A stretch of DNA of 64,000 nt from a virus, in IMG/VR virus record IMGVR_UViG_3300042691_053485, positions 1-64,000 of that record; one strand, written 5' to 3'. The notes under the pieces are model-generated. The model did not search any database, was not told where the DNA came from, and saw nothing but the letters and a program-made list of their open reading frames with translations. The translations under genes were made by a program, and so were the position numbers. Below are positions 1-64,000 of the stretch, one piece after another. Each line of letters begins with the position of its first letter. The first letter of the stretch is position 1.

Positions 1-414
1 CAAGAGTTTGACATTGATGCTTTGCTAAATGAGCTTTTCGACTTGAAGTTTTGGATGGATAATCTTGATGGTATCCCCGGGACAAGCAAGGTGGAAGCAC
101 TCCGTTTTTTGTTGTCAAAAACTATCATAAACCTTTCCAACAAAGGATTATCAGCACTTCCTGAATCCATCTGCAACTTGCAGAATTTGCAAGGGTTGGA
201 TTTATATAACAACAACCTGAGCCGCCTTCCTGAATCCATTGGCAACTTGCAGAATTTGGAAGAGTTAGATTTGGCTGATAACAAGCTGAGTAGTCTGCCA
301 AAATCCATGGCAAATTTGAACAATTTAGAACTGTTATATTTATCTAACAACATTTTTTCCAAAGCAGAGAGAATTATAGAAACGATACTCTCGAATTGTA
401 AAATACATTTTTGA
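1..414 (+). CDS. Leucine-rich repeat protein, 5'-partial (LRR paralog 1)
   Basis: Frame is open from base 1 (QEFDIDALLNELFDLKFWMDNL...), matching the cap of the 3520 paralog; three 23-aa LPESIGNLQNLxxLxLxxN repeats. Confidence 0.9.
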   Translation, partial: QEFDIDALLNELFDLKFWMDNLDGIPGTSKVEALRFLLSKTIINLSNKGLSALPESICNLQNLQGLDLYNNNLSRLPESIGNLQNLEELDLADNKLSSLPKSMANLNNLELLYLSNNIFSKAERIIETILSNCKIHF

Positions 415-430
415 CGAAAAAAAAAACAAA

Positions 431-988
431 ATGAAAGTACAATTATCGCAAAAGTCAACGACTGAATTTTTGAATTTGGCGGAACATCAATTATTGTTGA
501 TTCCAAGTTACCAAAGAGAATATTGTTGGTCTGACGAAAAAAAGCTTCTTTTGATTGATTCAATTTCAAAGGGGATTCCAATTGGACTTATACAGTTGCG
601 TAAACTGAGTGGGTTTCAGTACGAGATTATTGATGGTCAACACCGAATTAGAACAGTTTTGGAAGTAATAATGGGGAAGGGAGTATATTTTAACACCCTG
701 ACCCAAGATTTTTCTTTAGATGAAAAAGATTTCGAATATGCAAAATTAGTAAGGAGCGGGGGTTCAATCAACTCTTCATTACTAATCAATGACCCTGAAC
801 TTACAGAAAACATTGGAATTGCATTTGTAGAATTGTGGCAAAAATTTCGCTATATGGATTTACCTTGTGTTATTTATGAGGGGACAGATGAGGATGTTGA
901 AGTCGCATTCAATAGAATAAACTTATCAGGCGTTCAATTTACCCCGGATTTTAAAAAACTAGAAAACAGTAAAACATTTAAACTATGA
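431..988 (+). CDS. DUF262 (GmrS/ParB-like) domain protein
   Basis: Motifs IPSYQREYCW, LIDSI..GIPIG, IIDGQHR, FNRIN match DUF262. Confidence 0.8.
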   Translation: MKVQLSQKSTTEFLNLAEHQLLLIPSYQREYCWSDEKKLLLIDSISKGIPIGLIQLRKLSGFQYEIIDGQHRIRTVLEVIMGKGVYFNTLTQDFSLDEKDFEYAKLVRSGGSINSSLLINDPELTENIGIAFVELWQKFRYMDLPCVIYEGTDEDVEVAFNRINLSGVQFTPDFKKLENSKTFKL

Positions 989-2511
989 TACTTTTATTTA
1001 TTATTTTATTGGCGGCTTTTTCAGCTAATGGACAAATTTTTTTACACGGAACGACAGGAATACAAGGGGAACGGGTAACAAACTGTCTCGTTTCGACCTG
1101 TTCAGGCTCATACTTCGATAATGGAGGAAATGCAGGTAATTATGCAAACAATGTGGCAGGTGGACTTTATAGAGTTTTTTGCCCCAGTATGATTGGTGGA
1201 TGTGTTCGAGTCACATTTAACAGCTTTCGAACCGAAAGTGGATTCGACTATTTAACAATTGGAAATGGCGCTACTCAAAATTCGCCCGTATTTACCACCC
1301 CACCTGCAAATAACGTAACAGGTAGGATTACAGGAGTACTGGCAGTACCGTTTACTTACACCGCAAATAATCCAAGCGGATGTTTAACATTCCGCTTCAC
1401 AAGCGATGCAACAATTAATGATGCAGGTTGGTCAGCTTCTCTTTCCTGTGTGCCTTGTGCCACTCCGGGATTCGGTCCCAACGGAATAGACCCTAATGAT
1501 TGCACAAGAGCGATTCCTGTCTGTGGGAATAGTAATATTACAGGGAATGCAACGAGTCCAGGCTTACTTGCAGAGGGATGCCCATCAAATTCATGTCCTG
1601 CGGGAGGAGAAAATCATACACAATGGTATTTGCTAACAGTCCAATCTAGCGGTACGCTAAACTGGTTAATCGACCCGACTATCAACACTGACGACTATGA
1701 CTTTGCAGTTTACGGGCCGAATGTCACTTGCGGGAATCTTGGTAATCCGGTCAGATGTTCAGATTCGGGAAATACAGGGAATACTGGTTCAGATGCAGTA
1801 TCAATTGACAACATTGAAAATGTTACAGGAAACTCATTTGTAGCTCAAATGAATGTTATTGCAGGTCAAACATATTACATGGTCGTTGATGAATGGTCTG
1901 CAAATTCGGGAGGCGGATATACACTTTCATGGGGTGGGACGGCTTCCCTTTCTTGTTCCCCGATTCTACCAATTAAACTGTTACATTTTGGAGCTCAATA
2001 TCGTGAAAATAGCAGAGATGCTTACCTTTCTTGGGCAACGGCTTCTGAATACTTAAACCCCGGATTTACAGTTGAGAGGAGTTATGATGGAATCAATTTT
2101 GATAGTATAGGTTGGGTTGAAACCAAAGGGAACGGTACTACCCGTCAAGATTACGAGTTTATAGATGGATACCCGTCATCTAATGGCTATACCTATTATC
2201 GATTGAAATGGGTTGATAATAATCGCGATTCATACTCTGATATTGCCGCAATTGCCGTCGATAATCCTATCGAATACGGAATATTGGTTTTTCCGAATCC
2301 GACCAATAGTAAAATAACAATTCGAAATTTTTATACAGGAACTGCCTCCTTAGAAGTTTATGACATCTTGGGAAGAATAGTAATTTCAAAGGAAATTTTT
2401 AATAATTCAAATGATGAAATAGTTTCTTTGGAAAATTATCCCGCAGGCTCATACATCTTCAAAATTGAAGGTAGAACATTTTCAAAAGAATATCTTATTA
2501 TCAAAAAATGA
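985..2511 (+). CDS. Secreted CUB-like domain protein with T9SS type A (Por) C-terminal sorting domain
   Basis: Signal peptide MILLFIILLAAFSANGQ; CUB-like FNSFRTESGFDYLTIG...FRFTSD..GW; Bacteroidota LPIKLLHF Ig-like segment; CTD VFPNPT...VYDILGR...YPAGSYIFKI. Confidence 0.85.
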   Translation: MILLFIILLAAFSANGQIFLHGTTGIQGERVTNCLVSTCSGSYFDNGGNAGNYANNVAGGLYRVFCPSMIGGCVRVTFNSFRTESGFDYLTIGNGATQNSPVFTTPPANNVTGRITGVLAVPFTYTANNPSGCLTFRFTSDATINDAGWSASLSCVPCATPGFGPNGIDPNDCTRAIPVCGNSNITGNATSPGLLAEGCPSNSCPAGGENHTQWYLLTVQSSGTLNWLIDPTINTDDYDFAVYGPNVTCGNLGNPVRCSDSGNTGNTGSDAVSIDNIENVTGNSFVAQMNVIAGQTYYMVVDEWSANSGGGYTLSWGGTASLSCSPILPIKLLHFGAQYRENSRDAYLSWATASEYLNPGFTVERSYDGINFDSIGWVETKGNGTTRQDYEFIDGYPSSNGYTYYRLKWVDNNRDSYSDIAAIAVDNPIEYGILVFPNPTNSKITIRNFYTGTASLEVYDILGRIVISKEIFNNSNDEIVSLENYPAGSYIFKIEGRTFSKEYLIIKK

Positions 2512-2876
2512 ATGTAAATCTTCCAATTGATGAATATGAATCAATAATGAATCTCATCTATGTAGGTGAAGAAAATATTGATTTAGCAGTGCAAATTTTG
2601 GTAGGATATCCAATTGATGTTAAGAAATTTCTTTTGAAGGAATTCGGTTCTTTAATAGTTTTAAAGCAGAGTTATGTAAATCAAATACCTCTTTATAAAA
2701 TAGTGGAAGCCTTGAAATGGATGACAAAAACTACTCAAATTCTAAGCAATTCAACCGCAAAAAACATAACGATTCCGCCCCTTCAGTCCCCCACTAATAA
2801 ATGGCATTGGGTTGTTTTTGGGGCAGACCAATATCTTCACGCGATTGTCATTATATTGATGGCGTGGTTGGTATGA
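2508..2876 (+). CDS. Hypothetical, apparently chimeric protein (cap-like N-terminus, DUF3307-like C-terminus)
   Basis: N-terminal LIYVGEENIDLAVQIL resembles the shared cap module; C-terminal WHWVVFGADQYLH resembles DUF3307. Confidence 0.45.
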   Translation: MNVNLPIDEYESIMNLIYVGEENIDLAVQILVGYPIDVKKFLLKEFGSLIVLKQSYVNQIPLYKIVEALKWMTKTTQILSNSTAKNITIPPLQSPTNKWHWVVFGADQYLHAIVIILMAWLV

Positions 2877-2879
2877 AAG

Positions 2880-2907
2880 AAGGCGGCTTTAAGCCGCCTT
2901 TTTTTTT
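2880..2907. terminator. Intrinsic terminator, likely bidirectional
   Basis: AAGGCGGCTT-T-AAGCCGCCTT followed by a T run, between convergent genes. Confidence 0.8.
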
Positions 2908-3457
2908 AAAAACCGAAAGTTCTAACTCTATATCGCATCAAAATCCGCATAGTTCCGTTTCCGTCTTTTAAGGTTGGCACATCGTGCATCCCCAACGTCA
3001 CCTTCTGATTAAGAGAGAACACTGCTGTTTGTGGATTACCACCCCCAATTCCACCCCAATCACCATTTGCAGGAATATACGCTGTCACGACTGCGACTCT
3101 ATCACTATCCCCCGTTACCAAAGTTACATCAACTGATGCGATTCGGGAACCCTGACTTATGATAAAGGCATTTTTACCACCGGATGTGTATTTTGTTGTT
3201 CCATAGTCGAACTCAAAAATGAATTTATCAAACTCATAGTACTTGCCCGACCCTGGAGTTGGGAGTAAGTCTTTAGGAGATAAACTCAATCCTTGTATTT
3301 CAACTGCTGATACACTTACAATAGTTTCAGTCCACCCTAAATCCGCAATTTGCTGGGTAGTGAACTTTTCAGGTACATCATTTGTTTGGGTATAAACTTC
3401 TTCGGTTCCGTCTAAAACTGTACGAACGGGAAAATTATTTGGTTTTTCGCCTGCCAT
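2906..3457 (-). CDS. Hypothetical virion-type protein, paralog of 35139..35702
   Basis: Likely start MAGEKPNNF (3457) 11 nt below a TATTTATA motif; shares MAGxKPNxF, LPxPGxGKYY and DGxxxLxLxY with the 35139 protein. Confidence 0.75.
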   Translation of the reverse strand: MAGEKPNNFPVRTVLDGTEEVYTQTNDVPEKFTTQQIADLGWTETIVSVSAVEIQGLSLSPKDLLPTPGSGKYYEFDKFIFEFDYGTTKYTSGGKNAFIISQGSRIASVDVTLVTGDSDRVAVVTAYIPANGDWGGIGGGNPQTAVFSLNQKVTLGMHDVPTLKDGNGTMRILMRYRVRTFGF

Positions 3458-3468
3458 ATATTTTTTAT

Positions 3469-3476
3469 TATAAATA
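3469..3476 (-). promoter_or_regulatory. TATTTATA late-promoter-like motif
   Basis: Motif recurs about 10-25 nt upstream of many structural gene starts. Confidence 0.6.
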
Positions 3477-3519
3477 TTCAATTCCTTAAAGATATTTAAC
3501 AGTATAATCTAAATCTAAA

Positions 3520-4518
3520 ATGGACACGAAAAAACTTAATGAAATAATGAAGAAGCGTTTGAATGAAGGCTTCTTTGGGAGCATACAAGAGGAGGAGTTT
3601 GATATAAAGTCAAATCTCACAAGCCTTCTAAAATCCGGAACACCGGATAACATTGAACTTGCCATCATGGTAGCACAGGGTCAAGAGTTTGACATTGATG
3701 CTTTGCTAAATGAGCTTTTCGACTTGAAGTTTTGGATGGATAATCTTGATGATATTCCCCGGACAAGCAAGGTGGAAGCACTCCGTTTTTTGCTGTCAAA
3801 AACTAGCATAAACCTTTCCCGCAAAGGATTGTCGGAACTTTCTGAATCCATCGGCAACTTGCAGAATTTGCAAGGGTTGAATTTGTATAACAACAACCTG
3901 AGCAGTCTTCCGGAATCCATTGGCAACTTGCAGCATTTGCAAGTGTTAGATTTGTCTTATAACAACCTGAGCAGTCTTCCGGAATCCATCGGCAACTTGC
4001 AGAATTTGCAAAGGTTAGGTTTGGGTAACAACAACCTGAGCAGCCTTCCGGAATCCATCGGCAACTTGCAGAATTTGCAAGAGTTAAATTTGGATAACAA
4101 CAACCTGAGCAGCCTTCCGGAATCCATCGGCAACTTGCAGAATTTGAAAGGGTTGTATTTGCGTGGCAACAACCTGAGCAGCCTTCCGGAATCCATCGGT
4201 AACTTGCAAAATTTGATAAGATTGGATTTATTTGATAACAACTTGAGCAGCTTGCCTGAATCTATCGGCAACTTGCAGAATTTGGAACGGTTGTATTTGC
4301 GTGACAACAAGCTAAGCCGCCTTCCGGAATCCATTGGCAACTTGCAGAATTTGCAAAGGTTGTTTTTGGGTAACAACAACCTGAGCAGCCTTCCGGAATC
4401 CATCGGCAACTTGCAGAATTTGGTATGGTTGGATTTGTCCGGCAATACGATACCAACAGATACCCTAAGAAGGTTGAAAGTGGCACTCCCAAATTGCACT
4501 ATAAATGCAAAATTTTGA
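3520..4518 (+). CDS. Leucine-rich repeat protein (LRR paralog 2, about 9 repeats)
   Basis: Leader MDTKKLNE, cap LLKSGTPDNIELAIMVAQG, then 23-aa repeats LSSLPESIGNLQNLxxLxLxxNN. Confidence 0.95.
   Translation: MDTKKLNEIMKKRLNEGFFGSIQEEEFDIKSNLTSLLKSGTPDNIELAIMVAQGQEFDIDALLNELFDLKFWMDNLDDIPRTSKVEALRFLLSKTSINLSRKGLSELSESIGNLQNLQGLNLYNNNLSSLPESIGNLQHLQVLDLSYNNLSSLPESIGNLQNLQRLGLGNNNLSSLPESIGNLQNLQELNLDNNNLSSLPESIGNLQNLKGLYLRGNNLSSLPESIGNLQNLIRLDLFDNNLSSLPESIGNLQNLERLYLRDNKLSRLPESIGNLQNLQRLFLGNNNLSSLPESIGNLQNLVWLDLSGNTIPTDTLRRLKVALPNCTINAKF
3829..4446 (+). repeat. 69-bp tandem coding repeat array
   Basis: Near-identical AACAACCTGAGCAGCCTTCCGGAATCCATCGGCAACTTGCAGAATTTG scaffold every 69 nt with a variable spacer. 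Confidence 0.95.
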
Positions 4519-4530
4519 ACCAAATTAATT

Positions 4531-5178
4531 ATGAAAACTCCAAAAATCAAAATAACAGAATCCCAAATGAAGCTAGCATTTCAAAAGTTAGCTTAATTAC
4601 AGCTTTTGAAAGAAGAACTTTCAAATGAAGAATATGAGAATCTAAAGAATCTCATAAAAGCAGGAGGCGATAATTATAAAATTGCAAAAGAAATTGCAGC
4701 CGCTGAAGGAATAGACATCAAGGAGATTATTCAAGAGATAATTGATGAACTTGGATTTGATATAGATGAAATTTCTAAAGGTTTTTTTGAGTATGCAATT
4801 TGGTTGGAAGAAGAAAATTTGATTGACAGCATTATCGAAATCCAAGGTGAGGATTTTGATTTTACAAAAATTTTAAATGTTTCAAATATAGCTTCTCAAT
4901 CAGAGGTTAAAATAAAGAATTTGATATCGAGATTTCTTTTATCACTTACTCCAGATGTCCTATATGAATTAAGTGGGAGTAAAGATGGTGAAAACTGGGA
5001 CAACGAAATTGGGAGTTCATTCGCAGGTAAAGCTTTAGGGGGTGCTAGTTTCCATTTGAATGGCAACATCAGCCTTACAGATGATGCGAAAACACAAATA
5101 AAAAATGTATTAAAACAACGCGAATTTTGGCTTGATGGCATATATATAGGCAATGACTTAAAAATTCACTTGTACTAA
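4531..5178 (+). pseudogene. Hypothetical protein with an in-frame TAA at 4594-4596 (downstream ORF 4606..5178 intact)
   Basis: ATG 4531 is in frame with 4606: MKTPKIKITESQMKLAFQKLA*LQLLKEE; leader resembles 45879 MKNPRLIITEKQ. Confidence 0.55.
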
Positions 5179-5182
5179 AAGA

Positions 5183-5205
5183 AAAGGCAGCCATTGGCTG
5201 CCTTT
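5183..5205. terminator. Intrinsic terminator hairpin between convergent genes
   Basis: AAAGGCAGCCA-T-TGGCTGCCTTT. Confidence 0.75.
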
Positions 5206-5209
5206 CTAT

Positions 5210-6544
5210 TTAGATTAAACCGATTTTCTTTTTCTCAAAATAATTCTTCAGCCCATCACGTGTTAAAGGGATATTATTCTTCGTAAGCTCATGTTTGAAA
5301 TATTTCTCAATAATTTGACTTTCGATGTCAATATCAATTGAATCAGCTATCACAAATGCAAGTTCAATATTCCCAATATCTCCTGTTTTTATCATGGTTA
5401 AAATCATATCCACCTGCTCATCTGCTTCGATTTCAGTTTTATCATCGTTGTTTTGTGTTATCAAGGGGATATAGGCGTAGAGTCCTGCAAGTTTTTTCAT
5501 CATCTTCTCAGCAGCTCTATTCATAAGCTTTATTTCATGTCTATAGAAATCTTCATAACTTCCTGTGAGTTTAGACTTCTTTAGATATTTTTTTAGATAC
5601 TCTACTTGACTTCCTCCAACACCCAAAAAAGAAGTTGCTAATCCTGTTGTATTAGACTTAAATAACTCAAAAAGTTTTGAAAGAATAAGTTCAGCTATAT
5701 CATCGTTGCTATATTGCAATACCTCATAACCGTGAGTTTTAGCTAATTGACCACGAACCAAATCAGATTGTGCCGCGATTGAATCTAGCAACTTTTCATA
5801 GGTCATCTCTTTAGCACTCTCTAATTCATAGTAGGCTTCACTTTTTTTCAAAAACTGTTTAAATTCAGGCTGAGTTATACCCTGTTCAACGATTTTTGCA
5901 GCTAACTCAGGCACACGAACTGCATTTTCGATGTTATGTGTATAATACATCAAGAAAAAAAACTTCCTCAATAAACCAATATTGAATCTTTCATTTAATG
6001 CAGAGTTCACTGCTCCATATTTGATAGTCTCTCCTGCTGGACGGTCACTTTTTTTCGATACATCAAAAGAATGCGCCATTTCATGTGTTAAATGAGATAT
6101 CGCATCATTTTTTATACTATACATGAAATCGTAAAATTCTTTTGAGTCATAAGACTTTTTAACCCCTGGATTTATTCCAATATTAATTCCAATCGTAATT
6201 TGGTTTGTTGGATTATGAGATTTAACCCTGTATGATTTTCCATTTTTTGGAGGTGCAACAGTCTGGGCATAAGGTCTAAAATACATCCCTAAATATCGAT
6301 AATTTTCATCTCCTGACATGGATATAGGTGTGAAATCAAAAGAGAAATCAATAGTATCAAATGAATAATCTCCTATTTTGAATCGCCCTGGAATCTTGTG
6401 TTGATACGAAATATCATCAAAGGTTTTGGATTTTCTTATGAATTCCAAAACTTTTTCATAGAAATGCTTGCCCCAGTATAATATTTCATCCGGAACACCA
6501 AGCGCCTCATTTAACTGCTTCTTTATAAAATTTTTAATATTCAT
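5210..6544 (-). CDS. HExxH (zincin-like) motif protein
   Basis: HLTHEMAH motif; leader MNIKNFIKKQLNE; C-terminal copy of the cap module MIKTGDIGNIELAFVIA. Confidence 0.6.
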   Translation of the reverse strand: MNIKNFIKKQLNEALGVPDEILYWGKHFYEKVLEFIRKSKTFDDISYQHKIPGRFKIGDYSFDTIDFSFDFTPISMSGDENYRYLGMYFRPYAQTVAPPKNGKSYRVKSHNPTNQITIGINIGINPGVKKSYDSKEFYDFMYSIKNDAISHLTHEMAHSFDVSKKSDRPAGETIKYGAVNSALNERFNIGLLRKFFFLMYYTHNIENAVRVPELAAKIVEQGITQPEFKQFLKKSEAYYELESAKEMTYEKLLDSIAAQSDLVRGQLAKTHGYEVLQYSNDDIAELILSKLFELFKSNTTGLATSFLGVGGSQVEYLKKYLKKSKLTGSYEDFYRHEIKLMNRAAEKMMKKLAGLYAYIPLITQNNDDKTEIEADEQVDMILTMIKTGDIGNIELAFVIADSIDIDIESQIIEKYFKHELTKNNIPLTRDGLKNYFEKKKIGLI

Positions 6545-6557
6545 GGTTTTTTTTTAT

Positions 6558-7346
6558 TTAAAATTCCACTTTACAATTTGGAAGTATAGCCTTCAACCTC
6601 TTTATTGCATTTGTGGGTATCGTATTGCCGGACAAATCCAACCGTTGCAAATTCTGCAAGTTGCCGAAGGATTCAGGAAGGCTGCTCAGGTTGTTGTTAT
6701 CCAAATCCAACACTTTCAAATTCTGCAAGTTGCCGATGGATTCCGGAAGGCTGCTCAGGTTGTTGTTATACAAATACAACCTTTGCAAATTCTGCAAGTT
6801 GCCGATGGATTCCGGAAGGCTGCTCAGGTTGTTGTTATACAAAACTAACCCTTGCAAATGCTGCAAGTTGCCGAATGATTCCGGAAGACTGCTCAGGTTG
6901 TTATAAGACAAATCTAACCCTTGCAAATGCTGCAAGTTGCCGAATGATTCCGGAAGACTGCTCAGGTTGTTGTTATACAAGCGCAACCATTCCAAATTCT
7001 GCAAGTTGCCGATGGATTCCGGAAGTGCTGACAATCCTTTGCGGTAAAGGTTTATGCTAGTTTTTGACAGCAAAAAACGGAGTGCTTCCACCTTGCTTGT
7101 TTGAGGAATGTCATCAAGATTATCCATCCAAAATTGCAAGTCAAAAAGCTCATTTAGCAAAGCATCAATGTCAAACTCCTGACCCTGTGCTACCATGATG
7201 GCAAGTTCAATGTTATCCGGTGTTCCGGATTTTAGAAGACCTGTGAGCTTTGATTTTATATCAAACACTTCCTCTTCTTGTATGCTCCCAAAGGAACATC
7301 CATCCAAACGCTTCTTCATTACTTCATTTAAATTATTAATATCCAT
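6558..7346 (-). CDS. Leucine-rich repeat protein (LRR paralog 3, about 6 repeats)
   Basis: Same leader, cap and 23-aa repeats as 3520; C-cap LDLSGNTIPT shared with 3520. Confidence 0.95.
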   Translation of the reverse strand: MDINNLNEVMKKRLDGCSFGSIQEEEVFDIKSKLTGLLKSGTPDNIELAIMVAQGQEFDIDALLNELFDLQFWMDNLDDIPQTSKVEALRFLLSKTSINLYRKGLSALPESIGNLQNLEWLRLYNNNLSSLPESFGNLQHLQGLDLSYNNLSSLPESFGNLQHLQGLVLYNNNLSSLPESIGNLQNLQRLYLYNNNLSSLPESIGNLQNLKVLDLDNNNLSSLPESFGNLQNLQRLDLSGNTIPTNAIKRLKAILPNCKVEF

Positions 7347-7358
7347 TCTCCAAAGAAG

Positions 7359-9083
7359 TTACAATGTTTCAAATGTTCTTTCATAATATCCAACTAGCTC
7401 CGATTCTGTTTTGAAATATCTGATATTTTCAGGAGCATAATTTACCATTTCACGCCCCTTTATGATTATGCCATCATAACCTAATTTGAGCATCTCATCT
7501 TCAATGGTTGTGTTTGCCTCGAAATGTCGGATGTCAAATGGAAGTCCGTGTTTTTCACAAAAGTCAATCATTAACTTCTGCCTCCACATTTCAGCTCCAT
7601 TTAATGAATCTACAACAATTGGGTTTTTAGGGACGGCATTTACCACAAAGTAAACATCTCCATATTGTTTAGCCATTGACTTATTACTAAGTGGCACGGT
7701 GTAAAGTCCTTTACCAAATTGACCGCTTACATTATTTGGCTGACCAAGGGTTTTAATCCCCCGCAATGTGACATTTTTGCGTTTCCACATTTTATAGTTA
7801 TCGACAGTTTCATTCATCATATCAACAGTATCTATAGATTGAATTATTATACATTTTGGATTATAGACAATATAATGTTTAAAGTTGCTTGCCGCCCCCC
7901 AGCTCGATTTGTATGGTTCACTTATCTCCAACCCATCAAATCCTAAATTCACCATACCATCCACAAAGGATTTGGCATCGTATAAAAACCAATCATACCA
8001 TACATTTAAAAAGAAATCCTTTTGGCTATCAACATCTGCGCTGTCTCGTATCGCTTGTTTTAGCCCTATTATAGGATTCATGTGCCAATTCTGTGCAATA
8101 CTTTGCCAAGTCTCCTCATCCTTGCTTTTTATCAGTTTGGCAGCAAGATTTAAATCGGTTTTAGAGACTCTTTTCCTATCAGAAATGATATTTTTTAATG
8201 TAAGATTGACGGTGTAAAGATATGCCCCATATTTCATTGCATCAGCCTTATCAGTTGTGAAGTATAAGCCTGGACCCTGCTCATCATTTGCATTTTCGCC
8301 GCCAACGTAATCTGTCACAAGAGAATTATGCTTTACATTTGAACCGTGGTATGCAGTTATTGAACTAGTTTTATCTAAAGATTCGGTCAGGCTAATTGTT
8401 TTTGGATATCGTATTAAACTACCCAAAAACCTGTAATCCTTATTCTTACCCTTATTTTTAACAAAGCCAAAACGCTTATAAAATTTTTCTAAAACAGAAA
8501 CAGGTGTCCCAAATGTGTTTTCAGGGGTTAATGTAATAATTACATGTTTTTTATCTGCCCAATCTATAATATCTTGCATTGCTTTAGAACCAATGCCTTC
8601 TCGCCTTTTATCCTTATCGACAATGATACTTTGGATATAAATCGCAGGAACATCTGATATGTGATATTTGACGTTTATTGAAATTGGATATTTTGACTCA
8701 ATATCTGTTATATGTTCAATTTCATTCAATAATGAGTCTTTAGCTTCAGAAAAAACAACTCTGACGGTTTCATTATTTTCATTAAGACAAAAAACCGCAA
8801 AATTTCCGGCTTCATCGATAGGAAATGGTGCATCTAATGGGACATCTTCACCATTATATTCACCAAATGAGCCTGCATTAGATTCTATGATTGCTTTTTC
8901 AGCCTCACTAATGAGTATATAGCCTCCAAAATACAGACTTCTCACTTCATTTACCAAGTCACACCATGCAATAGAACCCATACGAAATTCCGACTCATCT
9001 AAAGAAAGTTTATTCTCCAAATGATATTTCATACCCTCACTAAGTTGTAATTTTGCCTTATCTTCCTTTAAAATTAACCTCAT
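7359..9083 (-). CDS. Polyvalent multidomain protein: conserved phage N-domain, GNAT acetyltransferase and two ADP-ribosyltransferase-like domains
   Basis: GNAT KRREGIGSKAM...LEKFYKRFGF; ART-like AYHGS...GPGLYFT...AMKYG...GFDG; second TLRG...GKGLYT...AKQYG...GYDG. Confidence 0.7.
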   Translation of the reverse strand: MRLILKEDKAKLQLSEGMKYHLENKLSLDESEFRMGSIAWCDLVNEVRSLYFGGYILISEAEKAIIESNAGSFGEYNGEDVPLDAPFPIDEAGNFAVFCLNENNETVRVVFSEAKDSLLNEIEHITDIESKYPISINVKYHISDVPAIYIQSIIVDKDKRREGIGSKAMQDIIDWADKKHVIITLTPENTFGTPVSVLEKFYKRFGFVKNKGKNKDYRFLGSLIRYPKTISLTESLDKTSSITAYHGSNVKHNSLVTDYVGGENANDEQGPGLYFTTDKADAMKYGAYLYTVNLTLKNIISDRKRVSKTDLNLAAKLIKSKDEETWQSIAQNWHMNPIIGLKQAIRDSADVDSQKDFFLNVWYDWFLYDAKSFVDGMVNLGFDGLEISEPYKSSWGAASNFKHYIVYNPKCIIIQSIDTVDMMNETVDNYKMWKRKNVTLRGIKTLGQPNNVSGQFGKGLYTVPLSNKSMAKQYGDVYFVVNAVPKNPIVVDSLNGAEMWRQKLMIDFCEKHGLPFDIRHFEANTTIEDEMLKLGYDGIIIKGREMVNYAPENIRYFKTESELVGYYERTFETL

Positions 9084-9358
9084 ACAACCTCAATCTTTAT
9101 ATTAATTTGTTTTTTTATATAACGCTTCAATCCGCTATAAAATTCATCAATAACATCATTTCCTAAAGAATTTTCAACTTCTATTGAAATTTTCATCTCT
9201 TCATTGCAAATTGCATTTATGACAATAGTAGTTTTGTCAGCAGTTCTATCGCTCACATAGATAAGTATCTTTCGAATTGACGATTTCTGAAGAAGTAATA
9301 AATCTCTTATGAAGTCGTCAATTCTTTGGAAATATGGAAATATCTTTTGATTTTGCAT
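9080..9358 (-). CDS. Hypothetical protein
   Basis: 92-aa ORF abutting both neighbours in the operon. Confidence 0.6.
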   Translation of the reverse strand: MQNQKIFPYFQRIDDFIRDLLLLQKSSIRKILIYVSDRTADKTTIVINAICNEEMKISIEVENSLGNDVIDEFYSGLKRYIKKQINIKIEVV

Positions 9359-9360
9359 TA

Positions 9361-10239
9361 CTATCGTAGCTTAATTCCTTCACTATCACAATAGGCTGCA
9401 ATCTTTCTATATCCATCCAAATCTAGGTAAGCTCTAAAGAGGCTTAGTTCATTCAATTTTTTTAAATTTTTTAAATGGTAAAGAAGATTTCCTAAATCCA
9501 ACTCTGAACTACCAATCGATAACTCGCGCAAGTTTGCCAAATTAGAAAAGGATTCTGGTAACATCGAAATCTCATTTCCTGTAAAGTAAAACTCTTCTAA
9601 ATTTTGTAATTGTCCTATTTCATTTGGAAGAGTTGTGATATAGTTATCTTGCAAACTGAGTATTCTCAAGTTTTCCAATTCTCCAATTCTTGGGGAAACT
9701 TCTTGAATTGCATTTTGTCTTAAATAAAGTTCAGTTAAGCGATTTAACATAAAAACTCCATGTGGAATTTCCGTTAGTCCATTTTTAGAGAGTGTTAGAT
9801 ATTCTAAGTTGTATAAATTGCTTATATCTTCGGGAAGAGAAGTTAATTCATTATTACTAAGGTCTATCTTATATAATGAATGTAAATTGCACAAATTTTT
9901 TGGTAGTTCGGAAAAGTTTTCATCAGAAAGGTAAAGTGTATTTAACCTGAATAGTTTTTTCACACCATTAATCAACCCTCCGGTGTAATTTATTTGACCT
10001 AATAAAGACCCCCATTCATCAAGGATTATTTCCTCGATATTTATGTTAAAACCTAGTGCTAACTGTTCTGCCAACTGTAAATTATCAGTATCTCCTGACC
10101 TAACAAGTTCTCGAATTTGCGGTTCAAAATTATCATCCTCAAAAAGATTTTTTTTAATTAAATCTCCCTCTTGTATGTTCCCAAAGAAGCCTTCATCCAA
10201 ACGCTTCTTCATTACTTCATTTATTTTTTTTGTATTCAT
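9361..10239 (-). CDS. Leucine-rich repeat protein (LRR paralog 4, divergent repeats)
   Basis: Likely start MNTKKINEVMKKRLDEGFFG; repeats LxxLxLxxNxLxxLP. Confidence 0.9.
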   Translation of the reverse strand: MNTKKINEVMKKRLDEGFFGNIQEGDLIKKNLFEDDNFEPQIRELVRSGDTDNLQLAEQLALGFNINIEEIILDEWGSLLGQINYTGGLINGVKKLFRLNTLYLSDENFSELPKNLCNLHSLYKIDLSNNELTSLPEDISNLYNLEYLTLSKNGLTEIPHGVFMLNRLTELYLRQNAIQEVSPRIGELENLRILSLQDNYITTLPNEIGQLQNLEEFYFTGNEISMLPESFSNLANLRELSIGSSELDLGNLLYHLKNLKKLNELSLFRAYLDLDGYRKIAAYCDSEGIKLR

Positions 10240-10240
10240 T

Positions 10241-11155
10241 TTATATTGCAACATTGAGATTAGTTTCGCTTTCATATTTCTTTAATTTTTCAATAGTTTC
10301 AGGAGAAAGAGGATTCATAGAAAAATCAAATGAGCAGTATTCTAAGTTGTAAATACTTTCAGGGAGTACTGAAATATTATTGTTCGAAAAATTAATATAG
10401 CGTAAAGACCTCATATTCCCAATGCTTTCAGGAATAGATGTTATTTTATTTGATGTCATATATAAATCTTTCAATTTGTCAAGATTTGAAATTTCACTTG
10501 GAATTTCTGTTATTTTATTATTTGATAAGTCTAACTCAGATATTTTTGGTAATGATAAAATTTCTGTTGGGAAATAATTGAAGTTATTTTTATGTAAATC
10601 GAGAACCTTTATATGGATTAATTTAGAAAATGTTTTAGGCAACTTGCTAAGTTTATTTTTGGCTATGTTGAAAAATTGTAATTTCTCACAATTTCCAATT
10701 GCATCGGGTAGTAATGCTAATTGGTTATTCATGAGGAAGAGTCCTTCTAAATCCTGAAGATTCCCAATTTCATTTGGGAGTTCAGATAAATTGTTTAGGC
10801 TTGTGTCAAGAAATTTTATTGTCGGTATATTCAAAAATCCACGTGGAATATAACTCAAGTTTCGACTATCTAATGTCACCTCATTCTTAATAACATCTAC
10901 ATACCATAAAACTCCATCTATGGTATGGTCTATATCACTGCCTATCTTACCAAAAACATCATATATAATTTTTGATAATGGTATCCCCGAAGATTTTGCA
11001 ATTTCTTCAGCAATCTCCATATTTGTCTTTTGAAAAGACATAAACATCTCTAGAAGATTTTCATATTCTTCATTAGAAATTTCATAATCTTCTTTGAGCG
11101 TTTTTAATCTTCTTTTGATATTGTTGTAAATTGCTTCAGATAATAAAACTTTCAT
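10241..11155 (-). CDS. Leucine-rich repeat protein (LRR paralog 5, divergent repeats)
   Basis: Likely start MKVLLSE just below TATTTATA at 11167-11174; 23-aa LRRs. Confidence 0.9.
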   Translation of the reverse strand: MKVLLSEAIYNNIKRRLKTLKEDYEISNEEYENLLEMFMSFQKTNMEIAEEIAKSSGIPLSKIIYDVFGKIGSDIDHTIDGVLWYVDVIKNEVTLDSRNLSYIPRGFLNIPTIKFLDTSLNNLSELPNEIGNLQDLEGLFLMNNQLALLPDAIGNCEKLQFFNIAKNKLSKLPKTFSKLIHIKVLDLHKNNFNYFPTEILSLPKISELDLSNNKITEIPSEISNLDKLKDLYMTSNKITSIPESIGNMRSLRYINFSNNNISVLPESIYNLEYCSFDFSMNPLSPETIEKLKKYESETNLNVAI

Positions 11156-11166
11156 TTGATTTTTCA

Positions 11167-11174
11167 TATAAATA
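11167..11174 (-). promoter_or_regulatory. TATTTATA late-promoter-like motif heading the minus-strand LRR/effector operon
   Basis: Recurrent motif at the usual spacing from the start codon. Confidence 0.6.
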
Positions 11175-11187
11175 GCTACAAAAAGCT

Positions 11188-12449
11188 GTAAAATTCGATG
11201 AATTTCAAGATTTGTGTTTCACGGTTAAAACCGTTGGCGTGCTACACACCTCTATTGGGTACTGAAATTCCCCAACTTCTTTCTTCAGGATGTTCAATGC
11301 ACCATTAAGGTCAGCATTGATTTGTTTACCCGATGCTGATACAAAGAGTCCTCGTTTCACTCTTTTGCCCGCATACTTTTCGTACTTTTTGATAGGCTCA
11401 TTGTCAAGAAAGCTGCACTTTGAAGTGTAACTCTCTTCTCTTTCTTTGACTTTGATACCAACCAACTGACACTTATATTTGACCATCGCCACAAATGTGC
11501 TGTGAGGAATGGCAACAAAATTCTGATTGTTTGCACTGCCGATATTGATTTCTTGTTTCCACTCCTTATTTTTCCCGATGACAAGCATCGAGATGGAGTT
11601 AGAGACTAATTGATTAACCAATATCCGGCTAGCTTTGTGCATATAATCCTTAACTTTGTTGTTCCTGATTTGCGTGATAGCCTTGATTCTTTTACTTGTT
11701 TTTCTTCCTTGCTTCAACTTGCTTTGCAGTTGTGCCTTCCGCTTGTTGAAGAATTGATTGATGGACTTCAAAGGCTTGCCGTTCAAAATGAACGGCTTGC
11801 AGCAGTTTGATGCCACAGTCGCAAGATTCGATAACCCGAGGTCTATTGATGCGTACCTGCCGTTATCTTGCAACTTAGCAACTTCCGGAATGTTGTAGAT
11901 GACCTCAACAACAACATGTGTGCCTTTCGGAACTATCCTAACTTGTTGAATTGACTGTTTGTTCGTTTTGATGGTCACATCAACACCAGAAAGCTTGACA
12001 ACACCGCTCCGCAACTCTTTATTTGAAATTGCTTGATTGGTATAGGCTGTGAGATAGTGCCCGTCCTTCTCAAGATAGTGAGGGATTCTGACCTTGCGGT
12101 TGTTTGTTCCGGATTTCTTTGCCCTCATTGCCGCAAAAAATGACTTGAAGTTCTGCTCCACCATCCGCAAAGTCTGCTGTGAGACCTTGCGCGGCAAAGC
12201 ACAATAGTCCTCATTCTTCTCCAAGGTGAACTTGTTCACCAACTCACAATACGTGAGAAACTTATTTGTCGAAAAATAGTGCTGTCTGACAGCATACAAT
12301 CCCGCATTGTACAAATTCTTCGACAGGTGGCATATCTGCAAAAGCTCTTTGTACCTCGCATCCGATTTCTTTATTGTATGTTGTTCTACTAATTGCATCG
12401 CAATATCTATATTTTTTCACAAAAATTATACCCAATTTCACAATTCTGT
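11188..12449 (-). mobile_element. TnpB-only IS200/IS605-family (IS1341-like) element
   Basis: tnpB with no tnpA; TTTAC at both proposed junctions (12454-12450 and 11192-11188); subterminal hairpins AAATTC-ATC-GAATTT and ACGGTT-TT-AACCGT. Confidence 0.65.
11205..12398 (-). CDS. tnpB: RNA-guided endonuclease TnpB (IS200/IS605 OrfB)
   Basis: SIDLGLSNLA (RuvC-I), VIGKNKEWKQ, EESYTSKCS, NADLNGALNI (RuvC-III). Confidence 0.9.
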   Translation of the reverse strand: MQLVEQHTIKKSDARYKELLQICHLSKNLYNAGLYAVRQHYFSTNKFLTYCELVNKFTLEKNEDYCALPRKVSQQTLRMVEQNFKSFFAAMRAKKSGTNNRKVRIPHYLEKDGHYLTAYTNQAISNKELRSGVVKLSGVDVTIKTNKQSIQQVRIVPKGTHVVVEVIYNIPEVAKLQDNGRYASIDLGLSNLATVASNCCKPFILNGKPLKSINQFFNKRKAQLQSKLKQGRKTSKRIKAITQIRNNKVKDYMHKASRILVNQLVSNSISMLVIGKNKEWKQEINIGSANNQNFVAIPHSTFVAMVKYKCQLVGIKVKEREESYTSKCSFLDNEPIKKYEKYAGKRVKRGLFVSASGKQINADLNGALNILKKEVGEFQYPIEVCSTPTVLTVKHKS

Positions 12450-12538
12450 GTAAACGGTTTTAATACTATATAAACTCTTAGGAACATTAAAAAATTCCAA
12501 AGAGTTCAAAGAATCATTTGATATTTATAAAGAAACAA

Positions 12539-13249
12539 GTGAAAGATTTTATAAAGCCATTGATAATAACATTACCGATTTATGTTATTCTATTTTTCCT
12601 TATTTTTGGAAAAAATGATAAGTTTTCTCCTAAAGACTTGATGAAAGAATTGAATCAAAGGGATTCAATAATTTCTAAAAGAATTGATAATCAAGGTCGG
12701 GCGATAATTGAACATACTAATAGAGAATATGTACCATTTACGATTCAGAATTCAAATGATGCTGAAATGGTTGCCCTGAGAAGTGAATTAGCTTCTTTGG
12801 GGATAAAACTAAATGATTTGAAGTCTGCGATTGTAATCACAACAACATCATCCGGCAAAGGGGAAGTTCAAGTTGTTAAAATCAGCGATACATTAGATAG
12901 ATATGCTTTCGCTGATACAACCGGAAAACATTTGAAATTGAGTGGTGAGGTTGACACAAAAAATGGTAAAATGAGTTATAATTATACTTACAGTGCAAAG
13001 TATAATTTAATTTCACATAATGTAAAACCAAATGTTTTCAAGCGGCCGGAACTGAGATTAACCATTGTATCTGACGACCCTAACAGTAACATAACTGCAC
13101 AAACGTTTAACATTAAACCTCCAAAGGATATTGCAAGTATCGGAGTGGGGGTCGGTGCATCAGTTCTCTACGATAATACTTTTAAAATCCGACCTACTAT
13201 ACAAGTCGGGTTGTATAAGCCGATTTTGACATTTAGAAAAAGAAAGTGA
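12539..13249 (+). CDS. Membrane-anchored protein, possibly a spanin/lysis accessory
   Basis: GTG start 12539 below TATTTATA 12522-12529; N-terminal TM helix, coiled coil, C-terminal beta-hairpin GVGVGASVLY. Confidence 0.5.
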   Translation: MKDFIKPLIITLPIYVILFFLIFGKNDKFSPKDLMKELNQRDSIISKRIDNQGRAIIEHTNREYVPFTIQNSNDAEMVALRSELASLGIKLNDLKSAIVITTTSSGKGEVQVVKISDTLDRYAFADTTGKHLKLSGEVDTKNGKMSYNYTYSAKYNLISHNVKPNVFKRPELRLTIVSDDPNSNITAQTFNIKPPKDIASIGVGVGASVLYDNTFKIRPTIQVGLYKPILTFRKRK

Positions 13250-13268
13250 TATTTATTAGAAAAATAAA

Positions 13269-15452
13269 ATGGATTTATCATATTTTGACAGTTTGTTCAA
13301 ACATGCTGACGACTTTATAGCCTCATTAGATGAAAGAGCTTTACGACAATTTGGAATGAGTAATGTGGTACACAATTACAATTTTTTCAGGAGTAAGATA
13401 AAGTTAGCAAGACGTAATTTTAGTGACTATCAATCAACACTAAAATACTACGATAAATTGTCTAATAAGGATAAGAAAGAGTTGAGTGCTACCTTTAGAC
13501 CAATAGTTTATCAAGCAAAGCGTGAATTAGACAATATCCGACATAATTATTGGCATACTAGAGCCCGTGAAGAAAATCGAACATTTGCAATTGAAGTTTT
13601 AGACTTCTTTGAGAATTTCTATGAGCAATTCGCTGAAGGATTAAAAAGTTTTCAAGGTGGGCTATATGAACAAAATAAAACTACAAAAAAAGGTAAATTG
13701 AACGAGTTGTCTAATCTTGCGTATTATCAGCTTATAGAAAAGGCTAACCGCCAATTCAAGGTATATAAAATGAGTTGGGCTAACTTTGATGATAAACAAG
13801 TTTATCAATTAGGCGGACCTGGTATTTATAAATTGCAGGCTATGATTTATGGTGGAAACGGTCCGGTGTATGCGGTTGATTATAATGAAGAATATTATTT
13901 GACATTTCTTCCTGCGTATGACCCTTCTAAATTTAAAGAATCATCGATGCTTTTTGAATTTATCGAAAAAACTGAAGCTGAGGGTGAGCCTGTGTCAAAA
14001 TATACCAACGCTAGTTGGGAAAAATATAGCGGATATAACTTCACAGTTGAGTATTTGCAAAGTAAAGGACATGGAGAAGATGTTATTAGGGGGGCACAAG
14101 GTTATGGGATTGAATTAAACGAAAATAAAAATAAAGGTAAAAATATGAAGCCAATAATGGAATTTACAGCAAAAGATTTTAAGAAAATGCTTAATAATAA
14201 AAAACCTGTGGTTGTTGAGCAACTAACTGTTGGTCAATTTAAAAAGAAGATTAAGGAAGGTCGCGAAGTGATGCGATTGGGGTTAGGCTTTGAAGACCCT
14301 AATGTGACCCCTAAAAAGACTAAGAATAAACCATACAAGCGTGCAGTTGGAAAGAAGGGAGGTATTGGTCTCGGTTTAGGATTTAAACTTGAGGAAAAGC
14401 TTAAAAATGCTAAATATATGACCGAATCACAAGTTGTCGATTTGATTGAAGAGGTTGTTAATTCTTTAAAGGGTAAAACTGAATATCACGGTTTAAAATT
14501 TGTTGATAGAATCGGGCAAAAATATGGTGTGAATGAAGGGAATATCAAAAAAATAAAATCTATCATCAAGGAGGGAAAAAATCCTAAATCCGCAGGTAGA
14601 GGTCTATTCAATTTTGTATCAAGCCTCAAGGGTAAGGTTTATGAGGGATTCAAGAATGATGGTGCAATCGTAGTTCCGATGATAAAAAAATATTTCAATG
14701 ATAGTAAATTTGCAGGTAAATCCAATGCTGCTGCAATTAAGGAAACTGCAAGCAAATTGAAACTTCCGGAATCATTGATTTTCGAAATGATGAATATCCA
14801 GAAGACGGCAAAACAAAAAGGTAAAAACCCTCAATTACAGCTTGAATCGTGCTATGGAAAACATCAAAATGAAAGTCATGGTGATGAAATGGTTGAAATG
14901 TATGACGAAATTGCGGAAATGATGGATTTCCCAATGGCTGAAGATTTTGGTGACCCATCCATGACAAAATTCCAAAAATATGGTAATAAGGCTGATACAA
15001 TGCCTTCGATGGGAAAACCTGCTTTCCGAAGAAATGAAGACCCTTCATTTGATTTTGATGTAGAAGGTGCACCTGAAATGGATATGCCGGAGCCTGATGA
15101 TTACTCTTACAGTGACGATTATGACCCTATGTATGATGAACCTTATTCAGACGATATGGATGCCGACTATGATTTAGGTTCTGAATGGGATTCGAACAAG
15201 GATAAAAATTATGGCTTTTTGGAATCAGATTGTGAAGACTGTGAAGACGGCGACATGATAAACGAATTAGATACCGAGGATGATTTTGGGTACTATGAAG
15301 AAAATCCAACTTCAGAATTGAGAAAATTCCAAAAGTTGGATTCTAAAGGAGATTGGCTTGATAAGTATTGGGACACACCTGAATCGGGATTTGATATTGA
15401 CGACGAATTCGGCGGCGATATTGAAGATGACGAAAACTTCGAGATTTACTAA
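13269..15452 (+). CDS. Large hypothetical protein with acidic C-terminus, putative head-internal protein
   Basis: 727 aa; TATTTATT at 13250-13257; several (L/I/V)xE motifs; D/E-rich tail. Confidence 0.7.
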   Translation: MDLSYFDSLFKHADDFIASLDERALRQFGMSNVVHNYNFFRSKIKLARRNFSDYQSTLKYYDKLSNKDKKELSATFRPIVYQAKRELDNIRHNYWHTRAREENRTFAIEVLDFFENFYEQFAEGLKSFQGGLYEQNKTTKKGKLNELSNLAYYQLIEKANRQFKVYKMSWANFDDKQVYQLGGPGIYKLQAMIYGGNGPVYAVDYNEEYYLTFLPAYDPSKFKESSMLFEFIEKTEAEGEPVSKYTNASWEKYSGYNFTVEYLQSKGHGEDVIRGAQGYGIELNENKNKGKNMKPIMEFTAKDFKKMLNNKKPVVVEQLTVGQFKKKIKEGREVMRLGLGFEDPNVTPKKTKNKPYKRAVGKKGGIGLGLGFKLEEKLKNAKYMTESQVVDLIEEVVNSLKGKTEYHGLKFVDRIGQKYGVNEGNIKKIKSIIKEGKNPKSAGRGLFNFVSSLKGKVYEGFKNDGAIVVPMIKKYFNDSKFAGKSNAAAIKETASKLKLPESLIFEMMNIQKTAKQKGKNPQLQLESCYGKHQNESHGDEMVEMYDEIAEMMDFPMAEDFGDPSMTKFQKYGNKADTMPSMGKPAFRRNEDPSFDFDVEGAPEMDMPEPDDYSYSDDYDPMYDEPYSDDMDADYDLGSEWDSNKDKNYGFLESDCEDCEDGDMINELDTEDDFGYYEENPTSELRKFQKLDSKGDWLDKYWDTPESGFDIDDEFGGDIEDDENFEIY

Positions 15453-15484
15453 ATAAAGGCGGTTAAATAACCGCCTTTATTTTT
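15452..15484. terminator. Bidirectional intrinsic terminator
   Basis: AATAAAGGCGGTT-AAAT-AACCGCCTTTATT between convergent genes. Confidence 0.85.
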
Positions 15485-17877
15485 TGGTCTTCCAATGAAA
15501 TTTTTATTTCTTTAGGTTTTTGTTCCAAAAGAATTTCTGCAATGAGTGTTTTAACTTCGTTGCTGATATATCTTTTGAATGGTCTAAATCCATATTCAGG
15601 GATATATTCTTTTTCAAAGAGATACTCTTTTACTTCTTCTGAAATTTTAAGTGTAACTCCATGTTTTTGAACTTGTTTCACTAACTTAGCGAACTCTAAA
15701 TCCATTAGGGTAAATATATTTTCCTTAGTGAGGATATTAAAGTGGACAACTTCATCTAATCTATTTATAAATTCTGGTTTGAAAAACTTTCTAACTTCTT
15801 TTTCAACAACTGCCTTATCGTATCCTTGTACCGCATCGCCAAACCCAATGCCACTTCTTGACTGTATTACACTTTTTGTCCCAATATTTGATGTTAGGAT
15901 AATGACAGTATTTTTAAAGTTGATAGTTTCACCTTTATTATCGGTTAATCTTCCTTCACCGATGATTTGGAGGAGAAGGTCAAATAATTTCTCATGTGCC
16001 TTTTCAATCTCATCAAAAAGCACAACTGAGAAAGGATTTCGCTTAACAGCTTCTGTTAAGATACCTCCATCTTCATATCCAACATAACTTGGTGGAGCAC
16101 CAACAAGTCTTGTAATTTCATGCCCATGAGAATATTCACTACAGTCAATTCTAATGAGACTTTTTTCTGTTCCTAAAAATTTTGAAATTTGCTTCGTAAT
16201 TTCAGTTTTTCCAACGCCAGAGAATCCGATGAACATAAATGTGCCAATTGGCTTTTCATAATCATCTAAATTTAATTTATTCAACATCATTGCCTTTGCA
16301 ATTGAATCAATCGCATGGTCTTGTCCAATGACATTTGCCTTCAAATGTAATTTTAGCTCTTGAATATTGATACCATCATTTGTAATTGGTATTTTAGTAT
16401 ATTCATGGATGATAGTTTTGACCTCATCAACTGAAATATCAATTGTTTTCCCTGTATTTTTCTTATTCTTTTGGGATTTAAGCTTCGAAAGAAGTTTTTG
16501 GGAATCCTTTTTTACTTCTTCTGCTAAGTGATATGTCTTATTTCTGATTATGTCAACTTTTTTGGATTCAATAATCTCATATTCTTTTTGTAATCGGCTT
16601 AATTCCGCATCCATAGAATTATTTATTCTGACTTTTGCGGATACATCATCTAAAATATCTATTGCTTTGTCAGGAAGCATACGATAAGGCATATATTTAT
16701 GGCTTAGTTCTACACAAGACCTTATCACATCTTGGCTTATTCTGACATTGTGAGCTTCTTCGATTCCCTTTTTAACCTTTTGTAGGATTAGAATTGTGTC
16801 TTCAATTGATGGTTCATCAATTCCGACCTCAGAGAATCTTCGACTTAATGCTTTATCCCTTTCAAAAATCTTTTGATATTCAGATAGTGTAGTCGCACCA
16901 ATGACTTGGAAGCTTTTCCTTGCAAGATACGGTTTCAAGACGTTTGCTAAATCTCGTACACCTTCACTAGCTCCTGCACCGACAATATTATGAATTTCAT
17001 CGATAAATAGAATTGCATTCCCATTAGAATTTAATTCTTCAAGGATTTTTTGAATTCGTTCTTCAAACATTCCCCTAAAGGTTGTCCCAGCAATCAGGCT
17101 GTTTAAATCAAGTGAATAAATTGTCTTATTTGATAGAACTTGGGGTACTTTATTTTTTACGATATTGTAAGCTAACCCCTCAACTAAGTTGGTTTTACCT
17201 ACACCCTCCCTACCGATAAGAATTGCATTTCGTTTTTTTGTCCTAGTTAAAATTCTATATAGTTGCTGGATTTCTTTCTCTCTACCAATACAGGAGTCTA
17301 GTTTCCCTTCAGTTGCAAGTTTATTTAAGTTTTGGCAGTATTTCTCAACAGTGTCTATTTTACCTGTTGATTTGGACTGTGAAGATGTCAAGGCTTCAAC
17401 AAATTCCATTCCCTCATATTCTGTTTCATATTCATTCGCCTCAAAATCGGTTGCTATTTCTTTAAATTCTTCATAATTTACATGGAAATCTTTAAACGTC
17501 TCTGTTAGCTCGTTATCTATTTCGAGGCAGGCTAAAAAAATATCGATTATACTCGCATTTTCTTTTGTGTCAAAAATTATAGTATTTTCGAGAGCATAAT
17601 TTAAAATTTCGTCGAGTTCTTTACCATTTTTAATTGTTTGTGGTTTAGTTTCTTGCCGCTCAACATTTTCCATCCTAACTACTTCAACACTATCGGTTAG
17701 TAAATCTGCATCCACATTCATTTCTGTTAGCACATCAATCACAATATTGTATTTCTTATCATTCAGAATTGCAAAAATAACGTGTGAAACTCGAATTTCT
17801 TTATCACGGTCTTGTACTCTTGCGTAACTTTCTGCCTTTTTTAAGCAGGATTTTGCCATATCATCGAACGTAGTCAT
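15463..17877 (-). CDS. clpC: ClpA/B/C family Hsp100 AAA+ ATPase (ClpC-like)
   Basis: Clp N-domain; Walker A GREGVGKT and GFSGVGKT; Walker B LFIDEIH and LFDEIEKAH; GAPPSYVGY; short middle coiled coil. Confidence 0.9.
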   Translation of the reverse strand: MTTFDDMAKSCLKKAESYARVQDRDKEIRVSHVIFAILNDKKYNIVIDVLTEMNVDADLLTDSVEVVRMENVERQETKPQTIKNGKELDEILNYALENTIIFDTKENASIIDIFLACLEIDNELTETFKDFHVNYEEFKEIATDFEANEYETEYEGMEFVEALTSSQSKSTGKIDTVEKYCQNLNKLATEGKLDSCIGREKEIQQLYRILTRTKKRNAILIGREGVGKTNLVEGLAYNIVKNKVPQVLSNKTIYSLDLNSLIAGTTFRGMFEERIQKILEELNSNGNAILFIDEIHNIVGAGASEGVRDLANVLKPYLARKSFQVIGATTLSEYQKIFERDKALSRRFSEVGIDEPSIEDTILILQKVKKGIEEAHNVRISQDVIRSCVELSHKYMPYRMLPDKAIDILDDVSAKVRINNSMDAELSRLQKEYEIIESKKVDIIRNKTYHLAEEVKKDSQKLLSKLKSQKNKKNTGKTIDISVDEVKTIIHEYTKIPITNDGINIQELKLHLKANVIGQDHAIDSIAKAMMLNKLNLDDYEKPIGTFMFIGFSGVGKTEITKQISKFLGTEKSLIRIDCSEYSHGHEITRLVGAPPSYVGYEDGGILTEAVKRNPFSVVLFDEIEKAHEKLFDLLLQIIGEGRLTDNKGETINFKNTVIILTSNIGTKSVIQSRSGIGFGDAVQGYDKAVVEKEVRKFFKPEFINRLDEVVHFNILTKENIFTLMDLEFAKLVKQVQKHGVTLKISEEVKEYLFEKEYIPEYGFRPFKRYISNEVKTLIAEILLEQKPKEIKISLEDQKIKAVI

Positions 17878-17941
17878 GTGGAGTGTTTTTTATAAATAGT
17901 CTTTTTATCTTAATATAACTGATATTTATGGTAAAAAAACC

Positions 17942-18238
17942 ATGCTTTTATTAGAAGAAAAAACTGAACTCGCCTCTACTTGCTACTATAAATCAACTAA
18001 CATATTGGCTTCCAAGTATGATTCGGAAAAAATGCTTCTTGCTGTTATATTTGACGATGGGGGTCAATATGTTTATGAGGGTGTTAGCAATTATACCTTT
18101 CAGCGATTTAAGATTGCAGAAAGCCAAGGGAAGGCTTTAAATACTCTTTTGAAAGGTAAATTTAAGTTCACAAGGGTTGAAGGTAAAACAGATGTCACCG
18201 AATTAAAAATTTTTATTGAATCTTTAGGTAAAGAGTAA
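17942..18238 (+). CDS. KTSC domain protein
   Basis: STNILASKYD....L.VIF..G.QYVYEGV......F..AESQGK matches KTSC. Confidence 0.8.
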   Translation: MLLLEEKTELASTCYYKSTNILASKYDSEKMLLAVIFDDGGQYVYEGVSNYTFQRFKIAESQGKALNTLLKGKFKFTRVEGKTDVTELKIFIESLGKE

Positions 18239-18258
18239 TATTTATTAGAAAAATATAT

Positions 18259-18657
18259 ATGCCCAACGATAACGAATTAATACAAAGTTCTGACTACTAT
18301 ATCTGTGTGAATAGTGGTGTAACATATTCGATTGGAGATGTCCTTAAGAGGCTGGTTTTCATTGGTACTTTGGATTATCAACTTCGAGATGTTTGGTACA
18401 ATACTAGTACAGGGGCTTTAGTATCTCCTGAACCTAATGTTTCTTTGGATTTGGAACTATTTAATCCTTCGAGCCTTGGAGAACTTTATAGAAATTGGGA
18501 GTATATATCCGGCAATCAGGTTGATTACACTTGGGTGACAGGCTCAACAGGTGTGTTGGTTGATACAATTACGTATAAGAAAGGTGTTACAACTGTATTG
18601 ACGCAATCATTCACTTACGATATTGAGGATAATTTAACAAATATTTCTGTAGCTTAA
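18259..18657 (+). CDS. Hypothetical virion protein
   Basis: 132-aa ORF after TATTTATT 18239-18246, upstream of the tail gene. Confidence 0.65.
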   Translation: MPNDNELIQSSDYYICVNSGVTYSIGDVLKRLVFIGTLDYQLRDVWYNTSTGALVSPEPNVSLDLELFNPSSLGELYRNWEYISGNQVDYTWVTGSTGVLVDTITYKKGVTTVLTQSFTYDIEDNLTNISVA

Positions 18658-18662
18658 TTTTT

Positions 18663-21600
18663 ATGTCACATATTTATCAGCATTTATTAAAACATAATAT
18701 TCAGAAGGATTTAACATTAGCACTGAAAAAACCTTCTAAAACATTGTATGTTTCTCCAAATGGTAATGACGTTATAGGTAATGGCTCAATCTCAAACCCT
18801 TTTAAAACAATAGGTAAGGGTATTACTGAAGCAAACTTGTTAGCATTTTCAGGTGAAAGTATAACGGTTTGGGTGGAATCGGGGCACTACTTTGAAAATA
18901 CGATTAGCCTTGCTTCAAATGTTTCTATTTTTGGTGAATCACAAGAGGGGGTTATCATTAGCCCAAACGACCCTAATAGTGTTCTTTTTGAGTTGGGAGA
19001 TTTGACATCTATTTCATTTGTTAAGATTATTGATGTCACAGGAAATACTGCGGTTTCGGTCGATAGTGCTGAGGCTTATGCAATTTTACACAAAGTATAT
19101 TTAATAAATAATTTCAGCTCAATAAGGGTAGATTCAACATTAGCAGATTCATTTGTATATCTTGAGTATGTTAGTATTGACGACCCAACATTTGTTGGAA
19201 TCGAGGCATATTCTTCATCAGGAAATACAACCGAATTATCAATTGAAAACACTTATATTTATAATGTTGAAAGCCAAGCTTCATATTGTAATGTTCTTTC
19301 AAATGGAGAGAATGTATTCGTAAGCTTTCACACAGGCTCACTCATCAATCAGTTTAGTGTAGGTTCAGGGTATGGATTTTATAGTGTAAACGGTGGTGAT
19401 TATCGAATACGAAATGTACAAATTGAAGGATTTGAATGGGGGATTTATATGGGTTCTGGCACTTCGCCTGAGCTTGAAGCAGCAACATGTACATTCCGAT
19501 ATAATATCTATAACTTTTATGTGTTTGAACCTTCAACAACTGGAAATTTTTCGGGTTATACCGATTATGATAAATTTTTCATTGATTCAAGTTCTACTTT
19601 TTTTATAACGAATACCGACTCGCAAGTTTTAACTGTTGCAAAAAAAGGTGGAAACTTTACATCAATAAAGGATGCTATTGATAGTATATCCGATAATAGT
19701 GTAACAAAAGTTTACACAATCAAAGTAGGTTCAGGTGTTTTTATTGAGGACACAATCCAAATGAAATCTTACGTCAATGTCGTTGGAGAATCTATAACTT
19801 CCACAATAATTGAAGTTGATTCAACTGCAAAGGATGTTATACTAGCAACAGGTAATTCCGGATTATTCAGGCTACAATTAAGAGGTGCAACTAATTCAGG
19901 AAAGTGTGCAATTATTTTCAATGGGGGCTCGGGGGTTTTTAGATGTAATGAAGTTAGGTTTGGTTCAAACTATTGTTTTTATAAGCAAAACTCTACATCA
20001 GGTAGTGCTGTTTCTATTTTTAATGGATGTTCGGCTGAAGCAACATCCAATTTTACTCAAGCGTTTGAAATTATAAGTAATGGCGCAACTCCTTCCACAT
20101 TTGCATTTAACACTTTTGTTTATACAGGAAATGGAGCGAATTTTTTAAAAGTCTACGGGACTGCGGCTCAAATCAGTGCCGCTAACCTTACAGTAGTGAA
20201 AACTGTTTTATTGGGGTATGGTATCCACGCCTATAATGGTGCAACAGTTAGCTTAAATTCTGTAACTTTGTCGGGATTCAATACTGCGGTATATAATGAA
20301 AATACAGGGGCTGGAATATCAATTTATACTGGAGCATTTTCATTGCGGGCAAATACAATTGACATCCAAATAGACCACCCATCAACCACAGGTTCGATAT
20401 TTGGTTTTTTTACTAAGGATAAAATCAGCGTAAACGCCAATAGTGCTATATCACTACTTATGACAGATATTACCGGGGAGGGTACTGTTTCTTTAGGTGA
20501 CTTATGGATGGGTAATAAATTCTCAGACATTTATAATATCAAGCCTCTGATAGAGGCTCAGACTTTAGGTCTTGTAGAAGGAGGTGAACTGTCAGATGGT
20601 GGAGGATTCATTGTTAATGTTGCATCAGGAGTTGGGTATGTTGAAGACGCATCTGTGCCGCCGGATATTTATAAAAGATTTGATTGGACGGGTGATAGTA
20701 TAGCATTGTCTGCAAATCAAGACGTTTATATCTTTTATAATACAAATGGTATTTTAACATCAAATGCTTCAAGACCCTCAACAATTGCTAACATCATTTT
20801 AGGTCGAGTAGTTACAACAGGGGTTGGAATAAAATATATTGAGCAAGCTAAATTTGATGCGCATCATACAGCAAATAAAATATCAAAGGCAATGAGGAAT
20901 ATCTTCGGGCCGATATTTGCAGATGGTAGTGGTTTGACATATTCTAATTCATCACGACAAATTGAAGTATTAGGAGGACAGTATTATTTAGGTGAGATTG
21001 AAGTGAATTTTAATGGAAAAATCTTCACAGATAATTTTATCCCAATTTACAGAGGTTTAGCTCCTAATACCTGGATAGAAGGGGCAGCAACAAATACCAT
21101 TGATAATACCCTTTACGATGACAATTCAGGTACGCTTGCTTCTGTACCTCTATTAACACCCTTTGTAAAGCATACACTGTTTGTTACAAATGACGGAGTT
21201 AATGATAAATACTATTTGGTAGTTGGCCAAGACGTTTTTGCAACAGAAAATGATGCCGCTACAAGCCCCAATTCGCTTTATCCAACTTGGTTTAGAGAGC
21301 AAACAGTTGTTGTAGCAGGTATCATAACTGATGCAACAACAGGGACTACGGCTTCCGTATATGATTTGCGTCCAAGACCTTCATTTGTACCCGGGGTCGG
21401 AGCCTCTGTTACCTCGCATTCATCATTGTCAGACTTAAGTGCAGATGACCATCCACAATATATTCTAGTTGATGGCACAAGACCTTTTACAGGGAATCTC
21501 GACCTAGGCGGGAATAATCTTACAAATGTTAATCTTGTTGATGGGGTAGATGTCTCAAATCATGCTTCAAGACACTTACCAAATGGGGCAGATGCTTTAA

Positions 21601-22514
21601 CAACTGCTGCCCCGACAACAAACCTGGGTGGAAGTTCAACAAATTCAGTTGGTATTGCGAATAGTTACTCACGTTCCGACCATAGCCATGCTATTGATAT
21701 TGCTTCGTCAGGTCAAACGGGATTATTAAACTCTACAGATTGGAATACTTTTAACTCTAAGGCAAATACATCCGATGTATTTTTGAATGGTCAATTTGAT
21801 TACTCTAAATTGCCATCTTATGAAATTGAAAACTTCGTAGAAAATACAACTGGGTTTGTCATAGGATTCGCTAGTAGTACAGCATCTGGCGGTAGCGTGG
21901 CAAGTGAAGTTCCTGAACAACAATCAAATTGGAATTCAGCATCCGCAATTGCAAGGCTTGGGCAATCAAGTGTTAGGATAACAACAGCGAATAATTCAAG
22001 GGCAGCTATCGCGACAAATGCGAACTATCGATTGTTCACTACTGTAAAATTTATGTTTTCTGCTGAATTAAGCTTTGTTGGCGGTCAAGTCGATTTTACA
22101 AACGACCCCGTTTTACACTGTTGGGGGTTTCTAAATAGTTTTGCCACCGCAACCCCTTCAACTGGAATTTATTTTAGACCTCCACGGACTTCTGAAACTT
22201 CATTTTTGAAGTATGTAATTCTAGTTGCTGGAGCAGAGTCTATCTTTGATACGACAATTCCATACGATAGTACTTCAAGAAGGTTTGTTAAAGGTATGAT
22301 TGATTGGAATGGATTAGACTTAACATTTATTTCAACTGATGGTACAACGACCTCAACAAATACAATATCTAACTTCCTTGTAACATATCCAACATTGGCA
22401 ACTGTTAATTTTTCATTTGGAATCTTAAACGCAAGAAATGGTGTTGGTGCAGTAGCTGTAGCAAGAAATATAAATGTAGACAAAGTAGAAAGATATATCT
22501 CAAATAATTTTTAA
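18663..22514 (+). CDS. Tailspike/tail fibre with duplicated pectin-lyase-like beta-helix modules
   Basis: YVSPNGND..GNGSISNPFKTIGKGI and VAKKGGNFTSIKDAIDSI openings; fibre motifs HSSLSDLSADDHPQY and HASRHLPNGAD; C-terminal lectin-like beta domain. Confidence 0.7.
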   Translation: MSHIYQHLLKHNIQKDLTLALKKPSKTLYVSPNGNDVIGNGSISNPFKTIGKGITEANLLAFSGESITVWVESGHYFENTISLASNVSIFGESQEGVIISPNDPNSVLFELGDLTSISFVKIIDVTGNTAVSVDSAEAYAILHKVYLINNFSSIRVDSTLADSFVYLEYVSIDDPTFVGIEAYSSSGNTTELSIENTYIYNVESQASYCNVLSNGENVFVSFHTGSLINQFSVGSGYGFYSVNGGDYRIRNVQIEGFEWGIYMGSGTSPELEAATCTFRYNIYNFYVFEPSTTGNFSGYTDYDKFFIDSSSTFFITNTDSQVLTVAKKGGNFTSIKDAIDSISDNSVTKVYTIKVGSGVFIEDTIQMKSYVNVVGESITSTIIEVDSTAKDVILATGNSGLFRLQLRGATNSGKCAIIFNGGSGVFRCNEVRFGSNYCFYKQNSTSGSAVSIFNGCSAEATSNFTQAFEIISNGATPSTFAFNTFVYTGNGANFLKVYGTAAQISAANLTVVKTVLLGYGIHAYNGATVSLNSVTLSGFNTAVYNENTGAGISIYTGAFSLRANTIDIQIDHPSTTGSIFGFFTKDKISVNANSAISLLMTDITGEGTVSLGDLWMGNKFSDIYNIKPLIEAQTLGLVEGGELSDGGGFIVNVASGVGYVEDASVPPDIYKRFDWTGDSIALSANQDVYIFYNTNGILTSNASRPSTIANIILGRVVTTGVGIKYIEQAKFDAHHTANKISKAMRNIFGPIFADGSGLTYSNSSRQIEVLGGQYYLGEIEVNFNGKIFTDNFIPIYRGLAPNTWIEGAATNTIDNTLYDDNSGTLASVPLLTPFVKHTLFVTNDGVNDKYYLVVGQDVFATENDAATSPNSLYPTWFREQTVVVAGIITDATTGTTASVYDLRPRPSFVPGVGASVTSHSSLSDLSADDHPQYILVDGTRPFTGNLDLGGNNLTNVNLVDGVDVSNHASRHLPNGADALTTAAPTTNLGGSSTNSVGIANSYSRSDHSHAIDIASSGQTGLLNSTDWNTFNSKANTSDVFLNGQFDYSKLPSYEIENFVENTTGFVIGFASSTASGGSVASEVPEQQSNWNSASAIARLGQSSVRITTANNSRAAIATNANYRLFTTVKFMFSAELSFVGGQVDFTNDPVLHCWGFLNSFATATPSTGIYFRPPRTSETSFLKYVILVAGAESIFDTTIPYDSTSRRFVKGMIDWNGLDLTFISTDGTTTSTNTISNFLVTYPTLATVNFSFGILNARNGVGAVAVARNINVDKVERYISNNF

Positions 22515-22515
22515 A

Positions 22516-23115
22516 ATGTTTAATTACGTAGCTGTAAAACTAGAAAATGGAAAGGTAATCAAGTATGAATTAACAAATAGTGTTAGTGTCCCATCAGGAT
22601 TTGATGCTATTTGGGCTCTTTCAGATTGGAATATCTACATTTTAGCGTATAATGTTTCTCAAAATATTCAAAATGGGGTTGAATTACCATTAAGAATTGC
22701 ATCTGCTGTTGGTGATAGATATATTTGTACTTCATTTGCAAGCTCAAATAGTTCAGTATCCTATGATTCATCCTATGCTTTTGATGGAAATATAGGAACA
22801 AGACACTATTCAGTAGAAAACCAAGCACAAAATCATGTTTGCGGTATTTTAACTTCACAAGAAACTTTGATAACCTCAGTTAGATATGAAGGAGAATACC
22901 CATCAACTGTATTTAAAATAGAATACAGTAGTGATTCAACAACTGGATTTGATGGCACGTGGAATGATATTGGCAACTATGATATTAACACCGTAACACT
23001 TGACATGTCAGGGATGAATATAACCTGCACTGGTTTAAGATTTACATGGATATCACCAACTAGTTCACAATGGGCAAATGTTAGAGATTTAATAATTTAC
23101 GGAAAACAGATATAA
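22516..23115 (+). CDS. Discoidin (F5/8 type C)-like domain protein
   Basis: YAFDGNIGT, FKIEYSSDS....W, LRFTW, VRDLIIYG. Confidence 0.6.
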   Translation: MFNYVAVKLENGKVIKYELTNSVSVPSGFDAIWALSDWNIYILAYNVSQNIQNGVELPLRIASAVGDRYICTSFASSNSSVSYDSSYAFDGNIGTRHYSVENQAQNHVCGILTSQETLITSVRYEGEYPSTVFKIEYSSDSTTGFDGTWNDIGNYDINTVTLDMSGMNITCTGLRFTWISPTSSQWANVRDLIIYGKQI

Positions 23116-23116
23116 T

Positions 23117-24049
23117 ATGTTAAAATGTTACGACTTAAAGGTTTATCCATTTTTAAAAAATGAGATAGATAATGAAATACAAGTTTTAAAGGCTGTTGGC
23201 TTTTCTGATTCAAAGATTGATGAGTCAGTGTACGAACTTGCTTCAAACAAGGATTTTACAATAATCGGGTTATATCAAAAGGCTCCAAGGTATGTTTCGG
23301 GTATTGAAGTTTATCAAGAATTCTATTGTGGATTTTCACCGAAAAAGCAATATGTTGGACTTGCAGTTAGAGAAGAATTCCAAGATATCACTTCCCCTAG
23401 AGAGTTCAATATCCCCATACAAGGTGTTGGCTCAAATCAGCTTTATATAGGAGGAGATTTCACATCTGAAGTTGAAGTTGCACAAACTCATTATATTCTC
23501 GATACAAGTAACAGTTACACTATATTAGCAGCATTAACCGTTAATGGTGTGGTTTTTAACCCCCAGATGGGGGTAACAATTGTAAATTATAATCCAAATT
23601 CTCTAACAGGAATTGTGCAGGGTGACATTTTATATTTTCAAAAGGGTAACAGATTAACTGGATTAGACTCGAAAATTAAATGGTATGATAAAAATGGTAC
23701 AGTCGTAAAAGAGAAGACCTATAAGCGAAGATTTGAAGCTGCGGAGGCATCGGAATATGAGTATGCAAGACGTGTAAGAACGGTTAATCAAATGATTGCA
23801 TCAGCTGACGGCACGGCAATTCAACCAATGGTCAAAACAATCTATGAACATTATGTAAATCCATATATCAATAACTATGTTGCAATAGGTGATGCAAAAG
23901 CATGGAAGAATGCTATTGACAGTGAAGTTAATTCACAAATAAATGCTTATTTGAATATCCAAATACCATTTGTTGATATTGACGGAAATACAACCATTAA
24001 ATCGATAAGGAATTGGATTAAAGACGAATTATATAATGGATACAAATAA
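23117..24049 (+). CDS. Hypothetical protein (tail-associated operon)
   Basis: 310-aa ORF tightly coupled to neighbours. Confidence 0.7.
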   Translation: MLKCYDLKVYPFLKNEIDNEIQVLKAVGFSDSKIDESVYELASNKDFTIIGLYQKAPRYVSGIEVYQEFYCGFSPKKQYVGLAVREEFQDITSPREFNIPIQGVGSNQLYIGGDFTSEVEVAQTHYILDTSNSYTILAALTVNGVVFNPQMGVTIVNYNPNSLTGIVQGDILYFQKGNRLTGLDSKIKWYDKNGTVVKEKTYKRRFEAAEASEYEYARRVRTVNQMIASADGTAIQPMVKTIYEHYVNPYINNYVAIGDAKAWKNAIDSEVNSQINAYLNIQIPFVDIDGNTTIKSIRNWIKDELYNGYK

Positions 24050-25019
24050 AAAAAGGATTTTAAGTGTAACAGGTGGCTCAACAAAGTTTATACAACTTGT
24101 AGTTGGGATGCTAAAAATATACTCGACAGGCTATAAGCCAACAGATATAATTGGGATATCTGCATCATCAATTGCAGCTCTTCCTTTAGTACTTGGTTTA
24201 CATAAAGAGATGATTGAGGAGGGGCTTGATGTATCACTTAGTGATATTTTTACTCAGCCTCCAGTTAACGAAAAGGGGAAAATGTCATTATGGGCAGTTG
24301 TTAGAGCAATATTGAGCTATCTTCCAATAAAGGCATTTAAACACATTCATTCGTTTGGTCATCAAGATATAAGACCTCTTTTAACCAAATATATTACAGA
24401 AGAAATGTTCATCAAATATAAAAATAATGAATCGCTTCCAAATATTCATGTCGTTGGAGTATTACCGAGGTCTGGTAATCCGATAGTCATTAATCTAAAA
24501 AACTGCAATTGGAAAGAAGCCCTTGATGCAATTTCTCTATCATCACACATTCAATTAGCCGCACAAGCCGTAAAATTTAATGGCAGTTATTGGGAGTCAA
24601 AAAATAACAAAAGGGATGATGATAACGCATGGGCAATTGATGGGGGCATGTTTTGCACAGCAGGCGCAGGTGGGTATTTGATTGAAGAGGGATATTTCGA
24701 CAAAAATGAAATTGAGTCAATGGTTTCGCTATATTCCTGGGACAACCCTTTTAAGCTACCATATTCCGATGCGTGGAAAGATAATATTTTTAACAATAAC
24801 ATAAGACTGATTGACACCTTGGGGGCAGCAATACGATATTATTCTATTAAACATGAAGAGTTGCTTTGTAAAGAGAGCAATATAAAGCATTTACAATTAT
24901 ATGTGCCGAATGTGCTGCCGCTCCTATATACTGTTGATAGAAAACTCCTTGAAACTGCAAAAGAAAAAACTGAACTATATATAGACTCGCAAATACTGAA
25001 CTCGTCGTTCTTTAAGTGA
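24036..25019 (+). CDS. Patatin-like phospholipase
   Basis: LSVTGGSTK glycine-rich loop, GISAS nucleophile elbow, IDGG catalytic Asp. Confidence 0.8.
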   Translation: MDTNKKRILSVTGGSTKFIQLVVGMLKIYSTGYKPTDIIGISASSIAALPLVLGLHKEMIEEGLDVSLSDIFTQPPVNEKGKMSLWAVVRAILSYLPIKAFKHIHSFGHQDIRPLLTKYITEEMFIKYKNNESLPNIHVVGVLPRSGNPIVINLKNCNWKEALDAISLSSHIQLAAQAVKFNGSYWESKNNKRDDDNAWAIDGGMFCTAGAGGYLIEEGYFDKNEIESMVSLYSWDNPFKLPYSDAWKDNIFNNNIRLIDTLGAAIRYYSIKHEELLCKESNIKHLQLYVPNVLPLLYTVDRKLLETAKEKTELYIDSQILNSSFFK

Positions 25020-25129
25020 GACATCACAATATTTTTGAGTCCTAAACAATTTATTATAAAGAAAAGTCAAAAGTATATGCTATTGCTTAAATATTTTAAT
25101 ATTTTAGGCTATTTATATAGAAAGTTGTA

Positions 25130-26134
25130 ATGCGTATTCTTGTTAGTGAACAGGTAGGTAAAAAGGTTATCCTCCAAAAAATTTTCGAAGATGTTAATTT
25201 ATCATCTTTTAAAATGCAAGATGAGCTTTGCCCTGATATTTTTGGTGCAGGTGATAGAATGTTGCCTGAAGTCAGAAAGAAATTACTGAAAATAGGGAAA
25301 GATTTCTATGAATTTTGTGCAATCGATTGGGTTGATTTAGAAGATATTATTCTTACAGGCTCTCTTGCGAATTATAATTGGTCAAAATTTTCAGATGTTG
25401 ATTTACATATCGTTATTCCATATAAACAAATTTCTCAAAATCAAGACCTTGTCGAGGAATTTACTTGGTCGAAAAAAGAGCTTTGGAATACTGAGCATGA
25501 TATTAAAATAAACGATTATCCCGTTGAATTATACGCTCAAGATTCTGAAGAGGAATTAGTCGCAGGTGGTATATACTCGGTACTTTATGATAAATGGATA
25601 AAAAAGCCTGAAAGGGTCGATATTAGTTTAAACCAAGGATTAATTTCCAAATATGTTGATTTTTTTGATGGTAAAATCGCAGACTTGCTACGAAAATTTA
25701 CAATGGGAAACCTTTATGGGCTTGAAGATGATATAAATGCAATTAAAGCGCAGATTGCAGCATTAAGAAAGAAGGGATTGAATGGAGCAGGAGAGTTTTC
25801 AGCAGAAAATATTGCATTTAAGGCGTTACGTCGAATGGGATTTCTTGATAAATTAGACTTGATGAAATCTGAAATATATGATTCAGAGATGTCTGTTGGG
25901 ACAAGTGAAGATGATTTACCAAAGCCGAAAAAGCAAGCTGTTGAACCTGAAAAAGAAGGTGATGAAGATAAGTCAATACGTCCTGGACTTGGTAAGTATA
26001 TGATTTTAGGTCGAAGATTTAACTCACTTAGGCAGGCAGAGAAAGTGCTTGGAATACCGAAATCAACAATTGAGTACAGGTTAAAATCTGATGCTCCTGA
26101 ATTTTCACAATATCGAGAACTAGATTTATATTAA
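25130..26134 (+). CDS. DNA polymerase beta superfamily nucleotidyltransferase with C-terminal NUMOD1-like HTH
   Basis: ILTGSLANYNWSKFSDVDLHI (GS + DxD); tail FNSLRQAEKVLGIPKSTIEYRL; leader MRILVSE. Confidence 0.8.
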   Translation: MRILVSEQVGKKVILQKIFEDVNLSSFKMQDELCPDIFGAGDRMLPEVRKKLLKIGKDFYEFCAIDWVDLEDIILTGSLANYNWSKFSDVDLHIVIPYKQISQNQDLVEEFTWSKKELWNTEHDIKINDYPVELYAQDSEEELVAGGIYSVLYDKWIKKPERVDISLNQGLISKYVDFFDGKIADLLRKFTMGNLYGLEDDINAIKAQIAALRKKGLNGAGEFSAENIAFKALRRMGFLDKLDLMKSEIYDSEMSVGTSEDDLPKPKKQAVEPEKEGDEDKSIRPGLGKYMILGRRFNSLRQAEKVLGIPKSTIEYRLKSDAPEFSQYRELDLY

Positions 26135-26139
26135 TAAAA

Positions 26140-26526
26140 ATGGAAGGAAAAACTTGGGATATTTATGGCGGAACTCCGCCTGTGCCGTGCTGCACAGTTA
26201 CAAATGGTGGAGGTGGAACATCAGGGGACACTATTTTGTATTCATTGTTAGACACAATCATAAATGAAATTACAGATGGTGTTAACCAAACTATAATAAC
26301 AGGAACTACCGTTGGGTCAATTCCATCGGGGGTCTATAATTATAAAATTTATAACCTCGGTGTAGACCCATCTGACCCAATGAGTGCGGTTAATCCAATG
26401 ATAATTAATGGTATACCTGTGGTAAGTAAGGTTTTTGAATTCGGCACAAATAGTAACAAGCCTATTACAAATACAACATCATACGACCCTAATGGAAATA
26501 CTCTTTTGATAGTTTATACAACCTAA
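26140..26526 (+). CDS. Hypothetical protein
   Basis: 128-aa ORF in operon. Confidence 0.6.
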   Translation: MEGKTWDIYGGTPPVPCCTVTNGGGGTSGDTILYSLLDTIINEITDGVNQTIITGTTVGSIPSGVYNYKIYNLGVDPSDPMSAVNPMIINGIPVVSKVFEFGTNSNKPITNTTSYDPNGNTLLIVYTT

Positions 26527-26951
26527 TGAGCTGTAATCGTCAACCCGAAATCACTGAAAATATTATCTGTGCCAAAGTGTGTTACATTAAATTTAATGAT
26601 GAACCCTTTGCTAGACTATCTTTTGAAGATTTTAAATTGACGAACATTTCAGAGTTTTTTGATTCTCAAACGAATCTTCGAAAAGCTCGTTGGAAATTAT
26701 ATATTGGCACACAGTTATTGTATACTTTCGGATGGGGGAATTTAACAGATGTCATACCTGAACTTTCAAACGGTTCGACTTATAATGAACTTGTTTTGGG
26801 GTTAAATAATTCAGATATAATTGCCTTCATTTCATCGTTTCCCTCCACAATAATTCCTTTGGGGATGAAATTCTCTATTTCTTTAGAAGTTAAAGATTCA
26901 ATGGGGATACAAAACTTAAACAATTCAAACAAATATTTTTTTACAACATAA
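26526..26951 (+). CDS. Hypothetical protein
   Basis: 141-aa ORF, start/stop overlap on both sides. Confidence 0.65.
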   Translation: MSCNRQPEITENIICAKVCYIKFNDEPFARLSFEDFKLTNISEFFDSQTNLRKARWKLYIGTQLLYTFGWGNLTDVIPELSNGSTYNELVLGLNNSDIIAFISSFPSTIIPLGMKFSISLEVKDSMGIQNLNNSNKYFFTT

Positions 26952-28501
26952 TGGAAACAAGAAAAGACAAATTAAATAAGGTAAGCCACTTAATGGAAAC
27001 AATGAGTGTTTCAGAGAAGAAAGACCAATTTTCTAATATAGAATTGGTTTTCCCTGCTTACGATGGAAATATTTACGGTGTAATTAAGGAAAATTCAAAG
27101 TACATAATCAAAAAAGCAACAAACCGGAACGCAAACTCTGTTGAAGATTTTGATTATATTGATGGGGTTCAGAATAAATCCAAATATAGTAAAACTACTA
27201 TTACAGAAGCTCAAAAGACCCTCAATCTCTGGAATATTGAATTCGGAAGAGTTTACGGAACGCTCAATGAAGCAAAGCATGTATTAAAAGTACCTGCTCC
27301 CGAAAAAAAAAATTCTGAACCTCTCCCGGGATTAGATTCAACTGATGATTTAGGTCTCTCCGATGATTCAACAGATTCATTGGAGGGATTGCCTGTTTCC
27401 GGAGATGAGGATTTGAATGACGATGGGGAATTGCCAGGATTGGAAGATTCTGAAGCTTCATCTGAAAACCCTGATGACTATGCAGATGTTGACCCTGATG
27501 ACTTAGATACAGAAGACCCTAAGAAAATGATTCAAAAGTTGGCGGGTAAGCTAGCATACGAACTTAGAGAGTATGATGATGAGGATTATAGTGACACCGC
27601 AAAATTTGCGATGTCGATGGCAATTTCTGCGTTAAAATCCGATAAAATGTCAGATGAAGATAAAAATTCCATTGAAAACAAATTTGATACAAAGTTTGAT
27701 GCTGAAAGTGATGAAAATCTAGGATTGGAAGTTGAGCCTGAATCGGATTCTTCAGAAGTTGAAGATTCACAAGGCATTGAAATTTCAGATGAAGATTCTG
27801 AAACTTCCAAGGATGTAGAAGTTGAAGAGGATTTTGTAAATGAAGTTATCGGAAATGAACCTGAAGACTACATTAGAGATTTTCAAAAATCAAAAGCCCC
27901 TCAATTCCAAGGAAAAAGCAAGGAGAAAAAACGTCAAATGGCGTTAGCTGCATATTATCAGAATGAGTCGATGACGCTCAGAAAAAAAGATTTAGTAAAG
28001 CTCCTATCAGAGAATGAAGACCCATTACGCCGTTGGGCGTTCAAAGTAGCTTCCGATTTTAATTCCGGGCGAATTACAAATACTCCACATCTTTTATCTA
28101 TTATCGAGAATAATATCGAATCTCACGGTATCGATGTAAATCTGAATCAATTGAGAAGAAAGTTTGAATCTTTAATACACGGTAGTAAGATAAGTGGTCA
28201 AATAATTCTTACATTAGTCGATAGTGCATTGAACCAAGAATTTACTGATATTGACGAGGATTTCTACTTTGAAGAGAATGAGCCTGAAAACATTCTATTT
28301 GACGATGAAAATGAATTTAATCCTTATGAAGTTGATGATGAAGATTTGTTGTTTGATATGGATGAGGAGGTTTACTCTCAAAGAAATAAAACCCCGAAAG
28401 TAGGCAAGTTTTCACAGTATTATCCAGGGGTTGGAAATATTGGTCGCTATGATGGAGATGATAGTGCAGTGGATGAAACAGAAGATTTTTATTTTGAATA
28501 A
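26951..28501 (+). CDS. Acidic hypothetical protein, putative prohead core/internal protein
   Basis: 516 aa, D/E-rich, LNE/VNE/LSE motifs, upstream of the head module. Confidence 0.7.
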   Translation: METRKDKLNKVSHLMETMSVSEKKDQFSNIELVFPAYDGNIYGVIKENSKYIIKKATNRNANSVEDFDYIDGVQNKSKYSKTTITEAQKTLNLWNIEFGRVYGTLNEAKHVLKVPAPEKKNSEPLPGLDSTDDLGLSDDSTDSLEGLPVSGDEDLNDDGELPGLEDSEASSENPDDYADVDPDDLDTEDPKKMIQKLAGKLAYELREYDDEDYSDTAKFAMSMAISALKSDKMSDEDKNSIENKFDTKFDAESDENLGLEVEPESDSSEVEDSQGIEISDEDSETSKDVEVEEDFVNEVIGNEPEDYIRDFQKSKAPQFQGKSKEKKRQMALAAYYQNESMTLRKKDLVKLLSENEDPLRRWAFKVASDFNSGRITNTPHLLSIIENNIESHGIDVNLNQLRRKFESLIHGSKISGQIILTLVDSALNQEFTDIDEDFYFEENEPENILFDDENEFNPYEVDDEDLLFDMDEEVYSQRNKTPKVGKFSQYYPGVGNIGRYDGDDSAVDETEDFYFE

Positions 28502-28504
28502 CAA

Positions 28505-28891
28505 ATGAAGCTAATATTTATAAACGAAATTGGTTCGAATTTCAAGGGGACATTTATCTATGAATTTCTTTTCTCAAAATTTAACATTGATGAAGTCGAA
28601 GGGGAAGATTGGGATAGTGTTCCTTGTAATAATCAACCTAAGCCACCTGTGGAATATGTGGATTTAGCATTGAGTGTCATGCTAGATTCGAAAATTGAAT
28701 TAATTCAAAAGAGTCCATATTTTTCAATGGAAGATTGCCAGCAGGGGATAATTGCCCTAGGTTGGGAGATTGATTCAGATGAATATACTTATGACAATCG
28801 TTTGATATTTAGATATGGTGAGGATTTACAAAAAATACAAGATAAACTCTATATAAGGGATAAAACTTTCGAAAAAACCTATGAAAAATAA
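28505..28891 (+). CDS. Conserved phage hypothetical protein
   Basis: 128 aa, YEFLFS...IIALGWE. Confidence 0.7.
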   Translation: MKLIFINEIGSNFKGTFIYEFLFSKFNIDEVEGEDWDSVPCNNQPKPPVEYVDLALSVMLDSKIELIQKSPYFSMEDCQQGIIALGWEIDSDEYTYDNRLIFRYGEDLQKIQDKLYIRDKTFEKTYEK

Positions 28892-29294
28892 TTTATTAAT
28901 CAAAGAAGGAGTACGAAAAATGCTTCTTGGTGAAGAAAAGAAAAAATCGCAAAAGGATGCAGATATTGAATGTGACGAATTAATATCTGACATTCGAAAA
29001 AAGCTTATGGGACTCAGTTCAAAGTTGGCAGAGATGGGTCTTGCTAAAGACTCCAAACCTTCAAAACAAATTAAAAGAATGTATCAACTCTTAGCTGATT
29101 TTGACCCCGTCGAAGTAAAATTGAAAGAATTTTTCACCCCGAATCCTGACACTCAATCAACCGCAAATCAAATGTTTGGGGAAAGTGGTACTGTTAAAAT
29201 TGACGCTGAAGCTGATAGATTAGACCAAAAAAAGGCGATGGACTTGGCGAACGAATATGAAAAAGATATAGAATTATTAAACAAAGAAAAGTAA
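28881..29294 (+). CDS. Hypothetical protein
   Basis: 137 aa, leader MKNNLLIKE. Confidence 0.65.
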   Translation: MKNNLLIKEGVRKMLLGEEKKKSQKDADIECDELISDIRKKLMGLSSKLAEMGLAKDSKPSKQIKRMYQLLADFDPVEVKLKEFFTPNPDTQSTANQMFGESGTVKIDAEADRLDQKKAMDLANEYEKDIELLNKEK

Positions 29295-29295
29295 C

Positions 29296-29324
29296 AAAAA
29301 AGGCTTCAATTGAAGCCTTTTTTT
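29296..29324 (+). terminator. Intrinsic terminator
   Basis: Palindrome AAGGCTTCAATTGAAGCCTT plus T run. Confidence 0.8.
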
Positions 29325-29359
29325 ATTTCAGATATTTATAAGGGAAAAATTATCTATTT

Positions 29360-31135
29360 TTGCTTATGAAAGAGCAGATTAAAAAGGAGGAAATTCTTAA
29401 AGAATATGCGATAGGGCTAATGAATCCTTCGTTTATTATTGAGAAGTATATGAAAACTGTGGACTTAACTCGGGGTGGTTATGTTCCTTTTAAGTTGTTT
29501 CCAAGGCAAAAGGAAATTGTATCTGCCTATGAAACTTATCGACATAACCTTGTAACCAAACCGCGTCAAACAGGTGTGTCAACAACTACTCAAGCTTACC
29601 TTGCAGTAAAGGCTGCCTACGCTGATGAAAAACGCCCTGAGGTAATTATGATTATTGCAAATAAGTTTGCATCAGCGAAAAAGTTTCTTCAGGGAATTAG
29701 ACAATTCCTAAGATTTCTTCCTCGTTGGGTTTGGGGGGATTATTGTGATGATACTAAAGAAAGTGAAGGTTATATAAAGGGTAAGGGTTCAACTGAAACT
29801 TTGGAACTTTTAAACGGTACTATAATTAAAGCTGTTGCGACATCGCCTGACGCTTTGAGGGGGTGGACACCAACATTCCTAGTTATAGATGAGGCAGCAT
29901 TCGTTGAAACATTTGCTAAGGAACTTTATACAGCCTCAATGGCGGCCTTAAGCACAGGGGGTAAAATGATTTTGATTTCCACACCTAATGGTAAGGATGA
30001 ACTTTATTACAGGACTTATGCCGCAGCAAAAGCGGGGGAAAATGAATTCAATGTGGTTCAACTGCAATGGTATGAAGACCCAAGATATAATATCGGACTT
30101 GTATGGAGGAAGGACGATGGGACAGGGAAAGAGGAGGTTGTACCTGAGAAAGATTTCACCCTCTCGTCATTCGCCCACATGGTGAAACAAGGGTATAAAC
30201 CCTTTGCCCCTTGGTATAAACGTATGTGTGCGGATTTGAACAACGATAAACTATCAATTGCAAGGGAGCTTGACGTAAAATTTGAGGGTTCGGCGGGAAC
30301 AGTTGTTGAACAAGATTGGATTGACTACCATCAAAGAAATAATGTTAAAGACCCCGAATCTAAACATGAAAATGAGGATAGGCTTTGGGTTTTTTCACCA
30401 CCACAAGAAGGACACTTGTATATTATGGGTGTTGATGTGAGTAGTGGTACTTCAGATGACTATTCAGCCATTATTATCATTGATACAACAACGGGGGAGC
30501 AGGTTTTAGAGTATAAAGCTAAAGTTCGTCCTGAATATTTAGCTGAAATTATAAATTCTTGGGGTAGAATATACTCTGCATTAACAGTTATTGACACAAC
30601 AGGTGGCTATGGTGACAACTGTATTTATAAACTTCAAGAGTTTAACTATCCCCATTTATACTATTCCAAAGGAACTATTGAATTTCTAAAGAAGAAACCG
30701 GATGTTATGCCTGCTGATGATAAATTAGTTGCAGGGTATAAAATAAGCTCCAAAAGACCTCAAATTGTGGGTAAACTCACAAGTGCGATTGAGTCTAACG
30801 ATTTTATAATTAGGTCAAGCAGGTTTATTGCAGAACTTGAAACTTTTGTTTGGGTTAATGGTCGACCGGACCACACACCGGGGTGTAATGATGACCTTAT
30901 TTTTGCGGCAGCTCTTGCACTATGGATTTTAGAAACAGAGTTTAAAAGCTTGGAGAAAGCGAAAGCTCAAAGTAAAGCAATTCTATCTGTTTTATCGGGG
31001 AATGGTGGAGAAGAAAGAACCCCAATGGAAAAAGTTCTTCCTGACACGAAAAATAGTAATAAGGATGATAAGAAAAATCAAATATATCGTTCCGCACAAG
31101 ACCCGACAGGGGCTTATAGTTGGCTTTTCAGATAA
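29360..31135 (+). CDS. terL: Terminase large subunit (T4 gp17-like)
   Basis: KPRQTGVST Walker A, LVIDEAAF Walker B, MGVDVSSG and NDDL nuclease motifs. Confidence 0.95.
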   Translation: MLMKEQIKKEEILKEYAIGLMNPSFIIEKYMKTVDLTRGGYVPFKLFPRQKEIVSAYETYRHNLVTKPRQTGVSTTTQAYLAVKAAYADEKRPEVIMIIANKFASAKKFLQGIRQFLRFLPRWVWGDYCDDTKESEGYIKGKGSTETLELLNGTIIKAVATSPDALRGWTPTFLVIDEAAFVETFAKELYTASMAALSTGGKMILISTPNGKDELYYRTYAAAKAGENEFNVVQLQWYEDPRYNIGLVWRKDDGTGKEEVVPEKDFTLSSFAHMVKQGYKPFAPWYKRMCADLNNDKLSIARELDVKFEGSAGTVVEQDWIDYHQRNNVKDPESKHENEDRLWVFSPPQEGHLYIMGVDVSSGTSDDYSAIIIIDTTTGEQVLEYKAKVRPEYLAEIINSWGRIYSALTVIDTTGGYGDNCIYKLQEFNYPHLYYSKGTIEFLKKKPDVMPADDKLVAGYKISSKRPQIVGKLTSAIESNDFIIRSSRFIAELETFVWVNGRPDHTPGCNDDLIFAAALALWILETEFKSLEKAKAQSKAILSVLSGNGGEERTPMEKVLPDTKNSNKDDKKNQIYRSAQDPTGAYSWLFR

Positions 31136-31156
31136 TCAAATTAAATTAAAATAAAA

Positions 31157-33559
31157 ATGTCAAACGAAATTGTAACAAAATATAAGAAGCTGACTAAGAG
31201 CTTTCTAACAGATACGCCGAGCGTTGATACACCTCAAGGTGGGTTTTATAAGGCAAAGGATAAGCAGGATTATGAGACAAAGAAGTTAGAGAGGCAGCAA
31301 TCAAAATTTCTAAAATCACAATGGCAGAAGGTAAAATCGCATATTCAGCAAAAGTCACTCATTTATGAGTCACAACGCTACCCTTCCTATTTAGATTATG
31401 AATTAATGGAGCACTACCCAATTATTGGGCAAGCCCTTGACATCTTAATGGAAGAATCTACTACTCCAAATAAAGATGGTAAAATTCTTAACATCTACTC
31501 TGAATCAAAAAGAGTTGAAGAGGAATTGAGGGAACTGTTTTATAATCGGTTAAATATCCATACCAATCTTCCAATGTGGATAAGAAATATGCCTATTAGA
31601 AAGGATTCGATGATTCCAATAATCGGTGAAGGGGTGATGTCAATTGAAGAAGTTTCGAATCGAGTAAAATCAGGAGACCAATTACAAACTTATGCTGTGC
31701 AAGCCGGAACCGGTAATCTTGTTTCAGGGAAAATTGTATGGTGTGATTTAACTCGTAAAAATTCAAAGCTTATTAGGGTAACTTTATCGGACGATACATT
31801 TATTGACACAACCCCCGACCATGAATACCTATTAAAAAATGGCGATTTAGTGTCTGCTTGCGATTTGATGGTTGATGATGTTCTTATGACATTCAAGACG
31901 ACTTCAAATGAAAATGTTGAAACCCCTAATGAAGTTAAAATTCCGCTTTCGGTAAAATCAGTGATTTCATTAGATGAAACAGATGATGTGTTTTGTATGG
32001 AAGTTCAGGGGTTCAATGGAGAACACGATAGACATAATTTCCCGATATGCTCCAAAAATGAAGCAGGTGGATATAGTTTAAGTGGTGTTTTTGTGTCAAA
32101 TTGTAAATATGGTGACAATTTTGTTTATTTACAGATTCATGATGAATATGGTATTGTTGGTGCAAAACAATTGGCTAATATTGAAGTTGAACGAGTTGAG
32201 GGTACAAATCAAAATGGAATGAAATATTATTTGCAGAACTCTGAAGATGAAGTTATCTTCAGATGGAAAGCGACTGATATTGCTGAATTTAAGTATTGGC
32301 AAATTGCACACTTCAGGTTGCTTGTTGATGACAGAAAAATACCCTATGGTGTTTCAGTATTGGAAAAGGCAAGACGGATTTGGAAAAATCTATTGCTTGT
32401 TGAAGACGCTATGCGTACAATTAGACTATTCAGAGCAATAGATAGGAGGATTTACTATGTAAATGTCGGTAATATTGACCCTAGTGATGTGCAAGGTTAT
32501 GTGGAGGATATTGCAAGTAGATTTAAACGAAAGCGGCATATTGACCCCGCAACTGGTCAAGAGGATTTAAAGTTTAATGTTATGGGTGTAGACCAAGACA
32601 TCTTCATCCCGATTCGTGAGAAGGATGATGGGACAAGAGTCGATACCCTTGCCGGCTCATCAAATGTATCTGAAATCGCAGATATTGAATACGACTTAAA
32701 TCAACTATTTGCGGCTCTTGGAATTCCTAAACCATTCTTGCAATATGAGGATACAGCCGGGGAAGGAAAAAACCTTGCGATGCAGGACATTCGTTTTTCA
32801 AGGAAAATAAATCGCATCCAACAAGCAGCATTACAAGAATTAAATAAAATTGCAATGGTTCATCTATTGCTTATTGGCTTGGATGATGAGTTGCATAATT
32901 TTGAATTAACGTTGAACAATCCTTCGACACAATCAGAAATGATGCGAACTGAACATAATGCAGCAAAAATTTCAGCTTTTAAAGATGCAGTTAGTGACGC
33001 AAATGGGAAGGGAATTGCTGCTATGTCAGTAACCGAGGCTATGAAAGAAATTTTAGGCAAAACCGATGAAGAAATTAAGCTTTCCTTACAACAACAATTT
33101 ATGGAAAGGGTTATGTCTGCGGAAATTGATAAGGCAGCGGAAAGTGTTTCAACTTCAACCCTCTTCGATAGCCTATTGAAACTGTATGGAACAGAGTCCA
33201 CAGGTGATAAACCTGTTTCAACACCTGAAGGTGAGGAAGGTTCATCAGAATTTGATTCCGGCGGAGGTGGAGGCGGCGGAGGTGGATTTGGAGGGTTTGG
33301 TGAAGACTTAGGTAGCGATGCAGACCTAGGATTAGACGTTGAGGGTGAGGAAGGATTAGGTACAGAAGGCGGTACAGAAACGCTTCCAGGCTTAGAAGAA
33401 CCCACCACAGGTACTGTAGGTGGAGCTGAAACTGAAGCTGCCACAGAAACCCCGGAAACAACTGAAAATGTTGGGGAATCTTTTGAAAATCATAAAAAAG
33501 ATAAACTAATAACAGAAAAAATGTTACGCATTTCAGACATGATGAAAAAAATCAAATAA
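31157..33559 (+). CDS. gp20: Portal protein (T4 gp20-like) containing a mini-intein
   Basis: CKYGDNF, HFRL, PYGVSVLEKARRIWKNL..VEDAM..RL.RA..RRIYYVNVGN, GTRVDTLAG, FAALGIPK. Confidence 0.93.
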   Translation: MSNEIVTKYKKLTKSFLTDTPSVDTPQGGFYKAKDKQDYETKKLERQQSKFLKSQWQKVKSHIQQKSLIYESQRYPSYLDYELMEHYPIIGQALDILMEESTTPNKDGKILNIYSESKRVEEELRELFYNRLNIHTNLPMWIRNMPIRKDSMIPIIGEGVMSIEEVSNRVKSGDQLQTYAVQAGTGNLVSGKIVWCDLTRKNSKLIRVTLSDDTFIDTTPDHEYLLKNGDLVSACDLMVDDVLMTFKTTSNENVETPNEVKIPLSVKSVISLDETDDVFCMEVQGFNGEHDRHNFPICSKNEAGGYSLSGVFVSNCKYGDNFVYLQIHDEYGIVGAKQLANIEVERVEGTNQNGMKYYLQNSEDEVIFRWKATDIAEFKYWQIAHFRLLVDDRKIPYGVSVLEKARRIWKNLLLVEDAMRTIRLFRAIDRRIYYVNVGNIDPSDVQGYVEDIASRFKRKRHIDPATGQEDLKFNVMGVDQDIFIPIREKDDGTRVDTLAGSSNVSEIADIEYDLNQLFAALGIPKPFLQYEDTAGEGKNLAMQDIRFSRKINRIQQAALQELNKIAMVHLLLIGLDDELHNFELTLNNPSTQSEMMRTEHNAAKISAFKDAVSDANGKGIAAMSVTEAMKEILGKTDEEIKLSLQQQFMERVMSAEIDKAAESVSTSTLFDSLLKLYGTESTGDKPVSTPEGEEGSSEFDSGGGGGGGGGFGGFGEDLGSDADLGLDVEGEEGLGTEGGTETLPGLEEPTTGTVGGAETEAATETPETTENVGESFENHKKDKLITEKMLRISDMMKKIK
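31592..32101 (+). other. 170-aa mini-intein (Hint domain, no homing endonuclease) starting with Pro
   Basis: Interrupts WIRNM|CKYGD; block B TTPDHEY, block F VFCMEV, block G HNF...VFVSN|C. Confidence 0.85.
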
Positions 33560-33582
33560 GATTTATATTTATAAGAAAAAAA

Positions 33583-34278
33583 ATGAAAAACTACGCATTA
33601 ATAGTTCAAGGATTAACAGATTTACTTCAAGAGTCATATACACAAAATGACAAACACAACACATCAAAACTTTTGAATAAGCTTGTTGAAAATAGCGAAT
33701 TAAAAAAGCTTTATGCAGTTGTTGATAATTTGAAAAGGGGTACTCCGGACGAAGAAGAGGTTGAAGCATACATCAATGAAAACATTAGATTTGCATCAGA
33801 AATAAAATACAATAAAATTCCTTATCCATTTGATGCAAAAGTTGAATCTGATGACCCCTTATACAATGCCATTGGGGTAATTTTGTTTGAAAAGAAAAAT
33901 GCTTTCAATCTTGATAGATTTAATAGTGCATATAAAACAGTTAAGCAAAATCTAATCGAATCGGTGAGGCAAAAGAGAGAAATTGACAGCACTCAAAAAC
34001 AATTATCTGAAAATCTAAAGGTTATTGATAAGAAGGATAAAATGCTTGTTGAAGCTATCATCCAAGCTGCACCTGAACAAAAAGTTGCAATTTTTGAGGC
34101 GGCAAAACGTGATTGTATTACACTCATCGACTCTCACATCAAAGAAACAGAGGAAGTTGAACTCAAATTAAAAATGTACGAAACAAAAGATGTTATTTTG
34201 TCAATGGATTACCAAGACAAATCCTTTGCACATGACATCGCTAAAATTTACAATTTTACAAAAGAATTATCATGTTAA
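33583..34278 (+). CDS. Hypothetical head-module protein
   Basis: 231-aa helical protein after portal; TATTTATA at 33566-33573. Confidence 0.75.
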   Translation: MKNYALIVQGLTDLLQESYTQNDKHNTSKLLNKLVENSELKKLYAVVDNLKRGTPDEEEVEAYINENIRFASEIKYNKIPYPFDAKVESDDPLYNAIGVILFEKKNAFNLDRFNSAYKTVKQNLIESVRQKREIDSTQKQLSENLKVIDKKDKMLVEAIIQAAPEQKVAIFEAAKRDCITLIDSHIKETEEVELKLKMYETKDVILSMDYQDKSFAHDIAKIYNFTKELSC

Positions 34279-35105
34279 TTACACATAAAAGTCAGGGATT
34301 TCAAAAGAATATTTTATTTAATCTTTTGAAGGAATTAGGATTCAGCGATATTGAATCTTTTCAATCAAAATATGGTCTTGCAGTTGATGGCGTTTTTGGA
34401 ATGAAATCTTATGAGAAGTTATATAATCTTCTTTTGAATCCTGAAAAAATTCCATTTGAGGGGTTTTATTTCAAGCAAGTTTTTCCTAAAAAGCAAATAA
34501 TTTGGCATCATTCAGCAGGATGGGATAATGCTAGGGGTATGTTTGATTGGTGGAGAACCGATAAATTGTTTCATGTTGCAACAGCAATTGGTATCAGCGA
34601 TAACGGAAAGGTATCCCAAGGATTTGACGAACAGTATTGGGCAGCATCAATTGGCTGTAAAAATAATGTATTTTCAGCTAATGGTGTTCCATTCATTTAT
34701 CGAAACGGTATAATTTCAAATAATCAAATGTTAGACGAGCAGGCAGTTGCAGTTGAAATTTGTAATTGGGGTTCACTATCAAAGCAAGGTGACAAATTTT
34801 TCTCATGGTCAGGCGCTGAAGTGGCAAGAGAAAGAGTTATAGAATTAGATTATAAGGGATATAAATTCTTTGAGATTTATACAGATTCTGAAATCAAATC
34901 TCTCAAATATTGGTCACTTTTGAATGGTATGCGTTTTGAAATACCATTAAATTATTCTTACAATGATATGTTTACAGTTAGTAAAAATGCACTTAGCGGA
35001 AAATCTGGCTTGTACACACACAATTCCTATAGATTTGATAAAAATGATGTCGCTCCCCAACCGAAATTGATGGATATGGCGACTAAGCTACAAGAATATA
35101 TGTAA
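34272..35105 (+). CDS. Endolysin: PG-binding domain plus N-acetylmuramoyl-L-alanine amidase (Amidase_2)
   Basis: FQSKYGLAVDGVFG; IIWHHSAG; AVEICNWG; THNSYRFDKNDV.P. Confidence 0.85.
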   Translation: MLITHKSQGFQKNILFNLLKELGFSDIESFQSKYGLAVDGVFGMKSYEKLYNLLLNPEKIPFEGFYFKQVFPKKQIIWHHSAGWDNARGMFDWWRTDKLFHVATAIGISDNGKVSQGFDEQYWAASIGCKNNVFSANGVPFIYRNGIISNNQMLDEQAVAVEICNWGSLSKQGDKFFSWSGAEVARERVIELDYKGYKFFEIYTDSEIKSLKYWSLLNGMRFEIPLNYSYNDMFTVSKNALSGKSGLYTHNSYRFDKNDVAPQPKLMDMATKLQEYM

Positions 35106-35110
35106 AAATT

Positions 35111-35140
35111 AAAATAAAATAAAATAAAATAAAATAAAAT
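35111..35140 (+). repeat. (AAAAT)6 tandem repeat running into the start codon
   Basis: Six perfect copies, the last overlapping ATG 35139. Confidence 0.9.
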
Positions 35141-35702
35141 GGCAGGACAAAAACCTAATGAATTTAATGTTATAACACCAACAGGAGTGACAGAACTATA
35201 CTCTCAGACTAATGGTATAAATGGTAAATTCACGCTATCCCAACTACTAACCTTTATATCATCTAGTTTCCCACAATTAGTAGGGTGGAGCGATTTGGAA
35301 ATGGATATATCAGCCTCCCAAATCTTATCAATGGGTACAAATCCGATTGAAATACTACCGGCACCCGGAATTGGAAAATATTACATTTACCATGGCATCT
35401 TTGAATTCACATTTAACTCGTCTCAATACATATTTGGAGGAACTGAAGGCTCACCATACATATATGATTCGAAGTATGGGGGGACGGTTATGTCTTCACT
35501 CGTTGGTGGATTACAAAACTCTATAACACCATTCTCTAACTATACTCCGAATCAAACGAATGCAGCTGAATTAACAGCAACTGTAACTTCACAGGCTATA
35601 AACTCTGCAATTTATTTGAGTACATGGAATGCGGGTAATCCAACTCTTGGAGATGGCACGTTAAAGCTTAAACTGAAATATAAGATTTGCGATTTTGGGT
35701 AA
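35139..35702 (+). CDS. Hypothetical virion-type protein, paralog of 2906..3457
   Basis: MAGQKPNEF, LPAPGIGKYY, GDGTLKLKLKY. Confidence 0.75.
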   Translation: MAGQKPNEFNVITPTGVTELYSQTNGINGKFTLSQLLTFISSSFPQLVGWSDLEMDISASQILSMGTNPIEILPAPGIGKYYIYHGIFEFTFNSSQYIFGGTEGSPYIYDSKYGGTVMSSLVGGLQNSITPFSNYTPNQTNAAELTATVTSQAINSAIYLSTWNAGNPTLGDGTLKLKLKYKICDFG

Positions 35703-35746
35703 TGTTTTTCGTTTAATTTAGATTTATCTATATTAAAGAAAAAACA

Positions 35747-36091
35747 ATGTTATTCAGAGTTGAACAAGAGCAGGATGACTCATTTTTAAACTTAAAACTC
35801 GAAGGATGGGTTTCACCTAAAGCTGATGTACATAATTGGCTTACAGTTGTCAAGGGATTGGAAAAGGAATTAAGGAAACTAACGTATGAAGCTTCAATTT
35901 CTTTAGGGTTTAAAAAGTTCATTGTTGATGTTGACTTGAGAAGCTCAGGCATTAAATTGGGTAAAAAATCATATTTGAAAACGAATATAGTGCTTGAGCA
36001 AAAGGATAAAATAGACATCGACAGACTTTTAGGGTATTATAATTACTTTTTTGAGAGTAATTGCCATTTTGAAATGACACCTGAAAAATAG
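35747..36091 (+). CDS. Hypothetical protein
   Basis: 114-aa ORF between structural genes. Confidence 0.65.
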   Translation: MLFRVEQEQDDSFLNLKLEGWVSPKADVHNWLTVVKGLEKELRKLTYEASISLGFKKFIVDVDLRSSGIKLGKKSYLKTNIVLEQKDKIDIDRLLGYYNYFFESNCHFEMTPEK

Positions 36092-36102
36092 AAAAAGTTC
36101 TT

Positions 36103-36126
36103 AGCCGCCAATTGGCGGCTTTTTTA
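36103..36126 (+). terminator. Intrinsic terminator
   Basis: AGCCGCCAATTGGCGGCT plus T run. Confidence 0.8.
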
Positions 36127-36163
36127 TTTGTAAGAAGTTGAATATTTATATTTAAACTTCAAA

Positions 36164-36934
36164 ATGAAAGTACTTCCAAGGAATTGTAAATCCGGCTATG
36201 GATTGATGATAGAGTATGATGCAGGTGTTATCCATACTTCAGATAATACACACTTATTACGCGAGCTTAAAGAAGCCAAAGAAAGTGGGCTTGACTTAAA
36301 AAACCCTAAAGTTTATGGGGTTATGCAAAAATATGGTGTTGAAAATCGTAACGGCAGAATATACCCTGAAAGTGTATTAAAGCGTGAAGTAGAAAATTAT
36401 ATGAAACTTGTTGAAATGGGTGCATCCGCCGGACATTCTATGCACCCTGAAAGCGCAGTTATTGAAATCCCTGAAGTTTCGATGCGGATAACAAATCTTT
36501 GGTGGGAAGGTAGAAACCTTATGGGAGAAATATATCTACCTGTAACAAGGGGATATATTGAAATGGGTGTTATATCACATCCCGCAGATAAACTTGCACA
36601 TGATATGATTCATGGTTTTCAATATGGTGTTTCAAGTCGTGGTGTCGGCAGTTTGGAAAATAAAGGTGGTAAAAATATAGTACAGGATGATTTCGAGCTA
36701 ATTTGTTGGGATTTTGTAACTACACCTTCAACCAAGGGGTCTTGGGTGTTCTCTGATAAAAAAATGGCTGAACCCTTTAAGGAAAGTTACGATTCAAAAA
36801 ATGACTACATCGAGGATTTAGTGCAAGATACTGAAAAGCTTGATGCTTGGGATTTTATGCTAAAACGTAATCGTGAAACACAAAATATTGCAAAAAAGAA
36901 TAAAATAAGTCAACTTTTTAATGGTTTTAAGTAG
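36164..36934 (+). CDS. gp21: Prohead core protease (T4 gp21-like)
   Basis: ENRNGRIYP, GHSMHPE (usually GELDHP), GVSSRGVGS, WDFVTTPST. Confidence 0.92.
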   Translation: MKVLPRNCKSGYGLMIEYDAGVIHTSDNTHLLRELKEAKESGLDLKNPKVYGVMQKYGVENRNGRIYPESVLKREVENYMKLVEMGASAGHSMHPESAVIEIPEVSMRITNLWWEGRNLMGEIYLPVTRGYIEMGVISHPADKLAHDMIHGFQYGVSSRGVGSLENKGGKNIVQDDFELICWDFVTTPSTKGSWVFSDKKMAEPFKESYDSKNDYIEDLVQDTEKLDAWDFMLKRNRETQNIAKKNKISQLFNGFK

Positions 36935-36994
36935 AAATCATTAGAAAATCATACTTTTTTAAAAACACAATATATTTATTTTAAAATTACTTCA

Positions 36995-38161
36995 ATGTCA
37001 AAAGGCAACTTAAAATTGGAAGAATTGCTGTTGCAAGCAAACAGCCTTAATGAGCAAACTGCCAAAGCTAGCACTAATTCCAAAAAAATATATGAAAACA
37101 CTGTCGCTTCAGTTCTCAGAGAGTTTATTGATGAGGCTATTGAAGATGAAAGTGAACAAGAAGAAACTGACGAATTTGATGAAACAGAAGTAGATGATTC
37201 CGGTTCAGAACTAGAAGGCGACACTGATGCAGAAACCGAAGTAGACGACCTTGAATCAATGGACGATGAAACTGAAGTTGAAATCGACATGGATTCAGAC
37301 GATGAAGAAGGCGATGAAGAATTCAGTGATGAAGAATCTGATGAAGATATGCCTATTGATTTAGGTGCTGATGCGGACGAACCTGATTTTGACACACCTG
37401 ATATGGGTATAGATATGGGAGGCGAAGAAGATGTCATGGATTTGACTAATGCCTCAGAAGAAGAAGTGCTACAAGCATTAAAAAATCTCCCTGACAATGC
37501 CGTTATTCAAATTGTGAAAAAATCATCTTTTGATGTTAACACTTCCGGCGGAGCAAGTTCAATGCCAACAGAGTACCCTTCTGATGATTACATGGGCGGG
37601 GAAGATGGAGAATTTGAGGGTGAATCCGAAGAAGAAATGGGCGAAGAAGAACCAGTCTATGAGTTTGTTAAAAACCGTAAACAGGTACTTCCACAAGGTA
37701 AACGTCAAAATGATAGCAAAGTTGTTGCTGAAAATCAAATGCTCAAGAGCAAATTAGCGAAAATGCAACGTGAAATGAAAACGTTGATGGAAAATGAGCA
37801 AAAAGCCGTTGAAATGCTGAAAAAAATGATGAGTAATGCAAATAAGCTCGCGATTGTTAATAACAACTTAATGAATGCAACCAAATTGTTTACTGAGCAT
37901 TCAACGACAAAAAATGAAAAATTGGACATCATTAAGCGATTTGACTCCGCAAAAACAATAAATGAGTCAAATCTTATCTTCCAAATGATGACTGAATCAT
38001 TTCAAACTCGTACAGTTAAAAAACCAATCAACGTAAATTCTAAGGATAAAGTCGAAATCAGCAAGCCTTCGATTGTAAAAGAGGAGCGAACTTTCACGAT
38101 TGACGATGAAAAACCTGAAAACAAGATTATGCGAATAATGAATTACAAATCCACACTTTAA
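36995..38161 (+). CDS. Prohead scaffold protein (gp22-like)
   Basis: Highly acidic N-half and coiled-coil C-half, between protease and capsid genes. Confidence 0.75.
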   Translation: MSKGNLKLEELLLQANSLNEQTAKASTNSKKIYENTVASVLREFIDEAIEDESEQEETDEFDETEVDDSGSELEGDTDAETEVDDLESMDDETEVEIDMDSDDEEGDEEFSDEESDEDMPIDLGADADEPDFDTPDMGIDMGGEEDVMDLTNASEEEVLQALKNLPDNAVIQIVKKSSFDVNTSGGASSMPTEYPSDDYMGGEDGEFEGESEEEMGEEEPVYEFVKNRKQVLPQGKRQNDSKVVAENQMLKSKLAKMQREMKTLMENEQKAVEMLKKMMSNANKLAIVNNNLMNATKLFTEHSTTKNEKLDIIKRFDSAKTINESNLIFQMMTESFQTRTVKKPINVNSKDKVEISKPSIVKEERTFTIDDEKPENKIMRIMNYKSTL

Positions 38162-38185
38162 AAAAAAAACAAACACTAATAAAAA

Positions 38186-40012
38186 ATGAGTCTTTTAACA
38201 GGAAATAAATTAGGTACTTTAGCACAAGACCGTGAAAGGTCTCTTCGCCAACAAATTGTTGAGCGCTATGAAAATGTAGGCTTGGAAACCGATTCAAACG
38301 GTAAGATAATCCAAGAAGGTATGAACTGGTTGCATGGTCTTAAGGGGCATGTCAAAGATAATATGGCATTGCTGTATGAAAACCAAGCACGTGCATTGGT
38401 AGAATCAACAGACTCTTCATCTAGCGGTTCTTTTGAAACTGTAGCATTTCCAATGGTTCGTAGAATCTTCTCCAAATTATTGGCGAATGACATCATCTCT
38501 GTCCAAGCGATGACCCACCCTTCCGGTGTATTGTTCTACTACTACCCAGATATTGCGAACCGTGTTGAAGGTGTTGATGGTGATGGTAATCCAACCTCAA
38601 GCCATACTTCTCAAACTCGTAGCATGCCCGCTTGCGTTTTGGAAGGTCACAACTGCCCAGACACAACCTATACAGGTTGTAAATCATTGTACACCAAGTT
38701 CTACGATGATAACACTTATGACTACTCAAAAGGTAAATTTACTGTTGTGACGGCAACCGGTCAACCAGTTGCACTTGACACAAATGGCTGTTGGGTCACA
38801 ACAGGTACAACTGCCCTGGGTTATGATGGCTCTCTCCGTCACATGAAATTTGGTATCAGCGGGTTTGACGGCTCTAATCCCGGTACAAGCAAAGGTCACA
38901 CAGCACGTCTTGGAGGTGTTGGTGGAAAAGGTTTGGAAATTGACAACCAAGAATTCTTGGCTTCTTTCACTGCTATTTGGGCTAACGCAAACCCGCTTTT
39001 AGACCCTAACGGTAATGTTCTTTATACCCAAGGACAATCAATGCACTACCGTGCAGTTTCTCAAAAATATGCGCAACAATTAGTTCACTATTCTGATTGG
39101 TGTGATGCAGATGGTGTTTTCTATCTTGAAGTTGACTTCACTGGTCCGAACGCTAACTGTGACACTTGCTCACCTGCTGATGGTTATATCGGTGCGGCTT
39201 CAGGTACAACAATTGCCCCCACAGACATCGCCTTTGTTTGGAGACGTTATGAAGATTTGGAATGGGAAAATGAAATGGGTGAAGTAACATTCACCATCAA
39301 GAAAGTCCAAATTTCAACTCAACCTCGCAAACTTCGTGCACGTTGGAGTCCTGAATTAGCACAAGATGTTAACGCATACCATAATATTGATGCTGAGGCA
39401 GAATTAACTGCATTACTTTCTGAGCAAATTGCAATGGAAATTGACCGTCAAATTCTTCGCGAATTGAAACGTGGTGCAGCATGGGTATTACGTTGGAACT
39501 TCTATGGCTGGAAAACACAAGGAAGCCAAAAATACACTGAGAAAGAGTGGAAACAAACTCTTATCACACGTATCAATCAAATTTCGGCTCAAATCCACAA
39601 GTCAACATTGCGTGGCGGTGCAAACTTCCTCGTAATCTCAACTGAGGTTTCTGCAATCTTTGATGACCTTGAAAACTTCATGGTTTCTAACGGAAACATT
39701 GATGATGACAAATATAACTTGGGTATGCGCCGTGTTGGTACACTTTCCGGTCGTTATACGGTATATGTTGACCCGTATGCAAAAGCAGGTGACATCCTCA
39801 TCGGACACAAAGGTACATCTATCCTTGACACAGGTTATATCTATGCACCTTACATTCCGTTGCAATTAACTCCTACACTCACCGACTTCAATACATTTAC
39901 GAATGTGAAAGGTGTGATGACTCGCTACGCGACAGCAATGGTAAACAACAACTACTACGGACGTATTGTTGTGGATAATATCCCAACATTCGATACCCGC
40001 GAGCTTCGATAG
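38186..40012 (+). CDS. gp23: Major capsid protein (T4 gp23-like) with a Cys-rich insertion
   Basis: ENQARALVES, PMVRR, VQAMTHPSG, RKLRARWSPELAQDVNAYHNIDAEAEL, YAPYIPL, MTRYA. Confidence 0.96.
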   Translation: MSLLTGNKLGTLAQDRERSLRQQIVERYENVGLETDSNGKIIQEGMNWLHGLKGHVKDNMALLYENQARALVESTDSSSSGSFETVAFPMVRRIFSKLLANDIISVQAMTHPSGVLFYYYPDIANRVEGVDGDGNPTSSHTSQTRSMPACVLEGHNCPDTTYTGCKSLYTKFYDDNTYDYSKGKFTVVTATGQPVALDTNGCWVTTGTTALGYDGSLRHMKFGISGFDGSNPGTSKGHTARLGGVGGKGLEIDNQEFLASFTAIWANANPLLDPNGNVLYTQGQSMHYRAVSQKYAQQLVHYSDWCDADGVFYLEVDFTGPNANCDTCSPADGYIGAASGTTIAPTDIAFVWRRYEDLEWENEMGEVTFTIKKVQISTQPRKLRARWSPELAQDVNAYHNIDAEAELTALLSEQIAMEIDRQILRELKRGAAWVLRWNFYGWKTQGSQKYTEKEWKQTLITRINQISAQIHKSTLRGGANFLVISTEVSAIFDDLENFMVSNGNIDDDKYNLGMRRVGTLSGRYTVYVDPYAKAGDILIGHKGTSILDTGYIYAPYIPLQLTPTLTDFNTFTNVKGVMTRYATAMVNNNYYGRIVVDNIPTFDTRELR

Positions 40013-40013
40013 C

Positions 40014-40048
40014 AAAAAAAAGCCCCTCATTTGAGGGGCTTTTTTTTT
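40014..40048 (+). terminator. Strong intrinsic terminator after the capsid gene
   Basis: A8-GCCCCTCA-TT-TGAGGGGC-T9. Confidence 0.9.
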
Positions 40049-40132
40049 GCTATTATTCGACATTCTTGAAACTTTAACACGTTTTTTTCTGTTATTAGAC
40101 AAATACAACCTAATCCATTTATCAAAATAAAA

Positions 40133-40471
40133 ATGAAAAAATTAATAAGAAACGGGAAAAAATTCCTTGAAAGATTTGGTTCTACGGAATTAGAAACTAT
40201 ATCAAATCAAGATGAATTAAACAACCTATATATCCTTAAAATAAAAGAGGAACTTGAAGAGATAAAGAATTCTCAATTCAAAGATTTGAATGAGTTTGCT
40301 GACCTCTTGCAGGTTGTTACATCATTTGCAATTGCAAATGGTTTTTCTGAAGAGGAGTTAACCGTTGCAAAGGACGAAAAAGCATATCAGCGTGGTGAAT
40401 TTGGTAACATTGCCTTAATCAATCTCAATCCTAATAACCCAAGCAATAAAATTTACTTCAATGAAGTTTAG
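40133..40471 (+). CDS. MazG/PRA-PH-like nucleotide pyrophosphohydrolase
   Basis: KLIR, KIKEELEE, EFADLLQV, KAYQRGEF. Confidence 0.75.
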   Translation: MKKLIRNGKKFLERFGSTELETISNQDELNNLYILKIKEELEEIKNSQFKDLNEFADLLQVVTSFAIANGFSEEELTVAKDEKAYQRGEFGNIALINLNPNNPSNKIYFNEV

Positions 40472-41213
40472 AGTTTCACCTGAAAATATCACATCTCTCC
40501 CAAGCACAAATCACATATATGTTTTTGGTTCAAATTTAGCCGGAAAGCATGGGAAAGGGGCTGCAAAAACTGCTCTTCTTTTTGGTGCAAAATATGGTAT
40601 GGGAGAGGGATTATATGGAAATACTTATGCCCTTCCCACAAAGGATGAAAACATCCAAAGCCTACCCCTTGCAGAAATCAATAAGTATGTTGAAACATTT
40701 ACACAGTTTGCCAATAAAAACCCCCACCTCATTTTTTGGGTAACCGCAATAGGAACAGGATTAGCAGGCTATTCAATCGAGCAAATTGCACCGTTTTTTG
40801 AAAAGGCTTCAGGATTGCAAAATGTTTTTCTGCCAGAATCATTTACAAATCGCATAAACATGAAGTACAAGAGTAACTTTGAATATGATTTAAAGGTTGG
40901 TAATCTTGGTGAAGAGAAATTGCACAAGATGCTCACAGATTCCAAACTAGAAGTGAAAACCGATTTTAGGGCAGCCGAAACAGGAAATGTTTTTGTTGAA
41001 TATGAGTCTTATGGGAAAAAATCAGGAATTTCAACGTCAAAAGCTGATTATTGGTGCTTTGTGCTTTCTGAAAAGACAATGGTGTTTTGTGAAATCAATG
41101 CTCTTAAAGCTGCATGCCGAAAATATCTCAATACCAAGAGAGATAAGCGAGGTGGAGATGAGGACACATCTAAAGGTATTCTATTGCCTGTCGCCGAACT
41201 TTTGACGCTTTAG
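40461..41213 (+). CDS. Fusion of A1S_2505-like (macro-like) domain and PD-(D/E)xK nuclease-like domain
   Basis: YVFGSNLAGKHGKGAA...YALPTK...FWVTAIGTGLAG; then LEVKTD..AAETGNVFVEY..GKKSGISTSKADYW. Confidence 0.65.
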   Translation: MKFRVSPENITSLPSTNHIYVFGSNLAGKHGKGAAKTALLFGAKYGMGEGLYGNTYALPTKDENIQSLPLAEINKYVETFTQFANKNPHLIFWVTAIGTGLAGYSIEQIAPFFEKASGLQNVFLPESFTNRINMKYKSNFEYDLKVGNLGEEKLHKMLTDSKLEVKTDFRAAETGNVFVEYESYGKKSGISTSKADYWCFVLSEKTMVFCEINALKAACRKYLNTKRDKRGGDEDTSKGILLPVAELLTL

Positions 41214-41256
41214 GCTGAACCGATATGATATTTATTTGTAATATGCAATAAATAAG

Positions 41257-41826
41257 ATGAAGAAGTTTATAAAAAGTCAATTAATCTCCCTTAACGAGCA
41301 ATATAATAGTAATATCAATGTTAATTTTTGGAGATGGTTTGGTGACAGTAAAATTGTTGATAATTCCGCCAACCCGCAAATTGTATATCATCGCTCGAAT
41401 AGCGATTTTTCATCATTTGACCCCAAAAAACTTGGTAGTGCAACTGATAAAGGAATCCGAGGAATGGGCTACTATTTTAGTACAAGTGAAATAGCCAATC
41501 GGGGCTATGGAAGCAACTTATATGAAGTTTATCTTAAAATCGAAAACCCTTTCGATTTGTTACGCTTTGATTCTATGGAAGAACTTGCTGAATATCTTGA
41601 GGTTAGTCCTTCAATCTTTATTGATGATAAGGAAAGATTTGGTGGCAGGTCTGTTAAAGTTTATTCGGGATTTGAGGGACTTTTAAGTGATAGCGTAAGT
41701 GATAAAGGTTACGATGGAATCATACATGGGACAACGCATGAAATCGTGGCATTTTATCCCAATCAAATAAAATCAATTCATAACGATGGGACTTGGGATT
41801 GGGGGGACAATAATATTTATTCTTAA
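41257..41826 (+). CDS. ADP-ribosyltransferase-like protein (ART-PolyVal-like)
   Basis: VYHRS..F..FD, GYYFS, YEVYLKIENP, GYDG, EIVAFYPNQIKS; leader MKKFIKSQLISLNE. Confidence 0.75.
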   Translation: MKKFIKSQLISLNEQYNSNINVNFWRWFGDSKIVDNSANPQIVYHRSNSDFSSFDPKKLGSATDKGIRGMGYYFSTSEIANRGYGSNLYEVYLKIENPFDLLRFDSMEELAEYLEVSPSIFIDDKERFGGRSVKVYSGFEGLLSDSVSDKGYDGIIHGTTHEIVAFYPNQIKSIHNDGTWDWGDNNIYS

Positions 41827-41831
41827 AGGCG

Positions 41832-43210
41832 GTTAAAGAATATTTGAACAGAGTGTAACATTTCTAAACATTGGTATATTAATTGCCACATGGTGTATAA
41901 GTTTTTCGGATTATAGCAGATAAAATAAGCAGAAAATGCAATACAAGTCATTAAAGATAAGATTAGAGCCTACAAGGTTGCAGGGGCAGATGTTTGCAAA
42001 ACATGCAGGCACAGCTCGTCATGCCTACAATCAGGCTTTGAGCTATTGCAATGACTTATTCAAAGATGGGAAATCAATCCCTTCCGCCATCACACTTCAC
42101 AAATGGCTTGTAGCAACGGTGAAAAAGGAGTACTCTTGGTATTATGAGGTGTCAAAATGTGCCCCACAACAAGCACTTAGAAATCTCGAAACGGCATACA
42201 AGAACTTTCACCGCCTGCAAAAGCAATCCGGATACAAGCTTCTTCACTATAAAATTGTAAATGGAGTCAAAGTATCCACAGGTCTACAAGGATTACCAAG
42301 ATACAAGAAGAAAGGAAGAGGCGATTCATTCTATTTAGAAGGAACTGCAAAATACCCCATAAAAATTGAAAGAAACAAGGTTAAACTACCAAAAATAGGA
42401 TGGGTAAAACTATCCGAAACTTTGGATGTTGAATCAATAAAAAACTGTACGATAAGCAGGACTGCTGACCACTGGTTCATCTCATTCAGAGTCGAACACA
42501 TTCCAGCTATCACAAAAAAGAAAGAACTTGTCGTTGGTGTTGACTTGGGTGTAAAAACCTTGGCAACACTCAGTAATGGAGAAATATTCAAAAATGAAAA
42601 GCCTTATAGAAAGGCAAAAGAAAAACTCAGAAGGCAACAAAAAGAGGTGAGCAGAAGATTTGTTAGGAGTGCTGAAAACCAAAGCAACAACTACAAAAAA
42701 TCTGTTCAAAAGCTTGCAAAAATACATGCAAGGGTTGCAAATGTAAGAAAGGACTGTCTTCACAAACTGACGACCTATCTGACCAAGAACTTTGAAGTGG
42801 TGGTGATAGAGGATTTGAAGGTGAAGAACATGGTGAAAAACAAAAAGCTTGCATCAGCAATCCTTGACGGTGGATTTTTTGAGTTCAAAAGGCAACTTCT
42901 CTACAAAAAAGCATGGTATGGAGGAGAAGTCATTTTGGCGGACACCTTTTTTGCCAGCAGCAAGTTGTGTTCGAACTGCGGCAACAAGAAACCAAGTTTG
43001 AAACTTTCCGAGAGAAAATATGCTTGCAATTCCTGCCACCTCGAAATTGATAGGGATTTGAATGCGAGCATCAATCTGAAAAATTTGGCGGTGAGTTCCA
43101 CCGTGTCAGCCCTTGGAGATGGGAGTTCGGTGCTTTTCAGCACCCAGCCTGTCGATGAATTGGGAACAAAAATTGCACATGTTTAACTTTGTGCAAGTTT
43201 TTGGGAACGG
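41832..43210 (+). mobile_element. Non-autonomous IS607-like element (TnpB only)
   Basis: GG dinucleotide at both proposed junctions; roughly 10-bp-spaced AACA repeats at left end; structured 3' region ending GTTTTTGGGAACGG. Confidence 0.65.
41936..43186 (+). CDS. tnpB: RNA-guided endonuclease TnpB
   Basis: HTH_OrfB-like N-terminus; GVDLGVK, VIEDL, DRDLNAS (D-E-D intact); zinc ribbon CSNC...CNSC. Confidence 0.93.
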   Translation: MQYKSLKIRLEPTRLQGQMFAKHAGTARHAYNQALSYCNDLFKDGKSIPSAITLHKWLVATVKKEYSWYYEVSKCAPQQALRNLETAYKNFHRLQKQSGYKLLHYKIVNGVKVSTGLQGLPRYKKKGRGDSFYLEGTAKYPIKIERNKVKLPKIGWVKLSETLDVESIKNCTISRTADHWFISFRVEHIPAITKKKELVVGVDLGVKTLATLSNGEIFKNEKPYRKAKEKLRRQQKEVSRRFVRSAENQSNNYKKSVQKLAKIHARVANVRKDCLHKLTTYLTKNFEVVVIEDLKVKNMVKNKKLASAILDGGFFEFKRQLLYKKAWYGGEVILADTFFASSKLCSNCGNKKPSLKLSERKYACNSCHLEIDRDLNASINLKNLAVSSTVSALGDGSSVLFSTQPVDELGTKIAHV

Positions 43211-43283
43211 ATGTGTCTGACTCGAATATCTTCTCCTAAAGAAGCTTATAACTTTCATTTGGATATATTTATAGAGAAATCAA

Positions 43284-43856
43284 ATGAAAGTTTTAATATC
43301 TGAAGAATTTGCAAAAAACTATATGTTTTTTCAAAATATCCAAACCATACACAATCTTACAGGAAAGATGTTATCTGCTAACGAAAAAGAAGTAGATGAA
43401 CTCCTTATGAAACATAATTGGGCTATTGACCATATTGCAACCTCAGCGGATGATGTCCAAGAGGTTGCAAATTTTATTTTAGGTGAATTAGAAGAATCAT
43501 TCGAAGCTTTGAAATCTCATAAGAAATTTAAAAACATCGTTGGAGAGTCTTATAAATTTCAAATTAAGGAGGCTGAATATCAAGGAAAAAAAGTGCAATT
43601 AAATAAGCCGTTTAGGCAAGCATATAGCGGAAAGAAATTTGCAGTTTATGTCAAAACCCCAAAGGGTAACGTTAAAAAGGTGAGATTTGGTGCACAGGGT
43701 TATAAGGTTAGAAACGATAACAAAGGAGCTGCAAAAAGCTTTAAGAAACGTCATAAGTGTGACCAAAAAACAGATAAAACTACTCCGGGATATTGGAGTT
43801 GTAATATTGCAAGATACAGAAAAGCATTGGGGCTTTCCTCTGCATCTCAATGGTAA
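43284..43856 (+). CDS. Conserved phage hypothetical protein
   Basis: Leader MKVLISEE; C-domain EAEYQGKKVQLNKP...KKFAVYVK...VRFG...RHKC...GYWSC; TATTTATA at 43266-43273. Confidence 0.75.
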   Translation: MKVLISEEFAKNYMFFQNIQTIHNLTGKMLSANEKEVDELLMKHNWAIDHIATSADDVQEVANFILGELEESFEALKSHKKFKNIVGESYKFQIKEAEYQGKKVQLNKPFRQAYSGKKFAVYVKTPKGNVKKVRFGAQGYKVRNDNKGAAKSFKKRHKCDQKTDKTTPGYWSCNIARYRKALGLSSASQW

Positions 43857-43871
43857 AAATTTAAACTTCTT

Positions 43872-44864
43872 ATGAATATAAAAAAGTTAAACGAAACATT
43901 CGACCGAATGAGCAAATCAGGCTTGTTCGGGAAACAAAGACCAATTCTATCCGAGAATTGGAGTCAAGAAGACATCCAAAAAATGAAGCAAATGCTTGCT
44001 TCAGGGGATATGGATAATATTAAGCTCGTTGAGCAGATGACTTCACCTCATCTTTTCAGAGATTTGGTGGATAGTGTTTATGGGGAGTTATTATCCTTTG
44101 CAAATAAAAAAGGCAGAGATGCTGGAGACATAACTTGGCTTTTTAGTAGGGGGGTATTGTATGCAAACAATACGCAACTAAGTACTGTTCCTGAAAACAT
44201 TGGAATTCTGAGTGGATTAGTGACATTGTTTTTGGAAGACAACAACCTGAGCAGCCTTCCGGAATCCATCGGCAACTTACATAATTTGGAAAGGTTAAAT
44301 TTGGGTAACAACAACCTGAGCAGCCTTCCGGAATCCATCGGCAACTTGCAGAATTTGCAACGGTTGGATTTATTCGGTAATAATCTGAGCAGCCTGCCGG
44401 AATCCATCGGCAACTTACATAATTTGGAAAGGTTAAATTTGGGTAACAACAACCTGAGCAGCCTTCCGGAATCCATTGGCAACTTGCAGAATTTGCAAGA
44501 GTTGGATTTGTCTAACAACAAGCTGAGTAACCTTACTAAAGGCTTCGAAAAATTGACAAAATTGACAAAACTCGGTTTAGCTCACAATAACCTCATTATA
44601 TTACCTGAAAGTATCAATAATTTAAGCCTATTAGAGATGTTAGATTTAACAGGAAATGGATTGCACACTCTTTCCGAAAGTATAGGAAATTTGAGTCAAT
44701 TAACAAATTTGAGTTTACGTAATAATAATCTGGAAACTCTCCCTCATAGCATCAGTAGCTTGAGTAGATTGAAGCGTTTATCGTTAGGGAGGAACAAATT
44801 TTCAAATACTGAAATTGAACGTATACAAACAATGCTTCCAAACTGTGGAATTTTTAATTTTTAA
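43872..44864 (+). CDS. Leucine-rich repeat protein (LRR paralog 6, about 9 repeats)
   Basis: Leader MNIKKLNE; 23-aa repeats with an internal 138-nt-offset duplication. Confidence 0.95.
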   Translation: MNIKKLNETFDRMSKSGLFGKQRPILSENWSQEDIQKMKQMLASGDMDNIKLVEQMTSPHLFRDLVDSVYGELLSFANKKGRDAGDITWLFSRGVLYANNTQLSTVPENIGILSGLVTLFLEDNNLSSLPESIGNLHNLERLNLGNNNLSSLPESIGNLQNLQRLDLFGNNLSSLPESIGNLHNLERLNLGNNNLSSLPESIGNLQNLQELDLSNNKLSNLTKGFEKLTKLTKLGLAHNNLIILPESINNLSLLEMLDLTGNGLHTLSESIGNLSQLTNLSLRNNNLETLPHSISSLSRLKRLSLGRNKFSNTEIERIQTMLPNCGIFNF

Positions 44865-44871
44865 TGTCATT

Positions 44872-45876
44872 ATGGATATAAAAAAAGTAAACGAAACATT
44901 CGACCGAATGAGCAAATCAGGCTTGTTCGGGAAAATACAAGAGGAGGTGTTTGATATAAAATCAAAGCTCACAAGCCTTCTAAAATCCGGAACACCGGAT
45001 AACATTGAACTTGCCATCATGGTAGCACAGGGTCAAGAGTTTGATATTGATGACTTGGTAGAAGAGCTTTTTGACTTGCAGTTTTGGATGGATAATCTTG
45101 ATGGTATTCCCCGGACAAGCAAGGTGGAAGCACTCCGTTTTTTGCTGTCAAAAACTATCATAAACCTTTACAGCAAAGGATTGTCGGAACTTTCTGAATC
45201 CATCGGCAACTTGCAGCATTTGCAAGAGTTGTATTTGTATAACAACAACCTGAGCAGCCTTCCGGAATCCATCGGCAACTTGCAGAATTTGAAAGTGTTG
45301 AATTTGGGTGAGAACAAGCTGAACAGCCTTCCGGAATCCATCGGCAACTTGCAGCATTTGCAAAGGTTGGGTTTGTATAACAACAACCTGAGCAATTTGC
45401 CGGAATCCATCGGCAACTTGCAGAATTTGCAAAGGTTAGGTTTGGGTAACAACAACCTGAGCAGCCTTCTGGAATCCTTCGGCAACTTGCAGAATTCGGA
45501 AACGTTGTCTTTGGCTAACAACAACCTGAGCAGCCTTCCTGAATCCATCGGCAACTTGCAGAATTTGCAAGAGTTGTATTTGTATAACAACAACCTGAGC
45601 AGCCTTCCGGAATCCATCGGCAACTTGCAGAATTTGAAAGGGTTGTATTTGCGTGGCAACAACCTGAGCAGCCTTCCGGAATCCATCGGTAACTTGCAAA
45701 ATTTGATAAGATTGGATTTATTTGATAACAACTTGAGCAGCTTGCCTGAATCTATCGGCAACTTGCAGAATTTGCAAGGGTTGAATTTGGGTAACAATAA
45801 TTTTCCTGAAGCTGAAAAGGAACGCATACAAAGAATGCTCCCAAACTGTAAAATATCTTTTAAACGAATACCATAA
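44872..45876 (+). CDS. Leucine-rich repeat protein (LRR paralog 7, about 9 repeats)
   Basis: Start MDIKKVNE at 44872; cap and repeats as in 3520. Confidence 0.95.
   Translation: MDIKKVNETFDRMSKSGLFGKIQEEVFDIKSKLTSLLKSGTPDNIELAIMVAQGQEFDIDDLVEELFDLQFWMDNLDGIPRTSKVEALRFLLSKTIINLYSKGLSELSESIGNLQHLQELYLYNNNLSSLPESIGNLQNLKVLNLGENKLNSLPESIGNLQHLQRLGLYNNNLSNLPESIGNLQNLQRLGLGNNNLSSLLESFGNLQNSETLSLANNNLSSLPESIGNLQNLQELYLYNNNLSSLPESIGNLQNLKGLYLRGNNLSSLPESIGNLQNLIRLDLFDNNLSSLPESIGNLQNLQGLNLGNNNFPEAEKERIQRMLPNCKISFKRIP
45181..45800 (+). repeat. 69-bp tandem coding repeat array
   Basis: Same scaffold as 3829-4446; 45584-45774 is identical to 4094-4284. Confidence 0.95.
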
Positions 45877-45878
45877 TA

Positions 45879-46766
45879 ATGAAAAACCCAAGACTTATCA
45901 TAACCGAAAAACAGGCAAAATTCGCCAAAAAAAACCTTTTTGAGGATGATAACCCCGAAGAAGTTCAAAAACTTCGTGAGATGTTATTCAGTGGTTCAAA
46001 GGAAACTATTAAAATTGCCCTTGAAGTTTCAGCTTCTTTGGGATATGATATTTCTTTGGATGTGTTCCCTGAATATATAGAACTTCAAAAGTTTTTCGTA
46101 ACACAAAAACCCGCAGGATTAGAGGATTCTTTCTATTCTATCCCAAATATAAAAAACTCACAAGCTCTTTCGGATTGGATTTTATCAATGTCCCAACGAC
46201 AATCTGCATATTTTGCAAATGTTAATAGTAATAATCTTCCACAGGGTGTTGCTATACTAGCGTCTTTGGTTGACTTAACATTGTCTGGCACATTTAGAGT
46301 CTTACCACCTGAATTAGGGAGTTTGCAGAATCTGCAAAGAATACATATTCGAAAGGGGATGTCGTTATCTGACATAAGTATCGTTTCACAACTTCAGAAT
46401 TTGCAGACCTTTGTTTGCAGTAACACTCGGACTTCAGACATAACACCCTTTTATAACACAAATATCAGAACGTTAAAGGTTGCAGATTCAAGAGTGAGTA
46501 AGACCGTGGTTATAAAAAATATGCCAAATTTACAAAGTTTACAATTAAACGGTAATATTGGTCTTAGGAATTTAGTTATTGAATCTGCCCCTAACCTAAT
46601 TGATATTTTCATCGAGGATTGCGACTTAGATGTACTTCCTGAAATATCTCACCTTCCAAACCTCCAACAAATTAATATACCTATTACAAGTCGAACTAAA
46701 CCACAAATTGCGGCTTATGTAGAAAAGAATAAAAACGTAAATGTTGTTATAAATCGATGGGCGTAA
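45879..46766 (+). CDS. Divergent LRR protein (LRR paralog 8)
   Basis: LPPELGSLQNLQRIHI, LQNLQTFVC, MPNLQSLQL, LPNLQQINI. Confidence 0.8.
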   Translation: MKNPRLIITEKQAKFAKKNLFEDDNPEEVQKLREMLFSGSKETIKIALEVSASLGYDISLDVFPEYIELQKFFVTQKPAGLEDSFYSIPNIKNSQALSDWILSMSQRQSAYFANVNSNNLPQGVAILASLVDLTLSGTFRVLPPELGSLQNLQRIHIRKGMSLSDISIVSQLQNLQTFVCSNTRTSDITPFYNTNIRTLKVADSRVSKTVVIKNMPNLQSLQLNGNIGLRNLVIESAPNLIDIFIEDCDLDVLPEISHLPNLQQINIPITSRTKPQIAAYVEKNKNVNVVINRWA

Positions 46767-46768
46767 AA

Positions 46769-47632
46769 ATGGATATAAATAACCTTAACGAAATAATGAA
46801 GAAGCGTTTGGATGAAGGCTTCTTTGGGAACATACAAGAGGAAGATGAGTTTGATATAAAATCAAAGCTCACAGGTCTTCTAAAATCCGGAACACCGGAT
46901 AATATTGAACTTGCCATCATGATAGCACAGGGTCAGGAGTTTGATATTAATGACTTGGTAGAAGAGCTTTTTGATTTGAATTTTTGGATAGATAATCTCA
47001 AACGCATTCCCCAGACAAGCAAGTCCGAAGCTCTCAGTTTTTTGCTTGCACAAACTGCGATTGACCTTTCCAACAAAGGATTGCCAGCACTTCCTGAATC
47101 CATCGGCAACTTGCAGAATTTGGAATGGTTGAATTTAGATGGAAACAACTTGAGCAGTCTACCCGAATCCATTGGCAATTTGCATAATTTGAAATGGTTG
47201 GGTTTGAATGAGAATGACCTGCACAGACTTCCTGAATCCATCGGCAACTTACAGAATTTGGAATGGTTGGGTTTGTCTAACAGCAACCTGAGTAACCTGC
47301 CTGAATCAATCAGCAACTTGCAGAATTTAAAAAAGTTGTGGTTGGCTGGCAACAACTTGAATAGCCTGCCTGAAAGCATTGGAAATTTGCAGAATTTGGA
47401 AATGTTGGATTTAGGCCGCAATAACCTGAATAGCCTACCTGAAAGCATTGGAAATTTGCAGAATTTGGAAAAGTTGTGGTTGGAATCTAACAATTTAAGA
47501 AGTGTTCCTGAATCATTATACCTATTAAGGGGGTTGAACCGTTTAAACACAAGTGAAAACCCATTGCCTGAAGAAATTCAAGCCTCAATAAAGAAATTTT
47601 GCATTTACACCTCAATTGCACACGACCTATAG
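46769..47632 (+). CDS. Leucine-rich repeat protein (LRR paralog 9, about 7 repeats)
   Basis: Start MDINNLNE at 46769; same cap; 23-aa repeats. Confidence 0.95.
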   Translation: MDINNLNEIMKKRLDEGFFGNIQEEDEFDIKSKLTGLLKSGTPDNIELAIMIAQGQEFDINDLVEELFDLNFWIDNLKRIPQTSKSEALSFLLAQTAIDLSNKGLPALPESIGNLQNLEWLNLDGNNLSSLPESIGNLHNLKWLGLNENDLHRLPESIGNLQNLEWLGLSNSNLSNLPESISNLQNLKKLWLAGNNLNSLPESIGNLQNLEMLDLGRNNLNSLPESIGNLQNLEKLWLESNNLRSVPESLYLLRGLNRLNTSENPLPEEIQASIKKFCIYTSIAHDL

Positions 47633-48454
47633 ATGAAAACCTTTATAAGAAAAATATTAAGAGAACAAAGTGAACTTCCATTGGATTCTAAGTTTCAAAA
47701 GTGGTTTAATGGAAGTAAAATAACCACTGAATCAGGAACTCCTATGATATGTTATCATGGTACAAATGACCCTAACATAAAAGTTTTTGATTTGTCAAAA
47801 ATTGGGGCACATTCAGGCAATTATGGACATTATGGATATGGATTTTACTTTTCGGAAGATAAAGGGGAGGCAATGACTTATGGGAATGTAGTTTACGAAT
47901 GTTTCATAAGAATTATCAATCCATTCATTGGAAGTAAAGAGCAAATCATTGAACTTAAAAACGCAGGAGTCAGCGGAATCGATGATTTGGAGATTTTGTC
48001 AATAGATTTTCAAAGTTTCAAAAATTCACTAAGAGTAATTCCAATTTTATACAGTTTTGTTGAAGCATTCCAAAAGGAGGGTATGGAGGCAGCATGGGAT
48101 ATGTATCACCAATCCCAACATGATAATTTAGCTGACAAAGTGCAGATGGTTTCGGATATCCTTGAATTTACAACGTTTAATAAAAATGTTGATGGAGTTC
48201 CACAATATATTTTAGATAACATAGAGGCACTAGGAATTTCCCCTAAACTTAATAAGGGGCTGTCCTATGACCATCCATTACACTTTATAACAGATTTGGG
48301 TAGTAGAAGCAAAGAAATTACGGAGGTTATAAAGAAATTAGGGTATGACGGTGTCCATTATGGTTCAGAAATTGTTCCATTTTACCCCAACCAAATAAAG
48401 TCAATTCATAATGATGGGACTTGGAACTTACATGACAATAATATTTATTCTTAG
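47633..48454 (+). CDS. ADP-ribosyltransferase-like protein (ART-PolyVal-like) with helical insertion
   Basis: CYHGT, GYGFYFS, YECFIRIINP, GYDG, EIVPFYPNQIKSIHNDGTW; paralog of 41257. Confidence 0.75.
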   Translation: MKTFIRKILREQSELPLDSKFQKWFNGSKITTESGTPMICYHGTNDPNIKVFDLSKIGAHSGNYGHYGYGFYFSEDKGEAMTYGNVVYECFIRIINPFIGSKEQIIELKNAGVSGIDDLEILSIDFQSFKNSLRVIPILYSFVEAFQKEGMEAAWDMYHQSQHDNLADKVQMVSDILEFTTFNKNVDGVPQYILDNIEALGISPKLNKGLSYDHPLHFITDLGSRSKEITEVIKKLGYDGVHYGSEIVPFYPNQIKSIHNDGTWNLHDNNIYS

Positions 48455-48574
48455 ATAGAATTCAATGAAAATAATTTGTCTCCTGAAAATGAGCAAGAGC
48501 TTATTAGATATGGTGAAGCGAATAACATTGATTGGAATACTTAATGTTAAATGATATATTTATAAACAAAAGAA

Positions 48575-50008
48575 ATGTACTGGCGCACCTATTTTGATAA
48601 AGATACAGTTATAATAAAAGATTCAACCGTTAATCTAGGTAAGAATCCCGTTACCGAACTCTTTTATGGTGGGACTTATGAAGCCCCGACTTATTCAAGA
48701 TATCTTTTCCACTTTCCAATTGAAAAGCTCAGGGAGTTGTATTCAGATTGCCAACTTGGAGACTTATCAAGAGTAAATCATACATTAGTGCTTAAACCAA
48801 CCCGATATTTCGGGTCTATTGACAAGACAACTGAATGTCTTGCAACAGCCTATGATTTGTGCTTATTTCGCACAAGGCAGGAGTGGTTGGAGGGATGTGG
48901 CTATGATTTTGAATGTAATGAAGGTTGCAATGGTTATGTTAGCCCGAATTGCAATACGTCTTTTGGGGAAGCAAACTGGTTTTACGCAAAACCTGATGAA
49001 AGATGGGAGATTGATGGAGTCTATGATGCTTTTTCCGCAGAAACAATGATAATTACTGGGGATACATATTTTTCCGGCGAACCAATATATTTGGCTTGTA
49101 AAGCTGAGGCATGCGATGACTGCCTATTTAAACTTGACATGACGGAACTTGTTAACCAATTAATAACCGGAGATACACCAAATTATGGTTTTGGACTGGC
49201 ATTTAACAATAGTTATGAATTAAATCCCAAAGGAGTTACCAAATACTTAGGATTTTACAGTTCTCAAACCACAAACTTTTTTAAGCCTTTCATTGAAACT
49301 ACATATTTCAATCCAATTTTGGATGACAGGCATGAATTTTATACCGAAAAGGAAAATTGGCTTTACCTCTATGTAAATGTTAAGGGTGAGCCAACAAATT
49401 TGGATGAAAATCCTATCGTTACGATTTATGATGAGTTTGATACAGTTTATACCACTGTCACAGGCGAATGTGTAACAAAAGGAGTTTATGGAATTTCATT
49501 GGAAGTTTCTCCAACCGGAGAAACTTCTGAATGTGCAGTTTGGAGAGATGTTTGGTCAAATATCAAAATAAATGGTAGAGTATTAAAAGATGCTGAACAG
49601 GAATTTCAAGTGAAATCTAGTGATTCATACTATCAAATCGGAACCCAAACTTATTCACCTAAAGAATTCGGGTTTAGATATCGTGGAGTAAAAAGAGAGG
49701 AAAAAATCAGAAGGGGTGATATTCGAAAGGTTGTAGTTGAAGTGTTTGAGGCATATAAACACAACAAAAAAGTTGTTATTGATAATCTGTATTATAGATT
49801 ATACGTGAAAGAGGGTAGTGAGCAGCTTGATGTAATTCCTTGGACACCTGTTAATATAGGTGCTTGCGAAAATTACATCTACCTTTATAGCGAATGGTTG
49901 ATACCACAGATATATTACATCGATTTTAAAGCAGTATCAAATCAAGAGGAAAGAACATATCCTAACGAAATTAAATTTATCATATTAGACGACAACGCAG
50001 TATGTTAA
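48575..50008 (+). CDS. Cys-rich putative virion structural protein
   Basis: TATTTATA at 48557-48564; beta-rich; NPVTELFYG, SRYLFHF. Confidence 0.65.
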   Translation: MYWRTYFDKDTVIIKDSTVNLGKNPVTELFYGGTYEAPTYSRYLFHFPIEKLRELYSDCQLGDLSRVNHTLVLKPTRYFGSIDKTTECLATAYDLCLFRTRQEWLEGCGYDFECNEGCNGYVSPNCNTSFGEANWFYAKPDERWEIDGVYDAFSAETMIITGDTYFSGEPIYLACKAEACDDCLFKLDMTELVNQLITGDTPNYGFGLAFNNSYELNPKGVTKYLGFYSSQTTNFFKPFIETTYFNPILDDRHEFYTEKENWLYLYVNVKGEPTNLDENPIVTIYDEFDTVYTTVTGECVTKGVYGISLEVSPTGETSECAVWRDVWSNIKINGRVLKDAEQEFQVKSSDSYYQIGTQTYSPKEFGFRYRGVKREEKIRRGDIRKVVVEVFEAYKHNKKVVIDNLYYRLYVKEGSEQLDVIPWTPVNIGACENYIYLYSEWLIPQIYYIDFKAVSNQEERTYPNEIKFIILDDNAVC

Positions 50009-50904
50009 AGAAGCTTATTGTGTCAGAATCCATTTTTGACAAATTACAGTACCGCCAAGGAGATTTTAAATTTTCATCTGAAATTCAGGAGATTTCTAAC
50101 GAAATCAAAGAGTTTCTTTTGGAGGTTTCAAAATCTCCTGAACTATTTGAAAAACTTCGTAAGAATGGATGTGTCCACATAGGAAAAGAATTTATCGCCA
50201 TCAGATTTAATTTTGATAACTGCATTCTTTTAGATTCTTTTGATGGGGAATTTCTTTTGGGATTTTCAACTTCTTTGGGGGCTAAAACCCACCAAGGCAG
50301 AAAAGGATTCTTTTATCACAATCCAACTACTGAATCATGCCACATCAATCTTGTTATCAACCATCAATTTTCCAACGAAGAATTGATAAGTGAGTTAGCA
50401 GCAATATTTGATATGCGGAGGAAGACTTTCGCCCACGAATTCGCCCACTATTTAGACCACAATAAAAGTAGTGGTAAATTTGCTCAAGGATATGATGACA
50501 ATATAAAAAATCCGGAATATTCGAAACAGCAAGCTGAAGTAAATGCAATCTTCAAACAAGTTACATCTGAATTTTACAGCGATTTCAAAAGTGAATATGA
50601 ATCTCATTTGAAGTCTTGGAATGAGAATTCTAATAGCATCATCCAAGATATGATTGACATTGATGATGTAGAGGAAGGATTGAGTGAGCAACAATATTTT
50701 GACTTATATTTGACAGAGTTGTGGGTGCATAGTTCTGTCTGCAATATTGATTATCATTTAAACTTGATTTTAGACGATATTATTGTAAAGACGGGCGAAT
50801 TGTCACCGAGTCAGAAAAAACATCTCACAGGCAGAATCTATGTCTTCCTGAACAACATAAATGACCAGTTCGGAATCAATTGTAAATTGAAGATGAAATA
50901 TTAG
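50002..50904 (+). CDS. HExxH metallopeptidase-like protein
   Basis: TFAHEFAHYLDH followed by AEVNA; leader MLKKLIVSE. Confidence 0.65.
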   Translation: MLKKLIVSESIFDKLQYRQGDFKFSSEIQEISNEIKEFLLEVSKSPELFEKLRKNGCVHIGKEFIAIRFNFDNCILLDSFDGEFLLGFSTSLGAKTHQGRKGFFYHNPTTESCHINLVINHQFSNEELISELAAIFDMRRKTFAHEFAHYLDHNKSSGKFAQGYDDNIKNPEYSKQQAEVNAIFKQVTSEFYSDFKSEYESHLKSWNENSNSIIQDMIDIDDVEEGLSEQQYFDLYLTELWVHSSVCNIDYHLNLILDDIIVKTGELSPSQKKHLTGRIYVFLNNINDQFGINCKLKMKY

Positions 50905-51389
50905 CCAATAAAGTCCAATAAATATTCTTTATCAGGATTATCATTTAGGACGCAGATAAATCCTAAATCACTATATTTTGTTGTGAAATCAGGCTCATGA
51001 GTTAGCTTACTGTGCATTTTGGGGATTTCCAAATCGTTTTGCATTCTGCCTTTGCCTGCATAAAAATGACCGTAGGTGTAAACAATTGCCTTCATAATCT
51101 TATATCCAAGACCTAAACCTTGCAAGCTGTTCGCAATATTAATATGTAATTGGTACAGAGTGTCCGCAATTACTTGGATGGAAACCGCAAGACCACTTTG
51201 GATGTTTACTCCACTAGGCAGGGGGGGGGTATCGATTGACAGCTGAATTGGAGACTCTTCATTTACTTGGTCAATAATTAGGTCTTCCCAAGAAATATTC
51301 CTAAGAAATTCTCTATCTTCATTAGAAATTTGAACTTCTTTTGAAATCGCTATTGCTTCATTTAGTAATTTTCGGATTATTGCCTTCAT
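50901..51389 (-). CDS. GNAT-like protein
   Basis: Start MKAIIRKLLNE below TATTTATA 51395-51402; acetyl-CoA-binding-like LHINIANSLQGLGLGYKI. Confidence 0.55.
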   Translation of the reverse strand: MKAIIRKLLNEAIAISKEVQISNEDREFLRNISWEDLIIDQVNEESPIQLSIDTPPLPSGVNIQSGLAVSIQVIADTLYQLHINIANSLQGLGLGYKIMKAIVYTYGHFYAGKGRMQNDLEIPKMHSKLTHEPDFTTKYSDLGFICVLNDNPDKEYLLDFIG

Positions 51390-51402
51390 TTTAATATAAA
51401 TA

Positions 51403-52629
51403 TTAGCCAAGCCTTATATCTTTGTTCAGCAAGTTTTCAATATTATAGTTTAACAGGTCTTGAAGTATCTTATCTTTTACGGACGGCATCCCGTGATAGC
51501 CATGCACATGAAATGCAATACTCTTTCGCACCAAATCTAAAAACTCTGCAAGAATATCCCCCTTAACCATTGGATGTGCGGTTGAATTGATTTCGATTTG
51601 GGTGTCTGCACTGATATTTTCGGTCGGGTCACAAAGATTATAGTTCTTTTCAGATTTGTGTGATAGCAAGTTTATTTTTTCTGCAACTATATTGATAACA
51701 CTACCTGCAAATTGGTCAAATGAATTCTTCTCTACAACCTGTACTTCTTTTTTTATAAATGTTTGGTTGTTTGGGAATAATTTCGGGAATGAGGATAACT
51801 CAGGTTCAACTGTTGATAGTTCCCACTTTGGATATATGGATTGGAACTCTCTAATTTTTGCCTTTGCTTCAGTTATTAGGTTGGCTCGCTTATCGAAAGA
51901 TTTGGAAAAACTCTCAAGAATTGTATTATCTCTATTCCCTGTTACCTTTATACTCAATCGGTTTTTGGTGTCTGTTACCACTGTTATTAACTGTTCCGCA
52001 GGGATGTTTACAACTTCGGTAACTATCTTTTTTTTACCTTCTTTTGAAGCATTATTTATTCCATGGCGAAGTTGGATATAGGCAGGGTCTTTTCTATTGA
52101 ATTCAGTCAATGTTTCTTTTGAATGTCTGCCACTTCTTATGAGAACTTCTGAATCCCTCATTTGAATGTCAGTATTCTTTCGCCCCAATATGGCAATAAC
52201 ATCCTTTTCAGGGTATGTACCCTTAGCATCAGGTATTTCGGAAATTGGATTGTCCCTATTCAGCCATGAATCACTTTCATTAGATGCAGCAGAATAGTGG
52301 TATGGGTCATATTCAATATTTTGGGGCTGTGATATGGTTGTTGAGAGATAATATCTCTTCTCTTGGTTAAGATTTTTATCACCTCGGTAAAGCCTATCAA
52401 GGAAAATCATTACTCGTTCCCCAACCTTCGGTACGAAGTGGAAGAATGGCGGGAACATTGGGTAACATTCAGGTAAATCTGAATTGTTTTCCACCTTTGA
52501 ATCTAACTCATAAACTCGAACTTTAATCATTCTTGATTCAAATCTATCTTCAATGCTCACGACTTCACCAAAAAATACGTTTTTTGTTGAAAGCTTTTCT
52601 GAAATGGTACTACTAAAGTCGGGTTTCAT
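51403..52629 (-). CDS. Baseplate hub/spike protein, gp5/VgrG OB-fold-like
   Basis: FGEVVSIED...IKVRV...PKVGERVMI; C-terminal PMVKGD...HVHGYHG. Confidence 0.75.
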   Translation of the reverse strand: MKPDFSSTISEKLSTKNVFFGEVVSIEDRFESRMIKVRVYELDSKVENNSDLPECYPMFPPFFHFVPKVGERVMIFLDRLYRGDKNLNQEKRYYLSTTISQPQNIEYDPYHYSAASNESDSWLNRDNPISEIPDAKGTYPEKDVIAILGRKNTDIQMRDSEVLIRSGRHSKETLTEFNRKDPAYIQLRHGINNASKEGKKKIVTEVVNIPAEQLITVVTDTKNRLSIKVTGNRDNTILESFSKSFDKRANLITEAKAKIREFQSIYPKWELSTVEPELSSFPKLFPNNQTFIKKEVQVVEKNSFDQFAGSVINIVAEKINLLSHKSEKNYNLCDPTENISADTQIEINSTAHPMVKGDILAEFLDLVRKSIAFHVHGYHGMPSVKDKILQDLLNYNIENLLNKDIRLG

Positions 52630-52631
52630 AA

Positions 52632-53033
52632 TTATTGTAAAATTGCTGTGCCGATTGCAATTGAAGTTGTTACACCTTGGGTTACAACCGGACCTGTAGG
52701 TCCGGTACCTGTTGAAGCAACAGGTATACCCGGCGGCAAAACAATTGTAAATCTAGCATTTTCAAGAAGATGTTTCACAATCACCTCCATTCTAATTCTC
52801 TCCATTTTTTCGGTGATACTATCACTTCCATCAGGTAACGGTCCGATGACTGCACCTGCTTCTTGCATCCTAATAATAACTTCTTTAGCCATATCTCTTG
52901 CAGATAAACCGCTTCTTTGGAAGCCCCCCGAAAGAATGAGTGGTGGTGCAACAGGTGGTGCAGGAACTTTATTTATGGCTATGACACCTTGTAGGATATT
53001 TAAGACCTGTTCAATATTTAATTCGACTTCCAT
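52632..53033 (-). CDS. Conserved phage baseplate-region hypothetical protein
   Basis: PPLILSGG..RSGLSAR, EAGA..GPLPDG; next to the gp5-like gene. Confidence 0.65.
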   Translation of the reverse strand: MEVELNIEQVLNILQGVIAINKVPAPPVAPPLILSGGFQRSGLSARDMAKEVIIRMQEAGAVIGPLPDGSDSITEKMERIRMEVIVKHLLENARFTIVLPPGIPVASTGTGPTGPVVTQGVTTSIAIGTAILQ

Positions 53034-53034
53034 A

Positions 53035-54432
53035 TTAAGTAAACGAGTTAATAAGCCGTCTAAGCTCTTCAGGTATTGGTAGCAATGATAATGTCACCAT
53101 TTTTGTTTGCTTTATAACTTCTGCCCCCTTTGCAAGTTTATCGGCAATAATAAGTTCAGTCAGGTATTGTATAACCAACTTCAAGAGAAAATTATTTATC
53201 AAAGGAAGTATAGCTTTCCTCACCATATCAATAACTGTTTGTCGGTTTTCCAACAAGAAATCTTCAAAAGTTTTAAATCCGATAGAATTACTTACAACCT
53301 TGAAATAAGTTACAAACATCATCATAAGTTTAGGGGCAAAAAGTACATTCGCCAACGCCTTTATTATACCTTTGATAAGAGTCTCAAAAAATATCCAAAT
53401 TCCAAATCGTCGATTTTCTTCAGATAGACCATCAGTTGCTTGATTTGATAAAATTGTAAGCTGATTTGTCAAGATGTCGCGTATCTCGATTAGGGTTGAA
53501 GCCTCGACTAATTGGGTATTGGTATCAATCAAGTCGGCAATTTGAATACGACTTTCTGCATCCCCACAATCTGATACTATTCGGTATCCCGAAGTCAATT
53601 CACTCACTCTTCTGTTGAAATAATCAATATCTTCATTTGAAAATGAGTAATATGAGTCATCTATAACCCTATCTGGCAAGCTAATAATCTTTTCAACAAG
53701 CAAATCTAATGTTACCTCATTTGAAATCTGGTTAGATTTTTTACCAAGCGCACTTGAAATTGTACCAAATGTTAGGTCGAAAATCTTGTTGACAAGATTT
53801 GGGATAGTGAAGATTATAACTTTGTCAATAAAGTTATTGATAAAGTCATTTACTGTTTTACCTGTCCAAGAAGAGTGGATTTTTACATTGAAAACATTAG
53901 ACCTCATTTCTCCTTCAACAACTGCACTCTGCAAATATGTCACAACAATTAAGTCCTTCCATGAACCGCTATTGCCTTGCAAAACTGCATATAGATACGC
54001 ATTTAAATCTTGGTCGATGTTCCCATAAATAAGTTCACCTGCAACAGTTTCAGGGTCAACTTTCAAAATGTCGAAAAAGTCTATCTGTTTTACCCCAACA
54101 TTAAACCCTGCGCCTAAGCCATCAATTAGAAAATCAGGAATTGTAGCATCAATTGAACAAGAAAATTTGCTTTTGAGGATTGCTTTAAGGGCTGATTTAA
54201 TTGAAGCTTCTATAGAGTTTGTTTGGTATGTCAAAAAGCGTATCAACTCCTCCTTTAACTGCTCAAAACCAATTAGATTTTTTATAAGGTCTATCAAGAA
54301 GTTTAATGCGTTTCCTGTATTATCCAATGACGGAAAAGAGTTCCCCAAATTTAATTCGGGAAACCCTGTATTCAAACTCCTTAGAGCCGCAATTTCATTA
54401 AGGAGGTTTAATTTTCCGTCAAAAATACTCAT
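53035..54432 (-). CDS. Hypothetical protein (helical, baseplate region)
   Basis: 465-aa ORF in operon. Confidence 0.7.
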   Translation of the reverse strand: MSIFDGKLNLLNEIAALRSLNTGFPELNLGNSFPSLDNTGNALNFLIDLIKNLIGFEQLKEELIRFLTYQTNSIEASIKSALKAILKSKFSCSIDATIPDFLIDGLGAGFNVGVKQIDFFDILKVDPETVAGELIYGNIDQDLNAYLYAVLQGNSGSWKDLIVVTYLQSAVVEGEMRSNVFNVKIHSSWTGKTVNDFINNFIDKVIIFTIPNLVNKIFDLTFGTISSALGKKSNQISNEVTLDLLVEKIISLPDRVIDDSYYSFSNEDIDYFNRRVSELTSGYRIVSDCGDAESRIQIADLIDTNTQLVEASTLIEIRDILTNQLTILSNQATDGLSEENRRFGIWIFFETLIKGIIKALANVLFAPKLMMMFVTYFKVVSNSIGFKTFEDFLLENRQTVIDMVRKAILPLINNFLLKLVIQYLTELIIADKLAKGAEVIKQTKMVTLSLLPIPEELRRLINSFT

Positions 54433-54824
54433 CGTAGGTCGTAAGTGTTTTGCTTTTTGGCTTCTTCAAGAACTGAGGCTCTGAGGTTTTTAATCTCTTC
54501 GCTTGAAAGCTTTCTTGTTTCTGCTTTAACATCTGAATCTTCAGCCTCTTCTTTCGCAGCTTGGAATCCAACCAACACCTTCGAATGAATTTGCAGTAGT
54601 TTTATCCTTTTGTCAATTACCTCATTCAGGATTTTTTTACTGTCATTTAACACTCGTTCAATATTCAATGAATCCTCTAAGTCTGTTGCTTGTGTTTTTA
54701 ATTTTTCGATTGCGGTCAATTGCGTAAGAAGGCTTATTTTTTGAGATTCACAATCTTTATAAGCTTCGTGCATAGAATCAAAAAGGCTGTCAACCTCAAG
54801 TTTAAGTTTGCTTCTTTTTGCCAT
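54429..54824 (-). CDS. Hypothetical coiled-coil protein
   Basis: 131 aa; TATTTATA at 54835-54842 on the minus strand. Confidence 0.65.
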   Translation of the reverse strand: MAKRSKLKLEVDSLFDSMHEAYKDCESQKISLLTQLTAIEKLKTQATDLEDSLNIERVLNDSKKILNEVIDKRIKLLQIHSKVLVGFQAAKEEAEDSDVKAETRKLSSEEIKNLRASVLEEAKKQNTYDLR

Positions 54825-54842
54825 AAGGTTTTCCTATAAATA

Positions 54843-55634
54843 TTAGGATTTCAATTTTTTATTTGGCAATTCTGACTTATTTTTAGATGGAGTATAGTCC
54901 CCATCGCTATTCTTGATTAGACGCTCCTGCTTCTTTTTAAAGTATAAGAGCTTAAACTTCTTCATATTACTACGAATATCCTTGGTACTCAGGTTTGTTA
55001 AAGACCTTAAACACTCATAAATTTGATTTTTATTATATTTGCTACCACCATCTTCAAAGAATGACTCCCAATTTTTCATTACTTGGACTATTGCATTTCC
55101 GACCTTCAATTCGTTTGGCTTGAACTTTTTTGCTGTTTCTTGACTGCTAATTGTCGCGTCAAGAAATGTCGCAAATTCCACAAAAAAATCGGTTGAAAAA
55201 TCAGGTTCTTCATCAATAGTATATGAATATTTCTCATTTTCGATGATTGTTGGAAGGATAACATCATAATTTTCCTTTTTACCAACCTCCTTAGATTCTT
55301 TTATTCTCAAGGAGAGCATCCTATTTTTTATAATAGTGCCATAGTATGAGAAGCCTTTTTTACCAAGACTTGGGTCAAACAAGTGTGCTTTGGTATGTAG
55401 GAAACTGAGTGTGTCGTTTATCATCTCCTCATAAGAAAGTTCCTTACTATGGAGTTGATATCTATTCATGATACTCTCTGCCATCTTATACAATGGGTCT
55501 TTTAAGTGGATTTCATAGATGCGGTTTTTTTCAACCGCATCCTCCATCTGTAGGTATTCTACAAGTGCAAGCTCTTCAGCTTCATCAAAATAACGTGGAT
55601 TTTTTCTTTTACGCCCCCTCTTGTTCATTCTCAA
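54843..55634 (-). CDS. Phage sigma-70-like factor (candidate late sigma)
   Basis: Region 2-like FLHTKAHLFDPSLGKKGFSYYGTIIKN (cf. FDPxRGxKFSTYA). Confidence 0.65.
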   Translation of the reverse strand: MRMNKRGRKRKNPRYFDEAEELALVEYLQMEDAVEKNRIYEIHLKDPLYKMAESIMNRYQLHSKELSYEEMINDTLSFLHTKAHLFDPSLGKKGFSYYGTIIKNRMLSLRIKESKEVGKKENYDVILPTIIENEKYSYTIDEEPDFSTDFFVEFATFLDATISSQETAKKFKPNELKVGNAIVQVMKNWESFFEDGGSKYNKNQIYECLRSLTNLSTKDIRSNMKKFKLLYFKKKQERLIKNSDGDYTPSKNKSELPNKKLKS

Positions 55635-56409
55635 TAAAATTTAACTCTCTGTCAAAGTCAAAGAAGTATTCTTTTTTAGCCATTTGAAGCCAAAACTTCT
55701 TTTCCTGTTCAGACATATTTGTTTGTGACTCCATAATAGAACCCTTTACGCCATTCACGTGCTTGTAAGAGATTTTAGGGATGACAAAAATCGATTTTCC
55801 AAGGTTGAGCATACGCAATAAATGTTCATAATCTTGGAATCTTTTCATATTCCGCTTCAGTCCCCCTGTTTGAGTATAGCATTCAGTTTTCATCGTCAAA
55901 CAGTTGATATTATAGTTGTAAAACAAGTGCTCTTTAGCCCCCTTTAAATCAAAATAGCCGAATTTTTTCATACTATTAATAGCCCAAACTGACTCATTAG
56001 AAAATCCAAGGGGGCTATCCTCAGTATCGACCTCGTAAGTTAGTGGAACAAATACATCAACATTCGGATAAGCTGAAATATATTTGTTAATATTTAGGGT
56101 GTGATTCGGAAATACTACATCATCCATTTGGACAATACTGAAGTAAGCGGTTTTTACATTTTTTACGCCCTCATTGATTTGTGAGGTGTAATCTGTTAAT
56201 CCGGGATTGGTCAAACATTCAAAGGTTATGCCCTCCAATGAAGATTTAGCAATTTCCGATATAGTTTCTGTTAAATTTTCAGGAGAGATAAAGAGTACAT
56301 TAAAGTTTTTATCCTTTTGTGTGGATAACCCCTTGATACATTCTTGAAAATAAGGCTTATTTACCTCATTTAGCTCATGGATTGGAATTAATATGGTTGT
56401 ATTAGTCAT
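55609..56409 (-). CDS. Glycosyltransferase family 2
   Basis: ILIPIH, INEGV, QMDDVVFP, QDYEHLLR. Confidence 0.8.
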   Translation of the reverse strand: MTNTTILIPIHELNEVNKPYFQECIKGLSTQKDKNFNVLFISPENLTETISEIAKSSLEGITFECLTNPGLTDYTSQINEGVKNVKTAYFSIVQMDDVVFPNHTLNINKYISAYPNVDVFVPLTYEVDTEDSPLGFSNESVWAINSMKKFGYFDLKGAKEHLFYNYNINCLTMKTECYTQTGGLKRNMKRFQDYEHLLRMLNLGKSIFVIPKISYKHVNGVKGSIMESQTNMSEQEKKFWLQMAKKEYFFDFDRELNFIENEQEGA

Positions 56410-56415
56410 TTTTTT

Positions 56416-57477
56416 TTATTTTTTAGCTGCTTCAAATGTTTGAATTCTTCCGTCAATCAATGCCTTTACAAAGGTTTCCAGTTCTTCTTTAAACTTGCCC
56501 TCGTTATATTGTGCGGCAGTCTCTTGCATTTTTGGTAACACATTCTCATTCAAAGTGTCTGTTACCCATTCATCCAAGTATTGTGCAATATATTCAGGGA
56601 TTGACAAGTAATTCAATAACCAGATGCCATTATCTTTTAAATGGTATTTACCATTTTCTTCAGTACCCATCCATTCCGGCATTAATTCCGGAATTTTACC
56701 AATGACAGGCACTCCACATTTCATCGACTCAAGGGGGAATGTACCGAAAGAGGAAATCTCATCCACCCAAACTGATAGGCAGCAATCTTTGAGTGTATCT
56801 GCAAATTGACTTCGGTCCATATTTGAAACTCGTACAAACGGAACCCATGCGTATTGAGGGTATTGGATGTGGAATTGTTTTTCTATTTTTTCTCCGCGAG
56901 ATTTGTCCCTTGTGAATAGGAAGATTTTTGGGGTAGTTGGCTTTTCGCTAGGTTTGAAATCATCGTGAATGTATGGATTTACACAATGCACATTTTGCCC
57001 CCGCATAAATTTTTCAATATATCCCTTTTGAACTTTCGAAGTCGTAAGTACATTCTTAATTCCAAAGTGACTCCATCTAGTCCCAGACTCCAACCCAAAG
57101 AAAATCAAATCATATACTTGTGACACAACAACTACTTCGCATGGAAGTTTAATATTGTTTTGGCGCATATCGGAATAGAATGATTGCACCCAAGCTTCAG
57201 GCAAGAATAAGAAGTCAATTGCTGAAAGTTTCAACTTTTCAAATGCAATGTGTGGCAATTTACTATAATTCCCGCCCATCCAAAGCGGAGTCATATATTC
57301 TTTATCATGGAGGATAAAGGCTTTATATCCTCGTTCACGGAGTGCGGCTACAACGTCATAAATGTATGCAACTGCCCCACTCACATTCCCTTTAGTATTT
57401 GGAACGTAAAAATAGAAGGAAGAATCATTATTCTTCATCTTGTTGACTAAATCGTCGATAGTTGGTTGATTATTCAT
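56416..57477 (-). CDS. GT-B fold glycosyltransferase (GT4-like)
   Basis: SSFGTFPLESMKCGVPVIG. Confidence 0.75.
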   Translation of the reverse strand: MNNQPTIDDLVNKMKNNDSSFYFYVPNTKGNVSGAVAYIYDVVAALRERGYKAFILHDKEYMTPLWMGGNYSKLPHIAFEKLKLSAIDFLFLPEAWVQSFYSDMRQNNIKLPCEVVVVSQVYDLIFFGLESGTRWSHFGIKNVLTTSKVQKGYIEKFMRGQNVHCVNPYIHDDFKPSEKPTTPKIFLFTRDKSRGEKIEKQFHIQYPQYAWVPFVRVSNMDRSQFADTLKDCCLSVWVDEISSFGTFPLESMKCGVPVIGKIPELMPEWMGTEENGKYHLKDNGIWLLNYLSIPEYIAQYLDEWVTDTLNENVLPKMQETAAQYNEGKFKEELETFVKALIDGRIQTFEAAKK

Positions 57478-57883
57478 CGTTTTTATTTGCTTTTGCAATT
57501 ATGTCTTCTTTTGTTTTTTGAAATTCTATTTTCTCTGCAAACTTATGGAAAAGAATAGTATTCCATATTATAGTTTCATCGCTATTTAAAGACTCGGATA
57601 TTATAATTTGGATAGTATTAGCTAGAAGTGGATGCTTTGCAACCACACTTTCTACCTCATTAAAATTAATTTTATATCCGGTTCTTCCTATATATTTGGA
57701 TTGATGAGGTCGTAAGATGCCATATTCACACAATGTATTCAATAAAATGTCTGATGGGAATACATTATTTCTCAATTGGATGAGGAGTTCTTGTACAAAT
57801 CGTTCATTTTGTGGAAAGTATTTTGATTCTGCCAATGCTTGGAAATCAATATACAATTCGTGGGGGAAATAATGGGTTTTCAT
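57470..57883 (-). CDS. Hypothetical protein
   Basis: 137-aa ORF overlapping neighbours. Confidence 0.55.
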   Translation of the reverse strand: MKTHYFPHELYIDFQALAESKYFPQNERFVQELLIQLRNNVFPSDILLNTLCEYGILRPHQSKYIGRTGYKINFNEVESVVAKHPLLANTIQIIISESLNSDETIIWNTILFHKFAEKIEFQKTKEDIIAKANKNDE

Positions 57884-58647
57884 AGGATATTTTTATATTT
57901 TCTTAATTCTTTACAGGCATCGCCAAATTTTTTAAATCCGTACACTCTTTCATTCGCTAAACAATATTCATTGTACTCATTTTTTATAAGAAAACATACT
58001 TTCTTTGGTGGCACGTTTTCAGCGATATATTGGTCTGCCGTTACAATTACATCATATTTCTCCCAAATCTTGGAATAGTCATAGCAAAAATTTATGTTAT
58101 TTCCAAAAAAGCGGGTTTGGGATAGGAATAGCAGAGTGGCGGATTGACTATTCATCCGTTCCTGAGATACAACAGTTACAGAATGTTTAGTTTGATTCAT
58201 TGAGATGACCAAATCGTTTAAATCTTTCATCACACTTTCATACATCAAAGGAGTTCTAGCAAAAATTTCAAAGGCATTTTCACTATACATGAAATATTGA
58301 AATTCTTCTGAATCGTAAAACTTATGAAGTTTTGTGATATTCATAGGGTCATCTAATAGTTCAACAGAAATTAAATTTCTGACTCTATTATCGACCATTT
58401 CTTCGTAATCCTCCAATCCTTCAGAATTCGTCAAATCATATTGAACCAATGGAGAATTCTCATGATTTTTTACTTCTCCCGCGAAATTAAACTTCTCTTT
58501 AAGATATAATTTATCATCTTCTGAAGTTTCTAATAATTCATCTGTGTTTAAGCTCTGATTAATTTCACTTGTGTATAATTCGTATGATTGGTTAACAGTT
58601 TCGTAATGAGCTCTGATGACTTCGTTTAGTGTAACTCCGATTCTCAT
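57880..58647 (-). CDS. HAD-like / 5'(3')-deoxyribonucleotidase-like protein with degenerate motif I
   Basis: MRIGVTLNEVIR (cf. IGIDIDGV); YDVIVTAD; NEYNE. Confidence 0.5.
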   Translation of the reverse strand: MRIGVTLNEVIRAHYETVNQSYELYTSEINQSLNTDELLETSEDDKLYLKEKFNFAGEVKNHENSPLVQYDLTNSEGLEDYEEMVDNRVRNLISVELLDDPMNITKLHKFYDSEEFQYFMYSENAFEIFARTPLMYESVMKDLNDLVISMNQTKHSVTVVSQERMNSQSATLLFLSQTRFFGNNINFCYDYSKIWEKYDVIVTADQYIAENVPPKKVCFLIKNEYNEYCLANERVYGFKKFGDACKELRKYKNIL

Positions 58648-58681
58648 GTTTTTATTTTAATTTAATATGAGAATGTATAAA

Positions 58682-58706
58682 ATAAAAAAACCCGCAAACG
58701 CGGGTT
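58682..58706 (-). terminator. Intrinsic terminator after wecB
   Basis: Minus strand AACCCGC-GTTT-GCGGGTT then T run. Confidence 0.75.
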
Positions 58707-59697
58707 AAATGAGATTTAAGTTCGATAATATGTTATATATCCGTTCTGAAGATTTGCCATCGCCGAATGGGCAAGGTTCATCAATCATATAGTTGGAGAT
58801 AACACTGTTAAACAGACTTGGTAAGTTCTCAGGTTTCGGGCACAATGTTATATGGTCAGATATTGCCCTTTCCGATTCTATTCTACACACAATCACCCTT
58901 TTTTGCAGAAATGTTGCTTCCTCTTGAATTCCGCCAGAATCAGTAATGACAGCTTTTACATCCTTTAGCTGTTGAACTAATTCATTGTGTTTCATCGGCT
59001 CAACAACTTTAACTGACTTCAAAATCTCTTTGTGCTTCAAAACATTGGGATTAGGATGAATAGGTAAAACAAATTCAAGCTCAGGATTTAAGTTGGCTAT
59101 TTGCTCAATAGCAGTAAACCATTTATCCATCAGTTCGTGATTCTCCCTGCGATGGAAAGTACACAAAACTTTGCTTGAATACGTTGGCGTGATTCCTGAT
59201 AAATTATCAAGTACGGTGTTTCCAACAACGTATTTATCGCCAGAACATTTTTCAATTTCCAATGAAGCTTTATTCTCTTCTGTTGGACACAAATGAATAG
59301 ATGCAATTCTTGAAACCATTTGGCGATATGCTTCTTCCGGAAAAGGGTTGTTTAGGTCATAAGTTCGCAATCCTGCTTCAAGATGAATTACTGGGATTTT
59401 CAAGTTGAAATATTTTAACGCAATGGCAAATACAGACGCAGTATCTCCCTGCACCAATACTGCACTCGGATTGAGTTCCTCCAACTCTTTAGATGAGATA
59501 ATGGATGCAAAGATATTATTAAGACGCTCTATTGACCTTTTCGGGATTTCAAGCCTATAATTATACCATCCATCATTTATAGTTTCATGTTGACCTGTGA
59601 ATAAAACCTTGAAATTTACTGAATTTCTTTTGAAGTTTTCAATTATCGGAAGAATTTTTATCCATTCAGGGCGAGTGCCATAGGTTAATAAAATCAT
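58705..59697 (-). CDS. wecB: UDP-N-acetylglucosamine 2-epimerase (non-hydrolysing)
   Basis: YGTRPEWIK, TGQH, VQGDT, HLEAGLRT, PFPEE, HRREN, TDSGGIQEEA. Confidence 0.93.
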   Translation of the reverse strand: MILLTYGTRPEWIKILPIIENFKRNSVNFKVLFTGQHETINDGWYNYRLEIPKRSIERLNNIFASIISSKELEELNPSAVLVQGDTASVFAIALKYFNLKIPVIHLEAGLRTYDLNNPFPEEAYRQMVSRIASIHLCPTEENKASLEIEKCSGDKYVVGNTVLDNLSGITPTYSSKVLCTFHRRENHELMDKWFTAIEQIANLNPELEFVLPIHPNPNVLKHKEILKSVKVVEPMKHNELVQQLKDVKAVITDSGGIQEEATFLQKRVIVCRIESERAISDHITLCPKPENLPSLFNSVISNYMIDEPCPFGDGKSSERIYNILSNLNLI

Positions 59698-60458
59698 AAA
59701 TCCATTTTTAAGACTTCTGGGAGTTCCCCCTTAAACTTTTCAGTTTTAAACCAATCCGATGGAGTAATAGGATGTAGGTTTCTACTATTTTCATTCCAAG
59801 CCTTCCACTTCTCATCAAACCACTTTTTTGTGTTAAACTGGTGGGAGTGTCCCCAAGTATTTATTTTTTCCCAACATTCATCATCCGTTAATACATACGA
59901 TGCGTGATAACAGAGTGCGTCAAGAATGAAATACTTACTTCCTGTTAATCGCCGGCATCGTTGAAATTTTATATCTTTTTTTAAGTTTAAGGCGATTTCA
60001 GGATAACCAATAATGTATTGTCCATCACCCTTTATTATAATATTTGAGAAATCCTTCCAAAATGAAATCCAACCTGTTTTATAGTAGTCAAAGCCCGGGT
60101 TATTACTGATTCCTTGTATTATTTTTCCAAAATCTTCATAAGTATAAAACTCATCAGCATCATGGATTAATAGGTAGTCCATACCGTCCTTTTTTGCAGC
60201 TTCAACACAAGCATTTCGTTGTGCCTCTTCAGTATCCCATTTTCCTCTAATGAGTACTATCTTATCAAAAAACTCAGATTGCTTTAATACATCAAGATTT
60301 GATTTATTTTTAAAATCTTTTCTAGCGTTTTTATTATACAACCAAGGCTCTTCACTCCATGCTACATAAATTTTTTCTACAAATGGTGCTGCATTTGCTA
60401 TGTTTTGTAATATCCACTTATCTTGATTGTAAAGTAGAACATGCGATGCTATTCTCAT
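59694..60458 (-). CDS. GT-A fold glycosyltransferase-like protein
   Basis: EEAQRN, LLIHDADEFY. Confidence 0.7.
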   Translation of the reverse strand: MRIASHVLLYNQDKWILQNIANAAPFVEKIYVAWSEEPWLYNKNARKDFKNKSNLDVLKQSEFFDKIVLIRGKWDTEEAQRNACVEAAKKDGMDYLLIHDADEFYTYEDFGKIIQGISNNPGFDYYKTGWISFWKDFSNIIIKGDGQYIIGYPEIALNLKKDIKFQRCRRLTGSKYFILDALCYHASYVLTDDECWEKINTWGHSHQFNTKKWFDEKWKAWNENSRNLHPITPSDWFKTEKFKGELPEVLKMDL

Positions 60459-60459
60459 A

Positions 60460-61065
60460 TTATTTCCAATTATATACTTTTATACCAAGCCCTTGAAGAT
60501 GTTTAACAAGCCCTTGAGTTGTTTCAATATTTTCAGTCTCCAAATCCACATGGTGCCATTCTACATATAGTTGTGATATGTTCGAAGCTGTTTTATTTGA
60601 GATGAGGTGGCGTAAGAGAGTGTACTCAGCTCCTTCAATATCAAGCTTCACAATTACATTATGTGTATTTTTATCATATTTCTTCAAAATTGAATTGAAA
60701 TCAACACAATCTACTAGGATGGGTGGTTCACAGTAATTCAAATGAGTTGAATTAAGCTCTGTGATTACTGAGCCCCAGCCATCAATGGTTGAAGTGCCGT
60801 CATTTGGAGATTTGGAATTACTACGTTGAATATTTTCCTGTGAAAATGCAATTACCCCATCATAAATCCAAACAGCCTTCTTATGGACTGTTATGTTTAA
60901 TTTATGAGACTTGACTTTTTTTGAAACACGATTATTGTAATCACAGGCTGGGTTAGGCTCGAAACTTTCAATTATCCAATTTGAGTCCATTTTGAACTTC
61001 TCAACGAATTCCATGAGTCCTTCACCATAATGTCCTCCACAATCTAAAAATACGTTTTTTTTCAT
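60460..61065 (-). CDS. FkbM family methyltransferase
   Basis: FLDCGGHYGEG, IESFEPNP, KLDIEGAEY, YVEWH. Confidence 0.85.
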   Translation of the reverse strand: MKKNVFLDCGGHYGEGLMEFVEKFKMDSNWIIESFEPNPACDYNNRVSKKVKSHKLNITVHKKAVWIYDGVIAFSQENIQRSNSKSPNDGTSTIDGWGSVITELNSTHLNYCEPPILVDCVDFNSILKKYDKNTHNVIVKLDIEGAEYTLLRHLISNKTASNISQLYVEWHHVDLETENIETTQGLVKHLQGLGIKVYNWK

Positions 61066-61067
61066 TT

Positions 61068-61715
61068 TTATTTTTTAGTTACAATGCAAAAACCGCAGTT
61101 TGAAATGCTGTCTTTAAAGGCATAAAATTTGTTAAAATTTGTTTTGTGGTCATTCCAAGCTCTTGCAACTTCACACTGCGGAATTTTAACAGTAAAATAA
61201 TCATGCGACCAAACACTGTAATTCTCGGCTTTGTTATTTTTTAGAATATATTCTATTTCTTTTGTGACATGCTTATAAGTATGGTCGCCATCTTGGATGA
61301 TTAAATCGAATTCATGTGGAAATTTAAGAAGGTCAATTGAATTTGCTAAAATTCTTTTGAAGTTTCGATTTCTTATTTTTGTGTAATCAATCCGCTCTTC
61401 AATGTCTAAAAGAACTACTTCACCAAACCCATTAGCCTCAACCGCTTGCAAAATATGATTTGAGCTATTGCCTCGATAATTGCCAATTTCAAGAATTCTT
61501 TTAGGTTTTAAAATTCTTATCAGTACGTATATGGACTTACCTTCACTTTCCCATATAGTACCGCCATGTTCTTCAGGATAACCGCCATATAGGGCTTCTT
61601 CATAGTACTTTTTAAAATCTTTTTTTGATACTCCAAAAAGTGTTTTAAACCCTTCATAATAAGAGTTAAAAAAATCATCTCTCTTTTCCATTTTTTGTGT
61701 TTTTATTCGTTCCAA
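61068..61715 (-). CDS. Class I SAM-dependent methyltransferase (Methyltransf_24-like)
   Basis: ILEIGNYRGNSS, IIQDGDHTY, WSHDY. Confidence 0.8.
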   Translation of the reverse strand: MERIKTQKMEKRDDFFNSYYEGFKTLFGVSKKDFKKYYEEALYGGYPEEHGGTIWESEGKSIYVLIRILKPKRILEIGNYRGNSSNHILQAVEANGFGEVVLLDIEERIDYTKIRNRNFKRILANSIDLLKFPHEFDLIIQDGDHTYKHVTKEIEYILKNNKAENYSVWSHDYFTVKIPQCEVARAWNDHKTNFNKFYAFKDSISNCGFCIVTKK

Positions 61716-62365
61716 CCTCTAATACCAATATTCTTATGATACATTCCCATTTTTTCACCTAGTTGTTTATTATAGAATGTATCAGATGAGTTATCGTATT
61801 GATGGTTAAGTATTTTTGTTGTTTTATTATTAAAGCAATTAAAAAGAAACACTTCAGGTGAATATGAGTTTCTTATATCCTTTGGGATTTGGGACTCTTC
61901 TTTAATAGGATTTAATACTGTTTCAATAACTTTTATAAAAGAACCATTCATAAATATCCCTTCCATCATGAAATAGTTAGTACCATAATTGAATTTTGGA
62001 CTTCTACAAACAATATCATAACAGCCATCACCTACAAGTGATATGTTATGCTTATATACATCAATATAGTCCTCACTAATACTAACATCATCATGACTAA
62101 AAATAATTACGTCAGGATGTAAACTTAATGCTTTTTTAACCCCAAGCGCAAACCCGTTAACACAGCCAATTTTATGTGGTCTTTGAGTAAAATATATAGG
62201 GTGGACTCTTGAACCGAACGTTTGCTGCTTAAATGTATCAATGTTTATGTCATTATTATAAGCTATAACAAATTCCGACTCCGGGAAATGCTTAATTTCC
62301 TTTTGAATTGTTTCAAGTAGTGTCTTTGGGCGATTATAAACATTATGGACAAATACTATTTTCAT
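61703..62365 (-). CDS. Glycosyltransferase-like protein
   Basis: IVFVHNVYNR, IFSHDDV; in the glycan cluster. Confidence 0.55.
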   Translation of the reverse strand: MKIVFVHNVYNRPKTLLETIQKEIKHFPESEFVIAYNNDINIDTFKQQTFGSRVHPIYFTQRPHKIGCVNGFALGVKKALSLHPDVIIFSHDDVSISEDYIDVYKHNISLVGDGCYDIVCRSPKFNYGTNYFMMEGIFMNGSFIKVIETVLNPIKEESQIPKDIRNSYSPEVFLFNCFNNKTTKILNHQYDNSSDTFYNKQLGEKMGMYHKNIGIRGWNE

Positions 62366-63108
62366 TTCTTATTTACAGTTTTCCAACCCATTTTGATATA
62401 AGTTTCACAAAGCATATTCCTTAACTCAAAATGGTTTTTAGTTTGAAGATATGTTGCATTTTTATCATTTCCATGTTGAACCCCAAGAGCATGATTGTTG
62501 CCCCAAACTGAGTTATCATTTTTAGGATGTGGGGGGACAAATGTTTTGACATTTCCATATTTCTGAGCTAAATAACTAAATTGTATGTCTTCACCGTTAT
62601 CCCATGTAACGGGTTCTTCCATCCATAAGTATTTTAAGTGTTCTTTTTTAAAAAACCAACAATGCCCAACTAAGTCAACCTCTCTTACTTCAGGATTATT
62701 TGTACCATTCCAGCCTATTTTTTCGTGTGGCATATATGTATTACCCTTTAATAAAATTCCGCTGCATCCAAGTATACCATCTTTTTTCGATAATGTGTTA
62801 ATACAATTTTCAAACCATTTAGGTTCAGGAAAACAGTCATCATCAAAAATAGAGATGTATTTCGTTTGTGCTAGTAATCCCAACGCAAATCTTCCATGGA
62901 ATTTGAAATTATGGTTTGATTGAATTATTTTAACTGAAGGTGTTGTAATAGTTGGAAGCCCCTCCGTACCCTTATTACACCAAACCCAAATCTCCTTTGG
63001 CTTATATGTTTGCTTTTCAATAAAGTCAATTTGCTTTTGAATATTACTAGGTCTATTATAAGCATTTAATATGACCGTAAGGTCAATTATGTTGTTAGCC
63101 ATTTGCAT
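62362..63108 (-). CDS. Glycosyltransferase family 2
   Basis: VILNAYNR, ISIFDDDCFP, GEDIQFS. Confidence 0.8.
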   Translation of the reverse strand: MQMANNIIDLTVILNAYNRPSNIQKQIDFIEKQTYKPKEIWVWCNKGTEGLPTITTPSVKIIQSNHNFKFHGRFALGLLAQTKYISIFDDDCFPEPKWFENCINTLSKKDGILGCSGILLKGNTYMPHEKIGWNGTNNPEVREVDLVGHCWFFKKEHLKYLWMEEPVTWDNGEDIQFSYLAQKYGNVKTFVPPHPKNDNSVWGNNHALGVQHGNDKNATYLQTKNHFELRNMLCETYIKMGWKTVNKK

Positions 63109-63998
63109 ATTTTTTTAGAGTTTTCAGAATTGTCTTTTAAATAGTTCCTTGTGACACCAAGTCCCATGGTTTTATCCAATGAAGACCCAATATCAAGAAG
63201 GAATAGGTCTTTGCGGATATTATGAATTTTATAGATAGCTAATTTGGTAAATGTCCCCGCCATAAACAAAAAAACCGTGTTAGTGCTAACAGATTTTGAA
63301 TACTCAAGAATTTCAGAGATTTTATCATAGTCATTAAGCCAAGCATTTACCCCAATCCTAAATTCATTTATTACGTTTACATGTTTATGTAACTCTTTGG
63401 TGTCGGCATTTTTATGGCAGATAACCACTACATTTTTATCTCGAATGCTGTTTAGGAAATAGGATTTAAAATATTCATGATTACTGTTAACAAAAATATT
63501 AGCCCAGGTGAGGTTATAATCGGGCTGTGCCGCAACATTAAGCATTTTTTTTACACTATCCTTATTTACACAGCATGGGCAAGGAAGCCCAACAAAATAG
63601 TTAGCATCTTTATATTGAATTGATTCAACCATCTCTTGCTGAAGTTTCAAGTATCTTTTATCTTCAAGGTCAAACTTATGTTCGCCGTGGTGTTTATTAC
63701 TTAAATCTATAGGTTTTCCTTCAATTATCATCATCTCTCCATCGCCATACCTAACAATTGAAAAAGGATTGTTTTCTTTGAGTCTTTCAAAGAAAAAGTG
63801 TATCTCGGTATTGAAGATGTGACTCCTCTCAACATGTTTTACCACTCCAACGACAGGTGTTATTTTAATGTTTTTCGCCGTGTAGATGTTTGAGTTCGTT
63901 TTTGCATCAAACTTTGCTCGTTCAGTTTTCGAAACCGTTTGGCTTAAACTATTAGGATGCCGTCTATAATAGAAAAGTTGATTTTCAATAAAATATGT
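63087..63998 (-). CDS. 5'-partial protein: GT2-like C-terminus fused to a GT-D fold (DUF1792-like) domain
   Basis: Frame stays open from 63845 to the window edge (..LFYYRRHPNSLS..); GT-D motif FSIVRYGDGE and LDIGS. Confidence 0.7.
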   Translation of the reverse strand, partial: TYFIENQLFYYRRHPNSLSQTVSKTERAKFDAKTNSNIYTAKNIKITPVVGVVKHVERSHIFNTEIHFFFERLKENNPFSIVRYGDGEMMIIEGKPIDLSNKHHGEHKFDLEDKRYLKLQQEMVESIQYKDANYFVGLPCPCCVNKDSVKKMLNVAAQPDYNLTWANIFVNSNHEYFKSYFLNSIRDKNVVVICHKNADTKELHKHVNVINEFRIGVNAWLNDYDKISEILEYSKSVSTNTVFLFMAGTFTKLAIYKIHNIRKDLFLLDIGSSLDKTMGLGVTRNYLKDNSENSKKICKWLTT

Positions 63999-64000
63999 AC

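What the first reader, a model, noticed from the sequence alone, without database searches (positions are those of the whole stretch)
1..47632. Phage-encoded combinatorial LRR repertoire (VLR-like cassette shuffling)
Seen: nine LRR paralogs (1, 3520, 6558, 9361, 10241, 43872, 44872, 45879, 46769). At least five share a near-invariant 69-bp cassette in which the scaffold (NNLSSLPESIGNLQNL) is conserved while the x positions of LxxLxLxxN vary (QGLNLY, QVLDLS, QRLGLG, KGLYLR, IRLDLF, EWLRLY, KKLWLA and others). Repeat counts run from 3 to 9. Known: those x residues form the concave ligand-binding face of LRR solenoids, and jawless-vertebrate VLRs diversify by LRR cassette assembly. Inference: this is a recombination-diversified binder library, for example against host defence proteins or against eukaryotic partners of the host.
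Basis: partly seen in the sequence, partly recalled or inferred. Interest (0 to 1): 0.9.

Follow-up and report, generated by a model that had tools for sequence, protein, structure and literature searches.

The report
Phage family of variable LRR binders
A large uncultured T4-like phage, probably of Bacteroidota, carries about 19 related genes for small leucine-rich-repeat proteins whose predicted binding face differs in almost every repeat; this is an inherited gene family shaped by recombination and selection, not an antibody-like assembly programme, and what the proteins bind is unknown.

Summary
All nine ORFs are LRR proteins built from in-register 69-bp units. The whole 184.5-kb contig (an IMG/VR phage fragment, about 68% complete) has 19 matches to the family's N-terminal domain, in three clusters and at both contig ends.

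Five codons per unit (p2, 3, 5, 7, 8, on the concave face) carry nearly all amino-acid variation. Their dN/dS is about 1.1-1.7, against 0.17 for the scaffold. "Near-invariant" overstates the scaffold: silent-site diversity is about 0.3.

The VLR-like reading is not supported:
- Every unit lies in a complete ORF, so there are no silent donor cassettes.
- No reverse transcriptase or deaminase is on the contig.
- 56 of 62 units have a unique binding-face signature, so cassettes are not reused combinatorially.
- In near-identical phage contigs from related samples the concave codons are unchanged.

What differs between those contigs is unit number (exact 69- or 138-nt indels) and recombinant blocks between paralogs.

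Best reading: an inherited, recombining family of cytoplasmic or virion-borne binders. A T4-like leader and neighbouring ART-PolyVal genes suggest they may be packaged and injected, but this is untested.

The evolutionary mode is known from the Flavobacterium psychrophilum LRR locus and fungal NLR repeats. This scan has reported similar phage LRR families on other DNA.

The parts
1..414 (+). LRR gene B: a 3' fragment (end of N-domain, 2 canonical units, C-cap) cut by the contig start
   Evidence: Translation, units, N-domain profile match at 1-123
3520..4518 (+). LRR gene C, 332 aa: leader, helical N-cap, 8 canonical 69-bp units plus capping units
   Evidence: Pfam LRR_14 at 9e-51; TRF 8.6 copies; shares a 191-nt exact block with gene H
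4531..5178 (+). N-domain paralog without LRRs. The open ORF is 4606-5178 (TTG start); the leader-like part upstream is separated from it by an in-frame TAA
   Evidence: N-domain profile E 6e-18 with 1 TAA; no Pfam family
5210..6544 (-). 444-aa protein of unknown family with a basic ...LNE leader and a weak N-domain-like stretch (5288-5500)
   Evidence: E 7e-7; no Pfam family
6558..7346 (-). LRR gene D, 262 aa, 5 canonical units; this is the protein that was modelled
   Evidence: Pfam; AlphaFold pLDDT 90.9; Foldseek to Leptospira LRR proteins and SHOC2
7359..9083 (-). GNAT acetyltransferase plus ART-PolyVal-like protein with an MRLILKE leader, between LRR genes D and E
   Evidence: Pfam; PHROGs
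9361..10239 (-). LRR gene E, a divergent member (likely start at MNTKK; the ORF runs to 10275)
   Evidence: Pfam; N-domain profile 2e-24
10241..11167 (-). LRR gene F, a divergent member with an MK..LLSE leader
   Evidence: Pfam LRR_8 at 1e-29; N-domain profile 2e-22
11205..12398 (-). TnpB (OrfB_IS605 plus Cas12f1-like TNB) next to LRR cluster 1
36164..36934 (+). T4 gp21-type prohead core serine protease (Peptidase_S77), the enzyme that would cut (L/I)xE leaders
   Evidence: Pfam 1.9e-20
41257..41826 (+). ART-PolyVal ADP-ribosyltransferase with leader MKKFIKSQLISLNE; ATATTTAT motif at 41228
41936..43186 (+). TnpB copy next to LRR cluster 2; 91% identical to the copy at 70310-71560
43284..43856 (+). 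Leader-bearing protein of unknown family. It is the first gene of the tightly packed co-oriented run 43284-48454 and sits behind the ATATTTAT motif at 43265
43872..44864 (+). LRR gene G, 330 aa, with an internal 2-unit (138-nt) tandem duplication that is absent from a 99.9%-identical contig, L020
   Evidence: (period 138, 96% matches)
44872..45876 (+). LRR gene H, 334 aa, a mosaic: G-like leader, C-like N-cap and units
   Evidence: the L014 chimera
45879..46766 (+). LRR gene I, a divergent member with an irregular LRR and leader MKNPRLIITE
   Evidence: Pfam LRR_4 at 2.6e-10; N-domain 3e-22
46769..47632 (+). LRR gene J, 287 aa, 6 units
47633..48454 (+). ART-PolyVal ADP-ribosyltransferase with leader MKTFIRKILRE. 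Its start codon directly follows the stop of LRR gene J
   Evidence: Pfam 2.6e-17

Best explanation
This is an inherited multigene family with 19 matches to its N-domain profile on a phage contig that is about 68% complete. The phage is T4-like in its head genes and probably infects Bacteroidota. A typical member has four parts: (a) a roughly 28-residue flexible leader, an amphipathic basic helix followed by an acidic linker with L-N-E and I-Q-E motifs; (b) a roughly 65-residue helical N-cap that is specific to this rare family; (c) two to nine 23-residue LRRs of the SHOC2/Leptospira type; (d) a C-terminal capping helix. Diversity arose over evolutionary time by three ordinary processes. First, whole 69-bp units were gained and lost through unequal recombination. 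Second, blocks were exchanged between paralogs and between strains. Third, amino-acid replacements accumulated at five concave-face positions per unit, at or above the silent rate. These three steps are shown. The function is inferred: the proteins act inside the infected cell as a panel of protein binders aimed at variable host (or rival-phage) proteins, for take-over or counter-defence. Also inferred is that, like T4 internal proteins and Alt, they may be loaded into the head through the leader, trimmed by the gp21-type protease and injected with the DNA.
For: Phage identity: the large terminase (TerL), portal protein, gp23-like major capsid protein (MCP) and Peptidase_S77 prohead protease are present, and the source is an IMG/VR record. 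Host hint: a T9SS Por_Secre_tail protein at 985-2511, and the closest cellular LRR homologues are from Bacteroidota and the wider FCB (Fibrobacterota-Chlorobiota-Bacteroidota) group. Architecture: AlphaFold pLDDT 90.9, residues 1-28 disordered, helices at 30-94, then a regular solenoid. The best structural matches are Leptospira LIC11098 (46% identity) and SHOC2. Family size. Variation is confined to p2, 3, 5, 7 and 8. Tree-based counts give concave dN/dS of 1.1-1.7 and scaffold dN/dS of 0.17-0.18. Among unit pairs with identical scaffolds, 3.6 of 10 first and second codon positions differ against 0.22 of 5 third positions. Recombination and unit indels: a 191-nt exact block in C and H; L020 equals the G locus minus exactly 138 nt, with 1 other difference in 1269 nt; L015 equals D minus one unit; L013 and L014 are mosaics; L016 and L017 match the contig end at 100% and then diverge. 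Intracellular or virion location: no signal peptide, whereas the nearest cellular homologues are lipoproteins. Effector context: three ART-PolyVal genes with similar leaders are interleaved with the LRR genes. The run 43284-48454 sits behind the ATATTTAT motif that also precedes the terminase, protease and scaffold-like genes (26 sites against 10 expected). A basic...[LIV]xE motif occurs in the first 22 residues of 22% of ORFs against 4-9% in later windows. A second, complete 368-kb jumbo phage has 15 matches to the same N-cap profile; those inspected carry it at the very N-terminus and most are followed by LRRs.
Against: No expression, virion proteomics or binding data exist. dN/dS at concave sites is only about 1-2 in unbiased pooled estimates, so full relaxation of constraint cannot be separated from positive selection. 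The very high ratios come from pairs chosen for identical scaffolds. The leader resemblance to the T4 capsid-targeting sequence is a short, low-information motif, and two members (68009, 68932) and all members in the second phage lack it. All sequences are short-read metagenome assemblies of near-identical repeats, so single arrays or chimeras such as L014 could be misassembled. The read-level check could not be run.
Confidence: 0.6

Rival explanations
1. Programmed diversification: a VLR-like copy-choice assembly from donor cassettes, or a DGR-like targeted mutagenesis of the concave codons (first two bases of AAY/AAG-type codons), creating new binders within a phage population.
For: Variable codons keep their third base (p2 NAA, p3 NNG, p5 and p7 NNT, p8 NNC). 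Units with identical scaffolds differ at 3.6 of 10 first and second codon positions. The contig is only about 68% complete, so an enzyme could lie off-contig.
Against: No unit copy lies outside complete ORFs, so there is no template repeat or donor bank. RVT_1, APOBEC_N and dCMP_cyt_deam are all absent. Scaffold adenines next to the variable codons, including the AAC AAC at p9-p10, do not vary: 3 of 14 A sites vary against 14 of 40 non-A sites. Orthologous units in near-identical strains carry no concave changes. Conservation of the third base matches silent-site conservation in scaffold codons (0.25 against 0.30), which is what descent plus selection on amino acids predicts.
Confidence: 0.04
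2. The proteins are virion-surface adhesins or accessory receptor-binding modules. The conserved N-cap docks them onto a fibre, collar or capsid, and the variable LRR face binds host envelope structures. Many paralogs would then widen or switch host range.
For: A conserved N-terminal module with a variable C-terminal binding module is the layout of multi-tailspike phages (my knowledge). LRR/beta-helix domains on tail-associated DUF7941 proteins are proposed host-recognition elements in phage Goslar (PMC13742148). The run 43284-48454 shares the promoter-like motif of structural genes. Bacteroidota surfaces are variable, as in the F. psychrophilum LRR locus (PMC10392669).
Against: The genes lie among ART-PolyVal, GNAT and TnpB genes rather than with tail genes. 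The N-cap has no detectable similarity to any known virion-attachment domain, though the best fold match of Z 4.8 is uninformative. The N-terminal leader with (L/I)xE motifs fits head-internal cargo better than tail parts.
Confidence: 0.2
3. A neutrally expanding repeat family: duplication-prone 69-bp repeats and nearby TnpB elements inflate copy number, and the concave positions vary only because they are unconstrained. No binder repertoire is under selection.
For: Pooled concave dN/dS is close to 1 (1.05-1.7). Each of the three clusters has a TnpB gene beside it. One member is degraded by an in-frame stop (4531-5178). Other metagenomic LRR arrays show the same pattern.
Against: All canonical members keep intact frames, caps and the asparagine ladder, with scaffold dN/dS of 0.17. 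A phage genome is under strong size economy, yet it keeps many intact copies. Concave residues are conserved between strains where the arrays are orthologous, which argues that they matter. The family recurs in a second jumbo phage.
Confidence: 0.12
4. Much of the apparent array diversity (repeat numbers, chimeras, alternative continuations) is an artefact of short-read assembly across near-identical repeats.
For: Both contig ends fall inside LRR genes. L016 and L017 diverge exactly at a repeated ...SLSHLPES junction. The related contigs are short, 1-2.7 kb.
Against: Independent assemblies from other samples reproduce arrays exactly: L016 and L017 are 100% identical over 1.2-1.4 kb including three units, L021 is 99.9% identical, and L020 is identical apart from one substitution and one clean 138-nt indel. 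The continuations of L016 and L017 are not copies of any paralog on the contig; the best match is 86%. Each 69-bp unit carries a distinctive 21-nt variable segment that 150-nt reads can bridge (inference).
Confidence: 0.05

Closest known systems
Tandem LRR surface-protein locus of Flavobacterium psychrophilum (Altae-Tran et al. 2020, PMC10392669; read)
   Same: Up to 19 tandem genes, each with 2-14 LRRs of about 22 residues and hypervariable positions on one face. Strains differ in gene number, repeat number and repeat sequence, with signs of extensive recombination. The lineage is Bacteroidota. The authors also draw the VLR analogy.
   Different: Those are host proteins with a signal peptide and a T9SS C-terminal domain, and the locus is littered with gene fragments. 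The phage proteins have no secretion signals, have a different N-terminal leader and helical N-cap, are spread over three clusters, and show no fragment debris. There is no nucleotide-level similarity to cellular LRR genes.
High-internal-conservation repeats of fungal NLRs (HET-D/HET-E NWD family; Paoletti et al. 2007, PMC1805685)
   Same: A ten-member family whose repeats are exchanged within and between paralogs, with variable repeat number and about four surface positions per repeat under diversifying selection. This is the same evolutionary mode.
   Different: These are WD40 repeats, not LRRs, in eukaryotic self/non-self receptors with NACHT domains. RIP (repeat-induced point mutation) may add mutations there, and nothing comparable is seen here.
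Leptospira LRR proteins LIC11098, LIC10831, LIC12234, LSS01692 (PDB 4u08, 4u06, 4tzh, 7yjw) and SHOC2
   Same: Best structural and sequence matches for the solenoid: Foldseek E 9e-15, 46% identity, rmsd 0.5 A over 171 columns. The 23-residue LxxLxLxxNxLxxLPxxIxxLxx unit is the same.
   Different: Only about 171 of the model's 262 residues aligned, which fits the solenoid alone, so the phage leader and N-cap appear to have no counterpart. Those proteins are cellular: secreted or surface proteins in Leptospira and a signalling scaffold in eukaryotes.
Variable lymphocyte receptors of lampreys and hagfish
   Same: Small single-domain LRR binders with variable concave residues. VLR structures appear among the weaker fold matches (rank 34 and below).
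   Different: VLR diversity is made somatically by copying silent flanking cassettes into an incomplete gene with AID/APOBEC-type deaminases (my knowledge). None of these features is present here.
T4 internal proteins IPI-III and Alt (capsid-targeting sequence, cut by gp21 after (L/I)xE, injected with the DNA; my knowledge)
   Same: Short N-terminal leaders with L/I-x-E. A gp21-type protease is encoded at 36164-36934. ADP-ribosyltransferases with the same kind of leader lie beside the LRR genes.
   Different: There is no sequence homology to the T4 internal proteins. Packaging and cleavage are untested. The canonical LRR leader is longer, about 28 residues with two candidate sites.
Diversity-generating retroelements
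   Same: A phage-encoded way to vary a binding face; variable codons with a fixed third base look superficially like AAY-templated variation.
   Different: No reverse transcriptase, no template repeat, no adenine specificity, and no variation between near-identical strains. Known targets are C-type lectin or Ig folds, not LRRs (my knowledge).

Membership tests
Leucine-rich repeat proteins, 23-residue SHOC2/Leptospira-like class | Tandem LxxLxLxxNxL-type units that score above Pfam LRR thresholds | tested here: met
   LRR_14, LRR_8, LRR_4 or LRR_1 above the curated cut-off in all nine ORFs; units spaced by exact multiples of 23 residues
Leucine-rich repeat proteins, 23-residue SHOC2/Leptospira-like class | Curved solenoid with a parallel beta sheet on the concave side | tested here: met
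   AlphaFold pLDDT 90.9 with one short strand and one short helix per unit; Foldseek to 4u08 at E 9e-15 and to SHOC2 at E 1e-11
VLR-type somatic cassette assembly | An incomplete recipient gene flanked by banks of silent partial LRR cassettes | tested here: not met
   The nhmmer unit profile finds all significant units inside complete ORFs; hits outside have E above 0.1
VLR-type somatic cassette assembly | An AID/APOBEC-family cytidine deaminase | tested here: not met
   No APOBEC_N or dCMP_cyt_deam_1 match on the contig at E up to 1. The contig is about 68% complete, so absence from the whole genome is not proven
VLR-type somatic cassette assembly | Different assembled genes in individual genomes of one lineage | tested here: inconclusive
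   Related contigs differ by unit indels and chimeras, but these are assemblies from different samples.
Diversity-generating retroelement | A reverse transcriptase with a nearby template repeat | tested here: not met
   No RVT_1 match; no non-genic copy of the unit
Diversity-generating retroelement | Variation confined to template adenines | tested here: not met
   Scaffold adenines vary at 3 of 14 sites against 14 of 40 non-A sites; AAC AAC at p9-p10 is fixed
T4-type capsid-targeted, gp21-processed internal proteins | A prohead core protease of the gp21 family in the genome | tested here: met
   Peptidase_S77 at 1.9e-20, coordinates 36164-36934
T4-type capsid-targeted, gp21-processed internal proteins | An N-terminal leader ending in (L/I)xE | tested here: inconclusive
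   Motifs are present (LNE, IQE) in a disordered leader and are enriched 3-5 fold at ORF starts. But the motif is short, and two members lack a leader
T4-type capsid-targeted, gp21-processed internal proteins | Presence in the mature head and cleavage of the leader | not testable with these tools
   Needs virion mass spectrometry or N-terminal sequencing
High-internal-conservation repeat families (concerted evolution plus diversifying selection) | Repeat units exchanged within and between paralogs, with variable repeat number | tested here: met
   A 191-nt out-of-register block in C and H, intragenic duplications, and 69- and 138-nt indels between strains
High-internal-conservation repeat families (concerted evolution plus diversifying selection) | A few surface positions per repeat with dN/dS above 1 | tested here: inconclusive
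   Concave dN/dS is 1.05-1.4 by Nei-Gojobori counting (NG86) and 1.1-1.7 by parsimony counts on trees, against 0.11-0.18 for the scaffold. No likelihood site model was available

The most novel reading that the evidence does not exclude
Large T4-like phages of Bacteroidota load a diversified panel of LRR binders into the capsid, together with ADP-ribosyltransferases, and inject them with the DNA. Each binder would neutralise a different polymorphic host immune sensor or effector. That would make the family a germline-encoded counterpart, on the virus side, of LRR-based immune receptors, renewed by unit recombination.
Probability: 0.2. Interest if true: 0.85.

Novelty: new variant of a known kind. 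Interest (0 to 1): 0.55.

Why it matters
LRR families with a fixed scaffold and a hypervariable face are a hallmark of immune receptors in plants, jawless vertebrates and fungi, and of surface proteins in some bacteria. Finding about 19 such genes in one phage, and 15 matches to the same N-cap profile in a second complete jumbo phage, puts this strategy on the virus side of the conflict. My library searches found no paper describing it for phages. The proteins are small, well predicted and soluble-looking, so the central question, what a phage needs many different binders for, can be tested directly by virion proteomics and pull-downs. If the targets are host defence proteins, the family would be a natural source of specific inhibitors and of a compact binder scaffold.

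Tried and rejected
- The look-up of encoding contigs found no record for the closest relatives P0002, P0004 and P0005, which include a 63.7-kb JGI contig. Synteny with that relative could not be examined.
- Megablast of 22 kb against isolated phages gave no match. The N-domain had no tblastn match in the phage collection.
- N-cap identity: no Pfam family and no usable ESM Atlas hit. The structure search of the isolated N-domain model (pLDDT 68) gave a best Z of 4.8, which is only generic helical bundles. Its fold and role stay unknown.
- The N-domain profile against 1.84 billion representatives found only 64 hits at E up to 1e-3. Of the 46 that were scanned, 29 carry LRRs, and there is no recurrent fusion to another effector domain. 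The idea of a general delivery module for diverse cargo was dropped.
- The uncultured huge phage LR756500.1 has many LRR places but no match to this N-domain, so it holds a different LRR family.
- Recent capture from a host: there is no nucleotide-level similarity to any fetched cellular LRR locus. This was dropped.
- DGR and VLR mechanisms were rejected; see rival explanations and membership test.
- Pooled Nei-Gojobori dN/dS was not taken as proof of positive selection, because of saturation and transition bias. The striking identical-scaffold pairs are conditioned on low divergence and were not used as an omega estimate.
- No complex prediction was run, because no specific partner is proposed.

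Full report
WHAT THE WINDOW IS

The window is the first 64 kb of a single 184,534-bp contig. The contig is an IMG/VR virus record, classed as linear and estimated by CheckV to be about 68% complete. It encodes a large terminase (TerL), a portal protein, a gp23-like major capsid protein (MCP) and a T4 gp21-type prohead protease.

The nearest isolated phages are distant. Microcystis phage Mel-JY01 and Flavobacterium phage immuto share 43-45% identity over the C-terminal part of the capsid protein and 28% over the terminase. Megablast finds nothing.

Two results point to a Bacteroidota host. A protein at 985-2511 ends in a type IX secretion sorting domain. The closest cellular LRR homologues come from Bacteroidota and the wider FCB (Fibrobacterota-Chlorobiota-Bacteroidota) group. 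This host assignment is an inference.

THE OBSERVATION

Tandem Repeats Finder reports period-69 arrays with almost no indels.

I extracted 62 units of 23 residues, always in register. Of these, 46 fit the canonical pattern L..L.L....L..L.ES[IF].NL... Amino-acid entropy is 2.1-3.0 bits at positions 2, 3, 5, 7 and 8 and 0-1.1 bits elsewhere.

In an AlphaFold model (pLDDT 90.9) the short beta strand of each unit covers positions 3-5. The variable residues therefore sit on and beside the concave sheet.

Further members lie at 68009, 68932, 72209, 73143, 73734, 74535, 183005 and 183928. A profile of the shared N-terminal domain matches 19 places on the contig. Both contig ends fall inside LRR genes.

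HOW VARIABLE, AND BY WHAT PROCESS

"Near-invariant" overstates the scaffold. Silent third-position diversity is about 0.3 in scaffold codons and 0.25 in the variable codons. First and second positions of the five variable codons reach about 0.56.

Pooled Nei-Gojobori estimates give scaffold dN 0.08 over dS 0.72, and concave dN 0.75. Parsimony counts on trees give concave dN/dS of 1.1-1.7 and scaffold dN/dS of 0.17-0.18. The concave face therefore changes roughly ten times faster than the scaffold, at or somewhat above the silent rate. This is compatible with diversifying selection but does not prove it.

Variable codons keep their third base (NAA, NNG, NNT, NNT, NNC). Among 18 unit pairs with identical scaffolds, 3.6 of 10 first and second positions differ against 0.22 of 5 third positions. 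Other first-stage notes on this genome read that as DGR-like mutagenesis. I tested that reading and reject it for four reasons:
- There is no reverse transcriptase on the contig.
- No copy of the unit lies outside complete ORFs.
- Scaffold adenines, including the AAC AAC directly after the last variable codon, are fixed.
- Orthologous arrays in almost identical phage contigs from related samples show no concave changes. The counts are 0 of 60 sites for the G locus, none in six units of gene C, and 0 of 40 in units 2-6 of gene D.

What does differ between those contigs is unit number and block structure:
- L020 equals the G locus with one substitution and a clean 138-nt (two-unit) deletion.
- L015 lacks one unit of gene D.
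- L013 has an 87%-identical N-terminal part joined to a roughly 99%-identical array.
- L014 joins a C-like 5' part to the H 3' end and the downstream gene.
- L016 and L017 match the contig end at 100% and then continue with two different arrays and different downstream genes.

Within the contig, genes C and H share a 191-nt exact block that is two units out of register, and genes G and H carry internal duplications.

Cassettes are nevertheless not reused combinatorially: 56 of 62 units have a unique five-residue signature. There is also no deaminase of the kind VLR assembly needs. The family fits the concerted-evolution-plus-selection mode described for fungal NLR repeats (PMC1805685) and for the Flavobacterium psychrophilum LRR locus (PMC10392669). 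Several unrelated metagenomic LRR arrays show the same contrast between concave and silent sites.

ANATOMY AND RELATIVES

Residues 1-28 form a low-confidence leader: a helix at 3-15, then an acidic linker. Residues 30-94 form a confident helical cap, and the solenoid and a C-terminal helix follow.

The solenoid is closest to Leptospira LRR proteins (46% identity) and SHOC2. VLRs rank far lower.

The N-cap is rare. Only 64 of 1.84 billion representatives match at E up to 1e-3, and 29 of the 46 scanned carry LRRs. Such genes occur in tandem on other contigs. A complete 368-kb jumbo phage with terminal repeats has 15 matches to the N-cap profile. Those I inspected carry the cap at the very N-terminus without the leader, and most are followed by LRRs. 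The cap has no recognisable fold relative.

The phage proteins have no signal peptide, whereas the closest cellular homologues are lipoproteins. There is no nucleotide-level similarity that would indicate recent capture from a host.

LIKELY FUNCTION (INFERRED)

The LRR genes are interleaved with three ART-PolyVal ADP-ribosyltransferase genes, one of them fused to a GNAT domain. The ART proteins and several unknowns begin with basic amphipathic leaders ending in (L/I)xE, for example MKTFIRKILRE and MKKFIKSQLISLNE. The canonical LRR leader contains KRLNE and IQE.

Such motifs are three- to five-fold enriched at ORF starts, and the phage has the protease family that cuts them in T4. The tightly packed co-oriented run 43284-48454 sits behind an ATATTTAT motif. 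That motif is enriched (26 sites against 10 expected) and also precedes the terminase, protease and scaffold-like genes.

By analogy with T4 internal proteins and Alt (my knowledge), the LRR proteins may be head cargo injected with the DNA, acting as binders of variable host proteins. This is untested. A surface-adhesin role with the N-cap as anchor remains a serious rival. PMC13742148 proposes LRR-bearing tail-associated proteins in phage Goslar.

CAVEATS

Independent assemblies do reproduce several arrays exactly.

This scan has already reported similar phage LRR families on other genomes. Those notes are not independent evidence, but they suggest that the phenomenon is widespread in large phages.

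VERDICT

The VLR-like programme is not supported. The family is a new phage variant of a known evolutionary kind, with an open and testable function.

Noticed in passing
window 985-2511 (+): A 508-aa phage protein ends in a type IX secretion C-terminal sorting domain (Por_Secre_tail, 4e-11). This is a marker of Bacteroidota, so it hints at the host and suggests that the phage makes the infected cell export a protein.
   Followed up: partly
window 431-988 (+): A 185-aa protein holds only the N-terminal (DUF262-type) domain of the GmrSD type IV restriction enzyme (7e-21), directly after an LRR gene. It may act against rival modified-DNA phages or as a decoy.
   Followed up: no
window 11205-12398 (-), 41936-43186 (+); genome 70310-71560 (-) = L011:6310-7560: There are three TnpB (OrfB_IS605 plus Cas12f1-like TNB) genes, one beside each LRR cluster. 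The copies at 41936 and 70310 are 91% identical over about 1.4 kb, with unrelated flanks.
   Followed up: partly
window 41257-41826, 47633-48454, 7359-9083: Three ART-PolyVal ADP-ribosyltransferase-like genes, one fused to a GNAT acetyltransferase domain. All have basic (L/I)xE leaders like that of T4 Alt.
   Followed up: partly
window, e.g. 13249, 18238, 29332, 33565, 36142, 36972, 41228, 43265, 48556: The octamer ATATTTAT occurs 26 times against 10 expected. In many cases it lies about 20 nt upstream of a start codon on the coding strand, including structural genes. It is a candidate phage (late?) promoter element.
   Followed up: partly
genome 183137-184534 (L012) with L016 and L017: Two contigs from sister samples are 100% identical to the last 1.2-1.4 kb of the contig. 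They then continue with different LRR arrays and different downstream genes, and they reveal at least one further LRR paralog beyond the contig end. This is a structural-variation hotspot and probably the reason the assembly stopped.
   Followed up: partly
G001 (368,109-bp IMG/VR contig with terminal repeats; L008, L095-L097): A complete, unrelated-looking jumbo phage has 15 matches to the same SG..N(I/L)ELA N-cap profile, in three clusters. Those inspected carry the cap at the very N-terminus, most followed by divergent LRRs, and none has the 28-residue leader.
   Followed up: partly
window 15463-17877 (-): An 804-aa ClpB/ClpA-like double AAA+ protein (AAA_2 at 1e-58, ClpB_D2-small). This is an unusual chaperone or unfoldase for a phage.
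   Followed up: no
L125 (Saprospira sp. MAG bin, 6.3-kb contig): A leaderless N-cap plus LRR protein of this family sits on a short contig binned with a lake Saprospira genome (Bacteroidota). It is either a phage contig caught in the bin or a host-side copy.
   Followed up: no
genome 66928-67941 (-) = L011:2928-3941: A serine beta-lactamase-fold hydrolase (Pfam Beta-lactamase, 1e-25) with an MKFKSILSE leader, next to the leaderless LRR pair at 68009 and 68932.
   Followed up: no

Follow-up and report, generated by a model that had tools for sequence, protein, structure and literature searches.

N-terminal leaders suggest an unusually large arsenal of packaged and injected proteins in a T4-like phage of Bacteroidota

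Phage proteins that are injected together with the DNA act ahead of phage gene expression and are therefore prime candidates for counter-defence and host takeover, and they are difficult to spot by sequence. The stretch analysed here (the window: positions 1 to 64,000 of IMG/VR record IMGVR_UViG_3300042691_053485) comes from the 184.5-kb genome of a large T4-like phage of Bacteroidota. In it, LRR proteins, ADP-ribosyltransferases (ARTs), HExxH proteins and others begin with similar short peptides. What are these peptides for? By analogy with T4, we consider it fairly probable that they are T4-type capsid-targeting (CTS) propeptides on packaged, injected proteins, and we judge the system to be an expanded, lineage-specific variant of the one known from T4.

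Leader-bearing genes

The leader comprises 7–14 basic and aliphatic residues and ends in [ILV]-x-Glu. We counted 17 leader-bearing ORFs in the window, where a sequence-only reading had proposed about 18, and some 30 across the genome, raw counts that are inflated by LRR paralogues. All 16 N-termini quoted in that reading were found at the ORFs to which it had assigned them, and its LRR, ART, GNAT, NTase and HExxH calls on the carriers held, the NTase match (25130) and the ART match of 7359 (minus strand) being weak. The carriers are as follows, with a slash at the predicted cut.

3520..4518, plus strand: LRR protein (LRR Pfam matches); leader MDTKKLNE/, second site RLNE/
5210..6544, minus strand: HExxH protein, 444 aa, HEMAH at residue 154; leader MNIKNFIKKQLNE/
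6558..7346, minus strand: LRR protein; leader MDINNLNE/
7359..9083, minus strand: multidomain protein; leader MRLILKE/..LSE/, conserved 110-aa domain, GNAT, then ART-PolyVal-like region
9361..10239, minus strand: LRR protein; leader MNTKKINE/, second site RLDE/
10241..11155, minus strand: LRR protein; leader MKVLLSE/; first gene of the minus-strand cluster, promoter-like motif
25130..26134, plus strand: NTase-like protein (weak match); leader MRILVSE/, second site IFE/; promoter-like motif
28881..29294, plus strand: 137-aa protein upstream of TerL; leader MKNNLLIKE/; gene and motif kept in relatives
41257..41826, plus strand: ART-PolyVal ADP-ribosyltransferase (PF18760, E 2.6e-20); leader MKKFIKSQLISLNE/
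43284..43856, plus strand: basic protein, 190 aa, net charge +15; leader MKVLISE/; first gene of the plus-strand cluster
43872..44864, plus strand: LRR protein; leader MNIKKLNE/
44872..45876, plus strand: LRR protein; leader MDIKKVNE/
45879..46766, plus strand: LRR protein; leader MKNPRLIITE/, second site LFE/
46769..47632, plus strand: LRR protein; leader MDINNLNE/, second site RLDE/
47633..48454, plus strand: ART-PolyVal protein (PF18760, E 2.6e-17); leader MKTFIRKILRE/
50002..50904, plus strand: HExxH protein, 300 aa, HEFAH at residue 145; leader MLKKLIVSE/
50901..51389, minus strand: 162-aa protein, function not assigned; leader MKAIIRKLLNE/; own promoter-like motif

Nine LRR genes lie within the window, and the family has 16 members genome-wide. 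For four ORFs (9361 and 10241 on the minus strand, 44815 and 46757 on the plus strand) the leader-bearing start is a Met inside the longest ORF; at 10241 this start is backed by a promoter-like motif that overlaps the earlier ATG. The NTase match of 25130 is to PF01909 (E 0.0016, under the cutoff). The 7359 protein has a Pfam GNAT match, and its ART-PolyVal match (E 6.6e-6, 27.4 bits) falls under the 31.2-bit cutoff. The Atlas neighbours of 50002 are virus-only clusters, with a weak resemblance to M78 and LPD23. PHROG and Pfam gave no function for 43284, 50901 (minus strand), 28881, 77475, 92595, 182631 and 128060 (minus strand).

Portable module or by-product of composition

Defined loosely, as [ILV]xE ending at residues 5–16, the motif was present in 56 of the 192 ORFs of the genome, against 41.4 ± 5.3 in internal control windows, a weak enrichment. 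The bare motif is found within 21% of random 12-residue spans and is by itself too common for diagnosis. A strict leader was defined post hoc, once the data had been seen: no acidic residue ahead of the Glu, one or more K or R, three or more hydrophobic residues and the Glu at position 7–14. Strict leaders were found in 25 of the 192 ORFs, compared with 5.0 ± 2.1 for internal windows and 8.5 ± 2.8 for N-termini whose residues had been shuffled, meaning that the proposed enrichment over control positions stood for the strict leader and barely for the bare motif. Two relatives behaved similarly (17 vs 4.0 and 22 vs 5.8 expected). The hits at 28505, 57880 (minus strand), 152240, 161009 and 167798 are probably due to chance; two of them, 57880 within the window and, elsewhere in the genome, SbcC (152240), are the chance-like exceptions to the proposal, otherwise largely borne out, that the leader is missing from replication and glycan enzymes. 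A second site of the [ILV]xE type, 4–18 residues downstream of the leader, was present in 26 of 35 cases, against a background of 35% (p = 3e-6). In the 64 strict leaders of the three genomes, P4 is mostly I or L, while P3 is L, I or V by definition.

Such leaders might still be a by-product of composition and paralogy with no targeting function, arising from AT-rich codon usage (K/N/I/L-rich N-termini), the frequency of [ILV]xE, and duplication or recombination at shared 5′ ends. The small excess of the loose motif fits this explanation, as do the common N-termini of the 16 LRR paralogues, which are due to descent, the 4.5% of strict hits in Staphylococcus phage K, which occur there without a common consensus, and the duplicated promoter and 5′ segments found, for example, upstream of 10241 and 75320 (both minus strand). 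However, shuffled N-termini fall well short of the observed count, the second site is well above its background frequency, near-identical leaders are found on unrelated bodies and not on bacterial homologues of the same domains, and the Glu and the hydrophobic P3 are retained across lineages despite the change in consensus. We therefore regard a by-product of this kind as quite improbable.

At least 19 unrelated protein bodies carry the leader, including LRR, ART-PolyVal, GNAT+ART, NTase-like, HExxH, beta-lactamase-fold and GP88 proteins. The similarity between 43284 and 128060 (minus strand) is limited to the first 9 residues, and the N-terminal 111 aa of the 7359 protein are 51% identical to a stand-alone, leader-bearing protein of 117 aa that adjoins the head module of a relative. 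Some ART homologues begin right at the domain, and the close ones have a leader of 20–30 aa; bacterial homologues of the beta-lactamase-fold protein carry Sec signal peptides, and in one phage homologue the leader is of another type. A query with the LRR family's N-terminal module retrieved near-identical phage copies only and no bacterial relatives. In the AlphaFold2 model of the 41257 ART, the leader is a lone helix detached ahead of the domain: residues 1–20 have pLDDT values of 52–59, lowest at the predicted cut, and the domain exceeds 90 from about residue 22. Judging from these comparisons, the leader behaves as a portable module, dispensable for the fold of its cargo.

Related phage lineages each have a leader consensus of their own, in which the Glu and the hydrophobic P3 are kept and the remainder changes. 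At one metagenomic locus (L107), more than 20 tandem ORFs all start with M[RK]xRIRNILxE (MRNRIRNILxE) on different bodies; its leader DNA consensus, scanned against IMG/VR, gave no match. A search for ART-PolyVal in five related contigs found none, and the literature yielded no proteomics of the cultured relative, Flavobacterium phage immuto. An association of S77 proteases with leader-bearing ART records (4/5, against 0/5 'leaderless' records) was withdrawn as confounded, because the 'leaderless' ARTs turned out to have a leader too, of a different, [ILV]-F-E kind, and one phage of that group, G012, encodes an S80-type protease beside its gp23-type capsid gene.

Head-assembly machinery

The head genes of the window follow the T4 order: portal, small core ORFs, S77 protease, acidic scaffold and gp23-type capsid protein.

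29366..31135, plus strand: large terminase (PHROG 2, E 2e-42)
31157..33559, plus strand: portal protein (PHROG 213, E 5e-51)
36164..36934, plus strand: prohead protease of the T4 gp21 family (Peptidase_S77, Pfam PF03420, E 1.9e-20)
36995..38161, plus strand: putative gp22-like scaffold, between the protease and capsid genes, as in T4
38186..40012, plus strand: gp23-type major capsid protein, 608 aa (Pfam PF07068, Gp23 family, E 1.6e-70)

The 36164 product had been named as the maturation protease, and it does belong to the gp21 family: it matches the T4 gp21 structure 5JBL (E 1.6e-14) with only ~30% identity to gp21, and its invariant His94 and Ser157 align with the catalytic His and Ser of gp21, which are both Ala in the crystallised chain. 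Its N-terminal LMIE17 aligns with LLIE9 of T4 gp21. The putative scaffold has no match in Pfam or PHROG; when it is aligned with its relatives, its ends are conserved and its centre is very acidic and of low complexity, with the motifs KLEE and SLNE near the N-terminus. In alignments with relatives, scaffold and protease each keep LxE-type motifs at the N-terminus. For the capsid protein, maturation cleavage is predicted after Glu73 (ALVE73/S). As had been proposed, this site is equivalent to that of gp23: Glu73 is invariant and occupies the same column as T4 Glu65 (FLTE65/A), and [ILV]xE is kept in 8/8 aligned capsid proteins. No covariation was seen between P2 of the leaders and P2 of the capsid cleavage site.

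A signal unrelated to the capsid, serving membrane association, oligomerisation or turnover by the Lon-like ATP-dependent protease that the phage encodes (15463–17877), would agree with the modelling of the leaders as amphipathic helices. However, nothing connects this protease with Glu-specific sites, the leaders are too short and too polar for membrane anchors, and the same motif is found at the homologous gp23 maturation site, in the scaffold and in the protease; we give such a signal very little credence.

Candidate cargo and known systems

In T4, leaders of 7–19 residues are enough to direct packaging, and they occur on internal proteins that are otherwise diverse (PMC9026906, PMC3012670). 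Compared with those of IPII/IPIII (MKTYQEFIAE/), gp24 (MAKINELLRE/) and gp21 (..LLIE/), the phage leaders have the length and the ending of T4 CTS peptides. As in T4, a short N-terminal L/I-x-Glu leader is carried by unrelated accessory proteins, one class being an ADP-ribosyltransferase, the carrier genes lie in variable clusters, and the head proteins include a gp23-type capsid protein in which the homologous site has the motif, together with a gp22-like scaffold and a gp21-family protease. Injection is known or predicted for ART domains of this clade, as it is for the T4 ART Alt (PMC5512222). Unlike T4, where carriers are a handful, the phage has about 30, far above the known T4 number, which we counted against the CTS reading. 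The phage also differs in having several leader sub-types (MKxLISE, MKxFIRKILxE and MDxKKLNE) with frequent tandem pairs of sites, in its cargo (the 16-member LRR family and HExxH, GNAT, NTase-like and beta-lactamase-fold proteins) and in its Bacteroidota host, and its system is predicted from sequence.

Most T4 core proteins that bear such sites are destroyed or kept as peptides (PMC9026906). Here too the leaders could be real prohead signals on carriers that are, for the most part, structural or DNA-organising proteins of the head interior, or are degraded in maturation, rather than injected effectors. Two conserved head-module genes do bear leaders: 28881, whose product may belong to the core head or packaging proteins rather than the effectors, and, in relatives, the gene that follows the capsid gene. 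The 43284 product is strongly basic, as are DNA-associated internal proteins. Yet most carriers are enzymes or LRR binders, kinds known among injected polyvalent proteins, and their genes mostly lie in variable clusters outside the conserved core, making this account rather unlikely for the bulk of the set.

The polyvalent proteins (Iyer et al. 2017, PMC5512222) share ART-PolyVal, GNAT, zincin-like and NTase domains with the phage carriers, and delivery along with the DNA is likewise their predicted role. In polyvalent proteins, between two and 15 disparate effector domains are strung together in one giant polypeptide, along with MuF or portal domains. In our phage the domains mostly stand alone, as small proteins with a leader apiece; 7359 is the only carrier to combine effector domains (GNAT and the sub-threshold ART), and the others are single-domain. 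A second likeness is to phiKZ, 201phi2-1 and SPN3US, whose ejection or inner-body proteins have propeptides processed by S80 proteases (gp175, gp245): many head-internal proteins are cut after Glu by a gp21-related protease, and propeptide cleavage sites are redundant. The motif there is S/A/G-x-E, at the end of longer propeptides; in our phage P3 is Leu, Ile or Val and the protease is S77.

Nearly all that sequence analysis can check in the original proposal was borne out. From the analogy with T4 we infer that the proteins are present in virions, cleaved and injected. Late in infection, the leader would bind the scaffolding core and the protein would be built into the prohead. The S77 protease would then cut after the leader Glu, the same type of site as in the capsid protein, the scaffold and the protease itself, and thereby free the mature protein inside the head. 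At the next infection the packaged proteins would exit with the DNA. Their likely activities include ADP-ribosylation, acetylation, proteolysis, nucleotidyl transfer and LRR-mediated binding of host proteins.

If the leaders do work like T4 CTS peptides, some 30 candidate injected effectors are present in one uncultured phage, related phages add dozens more (including the tandem array of more than 20), and a simple sequence rule could find such proteins in metagenomes. Loading by CTS, which is known from a few proteins of T-even phages, would then scale to a large, rapidly shuffled repertoire, and LRR binders could serve as head cargo. A wider proposal, which we put forward tentatively and hold with some doubt, is that hydrophobic-x-Glu leaders with a lineage-specific consensus are a general label for dozens of capsid-loaded, injected effectors per genome in jumbo and huge phages of the T4 superfamily, with S77 as well as S80 proteases, including a diversifying repertoire of LRR binders. 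In that case, the leader would allow injected counter-defence proteins to be recognised straight from metagenomic sequence.

As for expression, the T4 late promoter TATAAATA is absent upstream of the leader genes in the sense orientation, and the enriched, promoter-like motif is ATATTTATA. Transcription units assigned from it were non-discriminating (144/192 ORFs lay inside a 'unit') and were discarded. Per gene, enrichment is weak: 11/37 leader genes have a ATATTTATA motif of their own, against 39/192 of all ORFs. It was not seen upstream of replication genes. In the form (A/T)ATATTTATA, about 19 nt upstream, the motif is common to the head and tail genes and to the first genes of the leader clusters.

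Leader-bearing proteins and the T4-type head module

Our analysis makes it reasonably probable that this 184.5-kb phage has a predicted capsid-targeting and maturation system of the T4 type, serving an unusually large and shuffled set of accessory proteins. The mechanism class is already known; what is new is its scale, the sub-types of the leader, the tandem arrangement of sites and the cargo, above all the LRR family within it. A literature search found no paper on such a leader-bearing accessory set.

The sequence-only reading had interpreted short N-terminal peptides ending in [ILV]-x-Glu as packaging signals, and all the N-termini it quoted are indeed present at ORFs of the window. Seventeen window ORFs carry such a leader, and further carriers lie beyond the window.

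Leader carriers, by start coordinate (a trailing minus sign denotes the minus strand)
nine genes in the window: LRR proteins
41257, 47633: ART-PolyVal proteins
7359-: GNAT protein with a sub-threshold ART-PolyVal match
25130: protein with a weak NTase match
5210-, 50002: HExxH proteins
28881, 43284, 50901-: proteins of unassigned function
outside the window: 66928-, beta-lactamase-fold; 119219-, ART; 149513, GP88-family; 78352 and 150599, HExxH; more LRR genes

Leaders were thus confirmed on LRR, ART, GNAT and HExxH proteins, while the claimed NTase is a weak match only. Glycan enzymes had been said to lack the leader, which holds for the glycan-related cluster at 54843-63845 (minus strand; it includes a GT2 glycosyltransferase, 55609-56409, and a UDP-GlcNAc 2-epimerase, 58705-59697) except for the chance-like MRIGVTLNE of 57880-. 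Four carriers have in common a HEF[AT]H..D region; their nearest Atlas clusters are virus-only, and they weakly resemble M78 and LPD23, a polyvalent-protein domain, which may be taken as a lead only. A net charge of +15 makes the product of 43284 strongly basic, a trait it shares with T4 internal proteins. For ART domains of this clade, and for Alt, the ART of T4, packaging and injection are predicted or known (PMC5512222).

The head module in the window is of the T4 type and follows the T4 gene order.

Head module
29366-31135: large terminase (TerL)
31157-33559: portal, followed by four small ORFs
36164-36934: prohead protease, Peptidase_S77 (PF03420, E 1.9e-20)
36995-38161: acidic scaffold-like protein
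38186-40012: Gp23-family capsid protein, 608 aa (PF07068, E 1.6e-70)

The protease could be aligned to T4 gp21 and to the gp21 crystal structure 5JBL. Its His94 and Ser157 are invariant in the relatives and T4 and fall in columns occupied by Ala in the crystallised 5JBL chain and by His and Ser in wild-type T4; they are taken to be the catalytic pair. Near the N-terminus, LMIE17 aligns with T4 LLIE9, a proposed autocleavage site of gp21 (PMC9026906). The assignment of ALVE/S (the slash marks the predicted cut after Glu) to the gp23 cleavage position was borne out by an alignment of eight capsid proteins, where the column of T4 FLTE65/A is ALVE73/S in the window protein and LILE, ILNE, LLTE, LLSE, LLNE or IVSE in the relatives, the Glu being invariant. 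LEE and SLNE motifs are kept at the N-terminus of the scaffold.

The capsid protein differs from T4 gp23 by an insertion of ~250 residues, which separates the N-terminal arm from the conserved C-terminal part, and it has several cysteines that are conserved in the relatives.

Likeness to T4 leaders and enrichment over chance

In the T4 record, the N-termini read MKTYQEFIAE/A (IPII and IPIII), MAKINELLRE/S (gp24), MLKEQLIAE/A (gp22) and MNEPQLLIE/T (gp21); MKTFIRKILRE/Q, MKAIIRKLLNE/A and MKVLISE/E of the window match them in length, position and ending. According to the literature, proteins are directed to the T4 scaffolding core by propeptides of 7-19 residues, foreign proteins can be packaged with just the first 10 residues of IPIII, and the T-even internal proteins are varied, being conserved only in the capsid-targeting sequence (PMC9026906, PMC3012670).

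The bare [ILV]-x-E motif, ending at residues 5-16, is weak evidence (56 of 192 ORFs, versus 41.4 ± 5.3 in random internal windows). With a strict definition, picked post hoc after the data had been seen (Glu at 7-14 with no acidic residue ahead of it, one or more Lys or Arg, three or more hydrophobic residues), leaders were found in 25 of 192 ORFs, versus 5.0 ± 2.1 in internal windows, 5.1 at internal-Met starts and 8.5 ± 2.8 with shuffled N-terminal residues. About five of the strict hits look like chance matches: 28505, 57880-, SbcC (152240), a membrane protein (161009) and 167798. In two contigs of related phages, 126 and 152 kb long, strict leaders numbered 17 and 22 (4.0 and 5.8 expected). 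Staphylococcus phage K, which is AT-rich and has a protease of a different type, showed 4 among 89 ORFs of its first 50 kb, without a common consensus.

Of 35 leader proteins, 26 have a second hydrophobic-x-Glu 4-18 residues downstream (background 35%, p ~3e-6); when the LRR family is excluded, 16 of 24 do (hand count). Within that family there are three leader types, and leader-bearing members retain at least one copy of the motif even where the other copy is mutated. When the first 25 residues were cut off, all-against-all BLAST linked only the 16 LRR genes and the ART pair, so that the leaders precede at least 19 independent bodies. The products of 43284 and 128060-, for instance, agree in 7 of the first 9 residues but show no similarity beyond these.

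The leader as a portable module, and other protease lineages

Among ART-PolyVal homologues of 41257, the domain starts at a conserved NFWKWFG; several homologues begin right there, while close ones have an extension of 20-30 residues, such as MELRKFIATTIREYLNE or MRQRIRQILRE. In the AlphaFold2 model of 41257 (mean pLDDT 84.8), residues 2-13 form a lone helix, followed by a linker with pLDDT 52-59; confidence is minimal at residues 12-15, the site of LNE14, and the domain is above 90 from about residue 22. The beta-lactamase-fold protein has bacterial homologues with Sec-type signal peptides, a phage homologue starting MIRIRQILQE and, in the window genome, a copy (66928-) starting MKFKSILSE. 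Residues 1-111 of 7359- match a stand-alone leader-bearing protein of 117 aa that adjoins the head module in a relative. Leaders of the relatives are strongly conserved, as in MK(K)IILTE-xQ[YF]kk[LI][LI]xE and MKxII[KR]KIL[KR]E. On a 108-kb metagenomic contig (JGI Ga0645784_00096; locus L107, positions 5141-15401 of the locus), more than 20 tandem consecutive ORFs all start M[RK]xRIRNIL[ILF]E, ahead of ART domains (ART-PolyVal), a ~110-aa family and other bodies. The leader of this array is conserved in DNA too (ATGAGAAATCGCATACG.AACATA).

An S77 protease was present in 4 of 5 records with a leader-bearing ART and in 0 of 5 with a 'leaderless' one, a comparison that is confounded. Since the 'leaderless' ARTs carry a different leader, [ILV]-F-E (e.g., MKYIKLFE), it cannot separate the hypotheses, and it was dropped as evidence for a link between leader and protease.

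One of the 'leaderless' records is G012 (676 kb), in which a T4-type portal and a gp23-type capsid gene are accompanied by an 801-aa ORF whose N-terminus is of the Peptidase_S80 kind. The recurrent leader of G012 is MK[HY][LI]KLFE/E[FY], and 34 of 371 ORFs in the first 200 kb conform to the strict definition. In the 676-kb IMG/VR record behind locus L141, that of a huge phage, the 801-aa ORF (L169:7024-9429, minus strand) lies between portal and capsid gene; its N-terminus matches Peptidase_S80 (the phiKZ gp175 family), and the whole looks like a protease-scaffold fusion. The leader that recurs at N-termini of the record behind L141 reads MKHLKLFE. The ART comparison does suggest that the leader phenomenon extends across the gp21 protease superfamily to other lineages, every one having a consensus of its own.

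Promoter-like motif, host and mobile genes

The motif (A/T)ATATTTATA, which on the sense strand reads as the T4 late promoter TATAAATA in reverse complement, occurs 11-33 nt (mostly ~19 nt) upstream of the start in 48 ORFs genome-wide. It precedes TerL, protease, scaffold, tail sheath, tail tube and a baseplate gene, as well as the first genes of leader clusters (10241-, 25130, 41257, 43284, 50901-, 66928-, 77475, 119219-, 128060- and 149513); none was seen ahead of the genes for exonuclease, DnaB, RNR, SbcC and helicase. The window ORFs listed with the motif are 10241-11155 (minus strand), 25130, 29366, 33583, 36164, 36995, 41257, 43284, 48575 and 50901 (minus strand). Per gene the enrichment is modest (11 of 37 leader genes versus 39 of 192 ORFs overall). 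This distribution would fit late co-expression of the leader clusters with the structural genes. The same motif precedes, as it does structural genes, the gene for a Lon-like ATP-dependent protease of 804 aa (15463-17877, minus strand; PHROG 4871, E 1e-216).

The phage record is a single contig of 184,534 bp with 35% G+C, the window being its first 64 kb. At the DNA level, none of the phages in the searched collection matched it; judged by the capsid protein, its nearest cultured relatives are Flavobacterium phage immuto (vB_FspM_immuto) and a Microcystis phage, with ~43% identity over the C-terminal 40% only. Phage immuto encodes an S77 protease as well, and leader-like N-termini occur close to its head module. 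The protein encoded at 985-2511 begins with a stretch resembling a signal peptide and ends in a T9SS sorting domain (Por_Secre_tail, E 4e-11), which points to a Bacteroidota host.

Repeated genes
11205-12398 (-), 41936-43186 (+), 70310-71560 (-), 170132-171343 (+): four IS605 OrfB/TnpB-like genes
2906-3457 (-), 35139-35702 (+), 118425-119051 (+): three paralogues of ~185-208 aa starting MAG.KPN.F

Three of the four IS605 genes are near-identical, starting MQYKSLKIRLEPT, and one of the four lies downstream of the capsid gene, within the cluster of leader genes there. In relatives, the MAG.KPN.F N-terminus is found on an 890-aa protein adjoining the head module; the paralogues may be fibre or decoration proteins.
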